Of a DNA stretch of 64,000 bases, positions 1 through 64,000 are shown piece by piece. The notes beneath the pieces were generated by a model. That model was not told the origin of the DNA. It made no database searches and was given only the letters and a program-made list of their open reading frames with translations. The translations under genes and the position numbers were made by a program. Source of the stretch: Patescibacteria group bacterium (lineage in GTDB: Bacteria > Patescibacteriota > Microgenomatia > UBA8517); assembly GCA_041742135.1 (NCBI GenBank), contig JBGSJG010000004.1:171773-235772 (forward strand), in the 5' to 3' direction. How positions within the stretch are numbered: the stretch's first letter is position 1; each line of letters starts with the position of its first letter.

Positions 1-773
1 TAGGCAGACCCCGCAGCGGGGCTTTCGATATGGATAAACGCGCGGAAGCAGTCAGAGGAGAGTGCCATTACTGTTGTTTGGAAGGTGTGTGTTGCCCCAG
101 TACCGATACGGACGTTCAAGGTATAGTTGGTAGCGGTGCTCGTGCCTTCGTCGTTGCCTTCAATGACAAAAAACTCTTGACGAACCACGACATTGGCTAC
201 GTTTTCAAGAAGTCCACCAGAGCCTGTAAGTTGAGGGACCTGATTCGTACCAATCTCGGACTCAGTTGTTCCCATAGCTCCGACCAAAGACTCCATAGGG
301 ATAATTGCCGAGGCGTATTGAGTAGCAGTGGTGTCATCAAACTCGTAGGTGACTGCAATCAGAGCTCCAATGTTATTAGTAGTTAAACCTGTCCCTGTTG
401 TAATATCAAAATAAACTGAAAGATCAAGTGTTGCGCTATTTGCTGCCGGAAAGTTTGTAACGAAATGAGAGGTAAAATCAAATGGCCCCAGCCACCCGCT
501 CATATTCTCACCGGAGTTAGAAATGTCGTCAGTTTCAGTAATTGTAGTTGACCCAGCGCCGTTTACTGAGCAGGCAACTCGATGCTCACCAACCGTTGCA
601 CCAGTTACTGTGCTCATATCAGAATAGCTAATCCAGACCATAACCGAGCGGAACGTCCGCGTAGCATTTTCAGCATAAACTGTGATTTGAGGCAAGGCGG
701 TAAGCGATGCGTCAGCAACAGATGCATCGCTTTTTTCAGTAGCGTACCAAAGTGTTTTGACTCTTTGCGCCAT
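1..773 (-). CDS. Thr/Ser-rich beta-rich hypothetical protein. The 5' end (ATG at 773..771) is in the window; the 3' end runs off the window edge. Paralog of the 636-aa protein at 1054..2964.
   Basis: Manual minus-strand translation from 773 (MAQRVKTLWYATEKSDASVADASLT...) stays open to position 1. It is absent from the ORF track because no in-window stop exists. It shares the MA[TQ]R N-terminus and VTYEFDD / F(L/F)xIxGNE motifs with the downstream paralog. Confidence 0.5.
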   Translation of the reverse strand, partial: MAQRVKTLWYATEKSDASVADASLTALPQITVYAENATRTFRSVMVWISYSDMSTVTGATVGEHRVACSVNGAGSTTITETDDISNSGENMSGWLGPFDFTSHFVTNFPAANSATLDLSVYFDITTGTGLTTNNIGALIAVTYEFDDTTATQYASAIIPMESLVGAMGTTESEIGTNQVPQLTGSGGLLENVANVVVRQEFFVIEGNDEGTSTATNYTLNVRIGTGATHTFQTTVMALSSDCFRAFIHIESPAAGSA

Positions 774-775
774 AA

Positions 776-961
776 TTAATTGTTAGGCCTAGGCTCCATT
801 GTTATTAATATTGTTCCCACTCTCCAGTCTGGATTACTTAGCTGAACCCGGAGTTTGTACTTTTTGCCTTTATAGTCAAGACGGGCGGAGGATTGCTTGT
901 CAGGAGATTTTTCGGCATCGTCGTATACCTTCTCGATACTGCTTTTAAGTTTTACATCCAT
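776..961 (-). CDS. Small basic hypothetical protein (61 aa) between the two Thr-rich paralogs.
   Basis: ORF track. It lies on the same strand, and its stop sits 2 nt upstream of the next start. There are no recognisable motifs. Confidence 0.3.
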   Translation of the reverse strand: MDVKLKSSIEKVYDDAEKSPDKQSSARLDYKGKKYKLRVQLSNPDWRVGTILITMEPRPNN

Positions 962-1053
962 AGTTTTCTATGTTTGTATTCTATCAAATAACGGGGACTA
1001 TTGGAGAACCTAGAAGTTCCTCGTGTTGTTGCATCTAATTTTAGGTGCAAGAG

Positions 1054-2964
1054 TCAAGCTGCTGTACCATGATCGCTTCTGCCCTGATGTGTGGAGTCCT
1101 CATAGGCTGTAACATACATGTCTTCCACGTCACCATACCAAGTAAACGAATATGCCCCGTCGCCAGATCGGCTGGTTGTGGCCATCACTTCGTGTGTCCC
1201 CGCATCGTGAAGGTAGAGATTAATTGTTCCTCCACCAGAGCCAGAGATGTCTCCAGCAATGGTAAAGGTGATAGTGTGATACGTAACCCACAGGCCATAC
1301 CAGCTAGTTGATAAAGTCGGAGTATCCATCCTGAAAGATCTCGAAGTTTCTATGTCAAGGCGTGTGGGGTCCATATCGTTGGGGTGGCGCTTCCAAGTCT
1401 TTCTTGATGCATATCGAGCGGTAATGTTGCAGTTTTCATTGTCGCTTCTGTATTGTGTAACTCCGAAAGTTTCCCAGCCTTCGCCCTCACCCTCACCCGA
1501 TTGGCGCTCAGCTTGCAAACACAGCGATCCGGAGGTTGTGTTGTCTGTTGTTACCCCTCCTTCAGAGCAAACTCCAGTAAGCCAATAGCTAGACTCAGGG
1601 ATGGGGACAGATTTGCTGTCAACTTGATCACAATAGTTGTCATTGGTGCACTCAGACAGCAAATGAAACCGTGATTGATTGTGTGCACCAACACCATCAG
1701 TTGCTTTACCGCTTGTATAGTTTAAGATTAAAAATCCATTGACGCCCCAGCCATCATTGGCAGTAGAGGAGTAGATTCTGCATTCATACGGCATGCGTCC
1801 GCGTGCCAGCGTTGTAAAAGCTGTTCCTTGCTGGCCTCCAGCATCAATGCGGTGGACGAACATCCACTGTCCGTTTTGTGAACTTCCCGCTGTACAAGTG
1901 TATGTGGTGTAGCTGGCCTGGTTTCCCACAGCAATGTTCATAGATGTTGTGGCTGCGCCGTTTAGGCCAATTACACACGCACTCTCCTTGAGTGTAATAG
2001 TTGTTGGCTCTTGGATAAAGATGTCGCGCCCCCATGAGTCTCCATCTCCAGAAGTAGTTCCTCCAGCCCATCCTGTGGTATCAATCGCTCCGAGAATTAA
2101 ACTATTCCAAACAGTTGTAGTGGAAGAAGGATCAAATTCATATGTGACAGTGACCCATCCTCCTGGGTTGTCACCGCGACTGGTCACAGTAGCGCTCATC
2201 TCAAGCGAGCTGGCAGAAGTTAGAGTTTCTCCTGTGATGTCATAGCATAAGTTAATCCAACAAGATGCTGATAATCCTGCTTCCACATCCCAAACAGTAA
2301 CTGTACTGCCACCGTTTATGCGTAGTTGAATAACAAAGTCTGTGGTGGTGGCCACTACCTCGTTTCCAGTTATTTCCAGAAACGCCTGCCGAAGTGTTAC
2401 AGAGCCTTCCGGTAAAACACTACTGCCCCCAGTTAAAGCGGGGATTGCCGTGGCGCCACCGATAGTTTGCATAGAAGTTGTTAGTACAGATCGGGTAGAC
2501 TCGATAGGGATTCTGATAGTCTTTATGTGGGTACTGCTCGTGTCATCGTAGTCATAAGTGATAACAAGCTTAAATGAGTGATTTATAGTATTGGTCAGCG
2601 TTGCCCCATTAAAGCGCACGTACCAAGTGTTGCTTGTTCCGGACCAATTACTAGCAAAAAAGGCTGTAACGTCGGCCGCATACCACCAGGCTTCATTGTC
2701 GCCCGAGTTTGCTACTGGTGTTCCAAGTGCGTTGTTGTCTTGAGTACCAAACCCGCTGTCTGTCCCAATTGCCAGCTGTACATTCGCTAGGTTTCCAGCA
2801 GTCGTATTATCTCCACGAAACTGACACAAGAGGGAAACACTGCGAAATGCCACGACTGTTTCGGGGATATAAATCGCAATCGATTTGTCTCTGTTTGAGG
2901 CAGCGGTGAGTGTTGTTGCATCTACAGAGCTTGCAAATTCGATTGTTTTTTGTCTTGTTGCCAT
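1054..2964 (-). CDS. Hypothetical 636-aa Thr/Ser/Gly-rich protein with internally repeated beta-modules and no signal peptide.
   Basis: ORF track. Composition is low-complexity and T/S/G/N-rich. Internal module ends recur (KLVITYDYDD, VTVTYEFDPS). It is paralogous to the partial gene at 1..773. Confidence 0.6.
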   Translation of the reverse strand: MATRQKTIEFASSVDATTLTAASNRDKSIAIYIPETVVAFRSVSLLCQFRGDNTTAGNLANVQLAIGTDSGFGTQDNNALGTPVANSGDNEAWWYAADVTAFFASNWSGTSNTWYVRFNGATLTNTINHSFKLVITYDYDDTSSTHIKTIRIPIESTRSVLTTSMQTIGGATAIPALTGGSSVLPEGSVTLRQAFLEITGNEVVATTTDFVIQLRINGGSTVTVWDVEAGLSASCWINLCYDITGETLTSASSLEMSATVTSRGDNPGGWVTVTYEFDPSSTTTVWNSLILGAIDTTGWAGGTTSGDGDSWGRDIFIQEPTTITLKESACVIGLNGAATTSMNIAVGNQASYTTYTCTAGSSQNGQWMFVHRIDAGGQQGTAFTTLARGRMPYECRIYSSTANDGWGVNGFLILNYTSGKATDGVGAHNQSRFHLLSECTNDNYCDQVDSKSVPIPESSYWLTGVCSEGGVTTDNTTSGSLCLQAERQSGEGEGEGWETFGVTQYRSDNENCNITARYASRKTWKRHPNDMDPTRLDIETSRSFRMDTPTLSTSWYGLWVTYHTITFTIAGDISGSGGGTINLYLHDAGTHEVMATTSRSGDGAYSFTWYGDVEDMYVTAYEDSTHQGRSDHGTAA

Positions 2965-3242
2965 CTATTTGAAATCCAAAAAAATAGCTAATCGTGAGAA
3001 GTTAACTTGTCTAGTGGAATCGATAGCTATATTTACTGGTATCATCGCTTTCTTCGAGCAAAAAATAATGACCCCGTATTGCCGTACCCAGCGCATGTGG
3101 ACACCCCAATTCGGCACGTGTAGACGACTAATTTTTGCGTTTACACCTGTTTACTTTTTAACTTAATAACTTTATATCGTTTGAGTATAGTGCTTGTCAA
3201 CATTTTGGCGCACCATTAGCCTTGAAGAATTTTTCCTCAAAC

Positions 3243-3755
3243 CTAGACGTTCCACTTTTTCGTAAACCACCAATTTTTGTCGTCAGTGAGGTTAAGCCTA
3301 AAAGAATGACCCTTTGTATATCCATTGACCGCAGAGATGACTCCGTTTTTAGTTCCAGCTCGATAACCGTTGCCTGCCACAATTCCACCCTTCTTAACTT
3401 TTTTGGTCCATTCGATAATGTCTCGAGCCACTTCGTCAAAGCGCTTGTCTGCATCAATATAAACAAAATCCAAAGAAGAATCTTTAAAATCATGTACCGC
3501 TTTGAGGCTGTAGTTTTTAACGAGTCTACTTGAAAAAGGGGAGAGATTTTTACGGGCAAGGCTATTTTGTGCTCTGGTTTCAGCAGTGGATCTACCGTCT
3601 ACTTCCCAAGAGTCAATTCCGGTGTATTTTAGCCCGGGAATGTTCTTACAAAGAACTTTTCCAAACTCACCGTTTCCTACGCCAACCTCAACACCTGTCT
3701 TGTAGCCTTGGCTACCTAGATACTTTGCCAAATCAACACGATTTTTAAGAGACAT
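3243..3755 (-). CDS. Class I SAM-dependent methyltransferase (Methyltransf_24 / TylF-CmcI-like).
   Basis: Motifs VEVGVGNGEFGKVLC (Gly-rich SAM loop), LDFVYIDADK and GGIVAGNGY. It is paralogous to three other methyltransferase domains in this island. Confidence 0.75.
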   Translation of the reverse strand: MSLKNRVDLAKYLGSQGYKTGVEVGVGNGEFGKVLCKNIPGLKYTGIDSWEVDGRSTAETRAQNSLARKNLSPFSSRLVKNYSLKAVHDFKDSSLDFVYIDADKRFDEVARDIIEWTKKVKKGGIVAGNGYRAGTKNGVISAVNGYTKGHSFRLNLTDDKNWWFTKKWNV

Positions 3756-3800
3756 TTATAAACTAACATTAGCAACTGGCTTGCTACTATGCAAGATGTA

Positions 3801-5498
3801 TTAATTGAATTGCTTGATTATTTCGCTGGTTTTTCCCCATCCAGGGATGTCGTCTGTTGTGATAAACCCTTTGGCCGTGTCTTTGTCTCGAAAATCATTT
3901 ACACTCCATTTATTCTTGCTCAAATTGTGCCCGTGCTTGATGTCAAGCATTGGGAAAGGAGCTTTCCAAGACGCAGTTAGTTTAGTGTCTCGGCCACCGG
4001 GCTCAAAGCCCATTGAGCTTTTGTAGCCGTATTTTCTAACTTCGACGACGCGTTTTCGATAAAACTTAAGTAGGTGTTCGCGGTAAGCACACAAACCTGA
4101 AACTTGGTTTGCGTCCCAATGTACCGCAAAGCCATCGGTTGATCTTACTCGCCACCAGTTATGGTCGTAATAAAAAATATCTTTTTTGGGTGGGGTAAAT
4201 TCAAAGTGGGACGGGTGATAAATACAATCGTGTTCGCAGAAGTAAATTACTTCGGCGGTGCTTGCTTCAAGGCCCGCGAGAATTTGCTCAAACATTGCTA
4301 AATAGCTTCGTGTGAGGTGTTTAAGGTGGATGTTTTTAGTTCCAAAATGAGGCATGGGTTTAAGCGACACAGAGACAATTGGAATGCCCGAATCTTGGCT
4401 AATGTGGCGCAGCTGTCTTTGTACGGCATGGGCAATTTTGAGTTTCAACTGGTTGTCTGTATAAAACACAATGCCTTTTGTGGGCGTGGCAGAGTAGACA
4501 ACACCATTGTCGGAGATGTCTTCTGTTGGCTCAGCTTCGTCGGGCTTTGTGGTAAATTCCGGAAAAGAAAAAGTATTTGCTTTAAGGTTTGCCAAGTCTT
4601 GTTCTGTCCAGCCCTTGACCGGCCAAAACTTTTCTACTAGCCAGGAAAACGGGTGTTTTTGCAAGGGCCACTGATTATTAAAAAATAGATTTTTTGCATA
4701 ATTTTTGGCTTTCTCCTGGTCCCTGCCACTCATCGGGTATGGGAAGCCAAAGTCTCCACCTTGAGTGCGAAACATGTGTGCATACCATGTTTTTTTATTA
4801 ACCATAACTCGGCCACCAGAAAGCCAAGTTTTTGCCGCAACCTCTATGCCTTGAGAGCCCCAACTGCCAAAGTTTTCATCGCAAATGCCCAACTCCCAGT
4901 ATTTTTCGCGCGTTAGCATAAAGCACGATCCCTGAATTGACATACTCTCTGTTAGCTCTCCCTTGCCTTCTGGGCGCCTGCTATATTCACCAAAGTACTG
5001 AAAATGAGGCGAAGAATCAAAACAATAAGAAACACTTTCAGGCCGCGGTTTTGCTATCCACACCACATCTCGAGTTGTTGGCTTTCCACAAACAGTACAA
5101 GGTCCACTAGGGCTTTGGTATCTGCGGTGGCCATCTGGGCATACCCAGTCAAAAGCGTGGAGATTTCGCATCAGAGGGATCATCGTCCAATCATCGTGCA
5201 TCTCATTCATTAGTTTGACGTCAAAGCCTTCGTCAAACGCACAGTGAGCATCACACTTCATTACATACTTGGCGGTGGATAATCTAGCAGCTTGGTTTGT
5301 TGCAGCTCGTTGGCCGATACTTTCTTGATTATGGACGAGTGTTACTCGTTCGTGATCAATCACGCCCGGGTCAGCCCAAGCGCCATCAAGCACGGCAATA
5401 ATCTCTGTGTCGCCTCGCATATTTTTAAGAATGTCCTCAATGGTGCGCGCCAAGAACATCTCGTTTCTGGCAGGAATTAATATTGAAAGATCAGCCAT
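3801..5498 (-). CDS. Two-domain glycosyltransferase: N-terminal GT2 (GT-A fold) fused to a C-terminal domain that is paralogous to the upstream standalone gene.
   Basis: ILIPARNE...IAVLDGAW...KCDAHCAFDEGFD matches the GT2 pattern (DxD-like DAH). The C-terminal half (IYHPSHFEFTP) parallels ORF 5491..6195. The start was moved to the internal ATG at 5498..5496, which gives an ATGgcTGA 8-nt overlap with the upstream stop. The ORF-track start at 5765 would overlap the neighbour by 275 nt. Confidence 0.75.
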   Translation of the reverse strand: MADLSILIPARNEMFLARTIEDILKNMRGDTEIIAVLDGAWADPGVIDHERVTLVHNQESIGQRAATNQAARLSTAKYVMKCDAHCAFDEGFDVKLMNEMHDDWTMIPLMRNLHAFDWVCPDGHRRYQSPSGPCTVCGKPTTRDVVWIAKPRPESVSYCFDSSPHFQYFGEYSRRPEGKGELTESMSIQGSCFMLTREKYWELGICDENFGSWGSQGIEVAAKTWLSGGRVMVNKKTWYAHMFRTQGGDFGFPYPMSGRDQEKAKNYAKNLFFNNQWPLQKHPFSWLVEKFWPVKGWTEQDLANLKANTFSFPEFTTKPDEAEPTEDISDNGVVYSATPTKGIVFYTDNQLKLKIAHAVQRQLRHISQDSGIPIVSVSLKPMPHFGTKNIHLKHLTRSYLAMFEQILAGLEASTAEVIYFCEHDCIYHPSHFEFTPPKKDIFYYDHNWWRVRSTDGFAVHWDANQVSGLCAYREHLLKFYRKRVVEVRKYGYKSSMGFEPGGRDTKLTASWKAPFPMLDIKHGHNLSKNKWSVNDFRDKDTAKGFITTDDIPGWGKTSEIIKQFN

Positions 5499-6195
5499 AA
5501 ATTCGTAGTACCTCCTCGGCAGTTCCCCAAGGCGCGACATGGTCCGCCCGGATTTCGCTATGAGCTTTTCTGTTACCAAGTTCTGTATAGCCCAGAGCTT
5601 CTGATGTCGAAAACATAATATTTGGCTCTTCTGATTTATACTCCTCAGCGGGAACAGGGAAGATGCCAAGGTGGTTTTCGAATCTGCCAGGCTCACCCCA
5701 ATACATTCGCAAAAGCCCGGGAGGAGTTTCTTCAAGCGATGGATATTTGCTGTAGCGCTCTTCAAGCGTCTTAACTAGGGCGCTTTTGGTAGTGATCAGG
5801 CTATTCATAAGCTTTCGTTCGCGATAGGAAAATATTGGAGGCTTCACCCAAGAAAATATTGACCATTTATTAATGTTGTAAGAAAACATGTTGTCGTCAG
5901 CTGGGCGATAGTCAAAGTGAGAAGGATGATAAAGCATGTCGTCTTCAGCCATGGCAACGTACTTTGTTTGGGCGGCTCGGGCTCCAAGAAGCACTTGGTG
6001 GTAGATCATATAATTGGATCTTTTTTGTACTCCAATACAGATATTAGTGCAATTGTTTCCGATTACTGTTGGTTTAAAAGAAACGCTAACAATAGGCGTG
6101 TCGCCGATGGCTTTTAATAAATACTCTTGAGTGTTGGCCATAAAATGGTCACTGTTCATGTTTGCTGTGTAGTAGATGATTGTCAGGTCGTTCAT
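5491..6195 (-). CDS. Hypothetical protein, homologous to the C-terminal domain of the adjacent GT2 fusion (unknown, sugar-transferase-associated domain).
   Basis: The shared motif EDDMLYHPSHFDYRP parallels CEHDCIYHPSHFEFTP in the neighbour. It is coupled to neighbours on both sides by 4-8 nt overlaps. Confidence 0.55.
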   Translation of the reverse strand: MNDLTIIYYTANMNSDHFMANTQEYLLKAIGDTPIVSVSFKPTVIGNNCTNICIGVQKRSNYMIYHQVLLGARAAQTKYVAMAEDDMLYHPSHFDYRPADDNMFSYNINKWSIFSWVKPPIFSYRERKLMNSLITTKSALVKTLEERYSKYPSLEETPPGLLRMYWGEPGRFENHLGIFPVPAEEYKSEEPNIMFSTSEALGYTELGNRKAHSEIRADHVAPWGTAEEVLRIYG

Positions 6196-7049
6196 ATATT
6201 TTGGTTAATAAACTCTTGCCATATTTTGTATTTTTCTTTGTATATTTTGAAGTATGGATGATCTTCTTGGCCTTGCCAATAGGTTTCGTTAAGTTCAATC
6301 CCCGGCGCTTCATCTGTAAGGTTTTTAATTGGATTAGAAGCTCTTTTGTGCTCAACTGTGGCAAAGCCCGAAACAACTGCCCAGCCAAGTTTATCTAATT
6401 CGCGCTTGCTTGTGATCCCCGCGAATATATCATCGAAACGATTGATACCCAAAGCCCACGGCGCATGAAAGATATAGGGGAGAACTTTTCGTTTGAACGC
6501 AAGATTCATGCTACACATTGGGTAGTAAACACCTTTTGGAATGGGGCCTTTATAAAAAGTCGTTTTTCGTTTGTCACCAAGAACGAGCTGAGTTGGGGCA
6601 TCCCAGTCTCCCGAGCCTTCCCATACGCCGTGCGAGATAACAACTTCAGCTTCGTTTCTAATTGAGTAAGGGAAGCCTCTTGTGTAATCTGTGGCTGTGG
6701 AAATCCAGCTCACAGGGACATTTTGGTTGAGCGCAATAAGGTGGTCGGCGATAGTGTCGCCAAGAGGGAAGACGTCGTCATCCAAAGTAATGATAGTGTC
6801 AATGTCTTTAAGATTTTTCGCGACATAGGCGAAGCCCAAGTTTCTGATTCCTGCATTAAAGTTGGTCAATGCTTGAGCGTGTTTGCCCATCACCTCTTTG
6901 ACGCCTTTGCCATTAACTGTAGGATTTTTCCCGTCTTCGACTACAACCAATGTGCAGTCGTGCGCCTCAAATAGCTCCTGCCATGCACTTTTAAAAGCCT
7001 TGAACATACTCGGCCTGATGGTTGGAATTACAATAGCGATATTTGCCAT
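6192..7049 (-). CDS. RGP / GT75-family protein (reversibly glycosylated polypeptide / UDP-L-arabinopyranose-mutase-like).
   Basis: I recognise similarity to plant RGP1. IAIVIPTIRP...LVVVEDG parallels DIVIPTIRN...LIIVQDGD. ISHGVWEGSGDWDAPTQLV parallels VSHGLWLNIPDYDAPTQLV. PMCSMNLAF parallels PMCGMNLAF. RFDDIFAG parallels RYDDMWAG. HKRASNPIKNL parallels HSKASNPFVNL. Confidence 0.7.
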   Translation of the reverse strand: MANIAIVIPTIRPSMFKAFKSAWQELFEAHDCTLVVVEDGKNPTVNGKGVKEVMGKHAQALTNFNAGIRNLGFAYVAKNLKDIDTIITLDDDVFPLGDTIADHLIALNQNVPVSWISTATDYTRGFPYSIRNEAEVVISHGVWEGSGDWDAPTQLVLGDKRKTTFYKGPIPKGVYYPMCSMNLAFKRKVLPYIFHAPWALGINRFDDIFAGITSKRELDKLGWAVVSGFATVEHKRASNPIKNLTDEAPGIELNETYWQGQEDHPYFKIYKEKYKIWQEFINQNI

Positions 7050-7051
7050 GG

Positions 7052-7714
7052 TTATTTGTGTTTGCTCACGAAAGTTAAATATTCTGTTTCGTATTGATTT
7101 TCGCTGATCTCAGCCACATTTATTTTTTCTTTATAGATCACATAGGGCAGTGCAATTTGGTCACAAGTAAAATATCTGGACTGATAATACCACCAAGATT
7201 TAAGCATGTCGTGAACATTTTTGGTGTTTCTGTAAACAAAAGCGGTTGAGGTGTAAAGCACGGTATCGCGAAAGCCTGTGTCTGCCATCGCCTCGGCTAG
7301 CTGCTCTTTATGGAGCCCATTTTTGTATCTGGAAGTGATATATCGGCCGCCCTCTTGCAGTTTTTCTTCGATATGGTTAGTTTCTTCTGTAATTGAATTT
7401 CTCCAAGGATGTTTGAAAAAAGCCATGTCACTTGAGCCTAGTTTGTCTAAAAGCCAGACGGTTGAGTCCGCCCTAAGCATCGAAAACGAACTATCAAGCC
7501 AAATGTAAACATCATAATCGGGAAGCATCTGCCAGCCAAAAAGCTTGGGGATTCTGTATTGGAAACGTGGCGTAAGCCCTGTGATCGGAGGGAAGTCGTG
7601 GTCGGTGAAGCGGTGGAAATGTACTTTGGTAAAACCTGTTGGTGTGTCTTGGGAAACTGGGTCAATAGGTACATCGAAACTTCCTAAATTGGCCGACAAG
7701 ATAGCAATTTTCAT
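7052..7714 (-). CDS. Hypothetical protein in the glycosylation island (possible nucleotide-sugar transferase-like; function unassigned).
   Basis: ORF track. The gene is tightly packed between the RGP-like gene and the methyltransferase genes (2-nt spacers). It has no signal peptide or TM helix, and the YDVYIWLDSSF segment is acidic. Confidence 0.5.
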   Translation of the reverse strand: MKIAILSANLGSFDVPIDPVSQDTPTGFTKVHFHRFTDHDFPPITGLTPRFQYRIPKLFGWQMLPDYDVYIWLDSSFSMLRADSTVWLLDKLGSSDMAFFKHPWRNSITEETNHIEEKLQEGGRYITSRYKNGLHKEQLAEAMADTGFRDTVLYTSTAFVYRNTKNVHDMLKSWWYYQSRYFTCDQIALPYVIYKEKINVAEISENQYETEYLTFVSKHK

Positions 7715-7715
7715 A

Positions 7716-8972
7716 TTACTTGATCTTTACATACATCCAGCTATTTTCTCGATAGTCTGGAGGGTTTTTAAGCTCAAACAAGGGGTGGATCGCATAAGCC
7801 TCGCACCAGGCCATAACAACGTTTTTGACATGCCCAAACTGGCGATTCTTGCTGGTACTAAAATCGTGCCCCGCTATAATTCCACCCTTTCTTACCTTTT
7901 TGCTCCATACCGCGATGTCGTTGGTAACGGCCTGAAACGAATGGTCGGCATCGATGTATACAAAGTCCAAAGATTCGTCTGCAAAGTCTTTTGCCGCCTC
8001 AACGCTCCACGTTTTAATAATTTTATTATTTGGATATTTGGCAAGTTTATTTTTAGCTATCTCGTACGCACGATCGTGGTCTCTTTGTTTTCGAAAGTTT
8101 TTATAAACAGGGTAGAATAGCCATGGATCAACCGAGAAAAGCTTCAGATCTGGATTGGATTGGCAGAGTACTTCCGAGTAAGTTCCCTCCAAAACACCAA
8201 CTTCCACTCCGACTTTAAAGCCAAGTTCGCGAAACAACACAGGTAAATCTTTATATCGATTGCAGGAGATTTTTATAGGGGAAGGCTGGCTAAGATCGAC
8301 ATTAAATTTTTTGACGATGTATTCAAGAGTCGCGTCCATTTGAGGCTTAACGATTACCCAAGATCGATAGCGATCACGAACTTCGCCCGGAACAATTTCT
8401 TTTGTCCCAAGCACGTACCAAGTTTTTATGTTGTTTTGCATGGCAAAGCGGTTTGTTGCAGCCACGACATCGCAAAAATTGTTTTTTTGTCTTATGTAGT
8501 CATGCCCCGCCAAAATTCCGCCGGGCTTGATTTTTTTGTACCACTGGTTAATGTCTTCAGACACAAAAGGATCTCTGTGGTTGGCATCAATGTATACAAA
8601 ATCTAACGAGTCGTCTTCAAAGCGGCGCAAGGCGTCTACGCTAAACTCTTGAATCAGCTCGTAATTTTTATATTTTGAAAGTCGCGCTACGGCATCTGAT
8701 TTTAATTTTCCGAGGGTTGTTGTGGATGTGTAATCACGGTAGCCGCGGTAGGGAGTATAAGGATCGACGCCAATAACTTTCATGTCTGGGTTATTGCGGC
8801 AGAGAACCTCTGAGTACTCGCCCGAAGCCACGCCAACTTCCACTGCGGTTTTGAAATTAAGTTTTTTAAGCCACGCGGCAAGATCGTCACGCCCGACATT
8901 GGGTATTTCAAGCGGCATGCTTTCGTCTAACTTTAGCTTGTAATTTTTGGCTATAAACTCTGAAACGTTCAT
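7716..8972 (-). CDS. Tandem-duplicated class I SAM methyltransferase (two Methyltransf_24-like domains in one polypeptide).
   Basis: Domain 1 has AVEVGVASGEYSEVLC...DFVYIDANHRD...GGILAGHDY. Domain 2 has GVEVGVLEGTYSEVLC...DFVYIDADHSF...GGIIAGHDF. The start was set at the ATG 8972..8970, which forms an ATGA overlap with the upstream stop. The ORF-track start is 8999. Confidence 0.75.
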   Translation of the reverse strand: MNVSEFIAKNYKLKLDESMPLEIPNVGRDDLAAWLKKLNFKTAVEVGVASGEYSEVLCRNNPDMKVIGVDPYTPYRGYRDYTSTTTLGKLKSDAVARLSKYKNYELIQEFSVDALRRFEDDSLDFVYIDANHRDPFVSEDINQWYKKIKPGGILAGHDYIRQKNNFCDVVAATNRFAMQNNIKTWYVLGTKEIVPGEVRDRYRSWVIVKPQMDATLEYIVKKFNVDLSQPSPIKISCNRYKDLPVLFRELGFKVGVEVGVLEGTYSEVLCQSNPDLKLFSVDPWLFYPVYKNFRKQRDHDRAYEIAKNKLAKYPNNKIIKTWSVEAAKDFADESLDFVYIDADHSFQAVTNDIAVWSKKVRKGGIIAGHDFSTSKNRQFGHVKNVVMAWCEAYAIHPLFELKNPPDYRENSWMYVKIK

Positions 8973-9538
8973 ATTTTTACCCACATCCAAGACCGCCATT
9001 TGTCACGGTACATTCCCGGGAGGCTTTGGCGAAGTCCCCAAATAATCAGTGGGCTGATACCATGCTTTTTAACATATTTGTTTATCGTTGTCTTCACCAA
9101 AAACTGACCGTTCTTGGTTGGTATCGTGTCGTAATAATCGTGCCCTGCAACAATTCCGCCCTTTCTGACCTTTTTGCTCCAACAATCTATGTCGCTCACA
9201 ACAAATTCCGGTTGGTGATTTGCATCAATATATACAAAATCCAAAGACTCGTCATCGAATCTATTTGCGGCATCGATGCTGTATTCTCGGATAAACTTAT
9301 AATTAGGGTAAGGACTAAGGCGATCATATGCCTCTTTAAAATATTGCTCTTGCCGTTTTTGAGACGATGAGTTCTCTGTACGCTTGTCCGCTGGGTTTTT
9401 CCTTGAGTTTTCCTCGGACTCCCAAGGATCAATGCCATAGATTTTCATTTGGGGATTTTTTTTGCACAAAACCTCAGAATAACGCCCTCTTTCAACGCCG
9501 ATCTCAGCACCAACTCTAAAATCAAGCTCATGCAACAA
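8969..9538 (-). CDS. Class I SAM-dependent methyltransferase (fourth paralogous domain).
   Basis: Motifs EIGVERGRYSEVLC, LDFVYIDANHQPEF and GGIVAGHDY. It has a Lys/Arg/Glu-rich insert. Confidence 0.75.
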   Translation of the reverse strand: MLHELDFRVGAEIGVERGRYSEVLCKKNPQMKIYGIDPWESEENSRKNPADKRTENSSSQKRQEQYFKEAYDRLSPYPNYKFIREYSIDAANRFDDESLDFVYIDANHQPEFVVSDIDCWSKKVRKGGIVAGHDYYDTIPTKNGQFLVKTTINKYVKKHGISPLIIWGLRQSLPGMYRDKWRSWMWVKI

Positions 9539-9632
9539 GCTTGCAAGGTCTTCTCTTCCTGTGTTTGGGATTTCTACCTTCCAGTCGGGCTTGAGTTTGT
9601 ATTTTGTGAAGATATGCTCAAGGGTGTCTATT

Positions 9633-10640
9633 TTAATCTGCCTCCTCTCGAGCTTTGTCGATTATTATTTGCTCTTTCCAGTTTGCGGGCCAAGTAGGTA
9701 CTGGCCAGAATTTCTCAATTAGCCAGTCAAAATCGTGAACCTTCTTGGGGAATCGGTTGTTGAGCCAGTAATCAATACAATTTTTGCGTCCTCGGTCACG
9801 CTCTGCTTGATGAAAGGCGTAACGTGCATTTGAAAACCCGTAACCCTTACCAGCCTTACCTTTGTGCCAGTGCGCATACCATGTTTTTTTATTAACTATC
9901 ACGCGGCCGCCGCCAAGCCAGGTGTTGTTACAGACTTCTTGAGCTTCCTGGATGAAAGAACCATACAGTTCAATATTCATTGGGCCGATCATCTTGAACC
10001 ACCAATCCCGTGTGGTGAAGTAGAGCGACCCTTGTGCCGACATGTTGTCGTCAATCAGGATGTCTTTGCGGTCAAAATACCTCTGCCTCCAGTCATCACC
10101 ATGGAGGCCGCACGCAGGATCGTGAGTTTTTATGTAAGGGTAAGTCAGGTACATATAGTCTATTGGAGGGCGTGCGTCTGGAGCTACCTCCCATTTTTCG
10201 GGGTCAAGCCGTAGCCTTCGAGGGATAACAACCCAGTTGTCATCACAGTCCGCCTTGAGCTTCGTATCAAACCCTTGATCGAACAAACAGTGGCCGTCAG
10301 ACTTCATAACATATTTTCCTCTGGCAATGGCCATGCCAGCGTTAATACACTGTCTCATGCCTTTGTTCTCATGAATTGTTCCGTGATGAAGAATAATGAG
10401 ATTTTTGTGTTCAGGAAGTGGGGGATCAGGCCAATAGCCATCAAGCACGACGATCACTTCAATTGAGCCTTCGGCCTTGGTAAAAAGATCGTTGACTGTT
10501 TGTTCGAGATACTTCTCGTTTCTGGTTGGAATAATAACAGACACGTCCGGCATGATCATCCCAAAAATACCACACTTCTTGGCATAAGTACATACATATT
10601 TTATTAAACTAGAAGAGGCTACTGTAGTAATCGTAAGCAA
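9633..10640 (-). CDS. GT2-family glycosyltransferase.
   Basis: VSVIIPTRNE...IEVIVVLDGYW...KSDGHCLFDQGFD. It is paralogous to the GT2 domain of 3801..5498 (VNKKTWYAHW parallels VNKKTWYAHM). The track start is a TTG at 10640 overlapping the upstream gene by 32 nt. The real start is probably the internal Met near 10554-10560 (MIMPDVSVII). Confidence 0.75.
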   Translation of the reverse strand: MLTITTVASSSLIKYVCTYAKKCGIFGMIMPDVSVIIPTRNEKYLEQTVNDLFTKAEGSIEVIVVLDGYWPDPPLPEHKNLIILHHGTIHENKGMRQCINAGMAIARGKYVMKSDGHCLFDQGFDTKLKADCDDNWVVIPRRLRLDPEKWEVAPDARPPIDYMYLTYPYIKTHDPACGLHGDDWRQRYFDRKDILIDDNMSAQGSLYFTTRDWWFKMIGPMNIELYGSFIQEAQEVCNNTWLGGGRVIVNKKTWYAHWHKGKAGKGYGFSNARYAFHQAERDRGRKNCIDYWLNNRFPKKVHDFDWLIEKFWPVPTWPANWKEQIIIDKAREEAD

Positions 10641-11235
10641 GTTTCTCTCGAGCAGCCCATTTACCGGGGAAGTCAGAATCGCCTTTAGTATAGCGGAATG
10701 AACTCGATTCAGTGTCTTCTCTCATAATCAGCCAACCGCCATCCTTGTTTGTAAATCCATAATAGGTAATTACGTTATCGTCGATTTCAGAAATTTGATA
10801 GCCATCGAGTGGCTGGCGTTCGGCTGGGGAGATTTTTTTACCTTCGCTGTTTTCAAGAGACGTTAAGCTGGGTGTGCTCGCTTGGCCCGGCAGAATGTTG
10901 CCGACTTTTCCTCGGAGTAGTGAAAACAGGAAGAAGGAAAGTCCTGCAGCACCCACAAGTTTCAGAAATGCCCTCTTGTCAATGTCTGCCACCTCGACAG
11001 AGGTTTTGCGGGCTTCTTCAGGTGGCTCTACTGTTTCCGGCTCCGCCCTGGATACCTGAATGGAAACCTCTCTGACTTGTTTTTTGTGTGGCAAGAGCTT
11101 GACCGCCAAGATGGCGAGTAGAGGATACAACAGTGTGGCAACCCCCAACTGTGTGTACGTTCGAGCGGTTAAAAACAAAATAACAACAACAAGGAAAGCT
11201 ACTGATAAACTGGTATAGGTGAGGGTCTTTCGCAT
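10609..11235 (-). CDS. Hypothetical membrane protein (two N-terminal TM helices, charged linker, third TM, ~100-aa C-terminal extracytoplasmic domain).
   Basis: ORF track. Hydrophobic stretches are LSVAFLVVVILFL, ATLLYPLLAILAV and LVGAAGLSFFLFSLL. No motif is recognised. Confidence 0.5.
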   Translation of the reverse strand: MRKTLTYTSLSVAFLVVVILFLTARTYTQLGVATLLYPLLAILAVKLLPHKKQVREVSIQVSRAEPETVEPPEEARKTSVEVADIDKRAFLKLVGAAGLSFFLFSLLRGKVGNILPGQASTPSLTSLENSEGKKISPAERQPLDGYQISEIDDNVITYYGFTNKDGGWLIMREDTESSSFRYTKGDSDFPGKWAAREKLAYDYYSSLF

Positions 11236-11238
11236 GGC

Positions 11239-12378
11239 TTAATAAATAAACGCGTAATCTGCGGATATAAAACCAGTATCGTCAAGCAGCTTTATTTCAA
11301 GCCACCCGGGATGTAAAGAGACCAAGTCAAATACATCTCCAGATTTCGCTTCTCCAATTTTCTCTGATTGTGCCGTCGGCTCTTTGCGAATGTTTACGCT
11401 CGCCAAGGCACTTTCTGCAATTACTGTAACTTTTGCGTAACCTAACGGGCTTGGAGTCTCTAGGGTCTCCACCACTTCCTCAACAGGTTCAAGTGGGGCA
11501 GGTGAGGGTGTTTCTACGGTTGTAACTGCCAACACTTGCGTTTCCTGCGTGTCTTGAGCAGAAGAAATTCTTACGTTACTGTACCCCACGCCGACAAGCA
11601 TAAAAAATAATACTATTAGGCTAACGTACTCAGGAGTTCTTGATAAACGCACTATTTCCGCATTTAAGGCCTCATGCTTGCGAGGACTACTTGCAAGGAT
11701 CGGTTTTGTATCAGTCTTTGCAAGTGTATGGGGGATATTCTCTAGAACTATGTCTAAAAGCAAATCGCCGTTTTCTAACTCGGCCTGATGCTTCTTTTGC
11801 AAATCTACAAAACTTTTAGCGCCTTCCTCTTTTAAGGCAGAAAGGACAATTTTTGTGTTCACCCACGATGTTTGCTTTTTCCCCGAATATTCGGGATATG
11901 TTGAGATGCGAGCGCCGTTTTGGATGTGCGCAGTGAGATGAGCAAGTTGCGCCGATGTTTCAATTTTCGCAGACTTATAAGGCCCTTCAAAGAGTGCTCC
12001 TGAGTGTTTATACTTTCTGTTGAAGTAAATTGAATAGCGTGTGCAAAGCGATCTGATAAAACTCTCGATTGCTTTCTCCTCAACTTGGTGGAGGAGAAGA
12101 TGGAAGTGGTCTGGGAAAAGGCTAAACGCCAAAAGTTGGATTTTTCCGAAGTAGTTTTTTGGCAGATGCGGCGTTCCTTTGTATGTGCGGCCTTTTACTG
12201 TAAAATCTTTTTTGAGGCTACTTGGGTCGTGAGGTGCGCTCAAATACTCGCCTAAATAGGCTACAAATACGCTGTAATCATCGTCATCTCCGAAGATGAT
12301 TCTATTCGCTGCACCTTTGTTGTAGACGTGCGAATTTGTCCCTTTTTCAGGCGACCTGAGCAGGCTCTTGGCAGGCAT
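11239..12378 (-). CDS. RAYT / IS200-like HuH tyrosine-transposase domain fused to a TM helix and a C-terminal SH3b-like domain.
   Basis: The HuH motif is PDHFHLLLH. YFNRKYKHSGALFEGPYKSAKIE matches the Y1-transposase/RAYT signature (YFNRRxGRSGxLFQGRYK). This is followed by the hydrophobic LIVLFFMLVGVGY and then GYAKVTVIAESALASVNIRKEPTAQSEKIGEAKSGDVFDLVSL..WLEIKL (SH3b-like). Confidence 0.7.
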   Translation of the reverse strand: MPAKSLLRSPEKGTNSHVYNKGAANRIIFGDDDDYSVFVAYLGEYLSAPHDPSSLKKDFTVKGRTYKGTPHLPKNYFGKIQLLAFSLFPDHFHLLLHQVEEKAIESFIRSLCTRYSIYFNRKYKHSGALFEGPYKSAKIETSAQLAHLTAHIQNGARISTYPEYSGKKQTSWVNTKIVLSALKEEGAKSFVDLQKKHQAELENGDLLLDIVLENIPHTLAKTDTKPILASSPRKHEALNAEIVRLSRTPEYVSLIVLFFMLVGVGYSNVRISSAQDTQETQVLAVTTVETPSPAPLEPVEEVVETLETPSPLGYAKVTVIAESALASVNIRKEPTAQSEKIGEAKSGDVFDLVSLHPGWLEIKLLDDTGFISADYAFIY

Positions 12379-12490
12379 AATTAAACTTAGCTTGTAAGAA
12401 GAGACTTTGCAAGTATCAGTTTGATAGCATGAATAGCCATTAGAGATACGCTATACTATTTAGAGAATCCGCTCGAATTGGTAGAGAAGC

Positions 12491-12563
12491 GGGCCTGTAG
12501 CTCATCTGGTAGAGCGCTGCATTCGCATTGCAGAGGTAAGGGGTTCGATTCCCCTCAGGTCCA
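12491..12563 (+). tRNA. tRNA-Ala (anticodon CGC).
   Basis: It forms a cloverleaf. The acceptor is GGGCCUG/CAGGUCC with the G3:U70 Ala identity pair. The D-arm is GUAGCUCAUCUGGUAGAGCG. The anticodon arm is CUGCA-UUCGCAU-UGCAG. The T-arm is AGGGG-UUCGAUU-CCCCU. The discriminator is A and CCA is not encoded. Confidence 0.9.
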
Positions 12564-12688
12564 CTAAATGGTGGTTGAGCACATCAAGCCCAGAAGGATT
12601 AGTGGAGTTATGGAAAGGTATGTCTTCGCAAGCAGAAGTGGCTTAGGATTCAAATGACGGGCATAGTTATTTAATCTCTTCAAGTTAA

Positions 12689-14737
12689 CTAGGGGAGCGG
12701 ACTAGGTGTGACTGAAGCTTCAGGCGTACCAGTAGCTTCAGGTGCGGGTGTTACTTCTGGTTGAGGTGGCTCTGCATCTTCAGGTAACTCGATCGGGGGA
12801 GTAAGCGTTTCTTCCTCGCCAGATGGAGGCGGAGTTAAATTGGTTGAGCTTTCGTCCGTGACAGTTTGTCCCGCCTTGAGGTTCTGCAAATCTTCTAATG
12901 CTTTGGAAGCGACACTAAAGTCATCTGAATTGCGATCCACAAGTGCCAAGACCTGACTCATGGAAGCAATGGCTCGGTCAATATTGCCATTCTCTCTGTA
13001 AGCTACAGCCAGGTTGTAATGAGCATTTGCGTGGTTTGGTTTGGTAGCGACAGCCAGTTTAAAGACATCTATGGCATCTTCGTATGCTTTGGCGGAGTAA
13101 TAGATTCCACCCAAAGCAATTCTTGCATTGGTGTTTAGAGGGTCAAGTGCGATGGCCTGAGCGTAAGTCTGTACAGCAAATGCATCTGCGCCTTGAGCGA
13201 GTGGCATAACTGTTCTGTATATTGAGGCCAAAACCTCCCAATTGCCGGCACGAGCTGGGTTAAGCGTTACCGCCGCTTTTCCCTCAGCGATAGCTTGCTG
13301 AATAAGTGTTGCAATTGCACTTCTGTCTTCTTCAGTCAATTCTTCTTTTTGGGCTAGGGAGTTAGCAAGTGCCAAGTTGATCTGCGCATATGTAATTCTG
13401 TAGCGGTCAACGTAAAGATTTGTAGTAATTGCAGCTCGAAGAGTGTCATACGCTTTAGCGCCATCATTTCTAACTATGTGATCCAACGCCTGCTTATAGG
13501 TAAGATCAGCAGCAACAATCCTTGTAGCCTGCAAGCCAACGTAGCCTACGAACACGATTATCGGCAAGCTAGCGAAAATTACGGGGAGCCTTGCTGCAAA
13601 TGGAATGGATGCCCCGTCGTGCTCAGTATTAAACAAACCCATTTTAACGGACGTGCTTTGGCTAATTACTGCCAATAAGACAAAAAAGATGAATAGTACG
13701 GTCGGAGTTACAGGGAATAAAAGCATTGAGACTGCGAGTATGATAGCGGAAAGCTCTGCAGCTCCTTCTGGCTTTATAAAATGTTTAGTACCTTTCTTGG
13801 CATTGGAGACGACCATTCTCGCCAAGAAGTAAAACAAAAGGATCAACGAGGCGGTTCCTACTAAGCCAGTTTCAGTTATAGCGGTGAATAGATAATTTTG
13901 GCCAGAGGTGAATCTGGTTGACCAAAGATCACTGGCATTATACGAAGCGGGTCTAAATTGATTAAATGCTGACAAGTAGTTTCCAGGCCCCACACCCAAT
14001 AGGGGGTTTTGTTTTAGTGAGTCGACGGCTATGGACCATGAAGTGTCGACTCCAGGTAGTGCTAACGATGTATCTTTTCCTGGAAGGATATTAACTAGAG
14101 ACATTAAAGCGGCCAAAACCATCAATGCAAAAGTGATTCCCGAAAGAGCCTTAACAGCTACAGATTTTTCGCTTATAACATATGACAAAGCTAGGGGGGA
14201 CATGGCAACTAGAATTATTAATGCAGGCAATGGACCACCAAGCGTTGTAAATCCGGCTGACTGCATAAAAGCCGGTAGCCCAAGCCCTCGAAATACCCCC
14301 GCGGAGGCAAAAAGAACAACTACTGCAAGGATTGCGCTCGAGCCGAGCATTACCATTTTGAGCACATCTTTTCCTTTTTTGTTCATTTGGCTAACGATAA
14401 AGAAGCCAAGTCCTGAAAGTACAACTGCAGTGGCTGTGCCGGGGAGGAAAAAAGCCTCCATTTTGTTTGGCGTTTGGAGTATTGCGCTTGCAATGTAGGC
14501 CGCGGCAATCAGTATCACAGGAAGATCAAAAGCGCTTGCAGAGAAGGTGAGTGAATTTTTGATTAAGTTGCGAGCGCTTTTAATCAACAACACTATACCA
14601 ATAGTAATAGTTAGAAACGCTAGCTTGGGTGTAACGAATGCATTGGCGAATTGTGGTAGGACCAATAAAGGTAGCAAACCAACCGCCGCATGCATTATGT
14701 AGTTTTCAAATCTGCTATTAGTTGTTTGATTATCCAT
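12689..14737 (-). CDS. Polytopic membrane protein, O-antigen-ligase/Wzy_C-like, with C-terminal TPR repeats and a Pro/Thr/Glu-rich tail.
   Basis: There are more than 10 predicted TM helices in the first ~400 aa. The C-terminal segment has TPR-like repeats (AYEDAIDVFKLAVATKPNHANAHYNLAVAYRENGNIDRAI). The terminal low-complexity tail is TPPPSGEEETLTPPIELPEDAEPPQPEVTPAPEATGTPEASVTPSPLP. The Wzy_C assignment is by architecture, not a verified motif. Confidence 0.6.
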   Translation of the reverse strand: MDNQTTNSRFENYIMHAAVGLLPLLVLPQFANAFVTPKLAFLTITIGIVLLIKSARNLIKNSLTFSASAFDLPVILIAAAYIASAILQTPNKMEAFFLPGTATAVVLSGLGFFIVSQMNKKGKDVLKMVMLGSSAILAVVVLFASAGVFRGLGLPAFMQSAGFTTLGGPLPALIILVAMSPLALSYVISEKSVAVKALSGITFALMVLAALMSLVNILPGKDTSLALPGVDTSWSIAVDSLKQNPLLGVGPGNYLSAFNQFRPASYNASDLWSTRFTSGQNYLFTAITETGLVGTASLILLFYFLARMVVSNAKKGTKHFIKPEGAAELSAIILAVSMLLFPVTPTVLFIFFVLLAVISQSTSVKMGLFNTEHDGASIPFAARLPVIFASLPIIVFVGYVGLQATRIVAADLTYKQALDHIVRNDGAKAYDTLRAAITTNLYVDRYRITYAQINLALANSLAQKEELTEEDRSAIATLIQQAIAEGKAAVTLNPARAGNWEVLASIYRTVMPLAQGADAFAVQTYAQAIALDPLNTNARIALGGIYYSAKAYEDAIDVFKLAVATKPNHANAHYNLAVAYRENGNIDRAIASMSQVLALVDRNSDDFSVASKALEDLQNLKAGQTVTDESSTNLTPPPSGEEETLTPPIELPEDAEPPQPEVTPAPEATGTPEASVTPSPLP

Positions 14738-14823
14738 GGCTGTATTTATAAATTAGATTGATTGATTTGTTTTGTCAATATGCTTTTTGTATTAAAATAC
14801 TATCAACTATAATTATCTATATA

Positions 14824-15579
14824 TTAAAATATAGAATGATATACTTCTGTATTATCAACTTTCCACTGAAAGTCGCATTCCCATTCAAGTGAGCTTTCAA
14901 TTGCAACAACAAAGTATCCTTCACCTTGGCTTTTGACATACAGACTTTGACCGTTTGTGGGAGAGTTTGCTGTAAGACTAATAAATGATTCATCGTTCAC
15001 AAGATTACTTAGCACGAGTGCTTCCTTTTTATTGGCGGCAATTTCGCTCTTACCAACGGACACGGCATAGCTTTCAATCGACTGACTGGTTGTTGTCTCG
15101 AGTGGGTCAGTAATTGAATTATGGATATCGTCTGTAAGTGGTGGAGTTTTTAAGACTATAAAATCGTCCGTACCAGAAGAAGCGAGTCTAGCAATTGCCT
15201 TGCTGTTACTATTAATAGTATTGCTTTCCGGAACCATTGCGGGATTATTTACTTCTATGTAAGAAACTGAAGGGGAGGCGCTTCGAAAGAAATGGCTTGA
15301 CACTGCGGAAAGAGAGAGGATAGATAAAGCCGCCAGGGCATATACCCCAAATGATTGGTAACGTCGTGAATTAGTGAATTCTAAATATCTCTTGATAGCG
15401 TAATTTCTCCTTTTGATGGTGGCTGGGCTGTAAGCTTTTTCTTCATCGCTAGCCAAAAAGGAACGAACATCGCTAATATAATTTTTAACTGTTGTTTCTG
15501 AGGCGCCAGATTTTTCAAGCGATCGCTTAAAGTCGGCTAATACTTTAGGGGTACTGTGAGAGTGTAACTTTATAATCAT
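14824..15579 (-). CDS. Hypothetical membrane-anchored protein with an N-terminal phage-integrase-SAM-like (core-binding-type) helical domain.
   Basis: N-terminus is FKRSLEKSGASETTVKNYISDVRSFL...IKRRNYAIKRYLEF (integrase N-terminal-like). It has a single TM (VYALAALSILSLSAV) and a Ser/Thr/Asn-rich C-terminal region. Confidence 0.45.
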   Translation of the reverse strand: MIIKLHSHSTPKVLADFKRSLEKSGASETTVKNYISDVRSFLASDEEKAYSPATIKRRNYAIKRYLEFTNSRRYQSFGVYALAALSILSLSAVSSHFFRSASPSVSYIEVNNPAMVPESNTINSNSKAIARLASSGTDDFIVLKTPPLTDDIHNSITDPLETTTSQSIESYAVSVGKSEIAANKKEALVLSNLVNDESFISLTANSPTNGQSLYVKSQGEGYFVVAIESSLEWECDFQWKVDNTEVYHSIF

Positions 15580-16115
15580 TTTATTATATCTAGTTATACT
15601 TCATTAAAATCCAAATGGTATATCTATGTCAAGATATCAATTAGGCAGTTGTTCTAATGCAGTAAATGTTGCGGTTATTAATAGCTTCTTTGGATTGTAT
15701 CCTGCGGTTGGATGGGGAAGTCGTTGACTAATAAATTAGGGCAACTGGCGTTATGGCTCAATGCTAGTTTTCATAAGTTTGTATAATTAATTTCCGATAC
15801 ACTTTTCGAGTCTGAGTAAGTGAGCTAAATACTATATTCATGCGTATAACTATTTAATTTCCGCTTGATTATTGCAAATTCCTTAGCCTCAAATAGTATA
15901 CATCGGTTAACACGCTAATTAACGCAAGAGTAGCGGTAGAAAAGTAAGTAATGCGATCGCTTTTCACAAATTATTACTTAGTGTTTTTCACAGACAGTCA
16001 AGGGTGCTATTTCTAGTTGGCAAGCAATTAACAGTCCAAAGTGAAGAGTGATACCATATCTGTTGATTAGATCGTGGCAATATTACGCCAATACTTGTTT
16101 AATGAGGGTATTAGT

Positions 16116-16126
16116 TGTGATAAAAT
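16116..16126 (+). promoter_or_regulatory. Candidate extended -10 promoter element (TGtGATAAAAT) for leuS, giving a very short or absent 5' leader.
   Basis: TGn + TAAAAT ends 14 nt upstream of the leuS ATG. There is no Shine-Dalgarno sequence before the ATG. Confidence 0.3.
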
Positions 16127-16140
16127 CGTTTATCTAGCAT

Positions 16141-18672
16141 ATGTCAGCTAAATACGACCACTCACAGATAGAAAAAAAGTGGCAAAAGACTTGGGAGGAG
16201 CAAAAGCTTTACTCGCCAGACATAAACACGCGCGATAATAAGTTTTATAATCTGTGGATGTTTCCTTATCCTTCAGGTGAAGGACTTCATGCTGGGCATG
16301 CTTTTGCTTCAACTGGGAGTGATGTCTACGGCAGATTTATGCGAATGCAAGATATGAGCGTGTTTCAGCCTATTGGGTACGATTCTTTTGGAATTCACTC
16401 TGAAAACTTCGCAATTAAAAACTCAGAGACACCCAAAGTGATGCTGGCTCGAACCACGCTCAACTATGAAAGGCAACTAAGAAGCCTCGGCCATAGTTAT
16501 GATTGGACTCGTACAGTTACCACCTCAAATGTTGATTACTACAAGTGGACACAGTGGCTTTTTATTCAAATTTTTAAGGCAGGCCATGCTTATAAAAAGA
16601 AAGCTTGGGTTAATTTTTGCCCGGGGTGTAAGACCGTATTGGCGGACGAGCAAATAATGAGCCCGGCTCAAGCTGGTAAGCTACCACCAGGATACGACAA
16701 GCTCGAGGATGTGCCTGATGGGGTGCGTGTCTGTGAGCGCTGTGGCAATATTCCCGAGCGACGTGAGCTTTCGCAGTGGTTTTTTAAAATCACCCAGTAC
16801 GCCGATCGACTGCTTTCAAACTTGGACATTATCAATTGGAGCGAGAGAGTGAAAGTGGCACAACGCGAGTGGATCGGTCGAAAAGAGGGGATAAACATTA
16901 CTTACCCTATTGAGAGCACTAGTTCTTCTGTAACCTGCTTCACAACGCGGCCAGATACCAACTTTGGAGCAACGTTTGTTGTGGTATCTCCAGAGTACGC
17001 ACGCGACAATTTAGTAGATGTGGTATCTGAAGAAGTACAACATAATATAACTAAATATATCGAAGAGTCTCTGGCGAAGACTGAACAGCAAAGAAGAGAA
17101 GATGGTAAAACAAAAACTGGGGAATTCACTGGTCTTTATGCGATTAATCAGCTCAACGGCCATAAAATGCCTATTTGGGTGAGCGATTTTGTCTTAAGTG
17201 GCTTTGGAACAGGAGCTGTTGTGGGAGTTCCTGGCCACGACAAGCGTGATTTTGACTTTGCGAAAACATTTGATATACCAGTGGTTCGAGTGGTTGTAGG
17301 TGCAGACGGGGACAAGTCAGACATTCACGATGCTAATCAGGTTCAGGAGGAACAAGGAACTATGATTAACTCCGAATTTCTGGATGGGATGGACATCAAT
17401 AAAGCAACGGTTGCGATGATGGATCATCTAGAGCAACAAGGCTGGGGCAAGCGCGAGACGACATACCATCTTCGAGATTGGCTAATTTCCAGGCAAAGAT
17501 ACTGGGGACCTCCGATTCCAATGGTTTATTGTGAGAAGTGTGATTGGCAACCGGTTCCGGAATCTGATTTGCCTGTGATTTTGCCTGACATTGCCGATTA
17601 TAAACCTAAGGGCGAGGGGAGCGGGCCGCTAGCAGATCACCCCGAGTTTTACGAAACAACTTGCCCCAAGTGTGGCGGAGCAGCCAAGCGAGAAACTGAT
17701 GTTTCTGATACATTTTTAGATAGTTCGTGGTATTTTCTAGCCTATCCAAATGTGGGTACCGACGAATACAAAAATGGTCCTTCGGCAAGCTCAGGACAAG
17801 ACGTGTTTTTAAATAAACAAATATTGAAGTCTTGGTTGCCGGTTGATTTGTATTTCGGCGGAGCTGAGCATTCTGTGCTTCACTTGATGTATGCCAGATT
17901 TGTCACAATGGCTTTGTACGATCTTAAGCTTTTGAGTTTTGAGGAACCTTTCCCAAATTTCTTTGCTCACGGGCTCATGATCAAGGATGGTGCCAAGATG
18001 AGTAAAAGCCGTGGCAACGTGGTCAACCCAGACGAGTACATTGCAAAATATGGAGCAGATACCCTGCGGCTTTATTTGATGTTTATGGGTCCGATGGACG
18101 GCTATCCTGACTTTCGCGACACCGGAATTGAAGGAATGCATAAGTTTGTGGCCCGCCTCTGGAGAGTTATTGGTCAATACAATAAGGATGCTAAAGCGGA
18201 TGAAAAGACGCTTCAGAAACTTCACAGCACCATAAAGAAGGTAACAGAAGACTTAAAAATATATCACAATAATACAGCTATCGCGGCTATTATGGAGCTT
18301 GTAAACTTGATCGTAGAGGCTAACGCTTATGGCCGAGATATTATCGAGCCTTTGGTTGGTCTTATTGCCCCGTTCGCACCACACTTGGCAGAAGAAGCTT
18401 GGGTGAGCGTTTTGGGTAATGAGGGGTCGGTTCATACATCTGTTTGGCCAAAGTATGATGAGGCCAAGCTAGTTTTGAGCCACAAAGACATTATTGTCCA
18501 AGTAGATGGCAAGATGCGTGCGTCTATATCTATTGAAAGCAAAAGTGCCGAGCTTGAGGAAGAAGTTGCCAAAGCAGCCAAGGCTGATGCTAATGTTGCG
18601 AAGTGGCTTGAGGCAAAGCAGTACAAAACAATTTTTATTCCCGGAAGGCTACTTAACTTCGTTACACTGTAG
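16141..18672 (+). CDS. leuS: Leucyl-tRNA synthetase.
   Basis: 843 aa. HIGH-type motif PYPSGEGLHAGHAF and KMSKS motif GAKMSKSRGNVV. It has the class Ia editing/CP1 architecture and a Zn-knuckle (CPGC...CERCG). Confidence 0.95.
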   Translation: MSAKYDHSQIEKKWQKTWEEQKLYSPDINTRDNKFYNLWMFPYPSGEGLHAGHAFASTGSDVYGRFMRMQDMSVFQPIGYDSFGIHSENFAIKNSETPKVMLARTTLNYERQLRSLGHSYDWTRTVTTSNVDYYKWTQWLFIQIFKAGHAYKKKAWVNFCPGCKTVLADEQIMSPAQAGKLPPGYDKLEDVPDGVRVCERCGNIPERRELSQWFFKITQYADRLLSNLDIINWSERVKVAQREWIGRKEGINITYPIESTSSSVTCFTTRPDTNFGATFVVVSPEYARDNLVDVVSEEVQHNITKYIEESLAKTEQQRREDGKTKTGEFTGLYAINQLNGHKMPIWVSDFVLSGFGTGAVVGVPGHDKRDFDFAKTFDIPVVRVVVGADGDKSDIHDANQVQEEQGTMINSEFLDGMDINKATVAMMDHLEQQGWGKRETTYHLRDWLISRQRYWGPPIPMVYCEKCDWQPVPESDLPVILPDIADYKPKGEGSGPLADHPEFYETTCPKCGGAAKRETDVSDTFLDSSWYFLAYPNVGTDEYKNGPSASSGQDVFLNKQILKSWLPVDLYFGGAEHSVLHLMYARFVTMALYDLKLLSFEEPFPNFFAHGLMIKDGAKMSKSRGNVVNPDEYIAKYGADTLRLYLMFMGPMDGYPDFRDTGIEGMHKFVARLWRVIGQYNKDAKADEKTLQKLHSTIKKVTEDLKIYHNNTAIAAIMELVNLIVEANAYGRDIIEPLVGLIAPFAPHLAEEAWVSVLGNEGSVHTSVWPKYDEAKLVLSHKDIIVQVDGKMRASISIESKSAELEEEVAKAAKADANVAKWLEAKQYKTIFIPGRLLNFVTL

Positions 18673-18677
18673 CGAAA

Positions 18678-19265
18678 CTATTTTCTGGTAATTACGAAGA
18701 TCACGAGGATGACTCCAAAGATTGCGATAAATGCTAGAATTCCGCCTGCTGCAAAAATCCTACCTAAGTTTCTTGGGGCTGATGCAACCTCTGGAGTTGG
18801 GGTTGCCGATTCACTTAATTCTTCTCCTGCCTCAGGTGTTGGTGCCGGACCGTACAAAAATTCGTTTGGCTGCACCGACCCCTGCATCACAACTTCTGTA
18901 GAAGGTGTCCGCGGGTTTGCGCTACTTTCTATCGTAACAAATAACGTACTAAACTGGGTCTTGGTTTTAAATATTGCTCTGCCCAAGCCTACAGTACCCA
19001 ATCGGACTGGGTTTCCACCAGCAGAAGGGGAAGCCCAGACAACATAATTCACGATTGTCCGGCTGTCTCCTGGATACAAAATATCTTGACATAGAAGTAG
19101 AATGTTATAGTTTGAGTCTGCCATGATGCCCGAATAGGCCGTACAACGAGCATCTTCACCAACACGGTTTCGAAGGTCAAATGTGCCCTCAGACGCACTT
19201 GCCGCTGCCGAGCCCCCAAAAATAAGCACAACCGCAAAAGCTAAACCCAAAAGTGTCTTCTTCAT
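18678..19265 (-). CDS. Hypothetical secreted protein with a signal peptide, Pro/Thr-rich linker and C-terminal TM anchor.
   Basis: The signal peptide is MKKTLLGLAFAVVLIFGGSAAASA. The C-terminus is GGILAFIAIFGVILVIFVITRK (TM + basic tail). Convergent with leuS, 5 nt apart. Confidence 0.5.
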   Translation of the reverse strand: MKKTLLGLAFAVVLIFGGSAAASASEGTFDLRNRVGEDARCTAYSGIMADSNYNILLLCQDILYPGDSRTIVNYVVWASPSAGGNPVRLGTVGLGRAIFKTKTQFSTLFVTIESSANPRTPSTEVVMQGSVQPNEFLYGPAPTPEAGEELSESATPTPEVASAPRNLGRIFAAGGILAFIAIFGVILVIFVITRK

Positions 19266-19294
19266 ACCAATAGTTTACTATAGATGTATAAGAA

Positions 19295-19930
19295 ATGACA
19301 AATGAAGAGCCAGCTGCCCGCTGGGGGCAAGATCTGCTTATTCGCTTCAGATGGCAGATTGTTATTCTCTTGGTTGGCCTTACTTTGGTTGGTGTGGGTT
19401 ACTACATTTCAAATACTCCCAAATCACCAGAAATTCAGATACTCGACGAGGCAGAAGGAGGAGACTCGGCATCTGTTGTAACTGTTGAAATTGCGGGCTC
19501 AGTAAATCGCCCGGGAGTCTATAGCCTTGCGGCGGGAGCCAGAATTGATGATCTGATAAATAACGCCGAAGGTTTAAACGATTTGGCGGATGGCCAGTGG
19601 GTGGAGAAGTACCTAAATCGCGCTGCGATACTAATTGACGGTCAAAAAATTTACATTCCATCGGTTGATGAGCAGTTGCCACCATCGAGTGCCAGAAGTG
19701 ACATGGGGGATCAAAGTGTAAACCAGGTGTTTGGGAGCAGTGACACAAGAGTGATAAACGTCAACACTGCGAGCCAGAAGGAGCTGGAGGAGTTACCGGG
19801 AATTGGCCCTGTTTACGCCCAAAAGATAATTGATAACAGGCCTTACTCAAGTGTGGAGGATCTTCGCACCCGCGAGGTTTTGAGGCAAAACGTTTTTGAA
19901 GAGATTAAAAACGCAGTAACAGTTTACTAA
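19295..19930 (+). CDS. comEA: Competence protein ComEA (SLBB domain + tandem helix-hairpin-helix DNA-binding domain).
   Basis: N-terminal TM helix. The SLBB-like segment is VTVEIAGSVNRPGVYSLAAGARIDDLI. The C-terminal HhH segment is VNVNTASQKELEELPGIGPVYAQKIIDNRPYSSVEDL. Confidence 0.85.
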   Translation: MTNEEPAARWGQDLLIRFRWQIVILLVGLTLVGVGYYISNTPKSPEIQILDEAEGGDSASVVTVEIAGSVNRPGVYSLAAGARIDDLINNAEGLNDLADGQWVEKYLNRAAILIDGQKIYIPSVDEQLPPSSARSDMGDQSVNQVFGSSDTRVINVNTASQKELEELPGIGPVYAQKIIDNRPYSSVEDLRTREVLRQNVFEEIKNAVTVY

Positions 19931-19937
19931 AAAGTGC

Positions 19938-20993
19938 ATGCCAAAAATTATTTTTGTGCTTCTAGCGGCTTTTGCTCTACTTCGAATACTTACTTTCGGC
20001 TACGAGTACCCAGAGGGCAAGCTTGTCAGAATATCTACGCGACTGAGTAGCGAGCCTGGGGTGTATGGAAACTCGCGTTTTATTATCCTTCACGGACTTA
20101 AAGCCTATGTGCCAATTTTGCCCGAAGTAAGTTACGGTGACTACGTTGTTGTGGAGGGAAAGGTGAATGGCGACAAACTTGAAAACGTTAAGGTAGTTAG
20201 CATTAAAGAGGGCGGCGGGCTTTTTAATCTTCGCCGAAAAATTCTTGCGATTTATCAGAAAGCTTTGCCCGAGCCCCACGCTTCACTTGTGGCTGGCATT
20301 GTCTTGGGAAGTAAAAGCTCGCTACCCGAAAGCTTTTGGGAAAAGCTGAAACTCTCGGGGACTGCCCATGTAGTGGTGGCTTCGGGCATGAACGTCACTC
20401 TTGTTATCTCTTTTTTGCTAAGTATTTTATTAAATGTAACAAAAAGATATAAAGCTATATGTTTTGCAATATTTGGGGCGTGGGTTTATGTTGTCTTGTC
20501 TGGGCTTGATGCGCCTTTGGTTCGAGCTGCCATTATGGGAACAATTGCGTTTGGAGCACAAGCGGTGGGACGGCTTTCAAGCGCAATCCGTGCGCTTTTT
20601 CTCTCGGGACTTGTCATGTTGATTGTAAAGCCCGAGTGGGCGCGCGACCTGGGATTTATCCTATCATTTGTCGCAACATTGTCATTGGTACTATTTGAGG
20701 CCAAAATTGCCAAAGCACTAGCTCGCCTGCCTTTAATTTTCAAGAAAGACCTTGCAACTACACTTTCGGCTCAGATTGGAGTAGCGCCAATTCTTCTAGC
20801 AACGTTTGGGACTTTTAACCCGCTTTCACCTTTCATAAACGCTCTGATACTTTGGACTGTCCCGCCTATCATGATAGTTGGAGCATTTGCTGGCTTGGCT
20901 GGTATGGTTATCGAGCCTTTGGGGATACTGATTACATATTTGGCTTTTCCTTTTACTTTCTGGTTTGTTAAAGTTGTTGAATATTTATCGTGA
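19938..20993 (+). CDS. comEC: ComEC/Rec2 N-terminal part (DUF4131-like + polytopic competence membrane domain).
   Basis: N-terminal TM + OB-like region, then multiple TM helices. It ends in a GTGA overlap with the next ORF, which carries the metallo-beta-lactamase domain. Confidence 0.8.
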   Translation: MPKIIFVLLAAFALLRILTFGYEYPEGKLVRISTRLSSEPGVYGNSRFIILHGLKAYVPILPEVSYGDYVVVEGKVNGDKLENVKVVSIKEGGGLFNLRRKILAIYQKALPEPHASLVAGIVLGSKSSLPESFWEKLKLSGTAHVVVASGMNVTLVISFLLSILLNVTKRYKAICFAIFGAWVYVVLSGLDAPLVRAAIMGTIAFGAQAVGRLSSAIRALFLSGLVMLIVKPEWARDLGFILSFVATLSLVLFEAKIAKALARLPLIFKKDLATTLSAQIGVAPILLATFGTFNPLSPFINALILWTVPPIMIVGAFAGLAGMVIEPLGILITYLAFPFTFWFVKVVEYLS

Positions 20994-21841
20994 CCAATAA
21001 ATCCTGGTTGTTTACATTTACAATTCTTTTTCTGGCTGCGCTCATTGTTTGGATTGGTGCACTGAATCGCCCGACTCAAAAGCTTAAGGTGATTGCTTGC
21101 GATGTGGGGCAAGGGGACGCGTATTTAATAACACTCGGAAACTTTCAGGCTCTTATCGACGGCGGCCCTAATAACAAAGTTCTTGATTGTCTGGGAAGAT
21201 ACGTTTCATTTTTTGATCGTGATATCGAGATCGTAATTCAAACTCACCCGGACGCGGACCACTATACCGGGCTTGTTGAGGTCTTAAAAAGATATAACGT
21301 CAAACACCTTGTTTATAGCGAAGCTCGCAAAGATAACGACGCTTATAGCGAGTTTCTTGATGCTGCCAATGCTGAGGGCGCAAATAGGGTAGTGGCAGTA
21401 AGTGGCAAAAAAATTGTATATGGAGATTTACATTTTGAGATAGTAAGCCCTATTAATTCGATGTTTGTAGCAGGGGAGGAAATTGACGAAGATGAGTCAA
21501 ACGACTATTCTGTTGTAACTCACTTGGTATATGGGGATTTTAGTGCTCTTTTTACCGGGGACTTAACACCAAAAGTAACCCAGAAACTTGTGAGCTTAAA
21601 CCAAATTCCAGATGTTGATTACTTAAGCGTTCCGCATCATGGATCAAAAAATGGTTTAACACAGATACTACTACAAAAGACTACACCTAACGTTACTGTA
21701 ATCTCAGTGGGACTCAAAAATCGCTACGGCCACCCGCACGAGGATGTTTTGAAGTTACTTGATGGTTATAAGTATTTTAGGACAGACCAGGTAGGTGAAG
21801 TGGTTTTGCAGGGTGATGGAAAAATTTGGGATATTTATTAA
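20990..21841 (+). CDS. comEC: ComEC C-terminal metallo-beta-lactamase (MBL-fold nuclease) domain as a separate ORF.
   Basis: VIACDVGQGDAYLI...IDGGP...IQTHPDADHYTGL is the MBL HxHxDH-type motif. GTG start at 20990 overlaps the upstream TGA (GTGA). Confidence 0.8.
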   Translation: MTNKSWLFTFTILFLAALIVWIGALNRPTQKLKVIACDVGQGDAYLITLGNFQALIDGGPNNKVLDCLGRYVSFFDRDIEIVIQTHPDADHYTGLVEVLKRYNVKHLVYSEARKDNDAYSEFLDAANAEGANRVVAVSGKKIVYGDLHFEIVSPINSMFVAGEEIDEDESNDYSVVTHLVYGDFSALFTGDLTPKVTQKLVSLNQIPDVDYLSVPHHGSKNGLTQILLQKTTPNVTVISVGLKNRYGHPHEDVLKLLDGYKYFRTDQVGEVVLQGDGKIWDIY

Positions 21842-22203
21842 TCCTCTGGTTTATCCAGGAAACTTAACATGCTATCCAATCTTTTTTTCTTCTCATCTTC
21901 TTTTGGGAATATTTTTGCGTCGACTTCATCAAAATACTGTTTAATACGTTTTTGTTCTTCGTCTGTAAATAGTGGTGGACTATCCGGATTATTCTGCTTG
22001 TGATTATGCCATGTCGCGATGGCTGCAGTGTATGATAGTTCTGGGTCTCCCTGAACGTTCATGAGCGCTTTTTGATATGCAACTTTTAAACTGCCAATTA
22101 CGATTAGCCTCTGTGCTTTGTCTGGTGCAGTTAAAAAATCTGCATCAGTGTTATAAATATTTTCAATATCTTCAACTGGATTCGGTTGATCTTCCTCAGT
22201 CAT
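21838..22203 (-). CDS. Hypothetical acidic protein (~121 aa).
   Basis: ORF-track ORF 21838..22290, trimmed to the internal ATG at 22203..22201 because the longer form overlaps the argS start by 59 nt. No motifs. Confidence 0.4.
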   Translation of the reverse strand: MTEEDQPNPVEDIENIYNTDADFLTAPDKAQRLIVIGSLKVAYQKALMNVQGDPELSYTAAIATWHNHKQNNPDSPPLFTDEEQKRIKQYFDEVDAKIFPKEDEKKKRLDSMLSFLDKPED

Positions 22204-22218
22204 GCGTCCATTATAAGG

Positions 22219-22224
22219 TATAAT
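22219..22224 (+). promoter_or_regulatory. TATAAT -10 hexamer 7 nt upstream of the argS ATG, implying a leaderless argS mRNA.
   Basis: Exact TATAAT at 22219..22224. The ATG is at 22232 with no SD. Confidence 0.3.
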
Positions 22225-22231
22225 CAATTTA

Positions 22232-23935
22232 ATGGTAAGAGAGACGTTGCTGAAAGTACTACAATCCATAACCCAATCAGAAGACATCAAATTGGACGTG
22301 CCTCAGGACTCGGCACATGGAGATTATGCTACAAGTGTAGCACTCGTAATGGCTAAGCGCCAAAACAAAAACCCTCTTGAGGTGGCGGAAGAGCTGGTGG
22401 GGAAACTTCGAGATAACAAAGAGCTTGAAGGACTAATTGACAGAATTGAAGTCGCACCTCCTGGATTTATTAACTTTTGGGTTGCAGATTCTTTGCTCGT
22501 TTCCGAGACGCTTAAGTTTGCAGACAAGATTGATGTAGCTAGTAATGATGTTTCCGGCAAGAAGGTGCTGGTTGAATATAGTTCCCCAAATATTGCCAAG
22601 CCGTTTGGTATTGGCCATTTTAGAAGTACCGTTATAGGTGATGCTGTAGCAAATTTGCTTGAAGCAGTTGGCTACACGGTCTACCGCGATAACCATCTTG
22701 GAGATTGGGGGACACAGTTTGGCAAACAAATATATGCTATCAAAACTTGGGGAGATGAGGCGGCAATCGATAAGTCTGATAATCCAGTTCACGACTTGGT
22801 TGAGCTTTATGTAAAGTTTCACGAAGAGGCTGAAAAGGACAAAAGCCTCGAAGATGGTGCTAGGGGGTGGTTTAAGAAACTTGAAAGTGGGAACCCTGAA
22901 GCCAGGCGAATTTGGCTTAAGTGCGTAGACTGGTCTCTTGATGCCTTTAAAGGAATATACGAGATATTAAATATTAGATTTACCGAGAACGATGGAGTTG
23001 GATATGGAGAATCATATTTTGAGACGAAAATGAAAGATGTTCTTGACGAGCTTGAAAGCAAAGGATTACTAAAAGAAGGAGAAGAAGGAGCAAAACTCGT
23101 ATTTTTTGACAACGAGAAGTACCCGCCACTCATGATTACCAAAAAGGACGGGACTAGCTTGTATGCTACACGCGATTTGGCGGCGGACAAATTTAGACTA
23201 GAAACTTACGGGCAGGGCTTGACTATTATTAATGAAGTGGGAGCTGAGCAATCGCTTTATTTTACACAGCTATTTGAGCTGGAGCAGATGCTTGGCTGGG
23301 TCAAGGATGGCCAGAGAATTCATGTTAAGCACGGCTTTTTTAGATTCACCGATCGCAAGATGTCTACTCGCAAGGGCGATATCATTTGGCTTTCGGATGT
23401 AATTGACGAGGCGATAGCGCGAGCGAGTAAATTTGGAAGTGATGACAAGCTTGCGAGAATCGTCGCCGTGGGGGCTTTAAAATGGAACGACTTAAAACGT
23501 GAGCCTGTAAAAGACATAATCTTTGACTGGGACCAAGTGCTTTCCATGGATGGGAACTCTGGGCCATACATGCAATATACATATGCCCGAGCAATGTCGA
23601 TTCTTAGCAAAAGCGGGAGCCAAGTGCCAGACAAATTAACTGTATCAAACCATTTTGGGGCATCAGATGCGGTCTTTGAATTATCGGAAAAAAACGTCGC
23701 CAGAAAGCTTTTTCACTACCCCCAAACTGTTCAAGATGCGGCAATAAATTACTCACCACACGTTTTGGCAACTTATTTATTCACCTTAGCTCAAGGGTTT
23801 AACACCTTTTATAATAACGAGCGCATAATTGGAAGCGAGCGAGAGCAAATACGCTTGAGCCTGACCGCGAGTGTGGCGAGTGTGATTAAGCACGGCCTTG
23901 GCCTTTTGGGCATAGAAGCTCCACAAAAGATGTGA
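22232..23935 (+). CDS. argS: Arginyl-tRNA synthetase.
   Basis: 567 aa. N-terminal Arg_tRNA_synt_N-like domain. HIGH-region SSPNIAKPFGIGHFRST. C-terminal DALR anticodon-binding region. Class I fold. Confidence 0.95.
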   Translation: MVRETLLKVLQSITQSEDIKLDVPQDSAHGDYATSVALVMAKRQNKNPLEVAEELVGKLRDNKELEGLIDRIEVAPPGFINFWVADSLLVSETLKFADKIDVASNDVSGKKVLVEYSSPNIAKPFGIGHFRSTVIGDAVANLLEAVGYTVYRDNHLGDWGTQFGKQIYAIKTWGDEAAIDKSDNPVHDLVELYVKFHEEAEKDKSLEDGARGWFKKLESGNPEARRIWLKCVDWSLDAFKGIYEILNIRFTENDGVGYGESYFETKMKDVLDELESKGLLKEGEEGAKLVFFDNEKYPPLMITKKDGTSLYATRDLAADKFRLETYGQGLTIINEVGAEQSLYFTQLFELEQMLGWVKDGQRIHVKHGFFRFTDRKMSTRKGDIIWLSDVIDEAIARASKFGSDDKLARIVAVGALKWNDLKREPVKDIIFDWDQVLSMDGNSGPYMQYTYARAMSILSKSGSQVPDKLTVSNHFGASDAVFELSEKNVARKLFHYPQTVQDAAINYSPHVLATYLFTLAQGFNTFYNNERIIGSEREQIRLSLTASVASVIKHGLGLLGIEAPQKM

Positions 23936-23955
23936 GATCTCTGCTAATATGATTT

Positions 23956-24510
23956 ATGGCTAGGTCTCGAGTAAAATTTGCGGATGATGATAGACAGTCG
24001 ATTGGAGTACTTTTGGGCCTTCGCACACCAGCGTTAATAGTAGGTTTGATTCTTGGACTGCTCCTATCATTTGCGACTTCTCAGTTTGAGGAGGTTATTT
24101 CTCAAAACATCTCGGTTGCCTTTTTTATCCCCTTTATTGTCTATCTTGCAGCCGCGGTCGGAGCACAGACTCAAAGTATTTACATTCGTGATTTAAAGAC
24201 CGGCAAGGCAAGTTTTAGGCGATACCTGCTAAAAGAAAGCATAATGGGTTTGCTGTTTGGGTTATTGTTTGGAGCTATTGCAGCTGCGATTGTCCTTGTG
24301 TGGTTTAAGTCTACAGAGCTTGCGCTTGCGGTCTCTTTGTCGCTTTTTGGGGCAGTCGCGCTTGCTCCTGTCATCGCCTTGACTGTTACTGAGGTCCTTG
24401 AACTGGAGCACACTGACCCGGCTACCGGCTCGGGTCCAATCGCCTCGGTTATCCAAGACACAGTAAGCGTGTTGATCTACGGATTCATCGCTAGTGCTAT
24501 CATTTTGTAA
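23956..24510 (+). CDS. MgtE-family divalent cation transporter, membrane domain only (no N-terminal MgtE_N/CBS regulatory domains).
   Basis: 184 aa with ~5 TM helices. The segment AFFIPFIVYLAAAVGAQTQS resembles the MgtE TM signature (AFFIP...GNxGxQ). Confidence 0.6.
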   Translation: MARSRVKFADDDRQSIGVLLGLRTPALIVGLILGLLLSFATSQFEEVISQNISVAFFIPFIVYLAAAVGAQTQSIYIRDLKTGKASFRRYLLKESIMGLLFGLLFGAIAAAIVLVWFKSTELALAVSLSLFGAVALAPVIALTVTEVLELEHTDPATGSGPIASVIQDTVSVLIYGFIASAIIL

Positions 24511-24524
24511 CCTTCAAATATATA

Positions 24525-25808
24525 ATGCTTGGGATGGGATTTAGACGAACAGTACTTCCAAACGGCATCAGATTTGTTCACTACGATGTCCCCGGTCTGG
24601 CCTCCGCCACTTTTACAGTTTGGTATGGAGTGGGTTCACGCTTTGAAGCCGAAGGTGTTGCAGGCATTAGCCATTTTTTGGAGCACATGGCCTTCAAAGG
24701 CGGCAAGAAATATCCTTCCGCGAAAGCGATTTCGGAGACCCTCGATGCTTTGGGGGTTGAGGATAATGCCTCGACCGGCCAGGAATATACTAACTATTAC
24801 GTTCGAGCAGCTTCGGCACTTTTGCCTCAAGCAGTAGACGTATTAGCCGATTCGCTTTTGACTCCACGCTTGGATGCCAAAGAGATAAATAAAGAACGGG
24901 GAGTGATTATCGAGGAAATTAATATGTACGAGGACGACCCGAAGGACTTAGTGAGCCTAATTTTTAATAATTTGATTTTCCCGAGTAATCCCTTGGGCCG
25001 CGACATTGCTGGGAGCCGTGAAACTGTCAAAGCTATAAGCCGTCAGGATTTCTTGGATTTTCGCGAAGTTCACTATCGGCCAGAAAATATTGTCATCACT
25101 GTTTCAGGAGGAGTTTCTTACTCTGACGCGCTTGATCTTGCAAAGTCCTATTTCGGCAAGCTTAAAAGCTCAAAGTACCAAAAAGCATACGAGGGCTTCA
25201 ATTTTGATCAAAAAAAGCCAGCTGCTGTGATTCGCAACAAGCCAACGGAACAAACCAACCTCATTTTGGGTTTTGTGGGCAAAAAGCACGGCGATAAAAC
25301 TCGCTATGCCGAGGCACTGCTGGCCATAATTTTGGGCGCTGGGATGAGTAGCCGGCTGTTTCGTGAAGTGCGCGAGAAGCGGGGATTGGCGTATTCGGTT
25401 TTTGCTTCAAGTTCTCACTATATTGACACTGGAGAATTCTCGGCTTACGCAGGTGTTCCAGTAGCCAAGGCCCAAGATGCCATTGCCGTTATGCTCAAAG
25501 AAATTTACAAGATGAGCTCAAAAAAGCACGGAATTACTAAGGCTGAGATTAATAAAGCCAAGGCTTTTTATAAGGGACACATGGCGCTTTCGATGGAAAA
25601 TACGCGTGCGATCAACTACTTTTTTGGCCACGAAGAGATAAAAGGCGGGGAGCTCAAAAATCCAGAGGAAGTCTTTAAGCTTATTGATAAAGTGACAGTT
25701 GATGAAATAGTTGCTGTCGCCGGCGATCTTTTTGTTCCCTCTCGAGCAAACTTGGCAGTAGTTGGGCCATACAAAAATCCCGAAATCTTTGAAAAACTTA
25801 TTAATTAA
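24525..25808 (+). CDS. M16-family zinc metallopeptidase (insulinase/pitrilysin-like).
   Basis: Inverted zinc-binding motif HFLEHMAF (HxxEH) plus downstream E. About 430 aa with two M16 halves. Confidence 0.85.
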   Translation: MLGMGFRRTVLPNGIRFVHYDVPGLASATFTVWYGVGSRFEAEGVAGISHFLEHMAFKGGKKYPSAKAISETLDALGVEDNASTGQEYTNYYVRAASALLPQAVDVLADSLLTPRLDAKEINKERGVIIEEINMYEDDPKDLVSLIFNNLIFPSNPLGRDIAGSRETVKAISRQDFLDFREVHYRPENIVITVSGGVSYSDALDLAKSYFGKLKSSKYQKAYEGFNFDQKKPAAVIRNKPTEQTNLILGFVGKKHGDKTRYAEALLAIILGAGMSSRLFREVREKRGLAYSVFASSSHYIDTGEFSAYAGVPVAKAQDAIAVMLKEIYKMSSKKHGITKAEINKAKAFYKGHMALSMENTRAINYFFGHEEIKGGELKNPEEVFKLIDKVTVDEIVAVAGDLFVPSRANLAVVGPYKNPEIFEKLIN

Positions 25809-25822
25809 GGTTATAATCAGCC

Positions 25823-26878
25823 ATGAAGAGTTTGGAATTCCCCATCGTAGGCACCAAAGTAAAGGGCCTTACAAAATCCTTTGATCTTTCAAGCCCAGTT
25901 GAGCGCAAGAAATACTTTGATGCAAAAGTCGGCGATGAGATAAAAACGATCAAAAAATATCTCAAGAAGGGAACTTTTATTGCTTACTTCTTGGGCAAGA
26001 AAAACTCCGGCAAGGGAACTTATTCCAAGCTCATTACAGAGATTTTTGGAGAGGATAAAATTGCCCACGTTTCAGTAGGCGATGCCGTTCGGGAATTGAC
26101 CTCAAAAGACTACAAAAAAGTTGAAAAGCACTACCGCGGCTATGTGTCTTTTGATGAGTGCATCAAGCGCTTTGAAGGCCGTAGCACGCAGGGAGCACTT
26201 CTGCCAACTGAGTTTATCTTGGCACTTCTTAAGTATAAAATTTCGACGCTTTCAGGCAAAGCCATATTTATCGACGGGCTTCCTCGCGACATGGATCAGG
26301 TAAGCTATTCTTTGTATTTTCGTGATTTGATCAACTACCGTGAAGACCCAGATTTGTTTATCTTGATTGATATTCCTGAGCGTGTAATTGACGCTAGAAT
26401 CAAGGACCGAGTGATTTGCCCGAAGTGCAACACCTCCAGAAGTACTAAGTTTTTTATAACCACTAAACTAGATTACGACGAAAAAGCCAAAAAGTTTTAT
26501 CTCTTGTGTGATAACCCAGATTGTCCGGGAGCCGAGCGAATGGTTCCCAAAGAAGGGGATGAGCTTGGAATTGAGCCTATCCGTGAGCGACTTGTAAAAG
26601 ACGAGGAGATTTTGCGAAAAGTATTTGAGCTTCATGGTGTGCCAAAAGTATTACTTCGTAACCATGTTCCGGCTGATCAAGCTAAAAAGTATTTTGACGA
26701 ATACGAGCTGACTCCAGAATACATACTAAGTTGGGACGCAAAAGATAAAAAGGTCAAGGTTTCTCAAAAGCCTTGGAAGATGAAAGATGACAACAAAACA
26801 GAAAGTTACAGCCTCATGGCAGCTCCAGTTGTAGTAGGGCTTATTAAACAGTTGGTTGAAGCTCTGGAAATTAACTGA
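25823..26878 (+). CDS. Adenylate-kinase-family nucleotide kinase, long form with N- and C-terminal extensions.
   Basis: P-loop GKKNSGKGTYSKLI (GxxGxGKGT). NMP-binding-like VSVGDAVRE. Cys4 zinc LID CPKCNTSRS...CDNPDCPG. 351 aa against ~215 aa for a typical Adk. Confidence 0.6.
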   Translation: MKSLEFPIVGTKVKGLTKSFDLSSPVERKKYFDAKVGDEIKTIKKYLKKGTFIAYFLGKKNSGKGTYSKLITEIFGEDKIAHVSVGDAVRELTSKDYKKVEKHYRGYVSFDECIKRFEGRSTQGALLPTEFILALLKYKISTLSGKAIFIDGLPRDMDQVSYSLYFRDLINYREDPDLFILIDIPERVIDARIKDRVICPKCNTSRSTKFFITTKLDYDEKAKKFYLLCDNPDCPGAERMVPKEGDELGIEPIRERLVKDEEILRKVFELHGVPKVLLRNHVPADQAKKYFDEYELTPEYILSWDAKDKKVKVSQKPWKMKDDNKTESYSLMAAPVVVGLIKQLVEALEIN

Positions 26879-26940
26879 TTTTGCTCTATTGATTTGCACC
26901 TCAATTCGTAGTTAACTGTAATTATTGTTACACTATAGTA

Positions 26941-28566
26941 GTGCCAAAGAATAAAGCAGCTACCAGCCTGAGAAAAGTTACAACAAGTGCCTCGGTGATC
27001 ATTTCTGCAGTCGTGCTGATAATTCTTTTGGTATGGTCGCAGGCAAATAGCCTTAGTTCGCGTATTGGTGCTCAGACAACTAGCTTTGTTCAAGTTTCAG
27101 GCAGAAACCTAGTTTACAATGGGCAGAACGTTACCTTAAAAGGCACCAATTTTAACAACCTTGAGGCTCTAAATGCTGAGTGGGGCGAAGGTAGCGGGCA
27201 GTGGATTGGTGGAATCAATTCTAATATCGGCGAGCTAACGATTAACGAGGCGGATTATCAATTGTTGTCACAACTAGGCGCTAATCATGTCCGCTTTGGC
27301 ATTAGTTTTAGCTGGTGGAGGGACAACAGGACCGAGTTTTTTCGCGTAATGGATCAGCATATCCAGTGGGCTAGAGAGAATGACCTATGGATGGTTCTAA
27401 ACTTATTTACGACCCCGGGGGACTGCTACGAAGGCTACAGTGCATACTGCGACTTATATATAAACTCCACTGAACAGGAACAGCTTCGAGATTTTTGGAG
27501 AGATGTGGCGGCACATTATGCGAATGAACCGGTCGTTGCGGGGTACGATTTAATAAATGAACCTGTCAGTAGAGCCGAGGCAGGCTGGGGTTCCGGTTGG
27601 AAGAATTTAGCACAGTCTGTGGTAGACGTAATTCGCGAGGTCGACCAAAATCACGCGATATTTTATATGACGACTCCAGACCAAAGTTTCAGTAATGGTC
27701 AACTTAACGACAGCAATGTGGTTTACCAGATACACGATTATGCGCCTTTGGCTATGAGCCACTGTGGAACTAGTCCGGGGAGGATTACATACCCAGGAAC
27801 AGCTCAAGGTGTGTATTGGGATTTGGATAGCCAACTAAATGGAAGAGCGCTTAAAGACAGGTTGCCGGCCATAGAATGGACTATGGCTAATAATTTGCCA
27901 TTATATATTGGTGAGTGGGGAGCACAAGGAGATTGCTTGGCTGGAAGAGAGCAATACACTGCCGACAAGGCGACCATTTACAACGCGTGGGGATTGCACC
28001 ATGCTCACTTTGTTTGGCAAGGCAGCAGCCGGCACTGGGGACTTTTCCCTGCAGATAGTTCAAATCCTCACTCTTCCGCGATGCTTGCTGCGGTACAGAC
28101 GAGTTGGGCCGGTAGTGTAAGCCCAAATTTCTCTGGGACTGCTCCTGAATATCCGCCTGTCGGCACATTGCCTACGGGCCCTGGCGCACCTGTTGTTCCC
28201 GTTCCGTCTGGCGCGGGGCCTTTGGAACCCGGTACACCTGCGGTGACCACGCCTTCCGACACGGCCGGGGAAGTTGTTGGCGATTGTGCTCCCGAGCACA
28301 TCTCTACTGCAATTGGCTGCGTGCCTTTGGCTGATGTTCCAGAAATCGCGCGATTTTTTCTGCAGTGGGCACTAGGGACCGCTGGCGGAGTCGGAATATT
28401 TTTGATAGCCTTTGCGGCATATAGAATTTCGACTTCTCAAGGTGACCCGAGAAAGCTTCAAGGCGGGCAAGAGTTGTTACTTTCTGCAATTGGAGGCTTA
28501 GTAATGCTTGTCTTGTCAGTGTTTCTGCTCCGATTTGTGGGGGTTAATTTACTGGGTCTTTTTTAG
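26941..28566 (+). CDS. GH5-family glycoside hydrolase (cellulase/mannanase-like) with N-terminal signal anchor, Pro-rich linker and C-terminal TM segment.
   Basis: Catalytic acid/base in LINEPVS (NEP) and nucleophile in LYIGEWGAQGD (GEW). N-terminal hydrophobic VIISAVVLIILLVW. C-terminal PVGTLPTGPGAPVVPVPSGAGP linker + GLVMLVLSVFLLRFVG. Confidence 0.8.
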   Translation: MPKNKAATSLRKVTTSASVIISAVVLIILLVWSQANSLSSRIGAQTTSFVQVSGRNLVYNGQNVTLKGTNFNNLEALNAEWGEGSGQWIGGINSNIGELTINEADYQLLSQLGANHVRFGISFSWWRDNRTEFFRVMDQHIQWARENDLWMVLNLFTTPGDCYEGYSAYCDLYINSTEQEQLRDFWRDVAAHYANEPVVAGYDLINEPVSRAEAGWGSGWKNLAQSVVDVIREVDQNHAIFYMTTPDQSFSNGQLNDSNVVYQIHDYAPLAMSHCGTSPGRITYPGTAQGVYWDLDSQLNGRALKDRLPAIEWTMANNLPLYIGEWGAQGDCLAGREQYTADKATIYNAWGLHHAHFVWQGSSRHWGLFPADSSNPHSSAMLAAVQTSWAGSVSPNFSGTAPEYPPVGTLPTGPGAPVVPVPSGAGPLEPGTPAVTTPSDTAGEVVGDCAPEHISTAIGCVPLADVPEIARFFLQWALGTAGGVGIFLIAFAAYRISTSQGDPRKLQGGQELLLSAIGGLVMLVLSVFLLRFVGVNLLGLF

Positions 28567-28578
28567 GCTATCCGTCTC

Positions 28579-31500
28579 TCATTCACTGAAATTGACACTC
28601 GCTCCACCGTTATATAGCTTTTTGACTTGTGCAGCAGACAGGGAATAGTTATAAATCCTAACTTCGTCTATTAGCCCAGCGAATAACTCCGTAGGGCTTG
28701 AACTCGCTCTAGCTCCAACAAGAGGAAGCTCTGCAGTTATGGCGCCACCATTTGCGGTGGTGTTAGCGCTAGTCGCTGCTGAAATGCCGTCGATGTAAAT
28801 TACCGAGCCAGATGCTGTGGAAAAAGTTGCCGTTATGTGGTGCCAGTCTCCATCGTTCACGGTACGTGTAGTCGCGATCCCCTCGATAATGTCACCAGAA
28901 GAATCAAAACGAATTAACCTAACTGTCCCCGCCGAATCAACTCTAAATTGCCACTGCCTCGAGGTGCCTGCAGAACCAGAGTCCTTGCCTACAACTTGCC
29001 CAATTGATTCGGAAGATGTTTTTACCCAGGCTGAAAAGGAGTAATCATTAGTTACTGCCAAACTGGCAGGTAGGGATACATAGTCATTTGTTCCATCAAA
29101 TTCGAGTGATGAGCTGAATTTTCCGTCTGAACCGTCTGCCCACATTTCTCCGGCCGCGCCAGCACAAGTTCCAACCGAATCATTAGTGCCTGATGTGTCT
29201 CCGGCTGTAATAGTTCCATTTAAGCCATTGCCGCTTGCGTCGTAAGCTGTGCTTCCTTGGCATTCATCAAGCCGCCAGTGGGCGATAGGCTCACCACGAT
29301 TGTAGTCATAAGCGATTTGAGAAGCTGTGCGAGCATAGTCGTATATTTTGAGATCATCGATTTGTCCATTAAAGTCACTAGCGCAAGAGACTCCACCTTT
29401 TTGGCCTAGGACGAGTTGAGGAGAGGTGAAATTGTAAGTTGAAGCGGCCGTGGTCCCTGTGGCCACAAGCTGGCCGTTTACCCAAAGTTGGGTACTATTT
29501 GCACCGACAAAAATCCCCGTAATGTGGTACCAAGTGTTTGCTTGCAGTCCAGTTGTGTATGTTGTGCGCTCTTGCGCGCCATCCCAGACGTAAAACGACA
29601 ATCTGCCAACATTGTCGATCATGAACCCTTTGTCTAGAGTGGTACTTGAATAACCGGTTTCAGTGAGCATTACTGGGCAGCTATATGAGCTACCGGGAAT
29701 CGCAGATAGCTTAATCCAGGTACTGAAAGTGATAGGAGAAGTTCCGGAAATATCAAGAGCACTTGCATCACCAGACTGAACATAGTCGCCAGAGGCATCA
29801 AAATTTAAGGCATTTCCTACTTTTCCTCTGGTCCATGTTGCATTTGTTATCGCGCCATCAATCGCATTACCGCTTCTGTCGCATACATCGTTTGCTCCGC
29901 CGGTGCATGTGTTGTCTTGCTTCTCGTCCATTGTCCAGTATGCAACTGGGGGGTTTCCGGCACCATCTGCAAGTTGGCTGGCCTCACTTGCAGCTGTAAC
30001 CCCAAAGTCTACTGAACTGCCTGCATTTAGGTCTTGGAAAACTTGGTCTTGCGACAGGGGAACATTGTACAGTCTGACATGATCGATTGACCCTTCGTGA
30101 TACCCCACACTTTCGACTCTGCCAATATCAAAATCGCTCGCACTAAGGCTTGTTTGAGTTGTTACTAAAACATGCGACCATACACCTGCGGCGATTGTAC
30201 TAGTTTGCTTGCCGTTTACGTAAATTGTCGGCGTGGTGAACCCTTGTGCTGTTACTGTCCCTGAATTTATCCAAACATACGCCGTGCCGTTTATGTCGAT
30301 CGGGTATTCGGTTGTTGTGGTTGGGTTAACCCAAAAGGAAACTGCATTGACAGTTGTAGGCCCAGTGCCTACGTCTACATAGTCGGCAGAACCATCGAAC
30401 AATAAACAACCTTGGATTTTGCAATCAGCCTTTGTTTTCCAAGTCGGGTCGTCAGTTGTTGCTGTCGCGTTTGCGCCCCGCGTACCGTTAAACGAAGATG
30501 TCAGTTTGCTTTCGTTATTGATAGTTTGCCCTTGCTGTTCATCAAGCGCATAAAACACAATTGGGTCAGGCAGAACATTTCCAGAAGCCAGAGAAGAAAA
30601 CCCAGCCATGTCTTGAAGAATTTGTTCGTTGGTTCTTGCGTAATTATAGATTCTGACATCGTCTATGGCGCCATCCATAGAATTGACGGTGCCTGAAATG
30701 TTCTCTCCGCCTATAATCAACTTGTCTTCACTTGATATATCATCAAACCAACTCGCGGTGGTGGAATCCCCAGTCACATATGTTAATGTAACTGGACTTC
30801 CATTAACAAAAAACGCGTTGCCTGTGCTGCTTACTCGAAAAGCAATGTGATTCCATGTTCCGTCGCTACTGGCGGCTCCCAAATCATACGAAGCCCTAAA
30901 CAGAGTTGACGTAGTTTTGAGTAGGATTTCCAGCGTATTGTTACTGCTAAACTGCATCCTGAATAAATGGTTAACTGTCCCGCTGTCTCCATAGTAGAAA
31001 AGTGGTTTGTTGATTCCGACTGCGGGTCGTTTAAACCATAGCTCAACCGTCCCACTACTGTTTGCTCCAATTACAGACGAGACATCCCCAAAATCAATAT
31101 GCTGGGTAGACCCACTGAAGTTAACTGCCGATCCATATTTACCCTGTACCCAAATTGGGGAATTGGTAAGAGTTCCAGTTATCCCACTACTTGAAGAATC
31201 CGCCACACTGGTCCCAGTTCCTTCTTCAAGTTTCCAATACCCAACAGGGCCTGGTGAAAGATTGTATAGATCTACCACTTCTCCCGGTGATAAATACCTC
31301 ATCCATGCTCGAGCTTCATCGATTGTTCCATCCATGTAGCTGGATGAAGCCCGTCCGATATAAAATTGGTTTGAGGTCGTGATGGCAGTCTCGCTTGTTA
31401 CTACTACATGCTGCCAGACATCTGCTGTGATGGTTTGGGTTTCAACGCCGTTTACATAATATTTGGGTAATGAAAAACCAGTCGCTGACAAGGTGCCTGA

Positions 31501-33540
31501 TGAGGAGCTTATGTATGTTGAGGCATTTAGGTTCATATAGTAGTTTGTATTACTATCAGGGTTTACCCAGAAAGCCACAGATTTTATTCCTGTCAAGGTT
31601 GATGCTGTTGAGAAATATTGATTCGAAGCGGGGACAAATTCTGCGGCATTTGCGTATTTTCCTCCAACGTATGTCGCAGTGCCGTTGTTTGTTAAGGTAA
31701 ATGGTAAGCTAGAAGAGTCAGCAGCGTTTCCGCTAGTTTCATCAAATTTCCAGTATCCAATTAATCCATTGGATAAATTACTGTTGCTTGCTCCGAGTAC
31801 GGCGGCGGCGCCGATTGCGTCTGCAAATACTTGACCGGCGCTTCTGGCGTATGGATATATTTTGACTTCGTCAATCACGCCATCAAAGTAAATAGTGCCT
31901 GAGTTGTTAATACTTCTTCCAATTGTTAGGCTTGAGTTATCGTAGGTTATTGCGTTGGAGTATACTGTAGTCGTCACCTCCGCACCGTTAATATAAAGAC
32001 GATATGTGGTGCCATCATATGTACCCTCAAGGTGGTACCAACTACCAGAGAGTAGCGATGTAGCATATGTCGCTCCTCGCCAAGCTGTGCTTTCAGCTGT
32101 CCAAAAAGCTACACTCCCGCCCGAATATCCAAGATAATAACCCTTCCCTGTGATGTTGGAGTTATTATTGTTTTTTATGACAAAGCCTTTCATGGTTGAT
32201 GCTCCAGACAAAGTGGAGCCGGGCTTTATCCAAGCGCTTACGGATAAATTCTGCGGCTCTAGTGTGTCGGAATCAGTAACGCTGATATAGTCTGCAGTCC
32301 CATCAAAATCCAAACATTTACCGCTTTTGCACAAATCACCATCGCGCCAAAGTGGGGTACCTGTTTCAACCCCTTCATTCTTGTTGTCGCTGCTATCGCA
32401 TACGTCACCCCCGGACGGGCAGGTATTAAATGCGCCCTCATCAAATTTCCATTCTCCGATTGGTCCTGGCGTAGTTTCTTCCGAAGCTACAGCAGCACTG
32501 GGTTCAGTAGCGCTGTACTTTCTAACCTTTGCCCATTCAACATCTCGTGAACCTGAAGCGCTTTGTGCAATTCCTAAATACATGTATAGCGAGCCTATGG
32601 TGTTTGTGCTATCGGTGCCCGAAACACTTGCAGAATAGTTAATAAATGTTTTCTGATTTCCTGTTGCCACCCAAGAGATGCCCCAAACCGAGCTGCTGGG
32701 GTAAGAAATTGCTGAGCTTGATACAACCGCACCTGTGGCTGCCGTGTCCAAAACAAGTCTGAAAAGGGCAGAGCAACAAAAGTGATCTATTGAGTAATTT
32801 GGGTAATAGTTTTCGTTTGCTTTTTGTGTAGTGGCGGTACTTTGCCCCATTCTAATAACCGTATTGCCGGTAGTTGCTGAACCAGTTCTTGCCTCAAGTA
32901 AAACTGGGTTGGTGAATGTTTGTCTCGAGTATAGCCAGTAGCTGTGATCATTCGCTCCAGACGTAAATGTTACTTTACCACCGCTAACTGCAGCTGAACC
33001 GCCTCCGTCTTGAACACCCCATTTGGCAGTGTCAATTGCCGTACCACTAAAGGTGTCAAAAAGCATGAAAGTTTCTTCCGGGTTTTGACCATTTGTTGCT
33101 GAAGGATTGCCATAATATACATACACAGTTGCACCGGTTGTTGGGATAGAAGGGATTTTGACCCAAATATTAGTATCAGTCTCGTTGCACATAAAGTCTC
33201 CTTCTTCAATCCAGAAGGGGAGAGTCTTGCCGTTTGCATCAGTTACTCGTACGTCGTCACAATCGGATTGCATTTTTCCTGCAGTAACCAAGGCGTTTGT
33301 GTCCATAACGATCTTTGTTTGAAAGTCGCTCAAGGCACCGCCGCTTGCGTTTGCTACATCAATACGTTTGCGATAAGCATACCCCGGATCGAACCATCCG
33401 GCTTCTGAAGATGATGGTTTAAAGAGCGAAACAGCAACTATAGGTAATAAAATCACCAACAAGCCTAGGGCGATATAAGTGCGCAACTTTATCTTTTTGG
33501 GTAATTTAATTGCTCTTAAGCGTGGGTGAATATTTGTCAT
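28579..33540 (-). CDS. Giant secreted/anchored protein (1653 aa): N-terminal signal anchor, DUF2341-like domain, ~6 LamG/concanavalin-A-like lectin modules.
   Basis: N-terminus is KLRTYIALGLLVILLPIVAVSLF. The DUF2341-like segment is GWFDPGYAYRKRIDVANASGGALSDFQ. The LamG_3-type module ends IDEVKIYPYARS, IDEARAWMRYLS, IDDVRIYNYART, IDHVRLYNVPLS, IDDLKIYDYART and IDEVRIYNYSLS recur. It lies 20 nt downstream of the previous giant gene. Confidence 0.8.
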   Translation of the reverse strand: MTNIHPRLRAIKLPKKIKLRTYIALGLLVILLPIVAVSLFKPSSSEAGWFDPGYAYRKRIDVANASGGALSDFQTKIVMDTNALVTAGKMQSDCDDVRVTDANGKTLPFWIEEGDFMCNETDTNIWVKIPSIPTTGATVYVYYGNPSATNGQNPEETFMLFDTFSGTAIDTAKWGVQDGGGSAAVSGGKVTFTSGANDHSYWLYSRQTFTNPVLLEARTGSATTGNTVIRMGQSTATTQKANENYYPNYSIDHFCCSALFRLVLDTAATGAVVSSSAISYPSSSVWGISWVATGNQKTFINYSASVSGTDSTNTIGSLYMYLGIAQSASGSRDVEWAKVRKYSATEPSAAVASEETTPGPIGEWKFDEGAFNTCPSGGDVCDSSDNKNEGVETGTPLWRDGDLCKSGKCLDFDGTADYISVTDSDTLEPQNLSVSAWIKPGSTLSGASTMKGFVIKNNNNSNITGKGYYLGYSGGSVAFWTAESTAWRGATYATSLLSGSWYHLEGTYDGTTYRLYINGAEVTTTVYSNAITYDNSSLTIGRSINNSGTIYFDGVIDEVKIYPYARSAGQVFADAIGAAAVLGASNSNLSNGLIGYWKFDETSGNAADSSSLPFTLTNNGTATYVGGKYANAAEFVPASNQYFSTASTLTGIKSVAFWVNPDSNTNYYMNLNASTYISSSSGTLSATGFSLPKYYVNGVETQTITADVWQHVVVTSETAITTSNQFYIGRASSSYMDGTIDEARAWMRYLSPGEVVDLYNLSPGPVGYWKLEEGTGTSVADSSSSGITGTLTNSPIWVQGKYGSAVNFSGSTQHIDFGDVSSVIGANSSGTVELWFKRPAVGINKPLFYYGDSGTVNHLFRMQFSSNNTLEILLKTTSTLFRASYDLGAASSDGTWNHIAFRVSSTGNAFFVNGSPVTLTYVTGDSTTASWFDDISSEDKLIIGGENISGTVNSMDGAIDDVRIYNYARTNEQILQDMAGFSSLASGNVLPDPIVFYALDEQQGQTINNESKLTSSFNGTRGANATATTDDPTWKTKADCKIQGCLLFDGSADYVDVGTGPTTVNAVSFWVNPTTTTEYPIDINGTAYVWINSGTVTAQGFTTPTIYVNGKQTSTIAAGVWSHVLVTTQTSLSASDFDIGRVESVGYHEGSIDHVRLYNVPLSQDQVFQDLNAGSSVDFGVTAASEASQLADGAGNPPVAYWTMDEKQDNTCTGGANDVCDRSGNAIDGAITNATWTRGKVGNALNFDASGDYVQSGDASALDISGTSPITFSTWIKLSAIPGSSYSCPVMLTETGYSSTTLDKGFMIDNVGRLSFYVWDGAQERTTYTTGLQANTWYHITGIFVGANSTQLWVNGQLVATGTTAASTYNFTSPQLVLGQKGGVSCASDFNGQIDDLKIYDYARTASQIAYDYNRGEPIAHWRLDECQGSTAYDASGNGLNGTITAGDTSGTNDSVGTCAGAAGEMWADGSDGKFSSSLEFDGTNDYVSLPASLAVTNDYSFSAWVKTSSESIGQVVGKDSGSAGTSRQWQFRVDSAGTVRLIRFDSSGDIIEGIATTRTVNDGDWHHITATFSTASGSVIYIDGISAATSANTTANGGAITAELPLVGARASSSPTELFAGLIDEVRIYNYSLSAAQVKKLYNGGASVNFSE

Positions 33541-33560
33541 GGAAATTTAATTTTATAATA

Positions 33561-36500
33561 TTAAGGCGTTCCACTAACAGGCCCGAAACGGCCGCCTGAG
33601 TTCTCGTTTACCAGCTTTTGAATCTGAGAGGAGGATAGAGCGTATTTATAGACCCGCACATCATCAATCTTGCCCGTAAAAAATTGACTACTAGAACCAA
33701 AGGCGCCAATCGTCGAGCTCAGAGTGTTTTCAGAAATTGTACCCGTAGCAGGCTCCGAACCATCAAGCTTACCATTAAGATAAAGTTTGACAGTAGTACC
33801 GTCATAAGTTGCAGCAATGTGATGCCACTGGTTGTTTGAAATTGTGGTTGAACTCGTGGTTGAGTCTGATGTTAAATCTGAAGATCTAAAACGAATTTTT
33901 CTGTCAAATACTCCTAAATAAAACCCCGATGTGTCTTTGTAGAAGACAACATCCAAGTCGCTTGAAGGCAAGGAAGTGCCATAAATCCAGGCAGATACTG
34001 TAAGTTGATAAAAATCTCTTAACAAAGACTGGTTGCCTAGGTTTATATAGTCGTTTGTACCATCAAACTCTATGGATGAGTTGTATTTTCCGCTCGCGCC
34101 ATCTGCCCGCATTTCTCCAGCACTCCCAGCACAAGTCCCAACGCTGTCGTTAGACCCTGTTGCGTCTCCGGGTTCGATTGTACCGGTCATCGCGTTTCCA
34201 CTCGAGTCGTAAACAGTTGTCCCTGTACACTCATCCATCTTCCACCAGCCTACTGGGTCACCGCGATTGTAGTCGTATGCAACTTGTGCTGGGGTGCGGG
34301 CATAATTGTAAATAATTACTTCATCGATAGCTCCATCAAATTTTTCACTGGGCGCGGTAGAAGGTGGCATAGAGCCTATCACAAAAGGAAGTGTGTTGTC
34401 GCTCATCAATTGAGTCACTGTGCCTTGATTTGAAATCATACCGTTTACGTAAATCCGTTCTGTGGTGCCATCCCTAGTGTAAACAATGTGGCTCCAGGTG
34501 TTTGCAGCGATATTTGCGGTAGAAGTAGCAAAGCTTTGCCAGCCGCTTCCGTTGAGATAGCTGACATAAATTTCGTCTTGGTCTAAGACTAGGCTATAGG
34601 CACGAGCTGACCAGTCGCCCGTGCTTCCTTTGTGTAGAAAAAGTTGATCGTCGATGGATACTGAATCTGGTTTGATCCAAGCTTCAAGGGTCATGTTGTC
34701 GCCAAGGCTGAGTACACTATTGTGGTTTACAGACACGTAGTCATTACTTCCATCAAAGCGAATGGCAGAGCCGTATTTGCCTAAATCCCAAGTTGGGCCG
34801 TTGGTCATGATCAGGTCGTTGCTGTTTTCCGAAGTGTCACAAGCGTCGTTACTGCCACCACTGCAAGTGTAGTTTTTGTTTTCGTCGAAACTCCATTTGC
34901 CAACTGGTGGATTGCCGGCACCATCGACAACTTGTGTGCTTTCACCCAATGCAGTAGAGCCAAAACTGGAAACAGAATTGGCATTCATATCTATCAATAT
35001 TTGGGGCGCAGTTAAATCATCCGAATAAATTTTGACATCATCTATAAAACCTGTGAAGCCGGTATTCGTCGCTTGGCTGTCATCGCTGTCGTAATCGCCG
35101 ACGGTAAAGTCAGCAGTAGTCCCGCCTTCAATCCCCAAGAAAGATCCGTTGGCTGTGTTTGATGCTACATGGTTTCCGTTTACATAAAGTTTCAGATCCC
35201 CAGCAGCTCCAGCTGCGCCTCCATTAAAAGTGAACGCAACATGATACCAAGTGTTTACTGCCGCGGTATTGTCGCTTGCTACAGCGGAGATCACTTGGTT
35301 GGCCGACTCGTCGTAGATTTCAATTCCAAAATGAGACGATGTGGAGTCGCCATCCATAAACATTCTGTAAGCCCGCTGGTCCGTGGATCCATCGTGTTCC
35401 CATTTTGCGATTATGGCGTCTTGGTCGCCCGAGGCGGGGAGAGTTGTTGAGTAAACCCAAGCACTGCCGCTAAATGCTTCACCTGCGTCAAAATCGACGT
35501 TGCTATCGGAAGCTGTAGCAATAGTTACTACGTCTCCAGTTCCGTCAAATTGCAAACAGCCGTTAATTTTGCAGTTTGCTTTCGATTTCCATAGTGCGTT
35601 AGCGACTGTACCATCAGTGCCCAAGTCGACATCGTTGTAAGCGGTTGCGCCTTGAGCCTCGTCAAATTTCCAAAAGATCGTCTGTGAGCCGATTGGTGAG
35701 CCTCCCAGAGGATGCCCGCCGTTCATGTCTTCGATGATTTGCCCATTTGTCCGTGGATAGTTATAAACCCTTACGTCATCGATGTAACCATTGAATGCTT
35801 GGGTCGGCGCATCGCTTCTGGCGGCTCCAATCGTTGTCCACTCATCTAGAAGCGGAGTAACCCAAGCAGTCCAAGCTCCATCGTTGTTAAAAATCTGCTC
35901 TCCGTTTATGTATGCAATCACATGTCCGTTTGGATTATCCCAAGTCAAAGCAACATGAAACCAATCCGTTTCAGCAGTGGAGTAATCATAGGCAACTATG
36001 TCAGAAGAATTGGTTCTAAAATAAAAACGTAAATCGTTACTAACCGAACTTTTAGCTATTTCAAATCGATCGACGTTACTGGGAACGAAGTGGAATATCT
36101 GTCTGTAACTTCCATCTGTCCAAACGTTGGCGTTTCTAACCTTTATCCAAGCCGCCAGAGTGCCGCTGTTACCATTAAAATCGTCGCTAAAACCTGTGCT
36201 ATACATGTCAATAGCGTTATCGCTGCCGTCAAAAGTTAGTGCTCCACCATATTTTCCTTGAACCCAGTCGGTTGTAGCAAAATTTTCACCTGTACCAGAA
36301 TTATTGTTTCCAGAACTATCTACTATGGTTTCGGTTGTTGAAGTTTTATCTAAGCGGTAATAAGCAAATGGCCCTGGTGCCCAGTTGTAAAGCCTTTGAA
36401 TCTCTGATCCCGATAACGCACGGTTGTAAACTCTTGCTTCATCTATGTACCCGTCATAGTATCCCGTAGCACCTCCTGTTGAGTCTTCGGCTCCGATATG

Positions 36501-38861
36501 GAACACTCCTGCATCATCGCCGATGGAGGCGGGGATTGTGCCTGTGGTTGTGCTAGCTGTTTCAACGCCATTTATGTATATTCTGGCAGTTTGCGAGGTG
36601 GAATCATAAACTCCGGCAACATGATAATAAGTGGAAACCGCGAGGTTGGCGGCGGAGGTTTCTTGATAATTTCCAGCTGAATCAAGCTCAAGCCTTATTT
36701 CGTCACCATTTTGGAACAATCTATAGGACTCATTAGCTCCGTCCCACTTGGCGATTATGTTGTACGACCCCGCTGAGACCGTTTCAGGGCGGATCCAGGC
36801 TGCTAGGGTGAGGCTTCCTGTGATTGATAGGGCTGAGTTGTCAGCTGCTGACAAGTACTCCGTATCTCCAAGTTCAAAATCCGCGGCGTTGTGAAATTTC
36901 CCGACCGCTGCGACAACACTGTCTGTAGCAGATTCTGTAAGCGTCGTAGCGTTTCCGGACGTGTCTAGTCGATCGGCGTCCGTCGCCTCATCCATCTTCC
37001 AATAACCCATCAGGTTCTTACTTAAAAATGAATAAGGGTCTGTGCCGAAAGCTGCAGATGCTCCTTCTGGGCTTTCTGAAATCATGTCTGAAGCAATTTC
37101 ATTAGCGGTTCTCTCACCAGAATATACTTTGAATTCATCAATGAGTCCATGATAGTTAGCACCAGAGCTGCCACCAATGGAAAGCGGATTTATATCTGTT
37201 GTAATGGGAGTTCCTGAGCCGTTTATACTTGTTCCTAGGACGCGCCCGTTAATGTAAACCGTAACTTCATCATCACCGTCGTCGGTGTAGGTGTAGGCAA
37301 CATGAGACCATTCGCCAATTCGAAGTCCGTCGGTAACTGTGACAGTAGCATCATCAGTGGTCAGGTCTAGGCTGACTTCTAAGTCGACATATCCATCAGC
37401 ATTGTTTGTAGTTCGCATGTATGTATTGCCTTTAGAAAATATCTGCCCAACACTAGATTCGCCATCGGATAGGGGTTTCACCCAACCCATAAAGGTATGC
37501 GCACCTGCCAGATCGTCAGCAAAGCTAATGCCTACATGGCTGCCAGCGGTTACTACATCGTCTGCGCCATCAAAGGAGAGGCAAAAATAATACTTACACT
37601 GAGTTGGGTCTGTGTGTGTAGCTCCAGAGATGGCTCCATCTGATCCTTCACCACTCCCGTCGTGAGCTGTTGAGCCCGCCTCTTCATTAAAAGGAAAATA
37701 TAGCTCAATGGCGTTAGTGACAGGTGAGGGGGCGGACTCTTCAGCGGTAATTGAGTAAAACCCGCTGGGAGAATTTTGATTATTATACTCAGCTGTAAGC
37801 CAATCTGAATTTCGATAAATTGAAGCCACTCTTGGCTCATCAATTATTGCGTCAACATAACTATCATTTGAGCCGGCATTCCTGCCAATATTCCAGCTGT
37901 AGGTGTTTTCTCTTAAATTACCTGTCTTGGGAGTTGAAGTAACTTGCGAACCATTTACAAAAAGGCGAATATTTGTGCCGTCGTAAGTGACGGTTGCATG
38001 GTACCAAGTAGACGTGGTCCAATTTGAGTCACCAACGAGCGTGGTTGTCCCCGATCCATCATCAGTCCCGGTTTTGATCCTTGTGCGAATGTCGAAGGAG
38101 CCATTATCAGTATACCCAAGCATTATAACGTGTCCTTGTTCTGCGCTACTGGTAGATTTTGAGATCACCCTGCCATCTACGCCGCCAGGGAAAGCGTTAA
38201 ACTGTACCCAAAATTGTGTGGTCATCTGATCTCCCGAGACACTCCAAGTGCCGATATCAACATAATCACTTTCTGAATCTTCAAAATCTCTTGCTTGTCC
38301 TACTTTACCTGCAATGTCCGCTGTGCCGCTATCTGTTCCATCCCTGCTGTTTATGGTGGAGTCCAGCACATCCCCGGAAAAGTGGTAAACAGCCTCGTAA
38401 TCTGCCCAAAGCGTGTCTGGATCTTCGGTGTTGCTTGCTCCAGAGTTACCATAATACATATAAATCTCTGTATTGTTGGCTGCCGATAATGTGGGAACCA
38501 GCACCCATGCAACCAGTGTACCCGAGCCACTTGTGTAGGATTCAATTTCATGCGCAAGCTGAATTCCTGTTGAATCTGTAAAAATAATATCATCGCCGCT
38601 TGCTAGAGCGTTAGCTTGAAGGTCGGAATCAACCAAACTCACAAGGGCAGGAAAGTTAGCCATGTCTGTGCTTCCAGGAACTTGGGATTCGTTTATTGTT
38701 ATTGTTTTTCGGTAGCCCCAGTCATAACTGAGCCACACGGCGTTTGTGGGATCTGGCTTGTAAAGGCGCAAAGCGACGATAGGCAGTAAAACCAAAATGA
38801 GGCCTAAGCCAATCCAAGTTCTTAGTCTGATTTTTTGCAATATTTTTTTAAGTTTTATCAT
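33561..38861 (-). CDS. Giant secreted/anchored protein (1766 aa): signal anchor, DUF2341-like domain, ~7 LamG/concanavalin-A-like modules. Paralog of 28579..33540.
   Basis: N-terminus is RLRTWIGLGLILVLLPIVALRLY plus WLSYDWGYRKTITINESQVPGS. Module ends are IDEPRVASIYRNSD, IDEFKVYSGERT, IDEARVYNRALS, IDDVRVYNYPRT, IDDVKIYSDDLT, IDEVIIYNYART and IDDVRVYKYALS. The start ATG (38861..38859) overlaps the stop TGA (38863..38861) of the upstream 4832-aa gene. Confidence 0.8.
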   Translation of the reverse strand: MIKLKKILQKIRLRTWIGLGLILVLLPIVALRLYKPDPTNAVWLSYDWGYRKTITINESQVPGSTDMANFPALVSLVDSDLQANALASGDDIIFTDSTGIQLAHEIESYTSGSGTLVAWVLVPTLSAANNTEIYMYYGNSGASNTEDPDTLWADYEAVYHFSGDVLDSTINSRDGTDSGTADIAGKVGQARDFEDSESDYVDIGTWSVSGDQMTTQFWVQFNAFPGGVDGRVISKSTSSAEQGHVIMLGYTDNGSFDIRTRIKTGTDDGSGTTTLVGDSNWTTSTWYHATVTYDGTNIRLFVNGSQVTSTPKTGNLRENTYSWNIGRNAGSNDSYVDAIIDEPRVASIYRNSDWLTAEYNNQNSPSGFYSITAEESAPSPVTNAIELYFPFNEEAGSTAHDGSGEGSDGAISGATHTDPTQCKYYFCLSFDGADDVVTAGSHVGISFADDLAGAHTFMGWVKPLSDGESSVGQIFSKGNTYMRTTNNADGYVDLEVSLDLTTDDATVTVTDGLRIGEWSHVAYTYTDDGDDEVTVYINGRVLGTSINGSGTPITTDINPLSIGGSSGANYHGLIDEFKVYSGERTANEIASDMISESPEGASAAFGTDPYSFLSKNLMGYWKMDEATDADRLDTSGNATTLTESATDSVVAAVGKFHNAADFELGDTEYLSAADNSALSITGSLTLAAWIRPETVSAGSYNIIAKWDGANESYRLFQNGDEIRLELDSAGNYQETSAANLAVSTYYHVAGVYDSTSQTARIYINGVETASTTTGTIPASIGDDAGVFHIGAEDSTGGATGYYDGYIDEARVYNRALSGSEIQRLYNWAPGPFAYYRLDKTSTTETIVDSSGNNNSGTGENFATTDWVQGKYGGALTFDGSDNAIDMYSTGFSDDFNGNSGTLAAWIKVRNANVWTDGSYRQIFHFVPSNVDRFEIAKSSVSNDLRFYFRTNSSDIVAYDYSTAETDWFHVALTWDNPNGHVIAYINGEQIFNNDGAWTAWVTPLLDEWTTIGAARSDAPTQAFNGYIDDVRVYNYPRTNGQIIEDMNGGHPLGGSPIGSQTIFWKFDEAQGATAYNDVDLGTDGTVANALWKSKANCKINGCLQFDGTGDVVTIATASDSNVDFDAGEAFSGSAWVYSTTLPASGDQDAIIAKWEHDGSTDQRAYRMFMDGDSTSSHFGIEIYDESANQVISAVASDNTAAVNTWYHVAFTFNGGAAGAAGDLKLYVNGNHVASNTANGSFLGIEGGTTADFTVGDYDSDDSQATNTGFTGFIDDVKIYSDDLTAPQILIDMNANSVSSFGSTALGESTQVVDGAGNPPVGKWSFDENKNYTCSGGSNDACDTSENSNDLIMTNGPTWDLGKYGSAIRFDGSNDYVSVNHNSVLSLGDNMTLEAWIKPDSVSIDDQLFLHKGSTGDWSARAYSLVLDQDEIYVSYLNGSGWQSFATSTANIAANTWSHIVYTRDGTTERIYVNGMISNQGTVTQLMSDNTLPFVIGSMPPSTAPSEKFDGAIDEVIIYNYARTPAQVAYDYNRGDPVGWWKMDECTGTTVYDSSGNAMTGTIEPGDATGSNDSVGTCAGSAGEMRADGASGKYNSSIEFDGTNDYINLGNQSLLRDFYQLTVSAWIYGTSLPSSDLDVVFYKDTSGFYLGVFDRKIRFRSSDLTSDSTTSSTTISNNQWHHIAATYDGTTVKLYLNGKLDGSEPATGTISENTLSSTIGAFGSSSQFFTGKIDDVRVYKYALSSSQIQKLVNENSGGRFGPVSGTP

Positions 38862-41800
38862 CAGTTCTTGTCGACTATGAACCAGTCAAATTCAACATCG
38901 TAGTTTTCTGGGAACTGGACGCTAACTGTAAAGCCAACACCTTCTTCTTTGGCTGTTACGGCCATTGGATAGGCGAGAGCAGCTTTTGGCGTAACTAAGA
39001 TCAGCGAACTTGCGTTTACCAGATCGCTTTCAATCTCAACTTCAGTCGTGCCTGAGAGCAGGATTCCTGTTCCAGCTGAAGCTCCAGCAACTTTATATTT
39101 CTCAGCAGTAACTGTCTGAGCTACTATGTTACCGTTTGTATCAAATGAGATCAGTCCACCCATGAACTCGATATTACCCAAGGCCAGAGGCTGGATCTTC
39201 AAAGCGCCAATTGCATCGATTGAATTATTCGCATTGTCAATTTGAATTGTTCCGATGTTAAGCTTGCCGTTTATAACTGTGTCTGATAATACTGCGTCTT
39301 CAAGTACCGTGAGCTGATTTACTGTCAGATCAGTAAACACTCCAGAGCTTGATGTTTCCTCACCCAGATCAAGCTGAGATTGGATCAAGCTCAGTGAGCT
39401 TTGCAGATCCAAAATTTGTTGATCATAGTTGGTTTGCGCAAACTGCGTTTGGTTTACATAGATTGGATTGACAAAAACTGTAACAGTTTCTTGTCCGCTA
39501 CCTGGGGTCCAGGCTTCCAAAGCTCGGCCGATTACCCAACCGCCGTCTACCTTCTTTGCCATTCCTGCGGTCGCGGCGGCTCCGACTAAGTCTCCGTTGG
39601 CGATAGCGGCAGAGGTGGGATCAACCTTAACAGGAACTCGGCCGGCGAGAGCTACTTGAGCATAAGGAATGCCTTCTTCAGCTTGGCCGAGGATTAATCC
39701 CGGGTCAGTTGAGACTATGCCAATCACCCTTTGGCCGTCTGACTCAAGCGCGCGCTGTACCTTGATTGGATCAGAGCCATCGATGCTTACAACTTCACCT
39801 GCTGCGATTTCTCCGTTTGCTGGGAACCACTCAGCCAAATCTGATCCTGTCTGGTCGCTATTGCTTTCCATAAAGTTGATCAAGTTCCAGACAGTTCCGT
39901 CATAAATCCAGACGAAGATGTCTCCGGCTGCGGCTGCAAGGTCGACGTTTCCACAGTTAATTGTGGCTTCGCTTCCTGCACAGTCAAAATCAAGATCAGT
40001 ATCGCTTGATTCGATTACAATAATTTGCCCCGCGGTGCCATCGTCAAAGGTGGTTACAAGCCTGTTTGTGCTATTGGCTGCTACAAAGTGTGAAGCGCCG
40101 CCAACTGATGGGGTGGTGCTGTCTTCCAAGGTTTCTTGAGCGCCAAGTGAGAAGCCGCCATCTGCGATTATCTTGCCTGTGCCGTAAGTTTTGAGTGTAA
40201 GGTTCTGGTTTTCAAAACTCTCGCCAGATTCAATTGTAAGTGGGCCATATGACTTGACTACGCTTGCTGTCTGGTTTGTAAATACCAAATCATAGGCCAT
40301 GGTCACATCTCCAGCGGCTGTAAATTGGTGGGGAAGTGCAGAAGTGATTTGTGTTTCGTTGACCGCAAACAAGGAAGAACCATTGTCTGTTATGTTAAAC
40401 AGATTGCCTACGTTTGAGCTTGCGCCGATATTGATTCTTAAAAGATCACCCGTTGCCGTTGCCGCGCCCGTGTATTCAATTAAGTTAAGATTACCGCTAA
40501 AGGCAGAAGCTCCAGACAAGCTTGAGCTAAACAGGCTACCTGTAGTCACTGCTGTGGAAGTGGATGTTAAGTTTATTCCTTTGCCTGCCGCGAGTCCATC
40601 AAAAGATAAATCAAATCCAGTTCCTGAAGTGATTGAATCGGCGACAAATGCAAACGATCCAGTTGTGCTGGCGCTAGATGTAAACGTCTGAGCCCCTGTG
40701 CCGGAAGTCAAGTTCAAAGCTGTTGCCCCATTGGCATTACCCAAATTAACTGTGCTGGCATCTTCGTCAACCAATAACCAATTATTTGTTCCATCCCAAA
40801 TTCTAAAGTCTCCTGTGTCTGTTCCACTGCCAATTTCAAAATCGATGTTTGCACTGACACCCGCGATCGTCAAAGCTCCGTTGGTTGAGTCAACATCTAT
40901 TGTTTCACCGGCCTCGTATGCTTGTTGCAAAGTTGGGGTAGTACCAGCTGCCAATAAGTCAACAGTTGTTGAGCCGTCTTTTCTAAAGTTTAAGTTCGTA
41001 CCATTAAACCAGAGGTCGCCAATTGCGGGGGATGAAACATTGACGGCACTTGAAGCGTTAAGTCTCAGCGAAGCAATTGCAGTTGTGTTGGCTCCAATAT
41101 CAAGCCATGTTCCAGACGGGCTTACGTCTGCAATTCCAACTCCACCAGATGTGTTAACGGTCAAGAATGGATTGGTTCCAATTGTTGTTCCATCACCAAT
41201 TTGGAACAAGTCATCATCATCTCCGCCTGCGTCTTCAATGACTGCCATCCAGAAGTCGGTATCAGTTGCGGTCAAGGTATCAAAGACAATTGCTGGGTCT
41301 GCACTGGAAACTACCAAGTTGCCTCCAATGTCTGCAACCAAATCTCCGGCATTGTAGGTCTTAAGTGTAAGGTCGTTACTTTCAAATGATTCTCCGGCCT
41401 CAAGAGTAATTGGCCCCAAGGAACTTATATTGGAAGCTGTTTGGTTGGCCATAATTATGTCGTAAGCAAAAGAGACATCTCCTGCGGAGGTGAACTGGTG
41501 GGGAAGAGCAGAGGTAATTTGGCTTTCTGATACAGAAAATAGCGTTGTGCCATTGTCTGTTATGTTTAAAAGGTTACCAATGTTCGAGCTTGCACCTAGA
41601 TTTATTCTCACAAGATCGCCTGTAGCGGTTGCTGCGCCGCTAAACTCAAACAAATTAAGGTTTCCACTAAATGCTGAAGCGCCTGACAAGCTTGAGCTAA
41701 ACAGGTTGCCTGTAGTCACAGCAGTTGAGGTGGATGTTAGGTTTATCCCTTTGCCTCCCGCGAGTGCATCAAATGACAAATCAAATCCAGTTCCGGAGCT

Positions 41801-44800
41801 GATTGAGTCGCCAACAAATGCAAATGCTCCAGTTGTTGCGGCGGATGACGTAAATGTTTGAGCCCCTGTGCCTGAGGTAAAGGCTAGCGCCGAAGCTCCT
41901 GTGTTGTTGCCTACTGTGATTGTTCTTGCAGCTGAGCCAGTGCCAATATTTATGGCTTGAGCAACTGCGTCGTTACCTATACTAATAGCTCCACCAGATG
42001 AGTTGATTTGAAGAGCACCGGTAGCATCGATATCTAAAGTTGTCGATGAGATTGCGCCTGTGTCTCCGCCGTCTCCGATTGTAAATACTCCATTTGCGTC
42101 AAGCGTTCCATCGACTGTTACATTGTCTGCTCCGGTTGCAGTGGTGAGCGTTGTTCCTGTTCGTGTCCAATATCCCACAGTCCCTGTGGCTGCACCAGTG
42201 ATGTTACCAGAACAAACTAAGTTTCCATTTGATTGGTCCAAGGTACAACCCGTATCTCCTGAGCCTCCAGCAAAAACTATGTTGCCAGCTCCACTTCCTG
42301 TCGGGCCAATGTTAAATGTGGTCGCAGCTCCGCCGAAGTTGATTTGGGTAGAGGCTGAGTTTAATAAATTGAATGTTGCCGGCCCGACGATTGTGTCCGC
42401 GGTTCCTACAAATGTTAAGTCTCCAGTTGCATTAAACTGCGCATAATTGGTGGCTCCGCCATCGCCAACAGATGTGACTCCAAGTAAGCCAATTGTGGAT
42501 GTGGCCAAACCTCCAATGTTAATATCATCTGCTGTTGATCCTCCTGTACCAATATTGATTGTGTCCGCGCCAGTTCCTGTACCAATATTGAAAGCACGGG
42601 TCAAAGCTCCGCCGGCTCCTAGATTTAGCGTTGTCGCTGCTGTCGTTCCCACCGATACCGTTGTTGCCGTGGTATATCCAAGCTGAAGTTCACCTGCGCC
42701 ATTGGTGTCTAGGCCAACCCCTGCAGCTACAGTAATGTTTCCCGTTGATGCAACATCAAAGTTATCAAAGTTAATAACAGCCGTGGTTCCAGCAATATTG
42801 TTTGCTCCAACATTTATTGCATTGAAAAATCCTGCATCAGATACATCAATTGCATCTGCTGTGGTATCAGTTGAAGCGGTGTTGAGTAGCAAGTAATCTG
42901 TAATTCCGTCGGCTGTAGTATCAAGATTGTCCAGCTGGAAGATAAAAGCAGAGTCAGTTCCTGTTGCGTCGGGATTGCTGAAGACGATTGAATCATCTGC
43001 AGCTGTAAATGCAATAGTTGTATTGCCGGTATCTGTGTCGTTGTTGTAAGCAGTTTGCAGTGTCACTGAGCTGGCACCAGTATCATCATCTCCACAAGTG
43101 ATGACTCCGTTTGCATCAGTTGTTAAAACACCGCCATTGGCGGAACCAGAGCAGTTAAGGGCTGCGCCACCATCATATAGTCGTATATCTCCAGACGCAT
43201 TTAAGATGATGTCGTCTTCGGCTCTTATGTCTACATCATTGCCATCCGCTACCTGTGAGGGGAGCGTATCACCTCCACCAAGAAGAAGATTCGCCGTGTC
43301 TGAATTTGCGAGAACACTTAGGTTTCCAGCTGTTGTTGACCATACACTGGCTGCATTTCCAGTTAAGGTTAACGCCTGTGAAGCATCACCTGCCACAACC
43401 AGTGCAGCGCCCGATGGGCCAGTGATGTTTCCACCTGAAACAACCAAATCTCCAGTTATTGAAAGATCACCAGCGTTGGAGTTGTCAGTCAATGTCAAAA
43501 GATCATTTCCTGCGGCATCTTCTAGCGTAAAGACTCCCGTGTCAGCTATGCCGATGCTTGTGGTTGTGTCATTAAAGAATAGATTTGAATCCCAGCCGCT
43601 TCCGATGTTGATTGCATTTTCAGTCGCTTGAGCGTCGCCGGTAATTGCTGCTATGTCAATTCCGTAGAATGCGTTACTTGTTCCAGCATGATCAGCATTG
43701 GTATAGTTTAGGTATAGTCCGCGGAAGGTGTCAGAGTTGTCAAAAGCCCCCAGTGTCCCTGAAAGCGTGGCTGCATTACTTGAGCCGGCGGCTGCGTTTA
43801 CATTTAACACTGAAAGGTTTCTGGAAGCAGCAATGCTTAATGTGGTGTCGTTGTCGGATAGTGCTGAATCAACAAGGTTTGATCCAGAACTGTCCCATCG
43901 TGGGAGGAAGTCTTCTGTTCCAGACCCTGAAACTCCACCACTACCAACAGTACACGTAACCACGTTATTTGATCCATCTACACATAGAGCGTTACCAGAT
44001 CCGCTGGTAAGGCCAGATATGTTTAGGTAAGAGCCGGAAGCGTTTGCTGTCACAAGTGTAATGTCCCCACCACCGGCAGGATCAAGAGAAATGTCGCCAG
44101 AAGTAGTAGTCGTCAGGGAGAGGTTGGCACCTGTTGAGTTTAATCCCAAAGCTCCGCTTGAGCTTAGTGAGTTTGCATCAAGAGTTGTGCTGTCCACTAG
44201 TAGAGATGCTAAGGTTCCAGCACCCGCACCAGTTATTGACCAGTTGGGATCAGTAAGCGCGAGATCTATGTTTGTCGCAAGACCGATATTTATAGTTTGA
44301 GTGACATTTGATGTTCCAATGTTTAAGGCAGAACCGGCTGTTCCGTTGATCGATATATCATCTGTGGCAGCCAATGTGATGTCACCGTTTGAAGCACCAC
44401 CGGCCGTGAGCGTGATTGAACCATCAGTGGTATCAACCGTGACGTTTCCTGCTGAGTTTATATCAATTCCGCCAGCGCTGGTGTTTAGCGACAATGCATC
44501 TGCTCCGGTTCCAGCCGAAGAGAGAATCAAGGATGAGTTGGTAGCTCCTGTTACTGAAATATCCAAATCATCAGCATCACCACTTGAAGCTTTAGTGATT
44601 AAGTCCCCTGTGCCCACGAAAGATACATCTCCAGTAGAGCTCACTTGGAACAAGTCCCCATTGCCTACGCTCAAAGCGGCGGCAGGCGAGGAATCTCCAA
44701 TACCAAAGTTCCCTGCGTGATACGACTGGCCACCTGCGGAGTAGATTGAGTGATAACTATCAGCTGGTCCTGCATTGGCGTTGATGTAAAGCCCATAGCC

Positions 44801-47800
44801 AGTAATAGTGCCTGCTCCACCACCGAATTGGGCATTTATGTGAACTCCGTAGCCGGTTATATTACTGCCAGTTGAATTTACCCCAGCTACAGAATCTGCA
44901 TAAAGGCCTTTGACTGTGGCAGTACCCGAGCTTGCGGTTCCAAGGTCATATGCTGAAGCATAAACTCCAAGCAAAGTCCTAGCTGAAGAAGAGGTGTTTA
45001 GGGCATAAGCATTAATAGCATTATTGTAATCTCCTCCAGAGGCTTGGGTGTAAATTCCATAATTATTTAATGCATTACCTCCAGCTGACTCAGTTGCTGA
45101 GTTGAGATAATAGCCGCCGTATGTCGCCAGGTTTCCTGCTGTTGTATCAAATGTGCCAGCATTTGTTACGTACAAATTCTTGAAGTCAGCCGTGGTTACA
45201 CCAGTATCAATATTATCAAGCTGAAGTACAAAGGCAGAGTCAGTTCCGGCAGATGCAGTTGGATTTCTAAATATTAATGAATCATCGTCTCCAGAGAGGG
45301 TGATAAGTGAGTCAGATCCATTAGCGTCATTGTCGTATGCGTTTTGTAGGGTAGAGGCGAGGGCGCCGTTACTTCCTGTTATTGTTCCGGAACAGTTTAG
45401 GTTCCCATTCGACTGATCGAGCGTACAGCCTGTGTCCCCAGATCCTCCTGCCAAAAGAATGTTTCCAGCTCCTGAACCTGTTGGACCAATATTAAATGTG
45501 GTGGCAGCACCACCGAGGTTCAATGTTGTAGCTGTTGTGTTTATCAAATTGAATGTGCTTTCGTCCGTTGCGAGTGTCCCGGCCCCTACGGTTATAGTAT
45601 TGTTTCCAAATATCAACTGCGGGTCTGTCCCGCTCACATCAAACGTCCAAGTATTACTCGCATTTGCGTTATCACTCCAGATAATATCGTCAAGCTCAGT
45701 GGCATTAAATGCTATATCGTCAGCATTTACTGTAATACCGACACCGTCGCCGACAGTTACTGTGCGGTCAACATCTGCTCCGACCAAGATATTGTCAGCA
45801 CCACCTGTGAGCCCAGCACCTGCAACTAAGTCACCCAAAAGGTTAACTGTGAAGTCAAGGTTTTCGTCTCCATCATCTCCGTTCGTAAGGTTTGTCAAGA
45901 CGTTTCCATCCGAGGAGGTGAATCTAAGAATATTTGAAGCTACGATCGCGTAAGTGTCAGTGTCGTCGTCAGCTACGCTCCAGCTTACATAATTGTCATA
46001 TGTTCCAGCGGCTTGGTAACCAGTACATACTGAACCAGTTGTACAAATTGTCCCGGTCTCGTTAGGGAGTGACCATGTCTTGTTGCTGCCAGTTAAATCA
46101 AGCGAGGTAAGTGTGCCTGTAAAACTTGCTGCACTAGTAGTTTGCGGTTTGATAGATATAGTATCGCTGTTCGCGGTAGTTGAGCTTAGACCAAATGTAC
46201 CATCAGCTTTTAATATGTTACTAATTCCAATGTCAGTGCTTGCTCCAGTTGCGGTCCAGGTAGGATTACCCAAAGCTGCTGCATTCGCAAGCGTCAACTC
46301 ATTAACAGCGGATCCAGTAGCAGTCAGGTTGATTAACTCGTTTCCGTTTGTATCTAAAATAGCCGTACCGATTCTTGGAGAGGTAAGAGTTTTGTTTGTT
46401 AATGTTTGCTGCTCGTCACGCCCTACCACTGTCCCGCTCGCTCCAGTGGCAGCTGGGAAAGTCCAAGTGTCACTATCTACACCTGCAAAAGTCAAAGAGT
46501 TATCAATATTTAGAGTTTTGCCGTTTGCAATATCTAGTGTTCCAGTTGAAGTCGTGATTGTAAGCCCTTCGTATGTAGCTCCTGTTATGGCTCCGGCGGA
46601 AGAGATCTCCCAGTCGCTTGAGAATATTGAAACCTCAGCTGAGTTGTCTCCAGTTGCCGCGTCCCCCAGAATCAACCCGTTTCCTGCAGCTGCTCCGAGT
46701 TGGATAGTGTCTGCGCCTTCGTCTACAAGGAGCCAATTAGTAGCTCCATCCCAAATTCTGAAGTCTCCTGTGTCTGTTCCCTCTCCAACCTCAAAATCTA
46801 CATTAGCTGTTTGAGCATCTATGTCGAGTGCTCCTTCTCCTGAGGTAATGTCGATAGTGTTTCCGGATGTATAGGCTTGCTGCAAAGTGGTGGAAGCGCC
46901 GGAAATGCTTGCCCAAGCTGACCCATCCCACACTTTTACAAGATTGGTATCAGATTCATAGGCTAGGTAGCCTTCGGCTGAGCCTCCAGGTCCTGTCGAG
47001 GATAGGGAAGTGCCGGTAGGAAGCTTAAGCCCATACGAGCTGGTGGACTCTGGGTCAATAGCAGACAAATCAAGAAGTGTATTGGCAGCGAGCGTAATGT
47101 TACTTCCTGAATAGATTCCGTTATCCCAGCCAGCGCCAATATTAAGTGCATTTTCTGTGGCCTCAGCGTCAGCTGTTATACCAGCTATGTCGATTCCGTA
47201 AAATGCGTTTGTGGATCCGGTATGATTTGCATTTGCGTAGTTCAGATACAACCCTCGGAAGGTATCTGAGTTATCGAAAGCTCCAAGTGTTCCCGAAAGT
47301 GTTACTGAGTTAGCGCTTGCTCCAGCTCCGTTTACTAGGCTAAATGTGTAAGCGCCTGTGCCTTCGTCGCCGTTATTCCTTAGGTAAATATCATCAATAG
47401 TTACGTCTCCGCTTGTCACGGTGAAATAGCTATCGTTGAAGCTGGCAACACCCTTTGTGCTGGTGGTTGCATCTACTCCTGCAATAGCCAAACTGTTTGC
47501 TCCTGCCGTAGTAGTAATGCCGTTTGAACCACTGAAATCAACAATGTAGCCTGTGGTTACGTTTTGGTTTGAGCCTGCATCTGCTTGGAGAACCCAGTTT
47601 TGGTAATTGTCCGAGGTTGGGATATCTGAGGTTAGTGCAATTGTTCCAGTGGTGTTGGGTAACGACCATGTTTTGTCAGAACCTGTTAGGTCAAGAGATG
47701 TAAGCGTGCCTGTGAAGCTTGCCGCTGCACTTGTTGTTTGTGGTTTGATAGCTATTGTATCTGTGTTGGCAGTGCTTGAGCTAAATGTTGCAGAGTTTGT

Positions 47801-50800
47801 AGTGCTCAATGTTGAGCTGAAAACTCCAGAGGTTTGGGTGAATCCTGTAACTGCACCCAAGGCTCCAGAGTTAACGTTTAATCCATTTAACGATCCGGTT
47901 GTGGCTGCAGTTAATGTGCCACCAGTGGAAAGGTTTCCGGAGTCATCGATCGTGACTGATGAGTTTTGGATAAGCTTGCCTGTTGTCAAATCAAATCTTG
48001 CAATGGCGTGATCTGTTGAGCTTGCTGGGCCGACCACGTCACCTGTTCCACCTACACCAGCGCAGTTTCCAGTTGATAAACAAAATTCTGCGTCGCTGCC
48101 CTCGTAGGGGATGGTGTAAGTTCTGTCCGCTGTTGGGTCTTCAGCAATAATGTATAAATCGTTGGCGTCGTCGGTTGAGCCTTCAATTTCAAAGATATTC
48201 TGCCAGTCTTCACCGATTCGGATTGCAGATTCAATTACGGTGGCATCAACTGAAGCTAGGTTATTGATGTTTATTCCATAAAGCTCGTCTGCGTCACCTG
48301 TGTTGGCTGAAGTAACATCGATATTCAAGGCTGAGACTATGTCTGCATCGGCATCTGCTCCAAGAGTCAGGTTGAAATCAAACATTGTGCCGGAATTGGT
48401 AATTGTCTTGGTTGTGTACAAATTGGTGCCATCATCCAAGAGGTTTGATGAGGTTATCTCGCCTGCAGTTGAGCTAAACTTTGTCAGTGCATTTGTTGTT
48501 TGGCTGGTGTAGCTCACTCCGCCCCCACCTGAGCCAAAACAGTTACCTTCGGTTGTACATACAGTTCGATTATCAGTGATAACTGGAAAAGTGAGCGTAT
48601 ATGCTCCGCTTGTTTGATCTGCAAAGGCAAGGGTCAAGTCGTTTGTGGCCAAGTCGACAGTTGTGTTACCAGAAAGAGTGGGTGAAACGAGTGTCTTGTT
48701 ACTTAGCGACTGCTGTAGTGTTGTAAATACGAAAGTGTCATCAGCAGACAGAGCGGGGATAGTAGCGATTCTTGAGGCTCCACTTGGTGCAGTAACGGAT
48801 AGTGTGAGATCGTTTGACCCTTTTTCAAAAAGGAAAGTTCCATCTGCTTGGATTCTAAATCTTTCAGTTCCTGATGCCCCTCCTGTTAAGAAACTTAGGT
48901 ATCCGTCTGTGCCGGAAGGGGAGTCGCCTGAGGCCAGTACCAAGTTTCCACCAGCACCTGTTGTAAGACCGCTTCCAGCTATTACGCTCAGAGCGCCGCC
49001 TGCATTGCCGTTTGTAGAAGCATCCGAGCCTGTGATTGCATAAGCTGTTCCGGTCGCTGCGTCTAGGAAGTTCAGGCTACTGTCAAATGAACCTGTGACT
49101 GTGATCGTGTCTGCCGCAGCGTCCCCAAAATTAAGATTTCCCTGAAATGTGTTTTCTCCAGTAAATATTTGAGTTACATCAAGAAGCGCAAACGTACCTG
49201 AACCGTCAGGAAGAGTATATGTTCTGTCGTCAGTTAAATCTTCTGAAGTAATTGTGCCTGTGAATGCATTGGTTGCAGTTAGATTCTGAGGCTCGATCGC
49301 GATAGAATCAGTATTGGCAAGATTATTGCCAAACGTGGCCTTTTGGCCGGTAGTTAAATCTACACTAAAAGCTCCTTGAGTCTGAGTAAATCCTAGAACC
49401 CCTCCGATTCTGTCTGTGATATTTACATCTCCACCGGAAGAATTGATGGTCAAGTCTCCAGTGTCGCTTACGCTGAAGCTTGTAAATGCGCTTCCATCTG
49501 TCTCTGTAAGCCTCAGTTTTTCGTCGCTCGTTGTCAAGATATCAAGTGCCGCATCGGGGCCTGCTGTTCCGACTCCCACTTTTCCATCTGTGAGTATTGT
49601 TAAAAATGGATTAGTACCGGGGGTTGCTCCGTCTCCAATTTGGAACAGATCATCATCATCGTTTCCATTGTCATCAACAACTCCTGCCCAGAACTTGGTA
49701 TCTGAAGCTGCTCCTGCATTAAAGATCAAGCTTGGATCTTCCTTTGTTAAAGTTATATCTCCAAGATCAGAGATGGTGACTGTTGAGTCTTGTATTAATT
49801 TGCCTGTTGTTAAGTTAAATCTTGCAATTGCGTTGTCTGTGGCACTTGCTGGGCCAACAACATCTCCACCTGTGCCAGTGGCTGAGATGGTCAGGGTCTT
49901 TGTGGAATTGTCTGTTGCTAGTGTTACTCCTGTTCCTGCCGCCACATTCAAGGCTGTGGTAGTTGAGCTGGGTGTAATTGTTGTTTGGGTTGGAACCACA
50001 ATTGAGGAGAACAAATTCTGATCTCCAGTGTTCGTGCCTGAGAGTGTGGCATCTCCGTTAACAGTCAATGTCCTTGAAGACCCAGTACCTCCAGCAATGC
50101 TAAACTGGCTTGCTCCTTCAGTTAAGGTTAGGGCGTTGTAGGTGAGGGCAGTAACTGCTCCGAGGTTGTCTACCTGGAATGGGTCTCCGCTTCCCACTGT
50201 GAATAAAGCGGCAGGCGAGCTGTCTCCAATCCCTACATTGCCACCGAGGAAAGAAGCAGCGTATGTAGTATCGTTTGCGTTTGCAGTTGTTACGTCAATG
50301 TATGCTCCATAGATTGTATTAGTTAAAGTTCCTGCATCGGTAAAGCCTATGTCAAGTCCTCGCAGGGTGTTGGCAGAGCTTGATGCGTTATTAGTTAGAT
50401 TGATATCTATTGCACTCTGTGTGCCACCTGCAGTTGGGATGTATGTAGCAGTCAAATCAAAGGCGTTTCCGGTTGTCAGCCCTGTACTTGCAAGGGAGAG
50501 CAAGTTTTCTGTATCAGCGTCTAAATCAAAACTAAAGTTGGCGCTTGAGCTTAAAACTCCGTCGCCCGTGAAGTATGCAATTTGTGTGTCAGCTTGAGTA
50601 CCGCTTTCAGTTACACCGCCACCTGCACCTGCACAGTTTCCCGTTGATAAACATAGATCTGCATTAGCAGTGAGGCTTGGAATTGTGAGTGTAAATGCGC
50701 CGTTTGTCTGGTCTGCCACTGCGAGAACCAAGTCGTTAGTGGCTTCATCAAAGGTAAGATTGCTATCAAATGTCCAAGCACCGTTAAAGTCTCCATCATC

Positions 50801-53359
50801 AATAGTGGTCGTGCCGAGGTCGAGGGTTCCCGCGGACAGGGAAGCGGTACCGTCTGAAAATGACGAACCAACAAATGCACCAGCTGTCGACACGGACCAA
50901 TCGTTGCCGCCAGTTATGGCGACCGTTGTGCTGGCGTTACTGTTTCCAATACTCAATGTATCAGCAGACGTACTATTAGTTGCTATATTGATAGTGTTTG
51001 TTAGATCTGTATCAACGCCGCCAATGTCTATTGTCCGAGCTGCTCCAGCGGATCCACCTGCCAGTGAGTCGCCAATGTTAAACGGGGAAGTGTGAGAGCC
51101 AAAATTGACATAGTCAATTGATACATCTATTTCGTCCGCAGGGTCTTCGTTAACCAAGAAATCGTAAGCATTGAAGCTAAGAACTGTCCCATCAACTTCG
51201 CTTCCACCTTCTTCTTTTACGCTTACAACGGCCGAGCTTAAGCCACCCGTGTCGTCAGCACAGTACCAGCCACCTGAAGTGCCAGCCCCGCCGTCATCTA
51301 AATCCGTGTCCCACTTAAGAACCTGACCTGCTGTACAGCCTCGGATTAAAGATAATCCGTCTGAAATCACCTCAAGACCAGATACGCTCGAGTTTGTGGC
51401 CGAGGCAGCAAAAGTTGTACCCGTGGCCAAGGTCAAAGCATCGGCATCAAGTTTGCCAGTCGCTAAGGTCAGCGCTTCATTCCCGCTACCTGCATATAAA
51501 ATGCCATCAAGTTCAAATGATCCTTCGACATATGCGTCTTCGCCGTTAAGAGACTGGGTCGGGGTGCCATTTCCAATTTTCAAATTGCCTGCTAAGACAT
51601 TAAGTAGGCCATTTGCTCCAACTGTAAGATTTACATTGCCTGATGCATCAGCTGTTAGGATTGGGTCTGTAACTCCTACCCCCGAAGAGTACAAGGTTAA
51701 GCTGCCATTTAGAGATTCGTCAACACCTGCGCTGAAGCTTCCGGTTGATACATCAAAGAAAAACGGAGCAGTAGATGATGTTCCCCCAAATGCCACATCA
51801 AAGCCAGCCGTGCTACTGCTGTTTGTCGGGTAAATTACATCGGGAGTGGGAGTTGTGTTTACTGTCCACTTTGAGGAGCCAGAGCCGACCGCGGAGCTTA
51901 TGTCTTCAAGCACAGTCTGCAGGTCAGTTGCTAGAGTCTGCGAAATGCTTGTGTTATCTACGCCTATTAGTCCGGCACCTGAGGCACCCGCCGCAAAATC
52001 ATTCAAGCCAATCGCGCCAATTGTGAGATCGGCTCCTGTGGCTAGTGTTAAATTACCACTGTTGTCTATTGTTACAACATTGGTTCCATCTGATTGTTCA
52101 AACACTGCAAGCAGGGAAGTTTGAGTCGCATTTGCCTGCACAAGCAATTGGATTTCATCTGTGTCCCCGTCAACGGCCAATTTTGCCAAATCGGTTGAGC
52201 CACCTATGTTGACATTGTCGGTTGTTGTCGTAAGAGCTACCAAGGTCCCGGAATCAGACCAAGCATTAACAACCGACCCTGCGACGTCCGTCCAGGTAAA
52301 TGCGCTGGTTGAAGAGTTGTAAGTAAGAACATAGCCGTTCGTGGGTGAGTTCGATGCGTTTAGATCTACTTCAGTAATAGTACCATCTGCTATTTCGCTT
52401 GTATCAATAGAGTCTCCCAAGGGTGAAACAGTTGCTGTTAGCGCGCCATCCACAATTGATATGCCAGTACCAGTAAAATCAGTGACTGTATCAGTACCGA
52501 GAGTAAAAGAAGCAGCTTGTGCATCTCCATCTATGGTTGCGTCAAGGGCTACACTTAGAGATCCGGATAACGTATTATTTACCGCAAAGAGATTTCCGTT
52601 GAACTCAGAATCTCCGGAAACAAACAAATCACCGTCTTCCAAATCAATATTTGCTGCTAAGCCGTCACCGATTGAAACTCCGCCGCCCAGAGGTTGAATC
52701 AACAAATCCTCGCTTGAAACAAGTTCGTTGCCAATCAAGTTAAGCGTACCTTCAATATTGACATCGTTCGTAAAGTTAGACTCTATGTTTACATTAAATT
52801 GGGTTGATAAAAGTGAATCGCGAGTGGCAAGAACTTGGCTTGTTTTATACGCAAAGTTAACATTTTCTGTGCCTAAAGACGTGCGGAAAAGAGGAAGCGA
52901 CTCTTTAGACCGATCAATAATGCCGGAATTTAAAATTAGCAGGCTTACGATTGTGAAGACGACTGTGAACTTAACACTTCTTGCTATTCTCTCTTGTTTT
53001 AAATGCAAAGGTCTAAAAATTCGAGGTTGATATTCCGCATTTGGTGCTTTTTGTGTTTCTTTGCGCTGTGGCAAGGGAGCACTAAAGCTCTGTTCTGGGT
53101 AAGCTTGAAACGGTTTTGGGGCAGGTGGTACATGCTTCGGAAAAGCCTGCACAGGAGTGAACGAGGGAGCCTGGATTGTGGCTTGCTTATGATGGCTTCG
53201 TTTAAACGAAATGAGGTCAGCTAATAGGTATCTGCGGTGGCCACCCTCTGTGCGCTGAGCATTTATCTTGCCGCTTTCTTCCCACCTTCGAAGAGTTTTT
53301 GAGGAGACTTTCAGGTAAGTGGCGGCCTGTTGGATTGTTAGATACTTTTGGGCTGGCAT
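38861..53359 (-). CDS. Giant 4832-aa protein: N-terminal excisionase/MerR-type HTH, single TM helix, very long Thr/Ser/Gly/Asn/Asp-rich modular extracellular region with internal repeats, coiled-coil-like segment and C-terminal module.
   Basis: The frame is continuous over 14.5 kb. The N-terminus YLTIQQAATYLKVSSKTLRRWEESGKINAQRTEGGHRRYLLADLISF matches the HTH_17/excisionase pattern. The TM helix is FTVVFTIVSLLILNSGII (aa ~130-147). Modules recur (e.g. DDDDLFQIGDG, GGAATTFNIGPTGSGAGN...GCTLDQSNGNL, GALDIDAQTANVDFEVGEGTDTGDFRIWDG). A 192-aa unit is repeated at ~85% identity. Confidence 0.8.
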   Translation of the reverse strand: MPAQKYLTIQQAATYLKVSSKTLRRWEESGKINAQRTEGGHRRYLLADLISFKRSHHKQATIQAPSFTPVQAFPKHVPPAPKPFQAYPEQSFSAPLPQRKETQKAPNAEYQPRIFRPLHLKQERIARSVKFTVVFTIVSLLILNSGIIDRSKESLPLFRTSLGTENVNFAYKTSQVLATRDSLLSTQFNVNIESNFTNDVNIEGTLNLIGNELVSSEDLLIQPLGGGVSIGDGLAANIDLEDGDLFVSGDSEFNGNLFAVNNTLSGSLSVALDATIDGDAQAASFTLGTDTVTDFTGTGISIVDGALTATVSPLGDSIDTSEIADGTITEVDLNASNSPTNGYVLTYNSSTSAFTWTDVAGSVVNAWSDSGTLVALTTTTDNVNIGGSTDLAKLAVDGDTDEIQLLVQANATQTSLLAVFEQSDGTNVVTIDNSGNLTLATGADLTIGAIGLNDFAAGASGAGLIGVDNTSISQTLATDLQTVLEDISSAVGSGSSKWTVNTTPTPDVIYPTNSSSTAGFDVAFGGTSSTAPFFFDVSTGSFSAGVDESLNGSLTLYSSGVGVTDPILTADASGNVNLTVGANGLLNVLAGNLKIGNGTPTQSLNGEDAYVEGSFELDGILYAGSGNEALTLATGKLDADALTLATGTTFAASATNSSVSGLEVISDGLSLIRGCTAGQVLKWDTDLDDGGAGTSGGWYCADDTGGLSSAVVSVKEEGGSEVDGTVLSFNAYDFLVNEDPADEIDVSIDYVNFGSHTSPFNIGDSLAGGSAGAARTIDIGGVDTDLTNTINIATNSTSADTLSIGNSNASTTVAITGGNDWSVSTAGAFVGSSFSDGTASLSAGTLDLGTTTIDDGDFNGAWTFDSNLTFDEATNDLVLAVADQTNGAFTLTIPSLTANADLCLSTGNCAGAGGGVTESGTQADTQIAYFTGDGVLSSSANFSFDLDADTENLLSLASTGLTTGNAFDLTATYIPTAGGTQSAIDINLTNNASSSANTLRGLDIGFTDAGTLTNTIYGAYIDVTTANANDTTYAASFLGGNVGIGDSSPAALFTVGSGDPFQVDNLGAVTALTYNALTLTEGASQFSIAGGTGSSRTLTVNGDATLSGTNTGDQNLFSSIVVPTQTTITPSSTTTALNVAAGTGVTLATDNSTKTLTISATGTGGDVVGPASATDNAIARFNLTTGKLIQDSTVTISDLGDITLTKEDPSLIFNAGAASDTKFWAGVVDDNGNDDDDLFQIGDGATPGTNPFLTILTDGKVGVGTAGPDAALDILTTSDEKLRLTETDGSAFTSFSVSDTGDLTINSSGGDVNITDRIGGVLGFTQTQGAFSVDLTTGQKATFGNNLANTDSIAIEPQNLTATNAFTGTITSEDLTDDRTYTLPDGSGTFALLDVTQIFTGENTFQGNLNFGDAAADTITVTGSFDSSLNFLDAATGTAYAITGSDASTNGNAGGALSVIAGSGLTTGAGGNLVLASGDSPSGTDGYLSFLTGGASGTERFRIQADGTFLFEKGSNDLTLSVTAPSGASRIATIPALSADDTFVFTTLQQSLSNKTLVSPTLSGNTTVDLATNDLTLAFADQTSGAYTLTFPVITDNRTVCTTEGNCFGSGGGGVSYTSQTTNALTKFSSTAGEITSSNLLDDGTNLYTTKTITNSGTMFDFNLTLGADADADIVSALNIDVTSANTGDADELYGININNLASVDATVIESAIRIGEDWQNIFEIEGSTDDANDLYIIAEDPTADRTYTIPYEGSDAEFCLSTGNCAGVGGTGDVVGPASSTDHAIARFDLTTGKLIQNSSVTIDDSGNLSTGGTLTAATTGSLNGLNVNSGALGAVTGFTQTSGVFSSTLSTTNSATFSSSTANTDTIAIKPQTTSAAASFTGTLTSLDLTGSDKTWSLPNTTGTIALTSDIPTSDNYQNWVLQADAGSNQNVTTGYIVDFSGSNGITTTAGANSLAIAGVDATTSTKGVASFNDSYFTVTSGDVTIDDIYLRNNGDEGTGAYTFSLVNGAGASANSVTLSGTLGAFDNSDTFRGLYLNYANANHTGSTNAFYGIDIAGITADAEATENALNIGAGWDNGIYSGSNITLAANTLLDLSAIDPESTSSYGLKLPTGTSLSSTGPGGSAEGYLAYESDTNLVKVWDGSAWASISGASTTLQQAYTSGNTIDITSGEGALDIDAQTANVDFEVGEGTDTGDFRIWDGATNWLLVDEGADTIQLGAAAGNGLILGDAATGDNSAEVSIFSSDWEISSAGAITGATYEGLTITTSTGTLDIANGKTLNIDNSLTFAGVDSDTWTFPAATGASGTVVGRDEQQTLTNKTLTSPRIGTAILDTNGNELINLTATGSAVNELTLANAAALGNPTWTATGASTDIGISNILKADGTFGLSSTTANSDTISIKPQTTSAASFTGTLTSLDLTGSNKTWSLPNETGTICTTGSVCTGYQAAGTYDNYVSWSVADDDTDTYAIVASNILRFTSSDGNVLTNLTNGDDGDENLDFTVNLLGDLVAGAGLTGGADNILVGADVDRTVTVGDGVGITVNADDIAFNATELDDIIWSDNANASNTWTFDVSGTDPQLIFGNNTITVGAGTLATDESTFNLINTTATTLNLGGAATTFNIGPTGSGAGNILLAGGSGDTGCTLDQSNGNLNCSGTITGSNGALASTLQNAYDNDANGSDSLITLSGDDDSLIFRNPTASAGTDSAFVLQLDNIDTGVTTADFKNLYVTNAGTFDTTAGNLATYGGYYLNSATESAGGNALNNYGIYTQASGGDYNNAINAYALNTSSSARTLLGVYASAYDLGTASSGTATVKGLYADSVAGVNSTGSNITGYGVHINAQFGGGAGTITGYGLYINANAGPADSYHSIYSAGGQSYHAGNFGIGDSSPAAALSVGNGDLFQVSSTGDVSFVGTGDLITKASSGDADDLDISVTGATNSSLILSSAGTGADALSLNTSAGGIDINSAGNVTVDTTDGSITLTAGGASNGDITLAATDDISINGTAGSALNIGTSNVTQTINIGLATNIDLALTDPNWSITGAGAGTLASLLVDSTTLDANSLSSSGALGLNSTGANLSLTTTTSGDISLDPAGGGDITLVTANASGSYLNISGLTSGSGNALCVDGSNNVVTCTVGSGGVSGSGTEDFLPRWDSSGSNLVDSALSDNDTTLSIAASRNLSVLNVNAAAGSSNAATLSGTLGAFDNSDTFRGLYLNYTNADHAGTSNAFYGIDIAAITGDAQATENAINIGSGWDSNLFFNDTTTSIGIADTGVFTLEDAAGNDLLTLTDNSNAGDLSITGDLVVSGGNITGPSGAALVVAGDASQALTLTGNAASVWSTTAGNLSVLANSDTANLLLGGGDTLPSQVADGNDVDIRAEDDIILNASGDIRLYDGGAALNCSGSANGGVLTTDANGVITCGDDDTGASSVTLQTAYNNDTDTGNTTIAFTAADDSIVFSNPDATGTDSAFIFQLDNLDTTADGITDYLLLNTASTDTTADAIDVSDAGFFNAINVGANNIAGTTAVINFDNFDVASTGNITVAAGVGLDTNGAGELQLGYTTATTVSVGTTAATTLNLGAGGALTRAFNIGTGTGADTINIGTGGSTADDINIGGLATSTIGLLGVTSVGDGGATNYAQFNATGDLTFVGTADTIVGPATFNLLNSASTQINFGGAATTFNIGPTGSGAGNIVFAGGSGDTGCTLDQSNGNLVCSGNITGAATGTVGYWTRTGTTLTTATGADNVTVDGTLDANGVFTIGDGGDTGAISSTTLDIDATGALQINSSGGAISIGNDAVAQAINIGTGSAARTITVGNNTGASALAFTSGTGAQTFTSSAATTGAFAFVGDSISSGTGFDLSFDALAGGKGINLTSTSTAVTTGNLFSSSLSGASAFSGNLNLFEFSGAATATGDLVRINLGASSNIGNLLNITDNGTTLFSVSESQITSALPHQFTSAGDVSFAYDIIMANQTASNISSLGPITLEAGESFESNDLTLKTYNAGDLVADIGGNLVVSSADPAIVFDTLTATDTDFWMAVIEDAGGDDDDLFQIGDGTTIGTNPFLTVNTSGGVGIADVSPSGTWLDIGANTTAIASLRLNASSAVNVSSPAIGDLWFNGTNLNFRKDGSTTVDLLAAGTTPTLQQAYEAGETIDVDSTNGALTIAGVSANIDFEIGSGTDTGDFRIWDGTNNWLLVDEDASTVNLGNANGATALNLTSGTGAQTFTSSASTTGSFAFVADSITSGTGFDLSFDGLAAGKGINLTSTSTAVTTGSLFSSSLSGASAFSGNLNLIEYTGAATATGDLLRINIGASSNVGNLFNITDNGSSLFAVNETQITSALPHQFTAAGDVTMAYDLVFTNQTASVVKSYGPLTIESGESFENQNLTLKTYGTGKIIADGGFSLGAQETLEDSTTPSVGGASHFVAANSTNRLVTTFDDGTAGQIIVIESSDTDLDFDCAGSEATINCGNVDLAAAAGDIFVWIYDGTVWNLINFMESNSDQTGSDLAEWFPANGEIAAGEVVSIDGSDPIKVQRALESDGQRVIGIVSTDPGLILGQAEEGIPYAQVALAGRVPVKVDPTSAAIANGDLVGAAATAGMAKKVDGGWVIGRALEAWTPGSGQETVTVFVNPIYVNQTQFAQTNYDQQILDLQSSLSLIQSQLDLGEETSSSGVFTDLTVNQLTVLEDAVLSDTVINGKLNIGTIQIDNANNSIDAIGALKIQPLALGNIEFMGGLISFDTNGNIVAQTVTAEKYKVAGASAGTGILLSGTTEVEIESDLVNASSLILVTPKAALAYPMAVTAKEEGVGFTVSVQFPENYDVEFDWFIVDKN
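40145..40720 (-). repeat. Intragenic direct repeat, copy 2 (576 bp; aa 4214-4405).
   Basis: The protein segment ALNLTSGTGAQTFTSS...LTLKTYGTGKIIADGGFSL. See copy 1. Confidence 0.8.
41315..41890 (-). repeat. Intragenic direct repeat, copy 1 (576 bp; aa 3824-4015 of the giant protein).
   Basis: The protein segment ALAFTSGTGAQTFTSS...LTLKTYNAGDLVADIGGNL aligns to copy 2 over 192 aa with no gaps. The nucleotide anchor cattgtctgttatgtt occurs at 41551 and 40381 (offset 1170 nt). Confidence 0.8.
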
Positions 53360-53400
53360 TTGGGCATTTATTGATTACTGAAATATTAGACTTTTAATCT

Positions 53401-53430
53401 TAGACATTAAGCTTGATTTGTCCAATTTCA
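53401..53430 (+). promoter_or_regulatory. Distal copy of a ~30-bp direct-repeat motif (ttagaCattaaGcttgaTttgtccaAtttc) in the divergent intergenic region upstream of the giant gene.
   Basis: It matches 53792..53822 at about 26/30 positions. It contains a TTGATT -35-like hexamer and the tgtcca core. Confidence 0.4.
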
Positions 53431-53791
53431 TTAAGACATATTTTGGTAGTGGTGTCAATGCTTTTTAGAGCAAAATGCACGGATTTAATGTGAGGTAAAT
53501 TGCGAGTGGCGCGTTAAACGATAGATATCTTCAGTGAGGACCTTTAGAGTGTAGATCAAGCTAATAAACTAGTAAGTAGAGTAGGTGATAATGAAATGTT
53601 GTTGTGCTGTGTAGAGATAAATGCCGAAATTCTTACCAAAATTGTTTTTAGTAACGAGGCTAACTTTAATAACCGCGAGGAAGCTTTAATTTCCGCATTA
53701 TAAGCTGAGCTCATATGCTTATTGTTTTGCTTGACGATGAATATTCTTGGTGATTCGTTTATGTGACTTTTATTGCTTAATTTCTGAGAGG

Positions 53792-53833
53792 TTAGATATT
53801 AACCTTGAATTGTCCATATTTGCTTTTTAAGTT
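53792..53833 (+). promoter_or_regulatory. Proximal motif copy (ttagaTattaaCcttgaAttgtccaTattt) overlapping a sigma70-like promoter TTGAAT-N17-TAAGTT for the 53855 gene.
   Basis: TTGAAT at 53805..53810, a 17-nt spacer, TAAGTT at 53828..53833, and the ATG at 53855. Confidence 0.35.
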
Positions 53834-53854
53834 CAGTTTAACTAGCATTAAAAG

Positions 53855-54613
53855 ATGAAACGAAGCATACTTTTATTAGTACTTTTGCTGGGATTTATTG
53901 GTGCAGCTCCGTCGTTAGCTCAGGTTGATAGTCTTGGGTTAGCTATTCCGATAGAAGTAGAAGATGAAACGACTGGTGGTGACATTATCTGCTCGCTAGA
54001 TGGCGGCTTAGGCCTTTGTAGGTCTGACTATGACCCCGCAATGTATGGAGTTATTACACAAAGCCCGTCGATTGATTTGGCTGCCCCAGATGAAAGTGGC
54101 CCGATGGCTGTAACTACTGGGGATGCAATCGTGCGAGTTTCTACAGTAAACGGGCCAATTGTCGCAGGAGACATTATTACATCATCTTCAAAGCCCGGTG
54201 TTGGGCAAAAGGCGACAGTAAACGGATTTGCTTTAGGTGTCGCAATGGAGGAGTACGCTTCCGAAGACCCTGACGACATCGGCGAAATTTTAGTGAGCAT
54301 CAATATTCATCCCACTAGTTCATTTGTTGGCTCAAGATCGAACTTGGTTTCAAGCATTCGCCAAGCTTTAAGCGCGCCAGTTGTGGCGCCTTTGGACTCA
54401 CTTAGGTATTTGTTAGCGTTTATTGTTGCGATGATATCTTTTGCACTAGGATTTATATATTTTGGTAGAGTAGTTCGAACTGGTGTCGAAGCGATAGGAA
54501 GAAACCCGTTGGCAAAAAGAGCAATTCAAGCTACTATCGCAGCCAACATAGTGGTCACGGTTGTTATTGTGTTAGCTGGACTCGGATTGGCTCTACTTAT
54601 TCTAATTGTCTAA
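53855..54613 (+). CDS. Hypothetical secreted/membrane protein (signal peptide, Gly/Asp-rich region, C-terminal TM helices).
   Basis: Signal peptide MKRSILLLVLLLGFIGAAPSLAQ. C-terminal hydrophobic segments. It overlaps the gpmI start by 8 nt. Confidence 0.55.
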   Translation: MKRSILLLVLLLGFIGAAPSLAQVDSLGLAIPIEVEDETTGGDIICSLDGGLGLCRSDYDPAMYGVITQSPSIDLAAPDESGPMAVTTGDAIVRVSTVNGPIVAGDIITSSSKPGVGQKATVNGFALGVAMEEYASEDPDDIGEILVSINIHPTSSFVGSRSNLVSSIRQALSAPVVAPLDSLRYLLAFIVAMISFALGFIYFGRVVRTGVEAIGRNPLAKRAIQATIAANIVVTVVIVLAGLGLALLILIV

Positions 54614-56285
54614 AATGAGTTTATTAAATCTGCCTAAATTTTTTGGATTAAGTTCGTCTAAAAAGCCCGAAAAACCTCCGGTTGTTCTCATATCTCTGGA
54701 CGGATGGGGTCTGGCTCCGGCTTCCGCTGGAAATGCGATAGCACTTGCCAAGACTCCAACAATGGACTCATTTTACGCTAATTATCCACACGGCGAGCTG
54801 ATCGCTTCAGGAGAGTCTGTCGGGCTCCCAGCAACAGAGGTTGGTAACTCCGAGGTTGGCCACTTAACTATGGGTGTGGGCAGGGTGATTTACCAAAGCT
54901 TAAAAAGAATAAACATGGCTATTGAAAACGGGACATTTTACGAGAACGAAGCCTTGAACCAAGCCGTTTTGGCTGCCAAGACTAATAAGTCAAAAATACA
55001 CTTAATAGGTCTAATTGGATCAGGTAACGTTCATTCAAACACAGACCATCTCTATGCACTTTTGCAACTATGCAAAACAAACGAGCTAAGCGAAGTTGTG
55101 CTTCATTTGTTTACGGATGGCCGTGATGCTCCACCAAAAGAAGCCAAGGAAATTATTGAGCAAATCGTTGCTCGCTTGAAAATCTTGAATATTGGCAGAA
55201 TAGGCAGTATTTCTGGACGCTTTTATGGCATGGATCGCGATGGTAAATGGGACAGGGTAGAAATGGCTTACAACGCCATGGTCCTGGGCGTAGGCCGCCA
55301 GGCAACGGACCCGATCCTGGCAGTTGAAACAGCTTACACAGCTGGTAAAACTGATGAGTTTATCGAGCCTACCGTAATTTTTGAGAATGGTAAAGCACAA
55401 ACCATTGACGACAATGATTCTTTGATCTTTTTTAATTTTAGAGTTGACCGAGCCCGCGAGCTTAGTATGGCTGTGTGCCTTCCTGATTTTGAAACTACTC
55501 AGCTAGAAAAGTATTCGCTGCAAGGAACTCCGTTTGCCAGAAAGAAAATTCCCAAAAATATCTTCACCGTTACTATGACGGAATATATCGCAGGCATGCC
55601 TGTAAAGGGAGTGGCTTTCCCTCCACAGTACAATTTTCCCGATTCTTTGCCTGAGATTTTCTCAAAGAACAATATCCCAAGTCTTCATCTGGCGGAAAGC
55701 GAAAAGGAACGCATGGTTACCTACTATTTTAGAGGCATGAGCGCGAAGCCGTTTAAAGATGAACACTCTGTAATTGTCCCGTCTCCCGGAGTAAGTACGT
55801 ATGATCTGAAGCCCGAGATGTCAGCCAAAGCGATATTAAATGAGTTTAAAAAAGAAATCCGGAAAAATTTATACCAGTTTGTGGTAATTAATTTCGCAAA
55901 TCCTGACATGGTAGCCCACACAGGCAATATCGCCGCAACAATCAAGGCTGTGGAGTACGTAGACGGGATACTCAAGGATTTGGTTGAAGAAGTGCTTGCT
56001 CGTGACGGCTTTGTAATCATTACGGCTGACCACGGTAACGCGGAGGAGTTAATAAGCTATCCTGCTCAATCTTTTTACTTCACAACGGACAAAGGTGTTA
56101 AAAATACTGACCACTCAAGCAATCCGGTGCCAGTTATTATTGTTGCAAATAGCCTCAATAAACGCTCAGACATAACATTCAAAGGAACACTGGCTGACAT
56201 AGCACCTACAATTCTTGGTATTATGAAATTACCAGTCTCGAGCGTTATGGCTGGCAAAAATTTACTTGGAGGTACAAATGAGTGA
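54606..56285 (+). CDS. gpmI: 2,3-bisphosphoglycerate-independent phosphoglycerate mutase.
   Basis: 559 aa. VVLISLDGWGLAPASAGNAI...TPTMDS is the iPGM metal-binding N-terminus. The phosphatase/transferase domain architecture and length are typical of iPGM. Confidence 0.9.
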   Translation: MSKMSLLNLPKFFGLSSSKKPEKPPVVLISLDGWGLAPASAGNAIALAKTPTMDSFYANYPHGELIASGESVGLPATEVGNSEVGHLTMGVGRVIYQSLKRINMAIENGTFYENEALNQAVLAAKTNKSKIHLIGLIGSGNVHSNTDHLYALLQLCKTNELSEVVLHLFTDGRDAPPKEAKEIIEQIVARLKILNIGRIGSISGRFYGMDRDGKWDRVEMAYNAMVLGVGRQATDPILAVETAYTAGKTDEFIEPTVIFENGKAQTIDDNDSLIFFNFRVDRARELSMAVCLPDFETTQLEKYSLQGTPFARKKIPKNIFTVTMTEYIAGMPVKGVAFPPQYNFPDSLPEIFSKNNIPSLHLAESEKERMVTYYFRGMSAKPFKDEHSVIVPSPGVSTYDLKPEMSAKAILNEFKKEIRKNLYQFVVINFANPDMVAHTGNIAATIKAVEYVDGILKDLVEEVLARDGFVIITADHGNAEELISYPAQSFYFTTDKGVKNTDHSSNPVPVIIVANSLNKRSDITFKGTLADIAPTILGIMKLPVSSVMAGKNLLGGTNE

Positions 56286-56919
56286 AGTATATATATTATT
56301 CGGAGCGACTTTGGCTGTAGCTTTTTTTGCGGTTGCGACATTTATTGTCGTAGTGTCATATCACAAGTCGCTTAAGCGCCAGCGCGAGCTTGAGGTGGAG
56401 CTTGAGAAGCTCAAAGAGTCGGGGAATGAAGCCGCACGAGCAATTATTGCTCAGGCGCAAACAAAGGCTAACGAGATTGTTGCTAGTGCGCAGATCAAGT
56501 CCCAAGAAATCGTGCGTGCCGGAGAAATATTTTCAAGCGATTTTAAAGCTAAGTTCCAGGCCGATTTATCACAGGTACCGGTATTAATTCAACAAGAGAG
56601 TGGAAAAATGCTATCTAATATATCAAACAATATCGGTTCTCAGTTTGAGAGTGAGATGAAGGTTTTCCACGATACTGTGATCGCTGAAACATCCAAGATT
56701 AAAGATTCGTTAAGTGCGGGAATGAAGGTGGCTTATGAAAAGGCGCAAACCGAGGTGGATGAATACAAAAAACAAATGATGGATCGGATAAACTCTTCAA
56801 TTTTAGTGATTGTTGAAGATGCTGCCAAGAAGGCTTTGGGCGCAAGTTTGAGCCGAGAGGAGCACGAAAAGATAATCCTTAAAGCCTTAGACGAAGCTAA
56901 AAAACAAAATGTATTCTGA
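56278..56919 (+). CDS. atpF: F-type ATP synthase subunit b.
   Basis: A single N-terminal TM helix (ILFGATLAVAFFAVATFIVVV) is followed by a long Ala/Glu/Lys-rich helix. The start was moved to the ATG at 56278, which has a GGAGG 6 nt upstream. The track start at 56266 lies inside that SD. It overlaps the gpmI stop. Confidence 0.8.
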   Translation: MSEVYILFGATLAVAFFAVATFIVVVSYHKSLKRQRELEVELEKLKESGNEAARAIIAQAQTKANEIVASAQIKSQEIVRAGEIFSSDFKAKFQADLSQVPVLIQQESGKMLSNISNNIGSQFESEMKVFHDTVIAETSKIKDSLSAGMKVAYEKAQTEVDEYKKQMMDRINSSILVIVEDAAKKALGASLSREEHEKIILKALDEAKKQNVF

Positions 56920-57367
56920 TATCCTCTCCCAGATTCATACAAAATATGATAGCGATGCGTTGCTTTTGGGTTTGGATGCGGTGAAGAAAGCTATTTATTC
57001 AAAAGATGGCGATCTATTTGCGGCAGTCAATCAAAACATCTCAGCTAACTTGGCAGCCTTGTTGAGCCAAAAGCTCGCCGCAAATTCCCCTGATAAATAC
57101 ATTGAGGGCTTGGAGATGGAGCTGAAAAACATGAAACTCATAAAACTTGGGCTGGCTTTTATGCCTACACAAAAAACTGTAGATAGTCTGTTCGAGTGGA
57201 TTAATACTAATTTGGGCGAAGGTTTCATTGTAGATATTATGGTTAAGCCTGAAATTCTCGGAGGGGCGCTGATAGATTGTGAGGGTAAATACTTTGATGC
57301 CAGCCTTGTTAAGCTCGTCGATGAGTTTTTTAAGACCAATTCAACATTTATCAATGAAAGACTTTAA
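56909..57367 (+). CDS. atpH: F-type ATP synthase subunit delta (OSCP).
   Basis: 152 aa. C-terminal LGGALIDCEGKYFDASL matches the delta/OSCP signature. It sits between b and alpha. Confidence 0.8.
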   Translation: MYSDILSQIHTKYDSDALLLGLDAVKKAIYSKDGDLFAAVNQNISANLAALLSQKLAANSPDKYIEGLEMELKNMKLIKLGLAFMPTQKTVDSLFEWINTNLGEGFIVDIMVKPEILGGALIDCEGKYFDASLVKLVDEFFKTNSTFINERL

Positions 57368-58798
57368 AAAATACCTAGACCAAACGGGCGAAATAGGCTA
57401 TGTCGCCAAGATAGTTCACTCAATAGTTTACGTAAAAGGCTTGCCGTCAGCGCAGACTTACGAGGTTGTATTGTTTGAAAACGGTGGTATGGGCCTTGTC
57501 CTTTCGCTCCGAGCTAAATATGTCGAAGTACTACTCTTGTCTAACAAAAGTGTCGAAGTAGGGCAGCAGGTTGCACGCACAAACGAGCTTCTTCAGGTTC
57601 CACTTGGACCTGAACTTCTGGGCAAGATGATCTCGCCTTTGGGAACTTCCATCAAAGGCTCGACCGTTATAGCTAAGCCTGCCGAACTTCGCCCCATCGA
57701 TAGTGAGCCTATGGGTATCTTGGGAAGGCTTGAAGTAAAGCGCCCTTTGGAAACCGGGGTTAAAATAGTCGATTTAGTGGTTCCGTTGGGTCGTGGCCAG
57801 AGGGAGCTGGTTGTGGGGGACAGAAAAACTGGAAAAACGTTATTTTTGATGCAGACCATACTATCCCAGGCAAGACTGGGGACTGTTTGCATTTATGCCT
57901 CAATTGGTAAACGCCAGAGCGAGCTTAAGGGAATTATTAAGTTTATTAAAGAAAACAATATAACAAAAAATACCATAATAGTCGCAACTGTAGCAGGAGA
58001 CCCTCCGGGGCTAATTTATTTGACTCCTTATACCGCAATGACCATCGCTGAGTATTTTCGTGATCAAGGCCAAGACACTCTTGTGATTATGGATGACATG
58101 TCTGCGCACGCGAGTTGTTACAGAGAGATCACGCTTTTGGCCAGAAGATTCCCAGGTAGGAGTTCTTACCCGGGCGATATTTTTTACCTTCACGCCAAGC
58201 TAATGGAACGAGCTGGGAGTTTTGAAAAAGCTGCCATCACATGTTTGCCGGTGGCCGAGGTGGCCATGGGAGATATGTCAGGATATATACAAACAAATTT
58301 GATGTCTATGACAGATGGTCATATATATTTTGATATAGATAGATATAATCGTGGTATTAGGCCAGCCATAAATCCGTTTTTGTCCGTTACTCGCGTGGGG
58401 CTTCAAGCTCAGTCGCCGTTGGTTCGGGATCTAAACAGGCAGCTCTCAAGTTTTTTAGTTCATTTGGAGGACTTAAAAGACTTTATGCACTTTGGAGCTG
58501 AAGTAAGCGAGTCTCTTAAAAACACGCTTAATTTGGGCGCCCGGGTTGAGGCGCTTTTGGGCCAAGCGCAGCTCGAAGTGATCCCTGTTAATATTGCCAT
58601 ATTTCTTCTGGCTGCCATTTGGGGTGGTGTAGCCAAAGATTCAGGTAAAGAGCAAGTTCGAGCTTTATACCAAAAGAGTACAGAGCGATACCTAAACGAG
58701 CCTGAGTTTGCAAAGTATGTCAACAACACCCTCATGGCAACTCCGTCGTTTTCTGAATTAGCAATAAAGATAGCAAAACAAGAAAGGGAGATATTCGC

Positions 58799-58802
<4 letters not shown>
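57354..58802 (+). CDS. atpA: F-type ATP synthase subunit alpha.
   Basis: Walker A GDRKTGKT. The start was set at the ATG 57354 (MKDFKKYLDQTGE...). The track ORF begins 75 nt earlier, inside atpH. Confidence 0.9.
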
Positions 58803-61309
<2,507 letters not shown>

Positions 61310-61318
61310 CTTCAATTG

Positions 61319-61390
61319 TCGGGGTGCTGGGAATTGAACCCAGTGTCTCTACGTCCCGAACGTAGCGTGTTACCGATCCACCACACCCCG
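61319..61390 (-). tRNA. tRNA-Pro (anticodon CGG).
   Basis: Minus-strand cloverleaf. Acceptor CGGGGUG/CACCCCG. Anticodon arm CUACG-UUCGGGA-CGUAG. T-arm CUGGG-UUCAAUU-CCCAG. Discriminator A and no encoded CCA. It lies 10 nt from the atpC stop. Confidence 0.85.
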
Positions 61391-61578
61391 ATGGTCTGCC
61401 CACATAATAGCCCAAAAGTGCATTAAGCACAAATCTTGTTCGATATAGTAATATTGATTCGTATCCCATAGTAACAGTGTTTTTGAAAGTTATCCACAAT
61501 TTCTGTGTACAAAAAATCGTATCCTATAGCACAAGCTCGACTTTCTTATTTCAATCCTAAGGGTGTAGAATAAGTACC

Positions 61579-62250
61579 ATGGCCACTTTATTCATTGTTG
61601 CGACGCCAATTGGTAATTTGGGAGACATCTCGACCCGTGCAATTGAAACACTTAAAAACGTAGAGCTGATATTGGCAGAAGACACAAGAGTTACCAAAAA
61701 GCTTCTTGATCGCTTCCAGATTGAAACATCACTTGAAAGCTATCACCAGCATTCGGGAGAGGAAAAAATGTATCGAATCCTTAATTTTTTGATGTCAGGC
61801 AAGGATGTGGCTCTTGTAACTGATGCGGGCACACCGGGAGTAAGCGATCCGGGGAACGAACTAGTTGATTTTATCAGTAGGAATTTCAGTAAACCTTCAA
61901 TTCAGATAATTCCAATTCCGGGCCCCTCAGCTGTTACAGCCGCTCTTTCTGTTTGCGGGTTTGATGTCAGTCAGTATATGTTCGTAGGTTTTTGGCCTAA
62001 AAAGAAAGCTTCAAAATATATCAAAATGCTTAAAGACTTGGAAATGCCGCTGGTGTTTTTTGAATCCCCGCACCGTATTGTAAAAACGCTGGACAAATTG
62101 GCTGGGCAGTTGGGCGAGCGCCAAGTTTTTGTCGGGCGAGAGCTAACCAAGATGTTTGAGCTCCACTATAGAGGCAGTTTGGCTGAAGTTTCAGCTCAGC
62201 TTAAGGCCGAAAAGAATTTACGAGGCGAGATTGTGGTTGTTATTCAGTGA
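61579..62250 (+). CDS. rsmI: 16S rRNA (cytidine1402-2'-O)-methyltransferase RsmI (tetrapyrrole-methylase fold).
   Basis: LFIVATPIGNLGDISTRAIETLKNVELILAEDTR and VTDAGTPGVSDPG are RsmI hallmarks. 223 aa. Confidence 0.9.
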   Translation: MATLFIVATPIGNLGDISTRAIETLKNVELILAEDTRVTKKLLDRFQIETSLESYHQHSGEEKMYRILNFLMSGKDVALVTDAGTPGVSDPGNELVDFISRNFSKPSIQIIPIPGPSAVTAALSVCGFDVSQYMFVGFWPKKKASKYIKMLKDLEMPLVFFESPHRIVKTLDKLAGQLGERQVFVGRELTKMFELHYRGSLAEVSAQLKAEKNLRGEIVVVIQ

Positions 62251-62333
62251 CGCTGGGAGGAGTCGGCGGCGATCCGGCCTTTGGCACAACCAACCTTTCC
62301 CTGTCGCGCTTTGCGCTTTTATGAATTACCCTG

Positions 62334-62405
62334 TGCCCTCAGAGGGAATCGAACCCCCATCTTACCCTTAGGACGGGTCTGCTCTATCCGTTGAGCTATG
62401 AGGGC
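62334..62405 (-). tRNA. tRNA-Arg (anticodon CCU).
   Basis: Acceptor GCCCUCA/UGAGGGC. D-arm UAGCUCAACGGAUAGAGCA. Anticodon arm with the 7-nt loop GUCCUAA (the stem has a 27:43 G-A mismatch). T-arm GGGGG-UUCGAUU-CCCUC. Discriminator A. Confidence 0.75.
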
Positions 62406-62410
62406 AATTC

Positions 62411-62476
62411 ATACAGGATGGACCGCTCTACTGCGCAGTAGCAAGCTTCGCTTATCCATTGAGCTACAGCGCCGCG
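62411..62476 (-). other. Degenerate tRNA-like fragment: acceptor-like 5' end plus a D-arm interrupted by a ~24-nt palindromic insertion, with no recognisable T-arm.
   Basis: The minus strand reads GCGGCGCUGUAGCUCAAUGGA[UAAGCGAAGCUUGCUACUGCGCAG]UAGAGCGGUCCAUCC. Removing the bracketed insert restores a canonical D-arm (UAGCUCAAUGGAUAGAGCG). No GGUUCGAAUCC follows. Confidence 0.3.
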
Positions 62477-62493
62477 AGTATATTTTACCAAAT

Positions 62494-63666
62494 TTACTTC
62501 AAGGCAAGCCAGTAGAGGTTGGTTGGTGAATCGGTCGCGCCAAAATTTGTTAGAAGAAGAAGCCGGTTGACGTTAGTGGAAGGGTAGGCAATCGGATAGA
62601 CATAATTACCTGTAAATACTGTTTTTCGATTTGTGCCGTCGTAATCAATAACTGAGATTTTGTCTTTCTCTGGGATTGCGAGATTGAGAGAGTTTGAAAT
62701 CCAATAAATTACTTCTTCTGAGGTAGCAATTTTAAAATTACGGTCCTCGCGAATGTCGTAAACGTACTTGTTGCCTTCGGATATATTTCTCTCTTGAGGC
62801 TGTGTTGAAGACCCCGGAAGTTGTCTGGCTACATCTTCAACAAGTGTGGCGCTAGCTGTGGCTGTATAGAGAATGCGGTTTTCGTCGGGGGAGAAATGTA
62901 AGTCTTTAGCACTGCTGGCGAATACACTCTCAATTTCGTCCGGCAGGGGGGCAATTCTTGCGGCGAGCCGTGCGGCTTTTATGTCTGCCCATTCTTTGGT
63001 AATAGCAGCAAGACTGGCAGATACATTCACCCGAGCAGCTTGGGGAGTGAATTGAGACGCATCCAGTCTATAAATGCCTGTATTGGTTGTTAGCAAAATC
63101 TCTCGAGCGTCAGGTGAAAATTCGTAAATCGCATTTGTTAAATCCCCGTCTGTGATACGCCTAGGGTCACGATTAAACCCCAAAGGCAGATTAATCGTCT
63201 CCATTATCCATAATCCCGAGCGCTCAAGATTGTCTTCTGATGGAGTAACTACGTAGGCAATTTTACTAAAATCCTCGCTGGCAATTGGGTTGACGGCGCC
63301 CGAGAAAGTAAGAGCGCTTAAAGATGGAGCAGTGGAAACCAAGAAGGCGTCCACCTGAGTTACTGTTTCTTTCTCGATTGTGACAGTCTTGCTCCAGGCC
63401 AAATAGCCTTCTTTTTTGATCGAAACCTCGTAGTTGCCGGGAGGAAGAGAGATCGCGTTATCGGTTGCGGTTTTGAGCTCTCCGTTGACAAACACCTGGG
63501 CGGCTATGGGATCGGAATTGGCTACAAGTAGGCCAGTTGGCCCCAGCGTAATGTTTTCCTCATTGTTTTGAATTCTGTAACCACGGGCATACATAATCGC
63601 GAGCGTGCCGATAAGGCCCACGACGATTATTGTCGACAAAAAAACCAATGCTCGGAAACGGGGCAT
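62494..63666 (-). CDS. Membrane-anchored PEGA-domain protein with a C-terminal beta-propeller/TolB-like region.
   Basis: N-terminal TM FLSTIIVVGLIGTLAIMYA. PEGA-like AAQVFVNGELKTATDNAISLPPGNYEVSIKKEGYLAWSKTVTIEK. The C-terminal region is beta-rich. Confidence 0.6.
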   Translation of the reverse strand: MPRFRALVFLSTIIVVGLIGTLAIMYARGYRIQNNEENITLGPTGLLVANSDPIAAQVFVNGELKTATDNAISLPPGNYEVSIKKEGYLAWSKTVTIEKETVTQVDAFLVSTAPSLSALTFSGAVNPIASEDFSKIAYVVTPSEDNLERSGLWIMETINLPLGFNRDPRRITDGDLTNAIYEFSPDAREILLTTNTGIYRLDASQFTPQAARVNVSASLAAITKEWADIKAARLAARIAPLPDEIESVFASSAKDLHFSPDENRILYTATASATLVEDVARQLPGSSTQPQERNISEGNKYVYDIREDRNFKIATSEEVIYWISNSLNLAIPEKDKISVIDYDGTNRKTVFTGNYVYPIAYPSTNVNRLLLLTNFGATDSPTNLYWLALK

Positions 63667-63694
63667 ATAATGTATTATATACTACACTTTGACT

Positions 63695-64000
63695 ATGCGA
63701 AAAAAGATAGCGATCGATTTGGGAACAGCTAACACTCTGGTTTGGATTGCTGGCGAGGGCATTGTGGCTAATGAGCCAACTGTTGTGGCTGTTTCTGTTG
63801 AAGACAATGTGGTCGTTGCCGTTGGCGAAGACGCCAAGAAGATGCTTGGGCGAACCCCGGAGACTTTGATGGCCCTCCGGCCCATGCGTGAAGGCGTGAT
63901 CGCGGATTATCAAGTCACACGCTCGATGCTTAAGTATTTTATAAATAAAGTCTCGGGCAGAGTCCAATTTATCAAGCCCGACGTGATGATTTGTGTTCCT
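63695..64000 (+). CDS. mreB: Rod-shape-determining protein MreB (N-terminal 102 aa; continues beyond the window).
   Basis: MRKKIAIDLGTANTLVWIAGEGIVANEPTVVAV...GEDAKKMLGRTPETL...AIRPMREGVIADY is the actin-fold phosphate-1 motif DLGTANT. There is no stop within the window. Confidence 0.9.
   Translation, partial: MRKKIAIDLGTANTLVWIAGEGIVANEPTVVAVSVEDNVVVAVGEDAKKMLGRTPETLMALRPMREGVIADYQVTRSMLKYFINKVSGRVQFIKPDVMICVP

Follow-up and report, generated by a model that had tools for sequence, protein, structure and literature searches.

A candidate glycan transferase of WaaL-related fold from Microgenomatia, encoded beside surface proteins that share a C-terminal module

Gene and domain architecture

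The window, i.e. the whole 64,000-nucleotide stretch of a Patescibacteria group bacterium contig that was analysed, carries on its minus strand a gene for a polytopic membrane protein, referred to below as the target, with the following features.

12689..14737, minus strand: target gene, 682 aa with an ATG start, polytopic membrane protein (open reading frame list, AlphaFold2 model)
13523..14737, minus strand: membrane domain, residues 1-405, with 11 TM helices and a Wzy_C core at about residues 170-300
14438..14476, minus strand: outer loop 3-4, residues 88-100, TPNKMEAFFLPGT, where conservation is highest (alignment)
13895..14086, minus strand: large outer loop, residues 218-281, with family-specific conserved residues
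13532..13600, minus strand: extra TM helix 11, residues ~380-402 (AlphaFold2 helix 380-422, positive-inside counts)
12860..13522, minus strand: TPR domain, residues 406-626, ten helices, predicted to be extracytoplasmic (Pfam TPR, Foldseek, conservation)
12692..12859, minus strand: Pro/Glu/Thr-rich tail, residues 627-682, disordered with pLDDT <50 (composition)

Hydropathy and the AlphaFold2 model (pLDDT 83.2, pTM 0.80) agree on 11 TM helices, up to residue ~402, in keeping with the ten or more proposed in the initial annotation of this DNA; residues 323-340 and 345-358 are modelled as two distinct helices, and helix 380-422 enters the TPR domain. The TPR-rich domain and the Pro/Thr/Glu-rich tail described in the same annotation were also recovered. 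The TPR region (residues ~406-626, ~220 aa), which includes the TPR peptide quoted there (residues 549-590), consists of five TPR-like pairs and is matched above cutoff at residues ~480-630 by the Pfam families TPR_19, TPR_16, TPR_11, TPR_7, TPR_17, TPR_2, TPR_1 and TPR_8, while Foldseek ranks the TPR domain of OGT and consensus TPR proteins highest for the full-length model. The tail contains 27% Pro, 18% Glu and 16% Thr, and its motif PPIELPE...PP is conserved in the family alignment, as are L634, P637, L651, P652, P657 and P658.

A 155-aa plus-strand open reading frame within the target gene (14031-14498) was rejected as an unsupported antisense shadow. The scan for promoters and terminators around the target and the gene upstream of it gave counts at or below those of shuffled controls.

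An extracytoplasmic location of the TPR domain, as the initial annotation had supposed, is predicted from the 11 modelled TM helices and the positive-inside rule: the putative inner loops hold 13.7 Lys and Arg residues in 77 aa, compared with 2.9 in 51 aa for the short outer loops (mean over 36 sequences). In the AlphaFold2 model, helix 11, which is additional to the topology of WaaL, returns the chain to the outside and is followed by a long helix running into the TPR domain. In the target, a membrane domain of Wzy_C type thus precedes a C-terminal TPR domain that is predicted to lie on the non-cytoplasmic side.

Family extent and conservation

The target family comprises 1,805 clusters at 50% identity, found in Woese-, Ames-, Gottesman- and Shapirobacteria, and appears to be confined to Microgenomatia (CPR/Patescibacteria). 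Databases label it only 'TPR protein'. There are more than 318 close homologues of equal length, and identity among the close homologues is 43-72%. Mean pairwise identity reaches 0.78 in loop 88-100, 0.62 in loop 218-281 and 0.60 in the TPR domain, compared with 0.29-0.43 in the TM helices; the TPR domain is thus conserved about as strongly as the outer loops, and 70 columns within residues 406-659 are conserved at ≥90%. The invariant residues of the first loop are P90, N91, P99 and G100, while those conserved in the second are W234, D239, K242, G248-x-G250-P-G-N253-Y254, R260, R262, N267, W272 and R/K275. A comparison of full-length and membrane-only AlphaFold2 models showed that loop 253-279 is modelled confidently only when the TPR domain is present.

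Relationship to Wzy_C and WaaL

The initial annotation had read the membrane region as O-antigen-ligase-like and proposed a search with PF04932 (Wzy_C) as its check, and here the result was divided. For the target itself Pfam gives no Wzy_C match at any E≤1, but PF04932 is matched at E≤0.1 by 16 of the 24 family members scanned (best E=1.5e-8), and no other Pfam family recurs among the 24 for the membrane domain. Six of the members score 27.1-30.1 bits, aligned to about residues 173-300, which falls below the PF04932 gathering cutoff of 31.7 bits. Judged from these profile comparisons, the family-level relationship to Wzy_C is one of significant remote homology, of which the target itself is not a curated member.

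Since Foldseek searches with the full-length model were swamped by TPR matches, a membrane-only AlphaFold2 model was built. Its sole significant match in the PDB is WaaL (7TPG_B; E=1.5e-4, probability 1.0, TM 0.42), the next having E=0.18; together with the Wzy_C matches of the relatives, this supports a Wzy_C/WaaL fold of the membrane domain. The transporter match that the initial annotation had named as the opposite outcome did not materialize: no transporter or GT-C fold or family competes in Foldseek or Pfam. The target shares with WaaL of Cupriavidus metallidurans (7TPG) and Escherichia coli not only the polytopic helical fold but also outer-loop motifs, W..I.....P..G.G.G and then xN.......E.G..G leading into a TM helix, which align and occur in the same order. 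Two sequence-level comparisons, of the membrane-domain profile with PDB sequences and, by hhalign, of the family profile with the single E. coli WaaL sequence, gave no match. PglL_A (PF15864) is not matched by the target at E≤1 and is not recurrent among the 24 members, while TfpM (NCBIfam NF058641) matches residues 280-362 of the target only, at 17.5 bits and E=1.7e-3, far below its equivalog cutoff of 600 bits. A literature search on CPR/Patescibacteria and O-antigen ligases found nothing relevant.

Canonical catalytic residues

The conserved Arg-Arg-His set of O-antigen ligases (R215, R288 and H338 in E. coli WaaL) is needed for function (PMC3643930). In a MAFFT alignment with the E. coli and C. 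metallidurans WaaL cores, R215 aligns to L170, invariant in the target family, R288 falls in a segment of ~19 aa that is missing from it, and H338 aligns to Q280 of the target, a position occupied by R in 13, Q in five, S in two, N in two, G in one and H in one of the 24 members. Among 36 members, His does not reach 30% in any membrane-domain column. Because the canonical set of WaaL and PglL is missing, the chemistry of the target, possibly even its donor type, probably differs from that of the characterized ligases.

Neighbourhood in the window

The neighbouring genes listed here lie on the same strand as the target.

14824..15579, minus strand: upstream partner gene, 251 aa, separated from the target by an 87-nt gap
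14851..15087, minus strand: C-terminal module of the 251-aa partner, residues ~165-243 (jackhmmer, hmmsearch, alignment)
38861..53359, minus strand: 4,832-aa giant surface protein (Pfam, TM helix, module match)
28579..38861, minus strand: two proteins with DUF2341 and Laminin_G_3 repeats, 1,766 and 1,653 aa (Pfam; N-terminal signal anchors)
11239-12378, minus strand: 379-aa protein downstream of the target, with a Y1_Tnp-like head, TM segment, PT linker and SH3_3
10609-11235, minus strand: 208-aa three-TM protein downstream of the target (Pfam, TM segments)
3243..10640, minus strand: sugar-modification island encoding GT2, three Methyltransf_24, TOD1/MUCI70-like, RGP/GT75 and GT2 proteins

The 251-aa partner combines a Phage_int_SAM-like head with a single TM helix (76-94) and an extracellular part that has the C-terminal module at its end. 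The 4,832-aa giant has a comparable layout, with a MerR/HTH_17 head, one TM helix (125-143) and a long Thr/Gly/Ala/Ser-rich extracellular part, and terminates in the same module (about 38873-39088, E=8e-12). Its gene is followed in the window by the two DUF2341/Laminin_G_3 genes. TM predictions orient both module-bearing proteins N-in/C-out, which places the module outside the cell.

The initial annotation had placed the target beside a glycosyltransferase/methyltransferase island and near Ser/Thr-rich giant proteins. The island is real, but two other genes lie between it and the target; the giants (1,653, 1,766 and 4,832 aa, at 28579-53359) do have 20-24% Ser plus Thr, but lie at a distance of 14-38 kb, with a housekeeping block in between. 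The proteins of the island are all soluble, and the suggestion that its GT2 enzymes are membrane-bound, GtrB-like polyprenyl-phosphate sugar synthases was rejected, as none of them has a TM segment. No flippase, priming enzyme or Wzx-like polytopic protein was found in the island, no flippase or priming phosphoglycosyltransferase within the window, and no LPS genes in the window or in related loci.

The C-terminal module and its pairing with the target family

The module of ~80 aa that is common to the upstream partner and the giant is previously undescribed and constitutes a new finding. In 43 of 84 related loci a module-bearing protein, ranging from 116 to more than 3,100 aa, is encoded upstream of the target-family gene on the same strand, and in 29 of those 43 the two genes are immediately adjacent (gap <300 nt); only one module match was found elsewhere than in this position. 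In 17 loci, tblastn places homologues of the 251-aa partner itself directly upstream of the target-family gene. Searches with the module profile did not find the module in the LamG proteins or the Y1_Tnp/SH3 protein. K1-lyase_C (PF24146) is matched over its full length by eight of 26 modules, mostly below the Pfam cutoff, and the best match of the module profile in the PDB, at a non-significant E of 0.23, is to a cyanophage tailspike, at its extreme C-terminus. A Ser/Thr-rich loop, yvTPtS.T.N, is conserved in the module and is a candidate acceptor site.

The layout of giant with module, LamG protein and target recurs at 33-49% target identity, and LamG homologues lie between the giant gene and the target-family gene in loci L003, L027, L028, L029, L031 and L034. 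Other neighbours recur as well: a Y1_Tnp-type gene in 26 loci, a homologue of the 208-aa protein in 14 and GT2 homologues in seven of 56. A sugar island adjoins the target family only in some relatives and its content differs, as in L001 and L005, where islands of other content occupy the same position. A LeuRS-ComEA-ComEC housekeeping block lies upstream in about 30 loci.

Proposed function and alternative explanations

The explanation to which we lean, without being confident of it, is that the target is an extracytoplasmic glycan transferase of the WaaL/Wzy_C fold acting on module-bearing surface proteins. The membrane domain would bind, at its outer face, a sugar or oligosaccharide linked to polyprenyl phosphate, in a putative donor site formed by the two highly conserved outer loops. 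The eleventh TM helix would set the conserved TPR domain outside the cell beside this putative site, where the TPRs may dock a protein client onto which the enzyme would transfer the glycan. The most likely clients would be N-anchored surface proteins with the tailspike-like module, here the 251-aa partner and the 4,832-aa giant. What the analysis shows is the fold, the architecture, the predicted topology, the pattern of conservation and the conserved pairing of genes; catalytic activity, donor, acceptor and acceptor site are parts of the model that we infer.

The initial annotation had considered the target a candidate O-oligosaccharyltransferase that could transfer glycan onto the giants. 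The fold, the predicted outer TPRs and the conserved gene order with its shared module are in line with that proposal, but the PF15864 profile is unmatched, the canonical residues are absent and the island is variable, so that O-oligosaccharyltransferase activity is a reasonable hypothesis rather than demonstrated membership. The lack of a Wzy_C match in the target, the lack of a flippase or priming enzyme in the window and the nature of the module's phage relatives, which are structural or receptor-binding tips and not known glycosylation tags, likewise speak against a transferase.

A different, rather doubtful possibility is that the target serves a non-protein surface glycopolymer, either by Wzy-like polymerization of lipid-linked repeat units or by WaaL-like attachment of a glycan chain to a lipid or cell-wall acceptor of a monoderm envelope. 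The TPR domain would then be a scaffold for export or assembly partners instead of recognizing substrates, and the fibres would be neighbours because they bind or traverse the polymer. TPR domains do scaffold polysaccharide export machines (AlgK, BcsC, PelB, PgaA), as is typical of exopolysaccharide systems, and Wzy_C includes polymerases that, like the target family, are without the His/Arg set of WaaL. The sugar islands downstream in the window, L001 and L005 would also suit such a role, as would the module's relatives, which are C-terminal domains of capsule depolymerases and tailspikes, i.e. of glycan-recognizing proteins. However, Wzy polymerases vary together with the repeat unit and show little conservation, whereas close homologues in the target family are 43-72% identical even though the islands vary or are missing; this fits a transferase that acts en bloc, with relaxed donor specificity, better than a repeat-unit-specific polymerase. 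Neither Wzx nor a chain-length regulator nor a priming enzyme is encoded nearby, and the tight same-strand pairing is with protein genes rather than with sugar genes.

We give little credence to the view that the neighbourhood reflects inherited gene order only and that the target has a general housekeeping role in the envelope, unrelated to the giants or the island. Adjacency among related genomes could in part be inherited, many of the related loci stem from one bacterial class, and the LeuRS-ComEA-ComEC block recurs upstream. Nevertheless, the module gene is kept beside the target in two upstream contexts, the housekeeping block and the giant/LamG operon, the small upstream proteins resemble the giants in little but the module, and the orientation of the pair is almost invariant.

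About as unlikely is an inactive WaaL-fold pseudoenzyme that would act as a membrane platform, its TPRs and outer loops holding or chaperoning the module or anchoring the fibre tip to the cell. The loss of all three canonical catalytic residues, a TPR domain conserved as much as any other part and the strong pairing with module-bearing proteins would be compatible with this role. It is disfavoured because conservation peaks in the outer loops, which in WaaL make up the active site, and because the invariant polar and charged residues (N91, D239, K242, N253, Y254, R262, N267, R/K275 and E289) form a pattern typical of a substrate-binding or catalytic site, not of decay.

It is scarcely credible that the membrane region belongs to a transporter, or to a PMT/ArnT/TMTC-type GT-C glycosyltransferase: the missing Pfam Wzy_C match of the target and the superficially similar TMTC/PMT+TPR architecture would allow it, but transporter and GT-C structures match at E≥0.18, probability ≤0.30 and TM≤0.22 against the values given above for WaaL, the GT-C structures AftB and AglB reach only E=0.26-0.9 (TM≤0.22), and no transporter or PMT family recurs among the 24 members.

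Comparison with known systems

Returning to the glycan transferase that we favour, its closest structural relative is WaaL, whose donor, as Ashraf et al. reportedly showed in 2022, is a polyprenyl-diphosphate-linked glycan on the outer side of the membrane. Relative to WaaL, the target has an additional TM helix, an outer TPR domain of 220 aa and a PT-rich tail, and is without R215, R288 and H338. Nor would a CPR cell offer a lipid A acceptor, as CPR bacteria are not known to possess lipid A.

The protein O-oligosaccharyltransferases PglL, PilO (TfpO), PglS and TfpM have the Wzy_C fold and transfer lipid-linked glycan onto Ser/Thr of surface proteins. The genes of PglL-type enzymes often adjoin that of the substrate, pglL lying next to pilin substrate genes in 21 of 31 species (PMC3643930), and PglL, like WsfB, has been described as an O-OTase with Wzy_C and a C-terminal TPR motif (PMC2943079). 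The target differs from these enzymes in lacking equivalents of the conserved R224, R298 and H349, as well as in its unmatched PF15864 and faint TfpM similarity, and its putative substrates are N-anchored proteins with a tailspike-like module, not pilins. In described architecture it is also comparable to WsfB, the predicted S-layer O-OTase of the Gram-positive Paenibacillus alvei, which acts on an abundant surface protein in a bacterium without an outer membrane (PMC2943079). However, WsfB is encoded in a dedicated S-layer glycan cluster, whereas the target is paired with genes for putative clients and, in some loci only, with sugar genes.

With Wzy polymerases, many of which are likewise without the WaaL His, the target shares its Pfam clan and fold family. 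In contrast to these enzymes, which are specific for a repeat unit, show poor conservation and are encoded alongside Wzx in glycan clusters, the target family is highly conserved, lies outside glycan clusters in many species and has a TPR domain. Functional analogues are the eukaryotic TMTC1-4 and bacterial PMT_2+TPR proteins, polytopic GT-C O-mannosyltransferases that use a lipid-linked donor and whose lumenal or periplasmic TPRs select protein substrates, although the catalytic module differs (no PMT/GT-C match in the target). The partner module resembles K1-lyase_C and phage tailspike domains in being the distal domain of a long fibre, at its extreme C-terminus; the latter, however, belong to virion proteins, whereas the module is found on cellular N-anchored proteins with cytoplasmic DNA-binding-like heads.

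Implications for the biology of Microgenomatia

CPR/Patescibacteria are ultra-small, mostly uncultured and presumed to be attached to host cells, and their giant surface proteins are widely suspected of mediating host contact. A more specific form of the proposal, which we regard as unlikely, is a surface-fibre maturation system specific to the Microgenomatia lineage, in which a WaaL-fold enzyme with a rebuilt site would recognize the tip module through its TPRs and glycosylate it or couple it to a glycan. Such an enzyme, devoid of Arg/Arg/His, might use another lipid-linked donor, and the module, common to N-anchored proteins of small and of giant size (up to ~4,800 aa) whose cytoplasmic heads are DNA-binding-like, would be a new modification or sorting tag for the giants.

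The analysis links a large, unannotated enzyme family, an undescribed C-terminal module and giant proteins in a concrete and testable hypothesis. The family also shows strong conservation of a WaaL/Wzy_C fold in the absence of the Arg/Arg/His set considered essential, which is relevant to how enzymes of this class work and to efforts to find further O-linking oligosaccharyltransferases of use in glyco-engineering.

A WaaL-fold membrane protein with a TPR domain

The gene at 12689-14737 (minus strand) is a genuine ORF whose 682-aa product has the layout described in the initial annotation, a TM region followed by a TPR domain and a tail, as confirmed by the ORF list, hydropathy and a confident AlphaFold2 (AF2) model built from an alignment of 36 homologues (pLDDT 83.2, pTM 0.80). 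Hydropathy and the model both give eleven TM helices, ending at residue ~402, which precede a ten-helix TPR domain at residues ~406-626 (Pfam TPR families above cutoff) and a disordered tail (27% Pro, 18% Glu and 16% Thr). Nothing supports the antisense 155-aa ORF inside the gene (14031-14498, plus strand), most likely a shadow ORF.

Close homologues number more than 318, every one 660-715 aa long, and an exhaustive search with residues 1-410 (E<=1e-3) returned 1,805 clusters at 50% identity, nearly all of 600-710 aa. According to source names and 80 species-level loci, the members come from Microgenomates, including Woesebacteria, Amesbacteria, Gottesmanbacteria and Shapirobacteria. Many public records carrying the gene are titled 'uncultured Gammaproteobacteria' (L008, L010, L012 and others) and single ones 'Nanoarchaeia', 'Nevskiaceae' or 'Micrarchaeota' (L058, L071 and L077); these titles are probably labelling or binning errors.

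The Wzy_C match expected from the proposed O-antigen ligase-like identity did not appear in the protein itself, for which Pfam reported no Wzy_C at E<=1 and the sole NCBIfam match was the O-OTase TfpM (residues 280-362; 17.5 bits against a cutoff of 600). Among 24 family members scanned singly, the membrane domains of 16 matched Wzy_C (best E=1.5e-8) and no second recurring Pfam family was seen. The matches span residues ~173-300 and score 27-30 bits, slightly under the 31.7-bit cutoff, which is why sources name these proteins only "tetratricopeptide repeat protein". The single significant match of a second AF2 model, of the membrane domain alone (pTM 0.83), to PDB chains was the WaaL O-antigen ligase 7TPG (E=1.5e-4, probability 1.0, TM 0.42); as modelled, the membrane domain is therefore of the WaaL/Wzy_C fold. 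A GT-C identity was rejected on the same grounds, as was a transporter identity, the runners-up being transporters with E of at least 0.18 and probability of at most 0.13. By curated criteria the protein falls outside Wzy_C, WaaL, PglL and TfpM, with all of which it has its fold in common, and it shares the combination of a WaaL/Wzy_C-fold domain and TPRs with WsfB and PglL.

Topology and the active site

In the AF2 model, residues 323-340 and 345-358 form two separate helices, and helix 380-422 runs on into the TPR domain. Averaged over 36 sequences, the predicted cytoplasmic loops carry 13.7 K+R in ~77 residues and the short loops predicted outside 2.9 in ~51. The helix count and this charge distribution predict an N-in protein whose large conserved loop, 218-281, faces outward. 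The position of this loop matches WaaL, as does the predicted return of the chain to the cytoplasm by the three helices past it; the extra eleventh helix would then move the TPR domain outside. The pLDDT of loop 253-279 is ~87-93 in the full-length model vs <50 without the TPR domain, a hint of TPR packing against the outer catalytic loop that is only suggestive because the two model alignments are unequal in depth.

The functional conserved residues are R215, R288 and H338 in Escherichia coli WaaL and R224, R298 and H349 in Neisseria meningitidis PglL (Schulz et al., PMC3643930). When the family core was aligned with the E. coli and C. metallidurans WaaL cores, the scaffold motifs aligned cleanly; the position of R215 is an invariant Leu (L170), R288 falls in a ~19-residue segment missing from the family, and the position of H338 is Q280, where most members have Arg and only one has His. 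Independently of the alignment to WaaL, no membrane-domain column has His in at least 30% of members. The family conserves other outside-facing residues (N91, K92, E94, K221, W234, D239, K242, N253, Y254, R260, R262, N267, W272, R/K275 and E289), and mean pairwise identity is higher in the outer regions (0.78 in loop 88-100, 0.62 in loop 218-281 and 0.60 in the TPR domain) than in the TM helices (0.29-0.43). This concentration of conservation on the predicted outer face argues against a decayed enzyme and for a working extracytoplasmic site together with a binding partner that is conserved.

A conserved C-terminal module upstream of the family

Headed membrane proteins and sugar island of the window
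3243-10640, minus: sugar island (Pfam: GT2, three Methyltransf_24, TOD1/MUCI70, RGP/GT75, GT2)
11239-12378, minus: Y1_Tnp/IS200-like head
14824-15579, minus: Phage_int_SAM-like head
38861-53359, minus: MerR/HTH_17 head, 4,832 aa

The neighbourhood was compared by local tblastn and ORF calling across 80 species loci and five loci that an exact protein look-up had identified (two being copies of one place). The small protein encoded immediately upstream of the family gene in the window (14824-15579), separated by an 87-nt gap, is conserved in its C-terminal ~80 aa. An HMM of this module matched the extreme C-terminus of an upstream same-strand protein in 43 of 84 loci (41 of the 72 whose upstream flank reaches 1.5 kb), with the carrier gene immediately adjacent in 29, and just one match lay in any other position. 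Carriers in related loci are between 116 and over 3,100 aa long; HTH_17/MerR-headed giants likewise end in the module, including the 4,832-aa protein (E=8e-12).

The two window modules lie at 14851-15087 and 38873-39088, with others among loci L001-L082. Both window carriers have a basic cytoplasmic head followed by one TM helix, which predicts an N-in/C-out orientation and so places the module outside, at the distal end. It is β-rich and shows an invariant Gly and Trp (FNW), a conserved yvTPtS.T.N loop and the consensus aG.a.ipaG..e..I.N..v...sliyvTPts.T.n.vlyVk.k..G.F.Vgf......d..FNWwi. Pfam did not recognise it in the two window carriers. A weak relationship links it to Pfam K1-lyase_C (PF24146; matched by 8 of 26 modules, best E=6.8e-6) and to phage tailspike C-termini, the top match of a PDB profile search being a cyanophage tailspike C-terminus (not significant, E=0.23). 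The three headed window proteins share an odd design, a nucleic-acid-binding-like cytoplasmic head, one TM helix and an extracellular part, in a layout like that of ToxR-type membrane-tethered regulators.

Upstream of the family gene two contexts recur, a LeuRS-ComEA-ComEC block, as in the window (30 loci), and a large same-strand gene for a LamG/DUF2341-type or giant-like surface protein at gaps of 14-250 nt (27-28 loci). Recurrent layouts place before the family gene a module-bearing giant and a LamG protein, such a giant, or a small module protein; in the window and in L076, both a distant giant-module gene and an adjoining small module gene are present. The Ser/Thr-rich giants of the initial annotation do exist (1,653, 1,766 and 4,832 aa; S+T 20-24%), but they are not near, lying 14-38 kb away beyond LeuRS, ComEA, ComEC, ArgRS, MgtE, M16 peptidase, adenylate kinase and GH5 cellulase genes.

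DUF2341/Laminin_G_3 genes regularly lie between the giant and family genes; those at 28579-38861 (minus) encode proteins with DUF2341, 6-7 Laminin_G_3 repeats and an N-terminal signal anchor, and others occur in L003, L016 and L027-L034. MshQ, which acts in the biogenesis of type IV (MSHA) pili, has this combination of domains. The GH5 cellulase (26941-28566, plus; E=2.7e-26) weakly matches T4SS_pilin at C-terminal residues 468-532, a stretch that may anchor it in the membrane. A 208-aa protein (10609-11235, minus) with three TM-like segments, a C-terminal soluble part and no Pfam match comes after the Y1_Tnp/SH3 gene in 14 related loci, and so may be part of one conserved block with it.

A variable sugar island

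The glycosyltransferase/methyltransferase island noted initially is borne out downstream, with two other genes intervening. Homologues of its GT2 genes lie downstream of the family in 7 of 56 loci (local tblastn), L001 and L005 have other sugar genes in that position, and L003 and L004 have none there; the island is thus a weaker, variable neighbour. It includes plant-type cell-wall enzyme families (6192-7714, minus): RGP/GT75 (E=7.5e-32), a reversibly glycosylated polypeptide or UDP-arabinopyranose mutase-like protein, and a TOD1/MUCI70-like domain, which points to a CPR bacterium with arabinofuranose-type sugars. At its far end, a Thr/Gly/Ser-rich 636-aa protein (1054-2964, minus; S+T 24%) has no TM segment, Pfam match or homologue in 85 related loci.

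Possible function

The best-supported reading, held tentatively, is that the protein is a WaaL-fold extracytoplasmic glycan transferase modifying module-bearing surface proteins: the TPR domain would dock these proteins, which would then receive glycan. Precedents are the adjacency of pglL to pilin substrate genes in 21 of 31 species (PMC3643930) and the O-OTases WsfB and PglL, described as Wzy_C with a C-terminal TPR motif (PMC2943079). Against it count the missing canonical WaaL/PglL catalytic residues, the lack of a match to a PglL-specific HMM, the absence of a flippase or priming enzyme nearby and the solubility of every island GT; moreover, that genes lie side by side in related genomes does not prove a function.

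A ligase or polymerase of a non-protein glycopolymer is a somewhat less likely alternative; high conservation beside variable sugar islands is easier to reconcile with a transferase of relaxed donor specificity than with a Wzy polymerase. An unrelated housekeeping role and a non-catalytic platform, against which the outer-face conservation argues, are about equally improbable. A different fold is hardly credible beside the 7TPG match.

In the literature searched, no relevant connection was found between CPR or Patescibacteria and O-antigen-ligase-like proteins. More novel is the conserved pairing of this family with a tailspike-like C-terminal module not described or annotated before, which small and giant surface proteins have in common.

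Follow-up and report, generated by a model that had tools for sequence, protein, structure and literature searches.

A conserved Patescibacteria gene cluster joins an HTH-bearing giant protein with a phage tail-spike-like C-terminus to DUF2341/LamG partners

Little is known of how ultra-small, host-dependent Patescibacteria recognize and hold their partners, except in a small number of cultured Saccharibacteria. An initial annotation of a 64,000-nt stretch of a Patescibacteria contig (the window) described three co-directional giant ORFs of 4832, 1766 and 1653 aa as a possible attachment apparatus, which raises the question of what these genes encode and what they do for the cell. All three ORFs were confirmed on the minus strand, and we denote them G, L1 and L2.

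38861..53359, minus strand: G, 4832-aa ORF with an HTH, a TM helix, a mosaic shaft and a phage-type C-terminal autochaperone
33561..38861, minus strand: L1, 1766-aa ORF with a KIRLRTW signal-anchor, DUF2341 at aa 89-158 and 7 LamG modules
28579..33540, minus strand: L2, 1653-aa ORF with a KIKLRTY signal-anchor, DUF2341 at aa 93-176 and 6 LamG modules

The annotated junctions were also borne out: G ends ...AAC TGA and L1 starts at the A of this stop codon (TGATG, a 1-nt overlap at 38861), and a 20-nt AT-rich spacer separates L1 from L2. Translational coupling, proposed for the whole set, is plausible at the first junction only, and the giant-to-LamG spacing is not conserved (-1 to 1484 nt in relatives). 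Reading the sequence directly, we found no Shine-Dalgarno-like motif upstream of the G, L1 or L2 starts. A terminator scan of 53200-54000 returned none, and Rfam had no match in the region, its only hits being three tRNAs elsewhere. The GC content of the three genes is only slightly above that of the flanks, which carry housekeeping genes (ArgRS, M16 peptidase, ADK, iPGM and ATP synthase).

Internal duplications exist in G, so the giant ORFs might be assembly artefacts of collapsed or chimeric repeats, a reading to which we assign next to no probability. Identity between the best pairs of DNA repeats in the region is no more than 74-79%, making collapse or chimeric assembly unlikely, and the duplications in G are dispersed, not tandem, with at most 74% protein identity. 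The reading frames of G, L1 and L2 are unbroken, the exact 4832-aa protein is also recorded from a 453,693-bp NCBI contig, and collinear homologs of the same architecture occur in 10 independent assemblies.

Homologs were sought with the C-terminal 452 aa of G, the N-terminal 420 aa of G and L2 aa 1-369 as queries, and genomes were scanned with a profile of an 8-sequence alignment (A2), a 22-sequence alignment (A1) being too diverse. The pairing of an HTH-bearing giant with one or more following DUF2341/LamG genes is conserved in 10 other Patescibacteria assemblies (L001-L007, L022-L024), most of them Microgenomates-type and one a closed 810-kb chromosome; the patescibacterial nature of the organism is likewise supported. 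Where flanks are visible, the cluster occupies the same chromosomal position (ATP synthase-iPGM ... ADK-M16-ArgRS): the ATP synthase-iPGM side recurs in L004, L005, L007 and L022-L024, ArgRS and the M16 peptidase recur in L003, and ADK, M16 and ArgRS recur in L023. Full-length homologs of G range from 2056 to 5623 aa (L001-L005, L022-L024), and the wider family comprises 46 clusters at E <1e-30, many of 2,000-7,954 aa. We also considered hypervariation by a DGR. Among the 23 window ORFs scanned with Pfam, a subset of those of at least 90 aa, none matched RT or Avd, and the best window repeats (74-79%), read by eye, display no A-specific mismatch pattern. Avd-like genes adjoin LamG genes in relatives L022 and L024 only, and we rejected this candidate in the absence of TR/VR repeats in L022, L024 or the window.

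G had been described as a modular beta-repeat protein with no assigned function. Its fibre-like character stands, and its main residues are T 13.5, G 12.3, A 11.3, S 10.2, D 8.3 and N 7.4%, but the protein also has an HTH, a single TM helix and a phi29-gp12-type autochaperone. The N-terminal and shaft features are as follows.

53192..53344, minus strand: G aa 6-56, MerR/HTH_17 (BldC/excisionase-like) DNA-binding domain, predicted cytoplasmic (Pfam, PDB match)
52913..52987, minus strand: G aa 125-149, sole hydrophobic helix, predicted N-in/C-out signal anchor (hydropathy scan)
51860..52807, minus strand: G aa ~185-500, conserved membrane-proximal ectodomain base (7/8 homologs collinear, 42-54% identity)
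41315..41929, minus strand: G aa 3811-4015, distal module copy 1, repeated 390 aa downstream
40145..40759, minus strand: G aa 4201-4405, distal module copy 2 (SALPHQFTAAGD...TNQTAS...GESFE..NLTLKTYG)

The HTH is the only domain that Pfam finds in full-length G, and it scores above threshold for PF00376 (40.5 bits, cut-off 28.2), PF12728 (39.9 bits, cut-off 27) and TIGR01764 (32.3 bits, cut-off 28.8). It also matches BldC (PDB 6ama, E 2.5e-5), with RTEGGHRRY aligned to the BldC wing and the RT.GGHRRY pattern retained, as expected of a MerR-type HTH. Assignment to the BldC subfamily itself (NF033787) was rejected at 42.2 bits against a cut-off of 77. Sequence-specific DNA binding by G is predicted, with indirect evidence in the conserved TRGACA repeats at the promoters of the module. 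All 8 homologous giants match aa 1-100 (mean identity 51.5%), a conservation at least equal to that of the ectodomain, and all 8 have a single TM helix, at aa 107-185; conservation of the HTH-TM linker is poor (matched in 1/8). Since basic residues flank the helix on its N-terminal side, we infer an N-in/C-out orientation, with a cytoplasmic N-terminus and an exported ectodomain. Within the ectodomain, aa 180-420 are matched by many database giants, and the distal module, whose two copies are 74% identical in protein and also 74% in DNA, is found in 7-8 of the 8 homologs. An AF2 monomer of aa 4096-4521 reaches a pLDDT of 52 except in a beta-sandwich. This beta-sandwich and the features C-terminal to it are listed next.

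39887..40093, minus strand: G aa 4423-4491, beta-sandwich resembling Phage_depo_C (PF25692, 20.1 bits, cut-off 25)
39839..39844, minus strand: codons of S4506/D4507, predicted autocleavage point (..QTGS/DLAEWF..), from alignment to 3gqh
39455..39841, minus strand: G aa 4507-4635, phi29 gp12 D4-like beta-tulip autochaperone domain
39350..39451, minus strand: G aa ~4637-4670, long helix, probably coiled coil (AF2 secondary structure, H257-290 of the fragment)
38864..39187, minus strand: G aa ~4725-4832, terminal beta-sandwich ending FDWFIVDK (AF2 pLDDT >90)

The C-terminus of G matches phage tail-fibre and pre-neck-appendage proteins. Its central domain has the beta-tulip fold of the fragment released from phi29 gp12, with an AF2 pLDDT >90 over the core, and the family profile A1 matches both this fragment (3gqh, E 1.3e-6) and, for the family, the 'chaperon domain D4' of tailspike Dpo31 (E 3.4e-6). 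For PF11962 (Peptidase_G2), the G fragment remains below the gathering score (21.7 bits, cut-off 25), which homologs P0007 (27.6 bits) and P0011 (26.0 bits) pass. The upstream beta-sandwich is modeled at pLDDT 72-84 and PF25692 scores 29.5 bits in homolog P0004; K1-lyase_C (PF24146) scores 14.5-23.3 bits in P0004, P0007 and P0011, all below the 27-bit cut-off. The helix shows heptad-like I/L spacing when read from the sequence, and the FDW[FW]IVDK ending is conserved in most loci. Together, the cytoplasmic HTH, single TM helix and phi29-gp12-type C-terminal autochaperone point to a phage-tail-spike-like fibre that is probably trimeric, a state assigned by analogy because the AF2 monomer of the shaft (pLDDT 52) is uninformative.

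Does this unit cleave itself? The D4 domain of gp12 is a trimerisation autochaperone absent from the virion (PMC9863714; bioRxiv 10.1101/216911). D4507 of G aligns with residue 1 of the released fragment (3gqh, DFAEYFE), the cleavage motif lies at the N-terminal edge of the autochaperone (S4506/D4507-L-A-E-W-F), and conservation across 22 homologs reaches at least 90% for both the D and the E of D-x-A-E, so that by analogy G may autocleave at S4506/D4507. Cleavage is not guaranteed, as capsid decoration proteins share the beta-tulip fold without cleaving, and the ~200 conserved residues that follow the beta-tulip in G would be unusual for a discarded domain. Xiang et al. are said to have found in 2009 that release of the gp12 fragment needs ATP, and the absence of ATP outside the cell counts against a gp12-like release for G.

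The two downstream genes were proposed to be paralogs, and L1 and L2 are indeed 37% identical over 551 aa (E 5e-88), with 31% identity over the first 170 aa. Each has one hydrophobic segment, at the N-terminus.

38754..38831, minus strand: L1 aa 11-36, hydrophobic N-terminus with conserved K[IV][KR]LRTW[IV]xLG (hydropathy scan)
33406..33495, minus strand: L2 aa 16-45, same conserved N-terminal motif, then ..SSEA/GWFD (hydropathy scan)

The annotated arrangement of signal-anchor, DUF2341 and 6-7 LamG modules agrees with hydropathy and Pfam. DUF2341 scores 45.4 bits in L1 and 87.5 bits in L2 (cut-off 23.4), and Laminin_G_3 scores 546.8 bits over 7 stretches of L1 (E 4e-166) and 360.5 bits over 6 stretches of L2 (E 1e-108), which places both among DUF2341 + LamG surface proteins. 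The recurring IDEVRIYNxALS-type module ends were recovered as well: a regular-expression search for ID[ED]V[RK][IV]Y yields 7 in L1 and 5 in L2, and the sixth of L2 is a variant, IDHVRLYN, read off the translation. The nearest homologs carry the name 'DUF2341 domain-containing protein'. Sortase anchoring was rejected for all three proteins, as the C-termini of G, L1 and L2 (...FDWFIVDKN, ...GRFGPVSGTP and ...GGASVNFSE) lack an LPXTG with a hydrophobic tail and the hydrophobic segments are N-terminal only. The domain content of G, L1 and L2 suggests a role in adhesion. LamG modules bind many types of ligand, which weakens the case for attachment by L1 and L2.

The initial annotation treated the locus as a three-gene unit. 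The genes are real, and the unit is larger: a divergent gene for a 252-aa membrane protein lies upstream of G, and operator-like repeats are shared between them.

53855..54613, plus strand: 252-aa gene; signal peptide, beta-tulip ectodomain at aa 27-150, C-terminal two-helix membrane hairpin
53429..53458, minus strand: promoter-like TTGACA - 17 nt - CTTAAT box before G, conserved in the aligned upstream regions of the loci
53400..53424, no strand assigned: operator-like element TGGACAAATCAAGCTTAATGTCTAA with inverted TRGACA half-sites, 41-65 nt before the ATG of G
53792..53816, no strand assigned: second copy (88%) of the 25-nt element, 39-63 nt before the divergent 252-aa gene

The beta-tulip of the 252-aa protein aligns with the G autochaperone (hhalign probability 99.4%, E 6e-22) without the D..E residues, as a non-catalytic copy. 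The gene is conserved, divergent and upstream of the giant in L004, L005, L007, L022, L023 and L024, and the protein belongs to the G-L1-L2 cluster. A relationship of its hairpin to the ATP-synthase c-subunit was rejected, as PF00137 was found in 1/4 homologs (E 0.026, below cut-off) and the profile had no PDB match. The 25-nt operator-like element has only two copies in the 64 kb and none in shuffles. Its half-site, TRGACA, occurs 17 times in 8 x 130 nt of upstream sequence; with a background rate of 7.6e-4 per nt, P is about 3e-17. The repeats lie downstream of the promoter-like box in 7/8 loci, L007 being without them, and in L023 the motif is present at both ends of the giant/252-aa intergenic region. 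BldC binds DNA repeats as cooperative multimers (PMC5859096). The TRGACA repeats could alternatively be bound by another regulator, or form a 5'-UTR hairpin.

With moderate confidence, we favor the reading that the cluster specifies a surface fibre, anchored by its N-terminus and probably trimeric, which is expressed together with lectin partners for attachment, as a chromosomal, vertically inherited module of a Microgenomates-type patescibacterium. G would be a type-II membrane protein with ~120 N-terminal residues, including the BldC/MerR-like HTH, in the cytoplasm and ~4,680 residues exported as a conserved base, a long shaft of shuffled modules, a conserved distal module and the beta-tulip/coiled-coil/beta-sandwich unit. 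By analogy with phi29 gp12, this unit would leave the translocon last, then nucleate trimerisation of the shaft and perhaps self-cleave at S4506/D4507, leaving a membrane-anchored trimeric fibre about as long as the cell is wide. L1 would be translated by termination-reinitiation at TGATG, with L2 following. Exported by their family-specific KLRTW signal-anchor, the two would together display 13 LamG (concanavalin-A-like) modules, likely to bind a host cell or particle by its glycans or other ligands. Docking or assembly is where the 252-aa protein, with its non-cleaving beta-tulip, probably acts together with the fibre. Through the cytoplasmic HTH, the fibre may be coupled to gene control: gathered in threes on fibre assembly, the HTHs would most likely bind the TRGACA repeats at both divergent promoters and autoregulate the module.

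A bolder version, which we hold to be possible though doubtful, makes G a new type of transcription factor tethered to the bacterial membrane, with the oligomeric state of its cytoplasmic BldC-like HTH governed from outside the cell by the phage-derived autochaperone. Three HTHs able to bind TRGACA cooperatively would then be presented only by fibres that are fully exported and trimerised, or that are under load from host contact. If so, the cell would read the state of assembly or engagement of its fibres and adjust expression of the module, and possibly of other genes, as a prokaryotic counterpart of MYRF/Notch-type logic with similar parts in a different arrangement. It is unlikely that signaling is the primary function and adhesion secondary, with an ectodomain that senses contact or mechanical load and an HTH that is activated, or freed by regulated proteolysis, on fibre assembly or host binding, following ToxR/Notch/MYRF-like logic. 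The HTH is the most uniformly conserved segment of the giants (8/8 homologs) and keeps its DNA-binding wing, TRGACA repeats are conserved at the module's own promoters, and MYRF is a precedent for a DNA-binding domain, TM helix and phage tail-spike chaperone combined in a self-processing membrane-bound factor (PMC3742443). Against this, the autochaperone of G is at the far extracellular end, unlike that of MYRF, and since any cleavage would be extracellular it could not free the HTH; no gene for a site-2 protease or a rhomboid is linked, a sensor could do without 4,350 aa of shaft, and only 1/8 homologs match the HTH-TM linker.

An S-layer-like coat or spacer, as opposed to a specific attachment device, seems to us similarly improbable. 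One LamG module matches the 'S-layer domain-containing protein' structure 4qvs (E 7e-8), the conserved position in the core genome suggests a housekeeping role, and giant proteins are thought to form the fibrous surface of the CPR bacterium Vampirococcus (PMC8080830). Pfam, however, finds no SLH or other wall-binding domains, a mosaic shaft in proteins of 2,056-7,954 aa among relatives suits interaction and variation better than a lattice, and phage-type fibre termini and multi-lectin arrays are typical of receptor binding. The same C-terminal resemblance to phage pre-neck appendages and tail fibres, together with matches of the LamG proteins to PHROG 'virion structural protein' families, would fit prophage tail-fibre genes or a tailocin-like remnant. 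This origin has very little probability: no other phage gene is nearby, the housekeeping flanks and the position are conserved across species, the TM anchor and signal-anchors are foreign to virion proteins, and the GC difference is slight. Slighter still is the chance of FhaB/CdiA-type contact-dependent toxin delivery, with a C-terminal effector released by G. The annotation of one homolog reads 'filamentous hemagglutinin family', giant proteins of Patescibacteria commonly receive FhaB-type annotations (PMC11809585) and a C-terminal piece is predicted to be cut off, but Pfam and the housekeeping neighbors reveal no TPS domain, Fil_haemagg repeats or TpsB partner, the C-terminus of G is its best-conserved part and not polymorphic, and L1 begins right at the stop codon of G, which leaves no immunity-like small gene after it.

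On the favored reading of an anchored attachment fibre, the module is a defined, conserved four-gene set in mostly uncultured Microgenomates-type lineages, and it makes concrete predictions: a fibre that is trimeric and cuts itself at a mappable site, 13 lectin modules and a 25-nt candidate operator. In it, a folding device of phage tail spikes would operate in an exported protein of a cell. If the HTH is functional, the module would also tie transcription directly to surface assembly or contact, in a cell whose regulators are very few. In the searchable literature we found no description of an HTH-giant + LamG cluster, nor of a DNA-binding domain fused to a giant surface fibre whose beta-tulip is reused in a small membrane partner.

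Several known systems share parts of this arrangement. L1 and L2 match TafC, a haloarchaeal Tat-fimbria subunit with a LamG-like fold (NF052521), through several modules; membership was rejected at 228.8 and 137.8 bits against a 410-bit cut-off, with no Tat signal and no TafA/TafE, and the resemblance is generic LamG similarity only (PMC11821415). FhaB/TpsA two-partner secretion was rejected for G, in which Pfam finds only the HTH and whose neighboring genes are housekeeping. G shares with BldC of Streptomyces and excisionase-type proteins a MerR-type HTH in its minimal form, which has the RT.GGHRRY wing but neither a coiled coil nor an effector domain. BldC is a free 68-aa protein, whereas in G a TM helix and a giant ectodomain are attached to the domain. 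ToxR/CadC-type one-component regulators have the topology predicted for G, in which a DNA-binding domain at the cytoplasmic N-terminus is followed by one TM helix and an external domain; these regulators combine an OmpR-type winged helix with a small periplasmic sensor, and G combines a MerR-type HTH with a 4,680-aa fibre. Like MYRF, G joins a DNA-binding domain, a single type II TM helix and a trimerising phage tail-spike chaperone (PMC3742443, PMC8326128). In MYRF, an S74-type chaperone lies between an Ndt80-type DNA-binding domain and the TM helix, so that cleavage frees the factor; the order in G of HTH (6-56), TM (125-149), shaft and G2-type chaperone (4507-4635) rules out a MYRF-like self-cleaving membrane-bound factor.

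The closest parallel for the fibre end is the phi29 gp12 pre-neck appendage with its D4 autochaperone (Peptidase_G2, PF11962): the D-x-A-E-x-F of G is exactly at the gp12 cut position, and in both the domain terminates a long, beta-rich fibre and comes just after a depolymerase-type beta-sandwich. Unlike gp12, G is cellular, membrane-anchored, ~6x longer and predicted to fold in the ATP-free exterior of the cell; it lacks a recognisable enzymatic (pectin-lyase-like) domain, carries ~200 extra conserved residues after the beta-tulip and scores below the Pfam cut-off. The frequent presence of DUF2341 in giant proteins of Patescibacteria has already been remarked on in a general way (PMC11809585). 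Like those FhaB/DUF2341 giants of Patescibacteria/CPR and the Vampirococcus giants (PMC8080830), G is very large, N-terminally anchored, suspected of adhesion and encoded by an ultra-small bacterium, and DUF2341 occurs in its partner proteins L1 and L2. Those reports concern single proteins for which no full-length homologs were found. Here, in contrast, the giant is part of a multi-gene cluster conserved across species, in which an HTH-TM-fibre-autochaperone giant is accompanied by KLRTW-DUF2341-LamG partners and a beta-tulip membrane protein.

The module comprises three long co-directional ORFs, all on the minus strand, at exactly the coordinates reported in the initial annotation:

38861..53359, minus strand, ORF of 4832 aa encoding the giant protein G
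33561..38861, minus strand, ORF of 1766 aa encoding the DUF2341/LamG protein L1
28579..33540, minus strand, ORF of 1653 aa encoding the DUF2341/LamG protein L2

Their junctions are likewise as described: G ends ...GAC AAG AAC TGA with the ATG of L1 starting from the A of the stop codon (TGATG), and an AT-rich gap of 20 nt separates L1 from L2. No Shine-Dalgarno-like motif precedes any of the three starts (G, L1 or L2). G has an abundance of the residues T, G, A, S, D and N, and the GC content of the module is only slightly higher than that of its flanks. Duplications inside G are dispersed, none tandem, with protein identity of at most 74%. An earlier worry that the assembly had collapsed repeats was checked; the closest DNA repeats are just 74–79% identical, and repeat collapse is therefore no concern.

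A scan with the C-terminal alignment of G against one genome per species returned 21 patescibacterial loci. Seven of these (L001–L007) have as matched ORF a giant that shares the HTH, base, distal module and C-terminus of G, and one or two L1/L2 homologs come after it. The L007 giant is seemingly divided between two neighbouring frames that overlap (969 + 790 aa), and the L006 giant has lost its 5′ end at a contig end. A search of 1.84 billion proteins added three more giants in the same arrangement (4865, 5623 and 5587 aa as called genes), around which the gene order is ATP synthase, iPGM, a divergent 255–261-aa ORF, HTH giant and LamG gene(s). Synteny of an HTH giant with DUF2341/LamG genes, previously proposed as a check, is thus found in L001–L007 and in the loci of these three giants (L022–L024). 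From giant stop to LamG start the distance varies between −1 and 1484 nt, so that adjacency is kept but overlap is not. The family of G contains 46 clusters at E < 1e-30, with proteins as long as 7,954 aa. The module's proteins have their nearest relatives in Gottesman-, Woese-, Ames-, Levy- and Uhrbacteria and unclassified Patescibacteria, which makes the source a patescibacterium of Microgenomates type.

The module is flanked on one side by genes for ComEC, ArgRS, MgtE, an M16 peptidase, an ADK-like kinase and a GH5 glycosidase, and on the other by iPGM and F-ATPase genes:

26941-28566, plus strand, GH5 cellulase-family protein, convergent with L2, stop codons 12 nt apart
54606-61053, plus strand, F-ATPase row (b-like, delta, alpha, gamma, beta), directly after iPGM

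As in the window, L023 continues with ADK, M16 peptidase and ArgRS, and ArgRS and M16 genes lie downstream in L003. No F-ATPase a or c subunit gene is recognisable within view in the window or in L022–L024. The C-terminus of the GH5 protein has a weak T4SS_pilin match (21.1 bits, under the cut-off). The module is vertically inherited at a fixed chromosomal site and is no mobile or prophage cassette. About 14 kb away lies an area that may be a mobile-element remnant:

11239-12378, minus strand, IS200-like Y1 transposase domain fused to an SH3 domain, adjoining a tRNA gene
12491-12563, plus strand, tRNA gene beside the Y1 transposase ORF
14824-15579, minus strand, 251-aa ORF with weak matches to phage-integrase N-terminal domains only

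Residues 6-56 of G form a MerR/HTH_17 domain (Pfam, over threshold) whose nearest PDB match is BldC (6ama, E 2.5e-5), including the RT.GGHRRY wing; BldC itself is a developmental regulator of just 68 aa. A Pro-rich, poorly conserved linker follows the HTH. The sole hydrophobic helix of G (aa 125-149) has basic residues on its N-terminal side, from which we infer an N-in/C-out topology with ~4,680 residues exported. A single TM helix lies within aa 107-185 in 8/8 full-length homologs. The two ends of the giants are collinear, with the HTH present in 8/8 homologs, aa 200-500 in 7/8, aa 3800-4400 in 7-8/8 and the C-terminus in 5-8/8. Between them the shaft (aa 500-3800, window ~41960-51860) is a mosaic whose modules shift relative position between homologs, and its length varies across the family from about 2,000 to 7,954 aa, as would fit a shuffling of fibre modules by recombination.

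The C-terminal 452 residues of G were modelled with AF2 on an alignment of 22 homologs; mean pLDDT is 76 and exceeds 90 across two cores. The model consists of a beta-tulip (aa 4507-4635), a long helix, a further beta region and a terminal beta-sandwich with the end FDWFIVDK, the last modelled very confidently. The profile of this C-terminal family matches a fragment of phi29 gp12 (E 1.3e-6) and the 'chaperon domain D4' of tailspike Dpo31 (E 3.4e-6). D4507 of G (...QTGS/DLAEWF...) is aligned with residue 1 of the gp12 fragment (DFAEYFE...), and conservation of D4507 and E4510 reaches 90% or more among the 22 homologs. G scores 21.7 bits for Peptidase_G2 and 20.1 bits for Phage_depo_C, under the Pfam cut-off of 25, which some of its homologs pass for these two families; the K1-lyase_C matches of homologs are all under cut-off. 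Viral structure and sequence searches with the G C-terminus returned pre-neck appendage, tail-fibre and jumbo-phage virion proteins. The tandem beta-tulip D4 of phi29 is an autochaperone required for spike trimerisation and is not in the virion (PMC9863714; bioRxiv 10.1101/216911). As relayed in bioRxiv 10.1101/216911, Xiang et al. (2009) noted D4-like sequences in some bacterial adhesins. The AF2 monomer of aa 4096-4521 is poor (pLDDT 52), which would be compatible with an obligate oligomer and proves nothing.

The paralogy and lectin-like content claimed for L1 and L2 hold up. They share 37% identity across 551 aa (E 5e-88) and 31% across the first 170 aa, and both carry DUF2341 and Laminin_G_3 stretches (seven in L1, six in L2; Pfam, far over threshold) with the recurring module ends ID[ED]V[RK][IV]Y. 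Common to the LamG partners is an N-terminal K[IV][KR]LRTW[IV]xLG inside the signal-anchor, then ..A/[AG]W[FM][DN]:

38754-38834, minus strand, KLRTW signal-anchor motif of L1
33406-33495, minus strand, KLRTW signal-anchor motif of L2

The motif recurs at LamG gene starts in L001, L002, L003, L023 and L024, and is kept where the remaining partner sequence is just ~25-35% identical. On other ORFs of the window or loci it was found in none but one short stop-interrupted L024 frame. By analogy with specialised signal-peptide motifs such as YSIRK, which its position recalls, it is a candidate for a dedicated sorting signal. Interleaved with the LamG genes of L022 and L024 are small Avd-like genes (PF05635 23S_rRNA_IVP, PF22296 bAvd), which hint at diversity-generating retroelements:

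L024 26798-27163, Avd-like gene
L024 31669-32052, Avd-like gene
L024 32756-33136, Avd-like gene
L022 28806-29162, Avd-like gene

Neither a template/variable repeat pair nor a reverse transcriptase was seen in the L022 and L024 flanks covered, and the 23 window ORFs scanned against Pfam include no Avd-like gene.

Divergent from G is a further membrane protein:

53855..54613, plus strand, 252-aa ORF, signal peptide plus a two-helix membrane hairpin at the C-terminus

The ectodomain of this protein (aa 27-150) is a homolog of the beta-tulip of G (hhalign probability 99.4%, E 6e-22) with the D4507/E4510 motif (D..E) substituted, and by sequence is putatively non-catalytic. The ORF lies divergently upstream of the giant at all six loci whose upstream flank is visible (L004, L005, L007 and L022–L024). 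The hairpin is very conserved (..GVEAIGRNPLA..); its faint likeness to an ATP-synthase c subunit was not supported (1/4 homologs, E 0.026, no PDB match). Upstream of G, a TTGACA – ~17 nt – CTTAAT-like box is common to 7/8 loci, and two or three TRGACA/TGTCYA motifs lie 3′ of it, between box and start codon (−16 to −67), in 7/8 loci. The repeats are present in the window and in the upstream regions of L001–L005, L022 and L023. Over the eight loci compared there are 17 TRGACA copies in 1,040 nt vs a background of 7.6e-4 per nt (21-fold, Poisson P about 3e-17). A 25-nt element at 53400-53424 occurs only once more in the window, immediately ahead of the 252-aa gene (53792-53816); in L023 the motif likewise stands at both intergenic ends, adjoining the divergent small gene. 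The repeats could be an operator or a 5′-UTR hairpin.

At its core, the module probably encodes an anchored surface fibre with lectin-fold partners for attachment, most likely to a host cell or particle. G would be made as a type-II membrane protein, and its C-terminal beta-tulip, coiled coil and beta-sandwich would be exported last, as one unit. By analogy with gp12, this unit would seed trimerisation and zipper the shaft together, possibly followed by cleavage at S4506/D4507, which would give the released piece the new N-terminus DLAEWFPANGEIAAGEVVSIDGSDPIK and leave a fibre held by three TM helices. Judged coarsely by the dimensions of phage fibres, its length would be about 100-250 nm. L1 and L2 would come from the same transcript, L1 by termination-reinitiation, and be exported via their own conserved signal to display 13 lectin-fold modules; G may contact them as well as the 252-aa protein. 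The HTHs of G would be gathered in threes beneath each fibre. They are obvious candidates for TRGACA binding because BldC binds DNA repeats as cooperative multimers (PMC5859096), and autoregulation of the module by them is a tentative suggestion. What the analysis shows is the gene structure, the domain homologies, the C-terminal fold, the synteny and the enrichment of motifs; topology, trimer, cleavage, adhesion, DNA binding and contacts of G with L1/L2 or the 252-aa protein are inferred.

That signalling is instead the primary role, with G a membrane-tethered factor of ToxR/MYRF/Notch logic, seems unlikely: in MYRF the chaperone is placed so as to free the DNA-binding part, whereas the chaperone of G sits across the membrane from its HTH, the wrong side for such release. 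A structural coat is possible and fits the mosaic, length-variable shaft more poorly than an attachment fibre does. Three other readings, a prophage origin, toxin delivery of the FhaB/CdiA type and an artefact of assembly, each conflict with genomic context, domain content and independent homologs.

In our literature search we found no account of a BldC-like HTH and TM helix fused to such a fibre, nor a description of the constant association of such a fibre with KLRTW-DUF2341-LamG proteins and a beta-tulip membrane protein, or of shared operator-like repeats in such a module. Giant Patescibacteria proteins annotated as DUF2341 or FhaB are known, with neither full-length homologs nor an operon context given for them (PMC11809585); Vampirococcus is on record as having giant membrane proteins (PMC8080830), and adhesins are essential in a saccharibacterium (PMC11665869). 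We rate the module as akin to the giant bacterial surface fibres and adhesins, which are already known as a kind.

What the first reader, a model, noticed from the sequence alone, without database searches (positions are those of the whole stretch)
52919..53359. Cytoplasmic excisionase/MerR-type HTH and one TM helix at the N-terminus of a 4832-aa extracellular protein
Residues ~3-50 (YLTIQQAATYLKVSSKTLRRWEESGKINAQRTEGGHRRYLLADLISF) match the HTH_17 / excisionase DNA-binding pattern. A Pro/basic linker and a single hydrophobic helix (FTVVFTIVSLLILNSGII) follow, then about 4,680 extracellular residues.

This topology resembles ToxR/CadC-like membrane-tethered one-component regulators, but with an enormous ectodomain. 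The cell could be coupling surface contact or adhesion directly to DNA binding. Alternatively the HTH could anchor the protein to the nucleoid, or be released by proteolysis.

To my knowledge this architecture is not functionally characterised.
Basis: partly seen in the sequence, partly recalled or inferred. Interest (0 to 1): 0.8.

Follow-up and report, generated by a model that had tools for sequence, protein, structure and literature searches.

The report
DNA-binding domain anchoring giant surface protein
A 4,832-residue surface protein of an uncultured ultra-small bacterium starts with a real, conserved DNA-binding domain on the inside of the membrane, and a matching DNA motif at the start of its own gene suggests the protein controls its own production.

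Summary
ORF 38861-53359 (-) encodes 4,832 aa. It starts with a winged HTH (MerR/HTH_17, above Pfam cut-offs), followed by a disordered Pro/Ser-rich linker, the single most hydrophobic segment of the protein, and about 4,680 further residues.

It is not an assembly or start-codon artefact. The same HTH-linker-TM layout opens ORFs of 672 to 7,954 aa in dozens of independent Microgenomates (Patescibacteria) MAGs. These usually sit at one syntenic position, divergent from a 252-aa membrane protein, iPGM and an F-ATPase cluster.

The HTH is closest to Streptomyces BldC (42% identity, rmsd about 1.4 Å). It keeps every BldC residue that contacts DNA.

New here: an operator-like inverted repeat, TTGGACA-N12/13-TGTCCAA, with direct repeats in one subfamily. 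It lies just after a TTGACA/extended -10 promoter, across the predicted transcription start of these genes. The half-site occurs in 76% of upstream regions against 2.4% of control windows. It shows no RNA-stem covariation and resembles the BldC site.

Best reading: a membrane-tethered, BldC-like autoregulator, a new variant of transmembrane transcription regulators. DNA binding, repression and any coupling to the ectodomain are inferred, not shown.

The parts
38861..53359 (-). Whole ORF, 4,832 aa plus stop: HTH, linker, TM, giant ectodomain
   Evidence: P0006 in the 1.84-billion representative library is the identical-length protein, aligned to the profile over residues 1-360.
53174..53344 (-). 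Residues 6-62: BldC-like winged helix-turn-helix (predicted cytoplasmic)
   Evidence: Pfam MerR and HTH_17 above cut-off. PDB sequence hit to BldC 6AMA, E 2.6e-8. AF2 pLDDT above 90. Foldseek best hits BldC, 42% identity, rmsd 1.3-1.6 Å, then RacA. K21, T22, R25, W26, G39, H41, R42 and R43 equal BldC DNA-contact residues K26, T27, R30, W31, G44, H46, R47 and R48. They are invariant in alignments A1 and A2.
52997..53173 (-). Residues 63-121: disordered Pro/Ser/Thr/Lys-rich linker
   Evidence: AF2 pLDDT about 50-60 with no secondary structure. Linker composition across 48 homologues: P 11%, S 10.7%, T 8.1%, K 8.0%. Length is variable, with the TM starting at residue 79-207, median about 124.
52913..52996 (-). 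Residues 122-149: single transmembrane helix (signal-anchor)
   Evidence: Top Kyte-Doolittle window of the whole protein, 1.98. AF2 helix 122-144. An equivalent segment (KD 1.85-2.95) is present in 48 of 48 homologues that passed the ORF-length and hydrophobicity filters. Mean K+R is 2.8 in the 15 residues before it and 1.9 after.
38864..52912 (-). Residues 150-4832: Thr/Gly/Ser/Ala/Asn/Asp-rich ectodomain with a conserved membrane-proximal module (about residues 170-360)
   Evidence: Sequence. The module is conserved in P0001-P0003 and in loci L003-L043. No Pfam domain passes its cut-off.
39680..40093 (-). Residues 4423-4560: weak phage tailspike-like C-terminal modules (Phage_depo_C-like, Peptidase_G2 IMC-like)
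   Evidence: Below the Pfam cut-off in the window protein (21.5 and 21.7 bits against 25). Homologues P0158 and P0160 pass it. Foldseek hits on the AF2 model are all weak (E 2e-3 or worse), with phage tailspikes, depolymerases and capsid proteins predominating.
53430..53458 (-). Predicted promoter: -35 TTGACA (53453-53458), TGn (53436-53438), -10 CTTAAT (53430-53435)
   Evidence: Read directly from the sequence. The same geometry is found in 24 of 51 homologous loci, where the first half-site starts 33-35 nt after an exact TTGACA.
53400..53425 (-). Operator-like inverted repeat TTGGACA-N12-TGTCTAA, spanning about -2 to +24 of the predicted transcription start and 41-66 nt upstream of the ATG
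53792..53816 (-). Degenerate second copy of the repeat (88% identical), 39-63 nt upstream of the divergent 252-aa ORF
   Evidence: There are only two copies in the 64 kb window, with 0 expected by chance.
53855..54613 (+). Divergent conserved neighbour: 252-aa protein with a signal peptide and two C-terminal TM helices, heading an iPGM and F-ATPase gene cluster
   Evidence: No Pfam hit. A homologue is divergent from the HTH gene in 56 of 80 loci. iPGM is present in 31 loci and ATPase alpha, gamma and beta in 50.
28579..38861 (-). Two downstream DUF2341 + Laminin_G_3 surface proteins (1,766 and 1,653 aa). The first start codon overlaps the giant's stop codon by 1 nt, so they are probably co-transcribed.
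   Evidence: LamG-type genes also follow the giant gene in about 10 loci.

Best explanation
The gene encodes a single-pass membrane protein whose first ~62 residues form a BldC-like winged HTH in the cytoplasm. A flexible linker of about 60 residues ties the HTH to a signal-anchor helix. The remaining ~4,680 residues are exported as a surface fibre or adhesin.

The HTH most likely binds AAAnTTGGACA half-sites that form an inverted repeat across the transcription start of its own gene. That would make the protein a membrane-tethered autoregulator, probably a repressor, of the operon that holds the giant protein and the two LamG proteins.

What is shown:
- the domain architecture;
- its conservation and synteny;
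- retention of the BldC DNA-contact residues;
- the existence, position and specificity of the motif.

What is inferred:
- the N-in/C-out topology;
- that this HTH, rather than another factor, binds the motif;
- that binding represses transcription;
- that multimerisation of the ectodomain, or its state, modulates binding.
For: 1. The HTH is real and of the BldC type.
2. All BldC residues that contact DNA are kept and are invariant in the family: K26, T27, R30, W31, H46, R47 and R48, plus G44, whose mutation abolishes binding (PMC5859096).
3. The fused layout recurs widely. It is found in about 62 of 80 GTDB species loci, with complete ORFs of 672-3,693 aa and 12 more exceeding 3,000 aa where they run off the locus. 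It is also found in 29 of 49 representative proteins of at least 1,500 aa, the largest 7,954 aa.
4. TTGGACA/TGTCCAA is the most enriched 7-mer upstream of these genes: 47 of 62 regions against 2.4% of 2,480 control windows.
5. Of all TTRGACA sites in 907 kb, 30% fall within the 200 nt before the HTH start codon, in 52 of 62 loci.
6. The geometry is fixed. The first half-site starts 33-35 nt after an exact -35 TTGACA in 24 of 51 loci, which places it across +1. An inverted repeat with an 11-13 nt spacer occurs in 30 of 62 loci.
7. The A-tract flank was not part of the search criterion, yet it is 74-85% A. The extended site AAAnTTGGACAWWW resembles the BldC site CAATTCGGACAATTCGGACA.
8. There is no stem covariation: 6 A/C against 3 A/T combinations. 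The window hairpin is weak, -4.6 kcal/mol.
9. The motif follows the HTH gene where synteny is lost (L033, L039, L071, L077). A distant two-HTH relative, P0005, has two direct half-sites at its promoter.
10. Site architecture co-varies with the wing type of the HTH. Direct repeats with a 10-12 nt period occur in 7 of 22 'GNQRRY' loci and 0 of 32 'GGHRRY' loci, Fisher p = 0.001.
Against: - No binding or expression data exist for this protein or its family.
- Another regulator could bind the motif. Only 20 kb per genome was examined, so a wider regulon or many further sites cannot be excluded.
- The BldC NCBIfam model scores 47.6 against a cut-off of 77, so this is not a BldC orthologue.
- The predominant arrangement is an inverted repeat, whereas BldC binds direct repeats.
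- About 10 of 62 loci lack a clear site.
- Evidence for the topology is indirect, and the positive-inside bias is modest.
- A metagenome-wide scan for the palindrome returned mostly unrelated sequences such as terminators.
Confidence: 0.5

Rival explanations
1. Architectural tether, working like RacA. The HTH fastens a specific chromosomal locus or the nucleoid to the membrane under the surface fibre. Its role would be chromosome organisation, segregation or mechanical anchoring, not transcription control.
For: RacA, a MerR-like wHTH that anchors the chromosome, is the second-best structural match. The cells of this lineage are tiny, so the membrane and nucleoid are always close (general knowledge). 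The gene sits at a conserved chromosomal position.
Against: The sites sit precisely on a promoter and transcription start, not scattered along the DNA. The RacA NCBIfam model scores 17.8 against 170. There is no coiled coil after the HTH. The motif is AT-rich with a GGACA core, unlike the GC-rich RacA sites described in PMC5859096.
Confidence: 0.15
2. A ToxR-like sensor or released factor with other targets. The HTH regulates other genes, either from the membrane or after intramembrane proteolysis. The divergent iPGM and F-ATPase cluster is one candidate target. The TTGGACA operator at the protein's own promoter would then be bound by a different protein.
For: The divergent pairing with the 252-aa, iPGM and ATPase cluster is conserved in 50-56 of 80 loci. 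A degenerate second copy lies upstream of the divergent gene in the window, and some site lies there in 23 of 45 loci. Transmembrane regulators that act on other genes are well documented (PMC10269533).
Against: Sites near the divergent gene are inconsistent in position and presence. The motif tracks the HTH gene even without that neighbour. The motif resembles the site of the closest characterised HTH, BldC. No protease gene or cleavage motif was identified.
Confidence: 0.15
3. The HTH no longer binds DNA. It would be a protein-interaction module, as in RodZ, whose HTH binds MreB. Or it would be a folded cytoplasmic plug that fixes the orientation of the signal-anchor or paces export of the giant chain.
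For: RodZ is a precedent for an HTH-TM protein that is not a transcription factor. The distant relative P0005 lies next to mreB.
Against: Every BldC DNA-contacting residue is invariant across the family. There is no HTH_25 or DUF4115 signature. No mreB was seen beside the giant gene in the window. A co-conserved DNA motif would be left unexplained.
Confidence: 0.08
4. Artefact. A small HTH gene was fused to a giant ORF by an assembly or sequencing error, or the true start codon lies downstream of the TM helix.
For: One locus, L022, has the HTH as a separate 93-aa ORF, probably through a frameshift.
Against: The same fusion occurs in more than 50 independent MAGs from many studies. The frame is continuous, with a stop only 6 codons upstream of the ATG. 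There is no other ATG in the first 300 codons. The promoter lies upstream of the HTH.
Confidence: 0.02

Closest known systems
BldC (Streptomyces; PDB 6AMA/6AMK; PMC5859096)
   Same: It is the closest HTH by sequence and by fold: 42% identity over about 50 residues, rmsd about 1.4 Å. There is no MerR coiled coil or effector domain. All DNA-contact residues are conserved. The candidate site shares the GGACA core flanked by A/T, and one subfamily has head-to-tail direct repeats.
   Different: BldC is a free 68-residue cytoplasmic protein. Here the domain is the N-terminus of a 4,832-aa membrane protein. The NCBIfam BldC model scores below its cut-off. The predominant site is an inverted repeat with half-sites about 19-20 bp apart, not 9-bp direct repeats.
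Transmembrane transcription regulators (ToxR, TcpP, CadC; census in PMC10269533)
   Same: A cytoplasmic N-terminal DNA-binding domain, a linker, one TM helix and an extracytoplasmic C-terminal part. MerR, MerR_1 and HTH_17 examples are counted in the census.
   Different: ToxR and CadC use an OmpR-type winged helix and have small periplasmic sensor domains. Here the domain is BldC/MerR-type and the outside part is a repetitive surface protein of about 4,680 residues. The lineage is Patescibacteria. The predicted target is the protein's own promoter.
RacA (Bacillus subtilis chromosome-anchoring protein; PDB 5I41/5I44)
   Same: A MerR-like wHTH used to connect DNA to the cell envelope. It is the second-best structural match.
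   Different: RacA is soluble, dimerises through a coiled coil, reaches the membrane via DivIVA and binds GC-rich sites. None of these features is present here.
RodZ
   Same: An N-terminal cytoplasmic HTH, a linker, a single TM helix and an extracytoplasmic domain. It is conserved and syntenic.
   Different: RodZ has an Xre-type HTH_25 that binds MreB, plus a DUF4115 domain. Neither signature is present, and the DNA-contact residues are conserved here.
Excisionases / recombination directionality factors (Xis, RdfS)
   Same: The same HTH_17/'excise' fold. These proteins bind as monomers to repeated sites.
   Different: No integrase lies next to the gene and there is no mobile-element context. 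The domain is fused to a membrane protein, and the gene is chromosomal, syntenic and apparently vertically inherited.

Membership tests
MerR/HTH_17 winged-HTH superfamily (Pfam PF00376, PF12728) | Domain score above the Pfam gathering cut-off | tested here: met
   MerR 46.2 bits against 28.2. HTH_17 46.0 against 27. MerR_1 33.5 against 21.6.
Classical MerR regulators | C-terminal coiled-coil dimerisation helix and an effector-binding domain after the wHTH | tested here: not met
   AF2 shows one helix at 46-62 and then disorder up to the TM helix. The MerR_1 match covers only profile positions 2-42 of 69.
Classical MerR regulators | Operator lies between -35 and -10 of a promoter with an over-long 19-20 bp spacer | tested here: not met
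   The spacer is 17-18 nt, and the repeat lies downstream of the -10 element.
BldC family (NCBIfam NF033787) | Whole-protein score above the curated cut-off; a small stand-alone protein of about 68 aa | tested here: not met
   47.6 bits against a cut-off of 77. The protein is 4,832 aa.
BldC family (NCBIfam NF033787) | Conservation of DNA-contact residues (K26, T27, R30, W31, G44, H46, R47, R48) | tested here: met
   The equivalents K21, T22, R25, W26, G39, H41, R42 and R43 are present and invariant.
BldC family (NCBIfam NF033787) | Cooperative head-to-tail binding to direct repeats with DNA bending | not testable with these tools
   Direct repeats with a 10-12 nt period occur only in 'GNQRRY'-type loci, 7 of 22. 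Elsewhere the site is an inverted repeat.
Transmembrane transcription regulators (as defined in PMC10269533) | A DNA-binding domain plus at least one transmembrane region in one polypeptide | tested here: met
Transmembrane transcription regulators (as defined in PMC10269533) | Regulates transcription while in the membrane | not testable with these tools
   Only a conserved operator-like site at the protein's own transcription start supports this.
ToxR/CadC-like receptors | OmpR-type (Trans_reg_C) winged-helix DNA-binding domain | tested here: not met
   No Trans_reg_C hit. The domain is MerR/HTH_17 type.
RacA | NCBIfam equivalog score; coiled coil; GC-rich ram sites | tested here: not met
   17.8 bits against 170. 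No coiled coil. The motif is AT-rich.
RodZ | HTH_25 domain plus a C-terminal DUF4115 domain | tested here: not met
   Neither family is among the Pfam hits.
Excisionase / RDF | 'excise' domain (TIGR01764) above its cut-off | tested here: met
   38.0 bits against 28.8 for the N-terminal fragment.
Excisionase / RDF | Encoded next to an integrase within a mobile element | tested here: not met
   The neighbours are housekeeping and surface-protein genes. The position is syntenic across species.
Phage tailspike-type C-terminus (Phage_depo_C, Peptidase_G2 IMC domain) | Pfam score above cut-off; an autocleaving intramolecular chaperone | tested here: inconclusive
   21.5 and 21.7 bits against 25 in the window protein. 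Homologues P0158 and P0160 pass. Fold matches are weak, E 2e-3 or worse.

The most novel reading that the evidence does not exclude
The giant fibre counts or senses itself. The HTH is the first part of the chain to emerge. It would bind, in cis, the operator at the transcription start of the very gene still being transcribed. The signal-anchor would then drag that locus to the membrane. Occupancy of the operator by two or three HTHs, held together by the assembled ectodomain (possibly a trimer), would shut the promoter. Loss, stretching or host engagement of the fibre would reopen it. This would be a direct mechanical or assembly-state link from a surface adhesin to its own promoter, and possibly to the adjacent energy-metabolism operon, in an episymbiotic ultra-small bacterium.
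Probability: 0.2. Interest if true: 0.85.

Novelty: new variant of a known kind. Interest (0 to 1): 0.65.

Why it matters
- Patescibacteria (CPR) are thought to live attached to other cells. They carry few recognisable regulators, and how they sense attachment is unknown.
- This is a conserved, syntenic gene family. It wires a DNA-binding domain directly to a surface protein that is very large and highly variable in size (672-7,954 aa).
- The family comes with a precise predicted DNA target, which turns a vague architecture into a testable one-protein signalling or feedback circuit.
- It offers a natural answer to an open question for membrane-bound transcription factors, namely how they find their DNA. 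Here the target is the protein's own gene, which is physically close during coupled transcription and translation.
- It extends the BldC mode of monomeric, multimerising wHTH binding outside Actinobacteria and into a membrane context.

Tried and rejected
- A full-length (4,832 aa) homologue search timed out. It was replaced by separate N-terminal and C-terminal searches.
- RNA-hairpin or attenuator reading of the palindrome: rejected. The stem positions do not covary (A/C 6, A/T 3). The fold is weak at -4.6 kcal/mol. Several loci have direct repeats. There is no Rfam hit.
- Reading TGGACA-N16-TAAGAT as the promoter: rejected. A better TTGACA / TGn / -10 promoter lies 33 nt upstream and is conserved. 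A promoter would also not explain the palindrome or the direct repeats.
- Reverse test, scanning metagenomes for TTGGACA-N12/13-TGTCCAAnTTT: uninformative. Only 7 contigs carry the HTH.
- RodZ-like reading, prompted by mreB next to P0005: disfavoured by the invariant DNA-contact residues.
- My impression that the C-terminal hairpin of the 252-aa neighbour resembles an ATP synthase c subunit: not supported by Pfam even at E = 10.
- GC-skew search for a nearby origin: uninformative, because the skew follows gene strand.
- An exact look-up of the window protein's contig found nothing. Cluster names were empty.
- Five literature searches found no description of this family.
- No signal-peptidase (AxA-type) site is evident after the TM helix, either in the window protein or consistently in homologues (by inspection).

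Full report
**1. Observation**

The minus-strand ORF 38861-53359 encodes 4,832 residues. An in-frame stop lies six codons upstream of the ATG at 53359. No other Met occurs in the first 300 residues.

Residues 6-56 match HTH_17 and residues 8-44 match MerR, both far above the Pfam gathering scores (46 bits against 27-28). NCBIfam adds the 'excise' domain above its cut-off and a sub-threshold BldC match.

The most hydrophobic 19-residue window of the entire protein is residues 125-149, with a Kyte-Doolittle score of 1.98. The next best anywhere is 1.38.

An AlphaFold2 model built on a five-sequence alignment gives three parts:
- a confident winged HTH at residues 6-62, pLDDT above 90;
- a disordered segment at residues 63-120;
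- a helix at residues 122-144.

No Pfam family passes its gathering cut-off in the remaining ~4,680 residues.

**2. Not an artefact; a conserved family**

A profile of the first 330 residues was used to scan one genome per GTDB species. It gave 406 confirmed loci, of which 80 were fetched.

In about 62 of these 80 loci the HTH opens an ORF of at least 400 aa. In the 48 I could parse cleanly, a strongly hydrophobic segment (1.85-2.95) lies 79-207 residues from the N-terminus, after a Pro/Ser/Thr/Lys-rich linker.

Twelve ORFs end inside the fetched DNA, at 672 to 3,693 aa. Fifty run off the fetched DNA, and 12 of these are already longer than 3,000 aa.

A search of 1.84 billion representative proteins found 70 hits below 1e-30. 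Among listed proteins of at least 1,500 aa, 29 of 49 carry the N-terminal HTH motif plus the TM segment. The largest is 7,954 aa.

The named organisms are Woesebacteria, Levybacteria, Amesbacteria, Shapirobacteria and other Microgenomates or Patescibacteria MAGs. Some third-party (TPA) assemblies are labelled Gammaproteobacteria, but their gene content and synteny match the CPR loci.

The window itself looks like such a chromosome. It carries ComEA, a split ComEC, aminoacyl-tRNA synthetases, glycosyltransferases and an F-ATPase.

**3. Synteny**

- In 56 of 80 loci the HTH gene is divergent from a homologue of window ORF 53855-54613. That ORF encodes a 252-aa protein with a signal peptide and two C-terminal TM helices, and it has no Pfam match.
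- This neighbour is followed by iPGM in 31 loci and by F-ATPase subunits in 50 loci.
- LamG-type surface proteins follow the giant gene in about 10 loci.
- In the window these are two DUF2341 + Laminin_G_3 proteins. The first start codon overlaps the giant's stop codon by 1 nt.

The gene is therefore a positional orthologue across the group. Its N-terminal module is conserved and its ectodomain is extremely variable.

**4. What kind of HTH**

- By sequence, the closest solved structures are BldC (6AMA/6AMK, E about 3e-8), then a CarH-like protein, RacA and a mycobacteriophage Xis.
- By fold, BldC is also best (42% identity, rmsd 1.3-1.6 Å, target TM-score 0.74-0.84), followed by RacA.
- The BldC paper (PMC5859096) lists the DNA contacts. 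K26 and R30 contact bases. T27 and W31 contact phosphates. H46, R47 and R48 sit in the AT-rich minor groove. The substitutions G44E, R30A and H46E abolish binding.
- With the offset taken from the alignment, the window equivalents are K21, R25, T22, W26, H41, R42, R43 and G39. All are present, and all are invariant in alignments A1 and A2.

Nothing like the MerR coiled coil follows the HTH. The domain is thus a BldC-like, monomeric DNA-binding module. It is not a BldC orthologue, since the NCBIfam score is 47.6 against a cut-off of 77.

**5. A conserved operator-like site**

It is unique in the window, with 0 copies expected by chance.

Read in the gene's direction, the first copy is TTGGACA-N12-TGTCTAA. 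Aligning the upstream regions of the homologous genes shows the same element almost everywhere. The statistics are:

- TTGGACA/TGTCCAA is the top-ranked 7-mer. It occurs in 47 of 62 upstream regions of 150 nt, against 2.4% of 2,480 random 150-nt windows from the same loci.
- There are 356 TTRGACA half-sites in 907 kb. Of these, 107 lie within 200 nt upstream of the HTH start codon, in 52 of 62 loci.
- Thirty loci have the inverted repeat, mostly with an 11-13 nt spacer.
- Several loci have direct repeats with a 10-nt period.
- The first half-site starts 33-35 nt after the first base of an exact TTGACA in 24 of 51 loci. A TGn-extended -10 element lies in between.

This geometry means the repeat spans roughly -2 to +25 of the predicted transcription start, which is a typical repressor position. 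In the window the elements are:
- the -35 hexamer at 53453-53458;
- TGn plus the -10 hexamer at 53430-53438;
- the repeat at 53400-53425.

The extended half-site from 124 sites is AAAnTTGGACAWWW. The A-tract was not part of the search criterion. The site resembles the BldC optimum CAATTCGGACAATTCGGACA.

**6. Is it RNA, or another protein's site?**

- The variable stem position gives G/C 21, A/C 6, G/T 3 and A/T 3. That is no compensatory pattern.
- The window hairpin is weak, -4.6 kcal/mol.
- There is no Rfam match.

These results argue for a DNA site rather than an RNA structure. Three results link the site to this HTH rather than to another factor:
- The motif follows the HTH gene in loci that lack the usual neighbour.
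- The distantly related P0005 has two tandem HTHs plus a TM helix, and its promoter has two direct half-sites just after the -10 element.
- Direct repeats occur in 7 of 22 loci whose wing reads GNQRRY and in 0 of 32 with GGHRRY (p = 0.001).

All three are correlative. No second HTH of this type is present in the 64 kb window, but the rest of the genome was not available. Sites near the divergent gene are less regular, occurring in 23 of 45 loci at variable positions.

**7. The ectodomain**

It is rich in Thr, Gly, Ser, Ala, Asn and Asp and contains long internal duplications.

The last 470 residues have sub-threshold matches to Phage_depo_C and to the Peptidase_G2 intramolecular-chaperone domain. 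Homologues pass the cut-offs. An AF2 model (mean pLDDT 72.6) gives only weak fold matches, mostly to phage tailspike, depolymerase and capsid proteins.

A trimeric fibre is therefore possible but unproven. If it holds, the ectodomain would supply the multimerisation that a BldC-like HTH lacks.

**8. Mechanism proposed**

Shown:
- the architecture;
- its conservation;
- the DNA-contact residues;
- the motif, its position and its specificity within these loci.

Inferred:
- the HTH is cytoplasmic (no signal peptide precedes it, it is a basic folded domain, and the positive-inside bias is modest);
- it binds the repeat at its own transcription start;
- it represses the operon of the giant protein and the two LamG proteins.

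More speculative:
- The HTH is finished about 250 nt into the transcript, so it could act in cis during coupled transcription and translation and pull the locus to the membrane.
- Assembly or mechanical state of the fibre could tune occupancy of the operator.

**9. Comparison and novelty**

Transmembrane transcription regulators are a known and widespread class. A census of 50,302 such proteins counts MerR (386), MerR_1 (350) and HTH_17 (151) examples without characterising them (PMC10269533).

This family fits that operational definition. It is not ToxR/CadC-like (different DNA-binding domain), not a classical MerR regulator, not RacA, not RodZ and not an excisionase in context (see the membership table).

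Five literature searches found no description of it.

I rate it a new variant of a known kind. It combines a BldC-type HTH, a giant and highly variable ectodomain, lineage-wide synteny in Microgenomates, and a specific predicted auto-operator.

**10. Limits**

- There is no experimental evidence.
- Only 20 kb per genome was examined.
- The TM and topology calls rest on hydropathy and AF2 only.

Noticed in passing
window 53360-53367 (-); loci L014, L025, L028, L030, L034, L054, L060, L068 and others, just 5' of the HTH start codon: A conserved CTGCCC(A/G)A element sits immediately before the start codon. In other loci it lies just inside the ORF, where it encodes the Leu-Pro of 'MxxLP'. No Shine-Dalgarno-like GGAGG is present there. 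It could be a translation-initiation or start-site signal.
   Followed up: no
window 53855-54613 (+): A 252-aa protein with a signal peptide and two C-terminal TM helices, and no Pfam match even at E = 10. It is the conserved divergent partner of the HTH gene in 56 of 80 loci and heads an iPGM and F-ATPase (b, delta, alpha, gamma, beta) cluster. No a or c subunit gene was recognised in the stretch I annotated.
   Followed up: partly
L001 8001-9227 (P0005; NCBI MAG GCA_043826235.1): A 408-aa relative with two tandem MerR-type HTHs, one TM helix and a Pro/Ser-rich outer part. It is divergent from mreB and followed by a PEGA protein. Its promoter carries two direct half-sites (ATGGACA, CTAGACA) right after the -10 element.
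   Followed up: partly
window 28579-33540 and 33561-38861 (-): Two large surface proteins (1,653 and 1,766 aa), each with an N-terminal signal-anchor, a DUF2341 domain and 5-7 Laminin_G_3 domains. They lie directly downstream of the giant gene and are probably co-transcribed with it.
   Followed up: partly
window 39680-40093 (-), residues 4423-4560 of the giant: Weak phage-like C-terminal modules (Phage_depo_C, Peptidase_G2 intramolecular chaperone). This hints that the fibre folds or trimerises like a phage tailspike.
   Followed up: partly
window 19938-20993 and 20990-21841 (+): ComEC appears split into separate overlapping ORFs, one with the Competence domain and one with the metallo-beta-lactamase domain. 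ComEA lies just upstream at 19295-19930.
   Followed up: no
window 26941-28566 (+): A GH5 cellulase-family protein with a weak C-terminal match to the T4SS-pilin family. This may be a membrane-anchored glycoside hydrolase.
   Followed up: no
window 11239-12378 (-): An ORF that combines an IS200-like Y1 transposase domain with a C-terminal bacterial SH3 domain. This is an unusual pairing.
   Followed up: no
L022 9741-10644: In one Woesebacteria MAG the HTH is a separate 93-aa ORF, while similarity to the giant's N-terminal region continues in another frame. This is probably a frameshift or a pseudogene.
   Followed up: no
L084, L100, L104, L109, L118 and others (metagenome hits): The palindrome TTGGACAG-N-CTGTCCAA flanked by A- and T-runs recurs in many human-gut contigs. 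There it is an intrinsic-terminator-like hairpin, unrelated to the HTH family.
   Followed up: no
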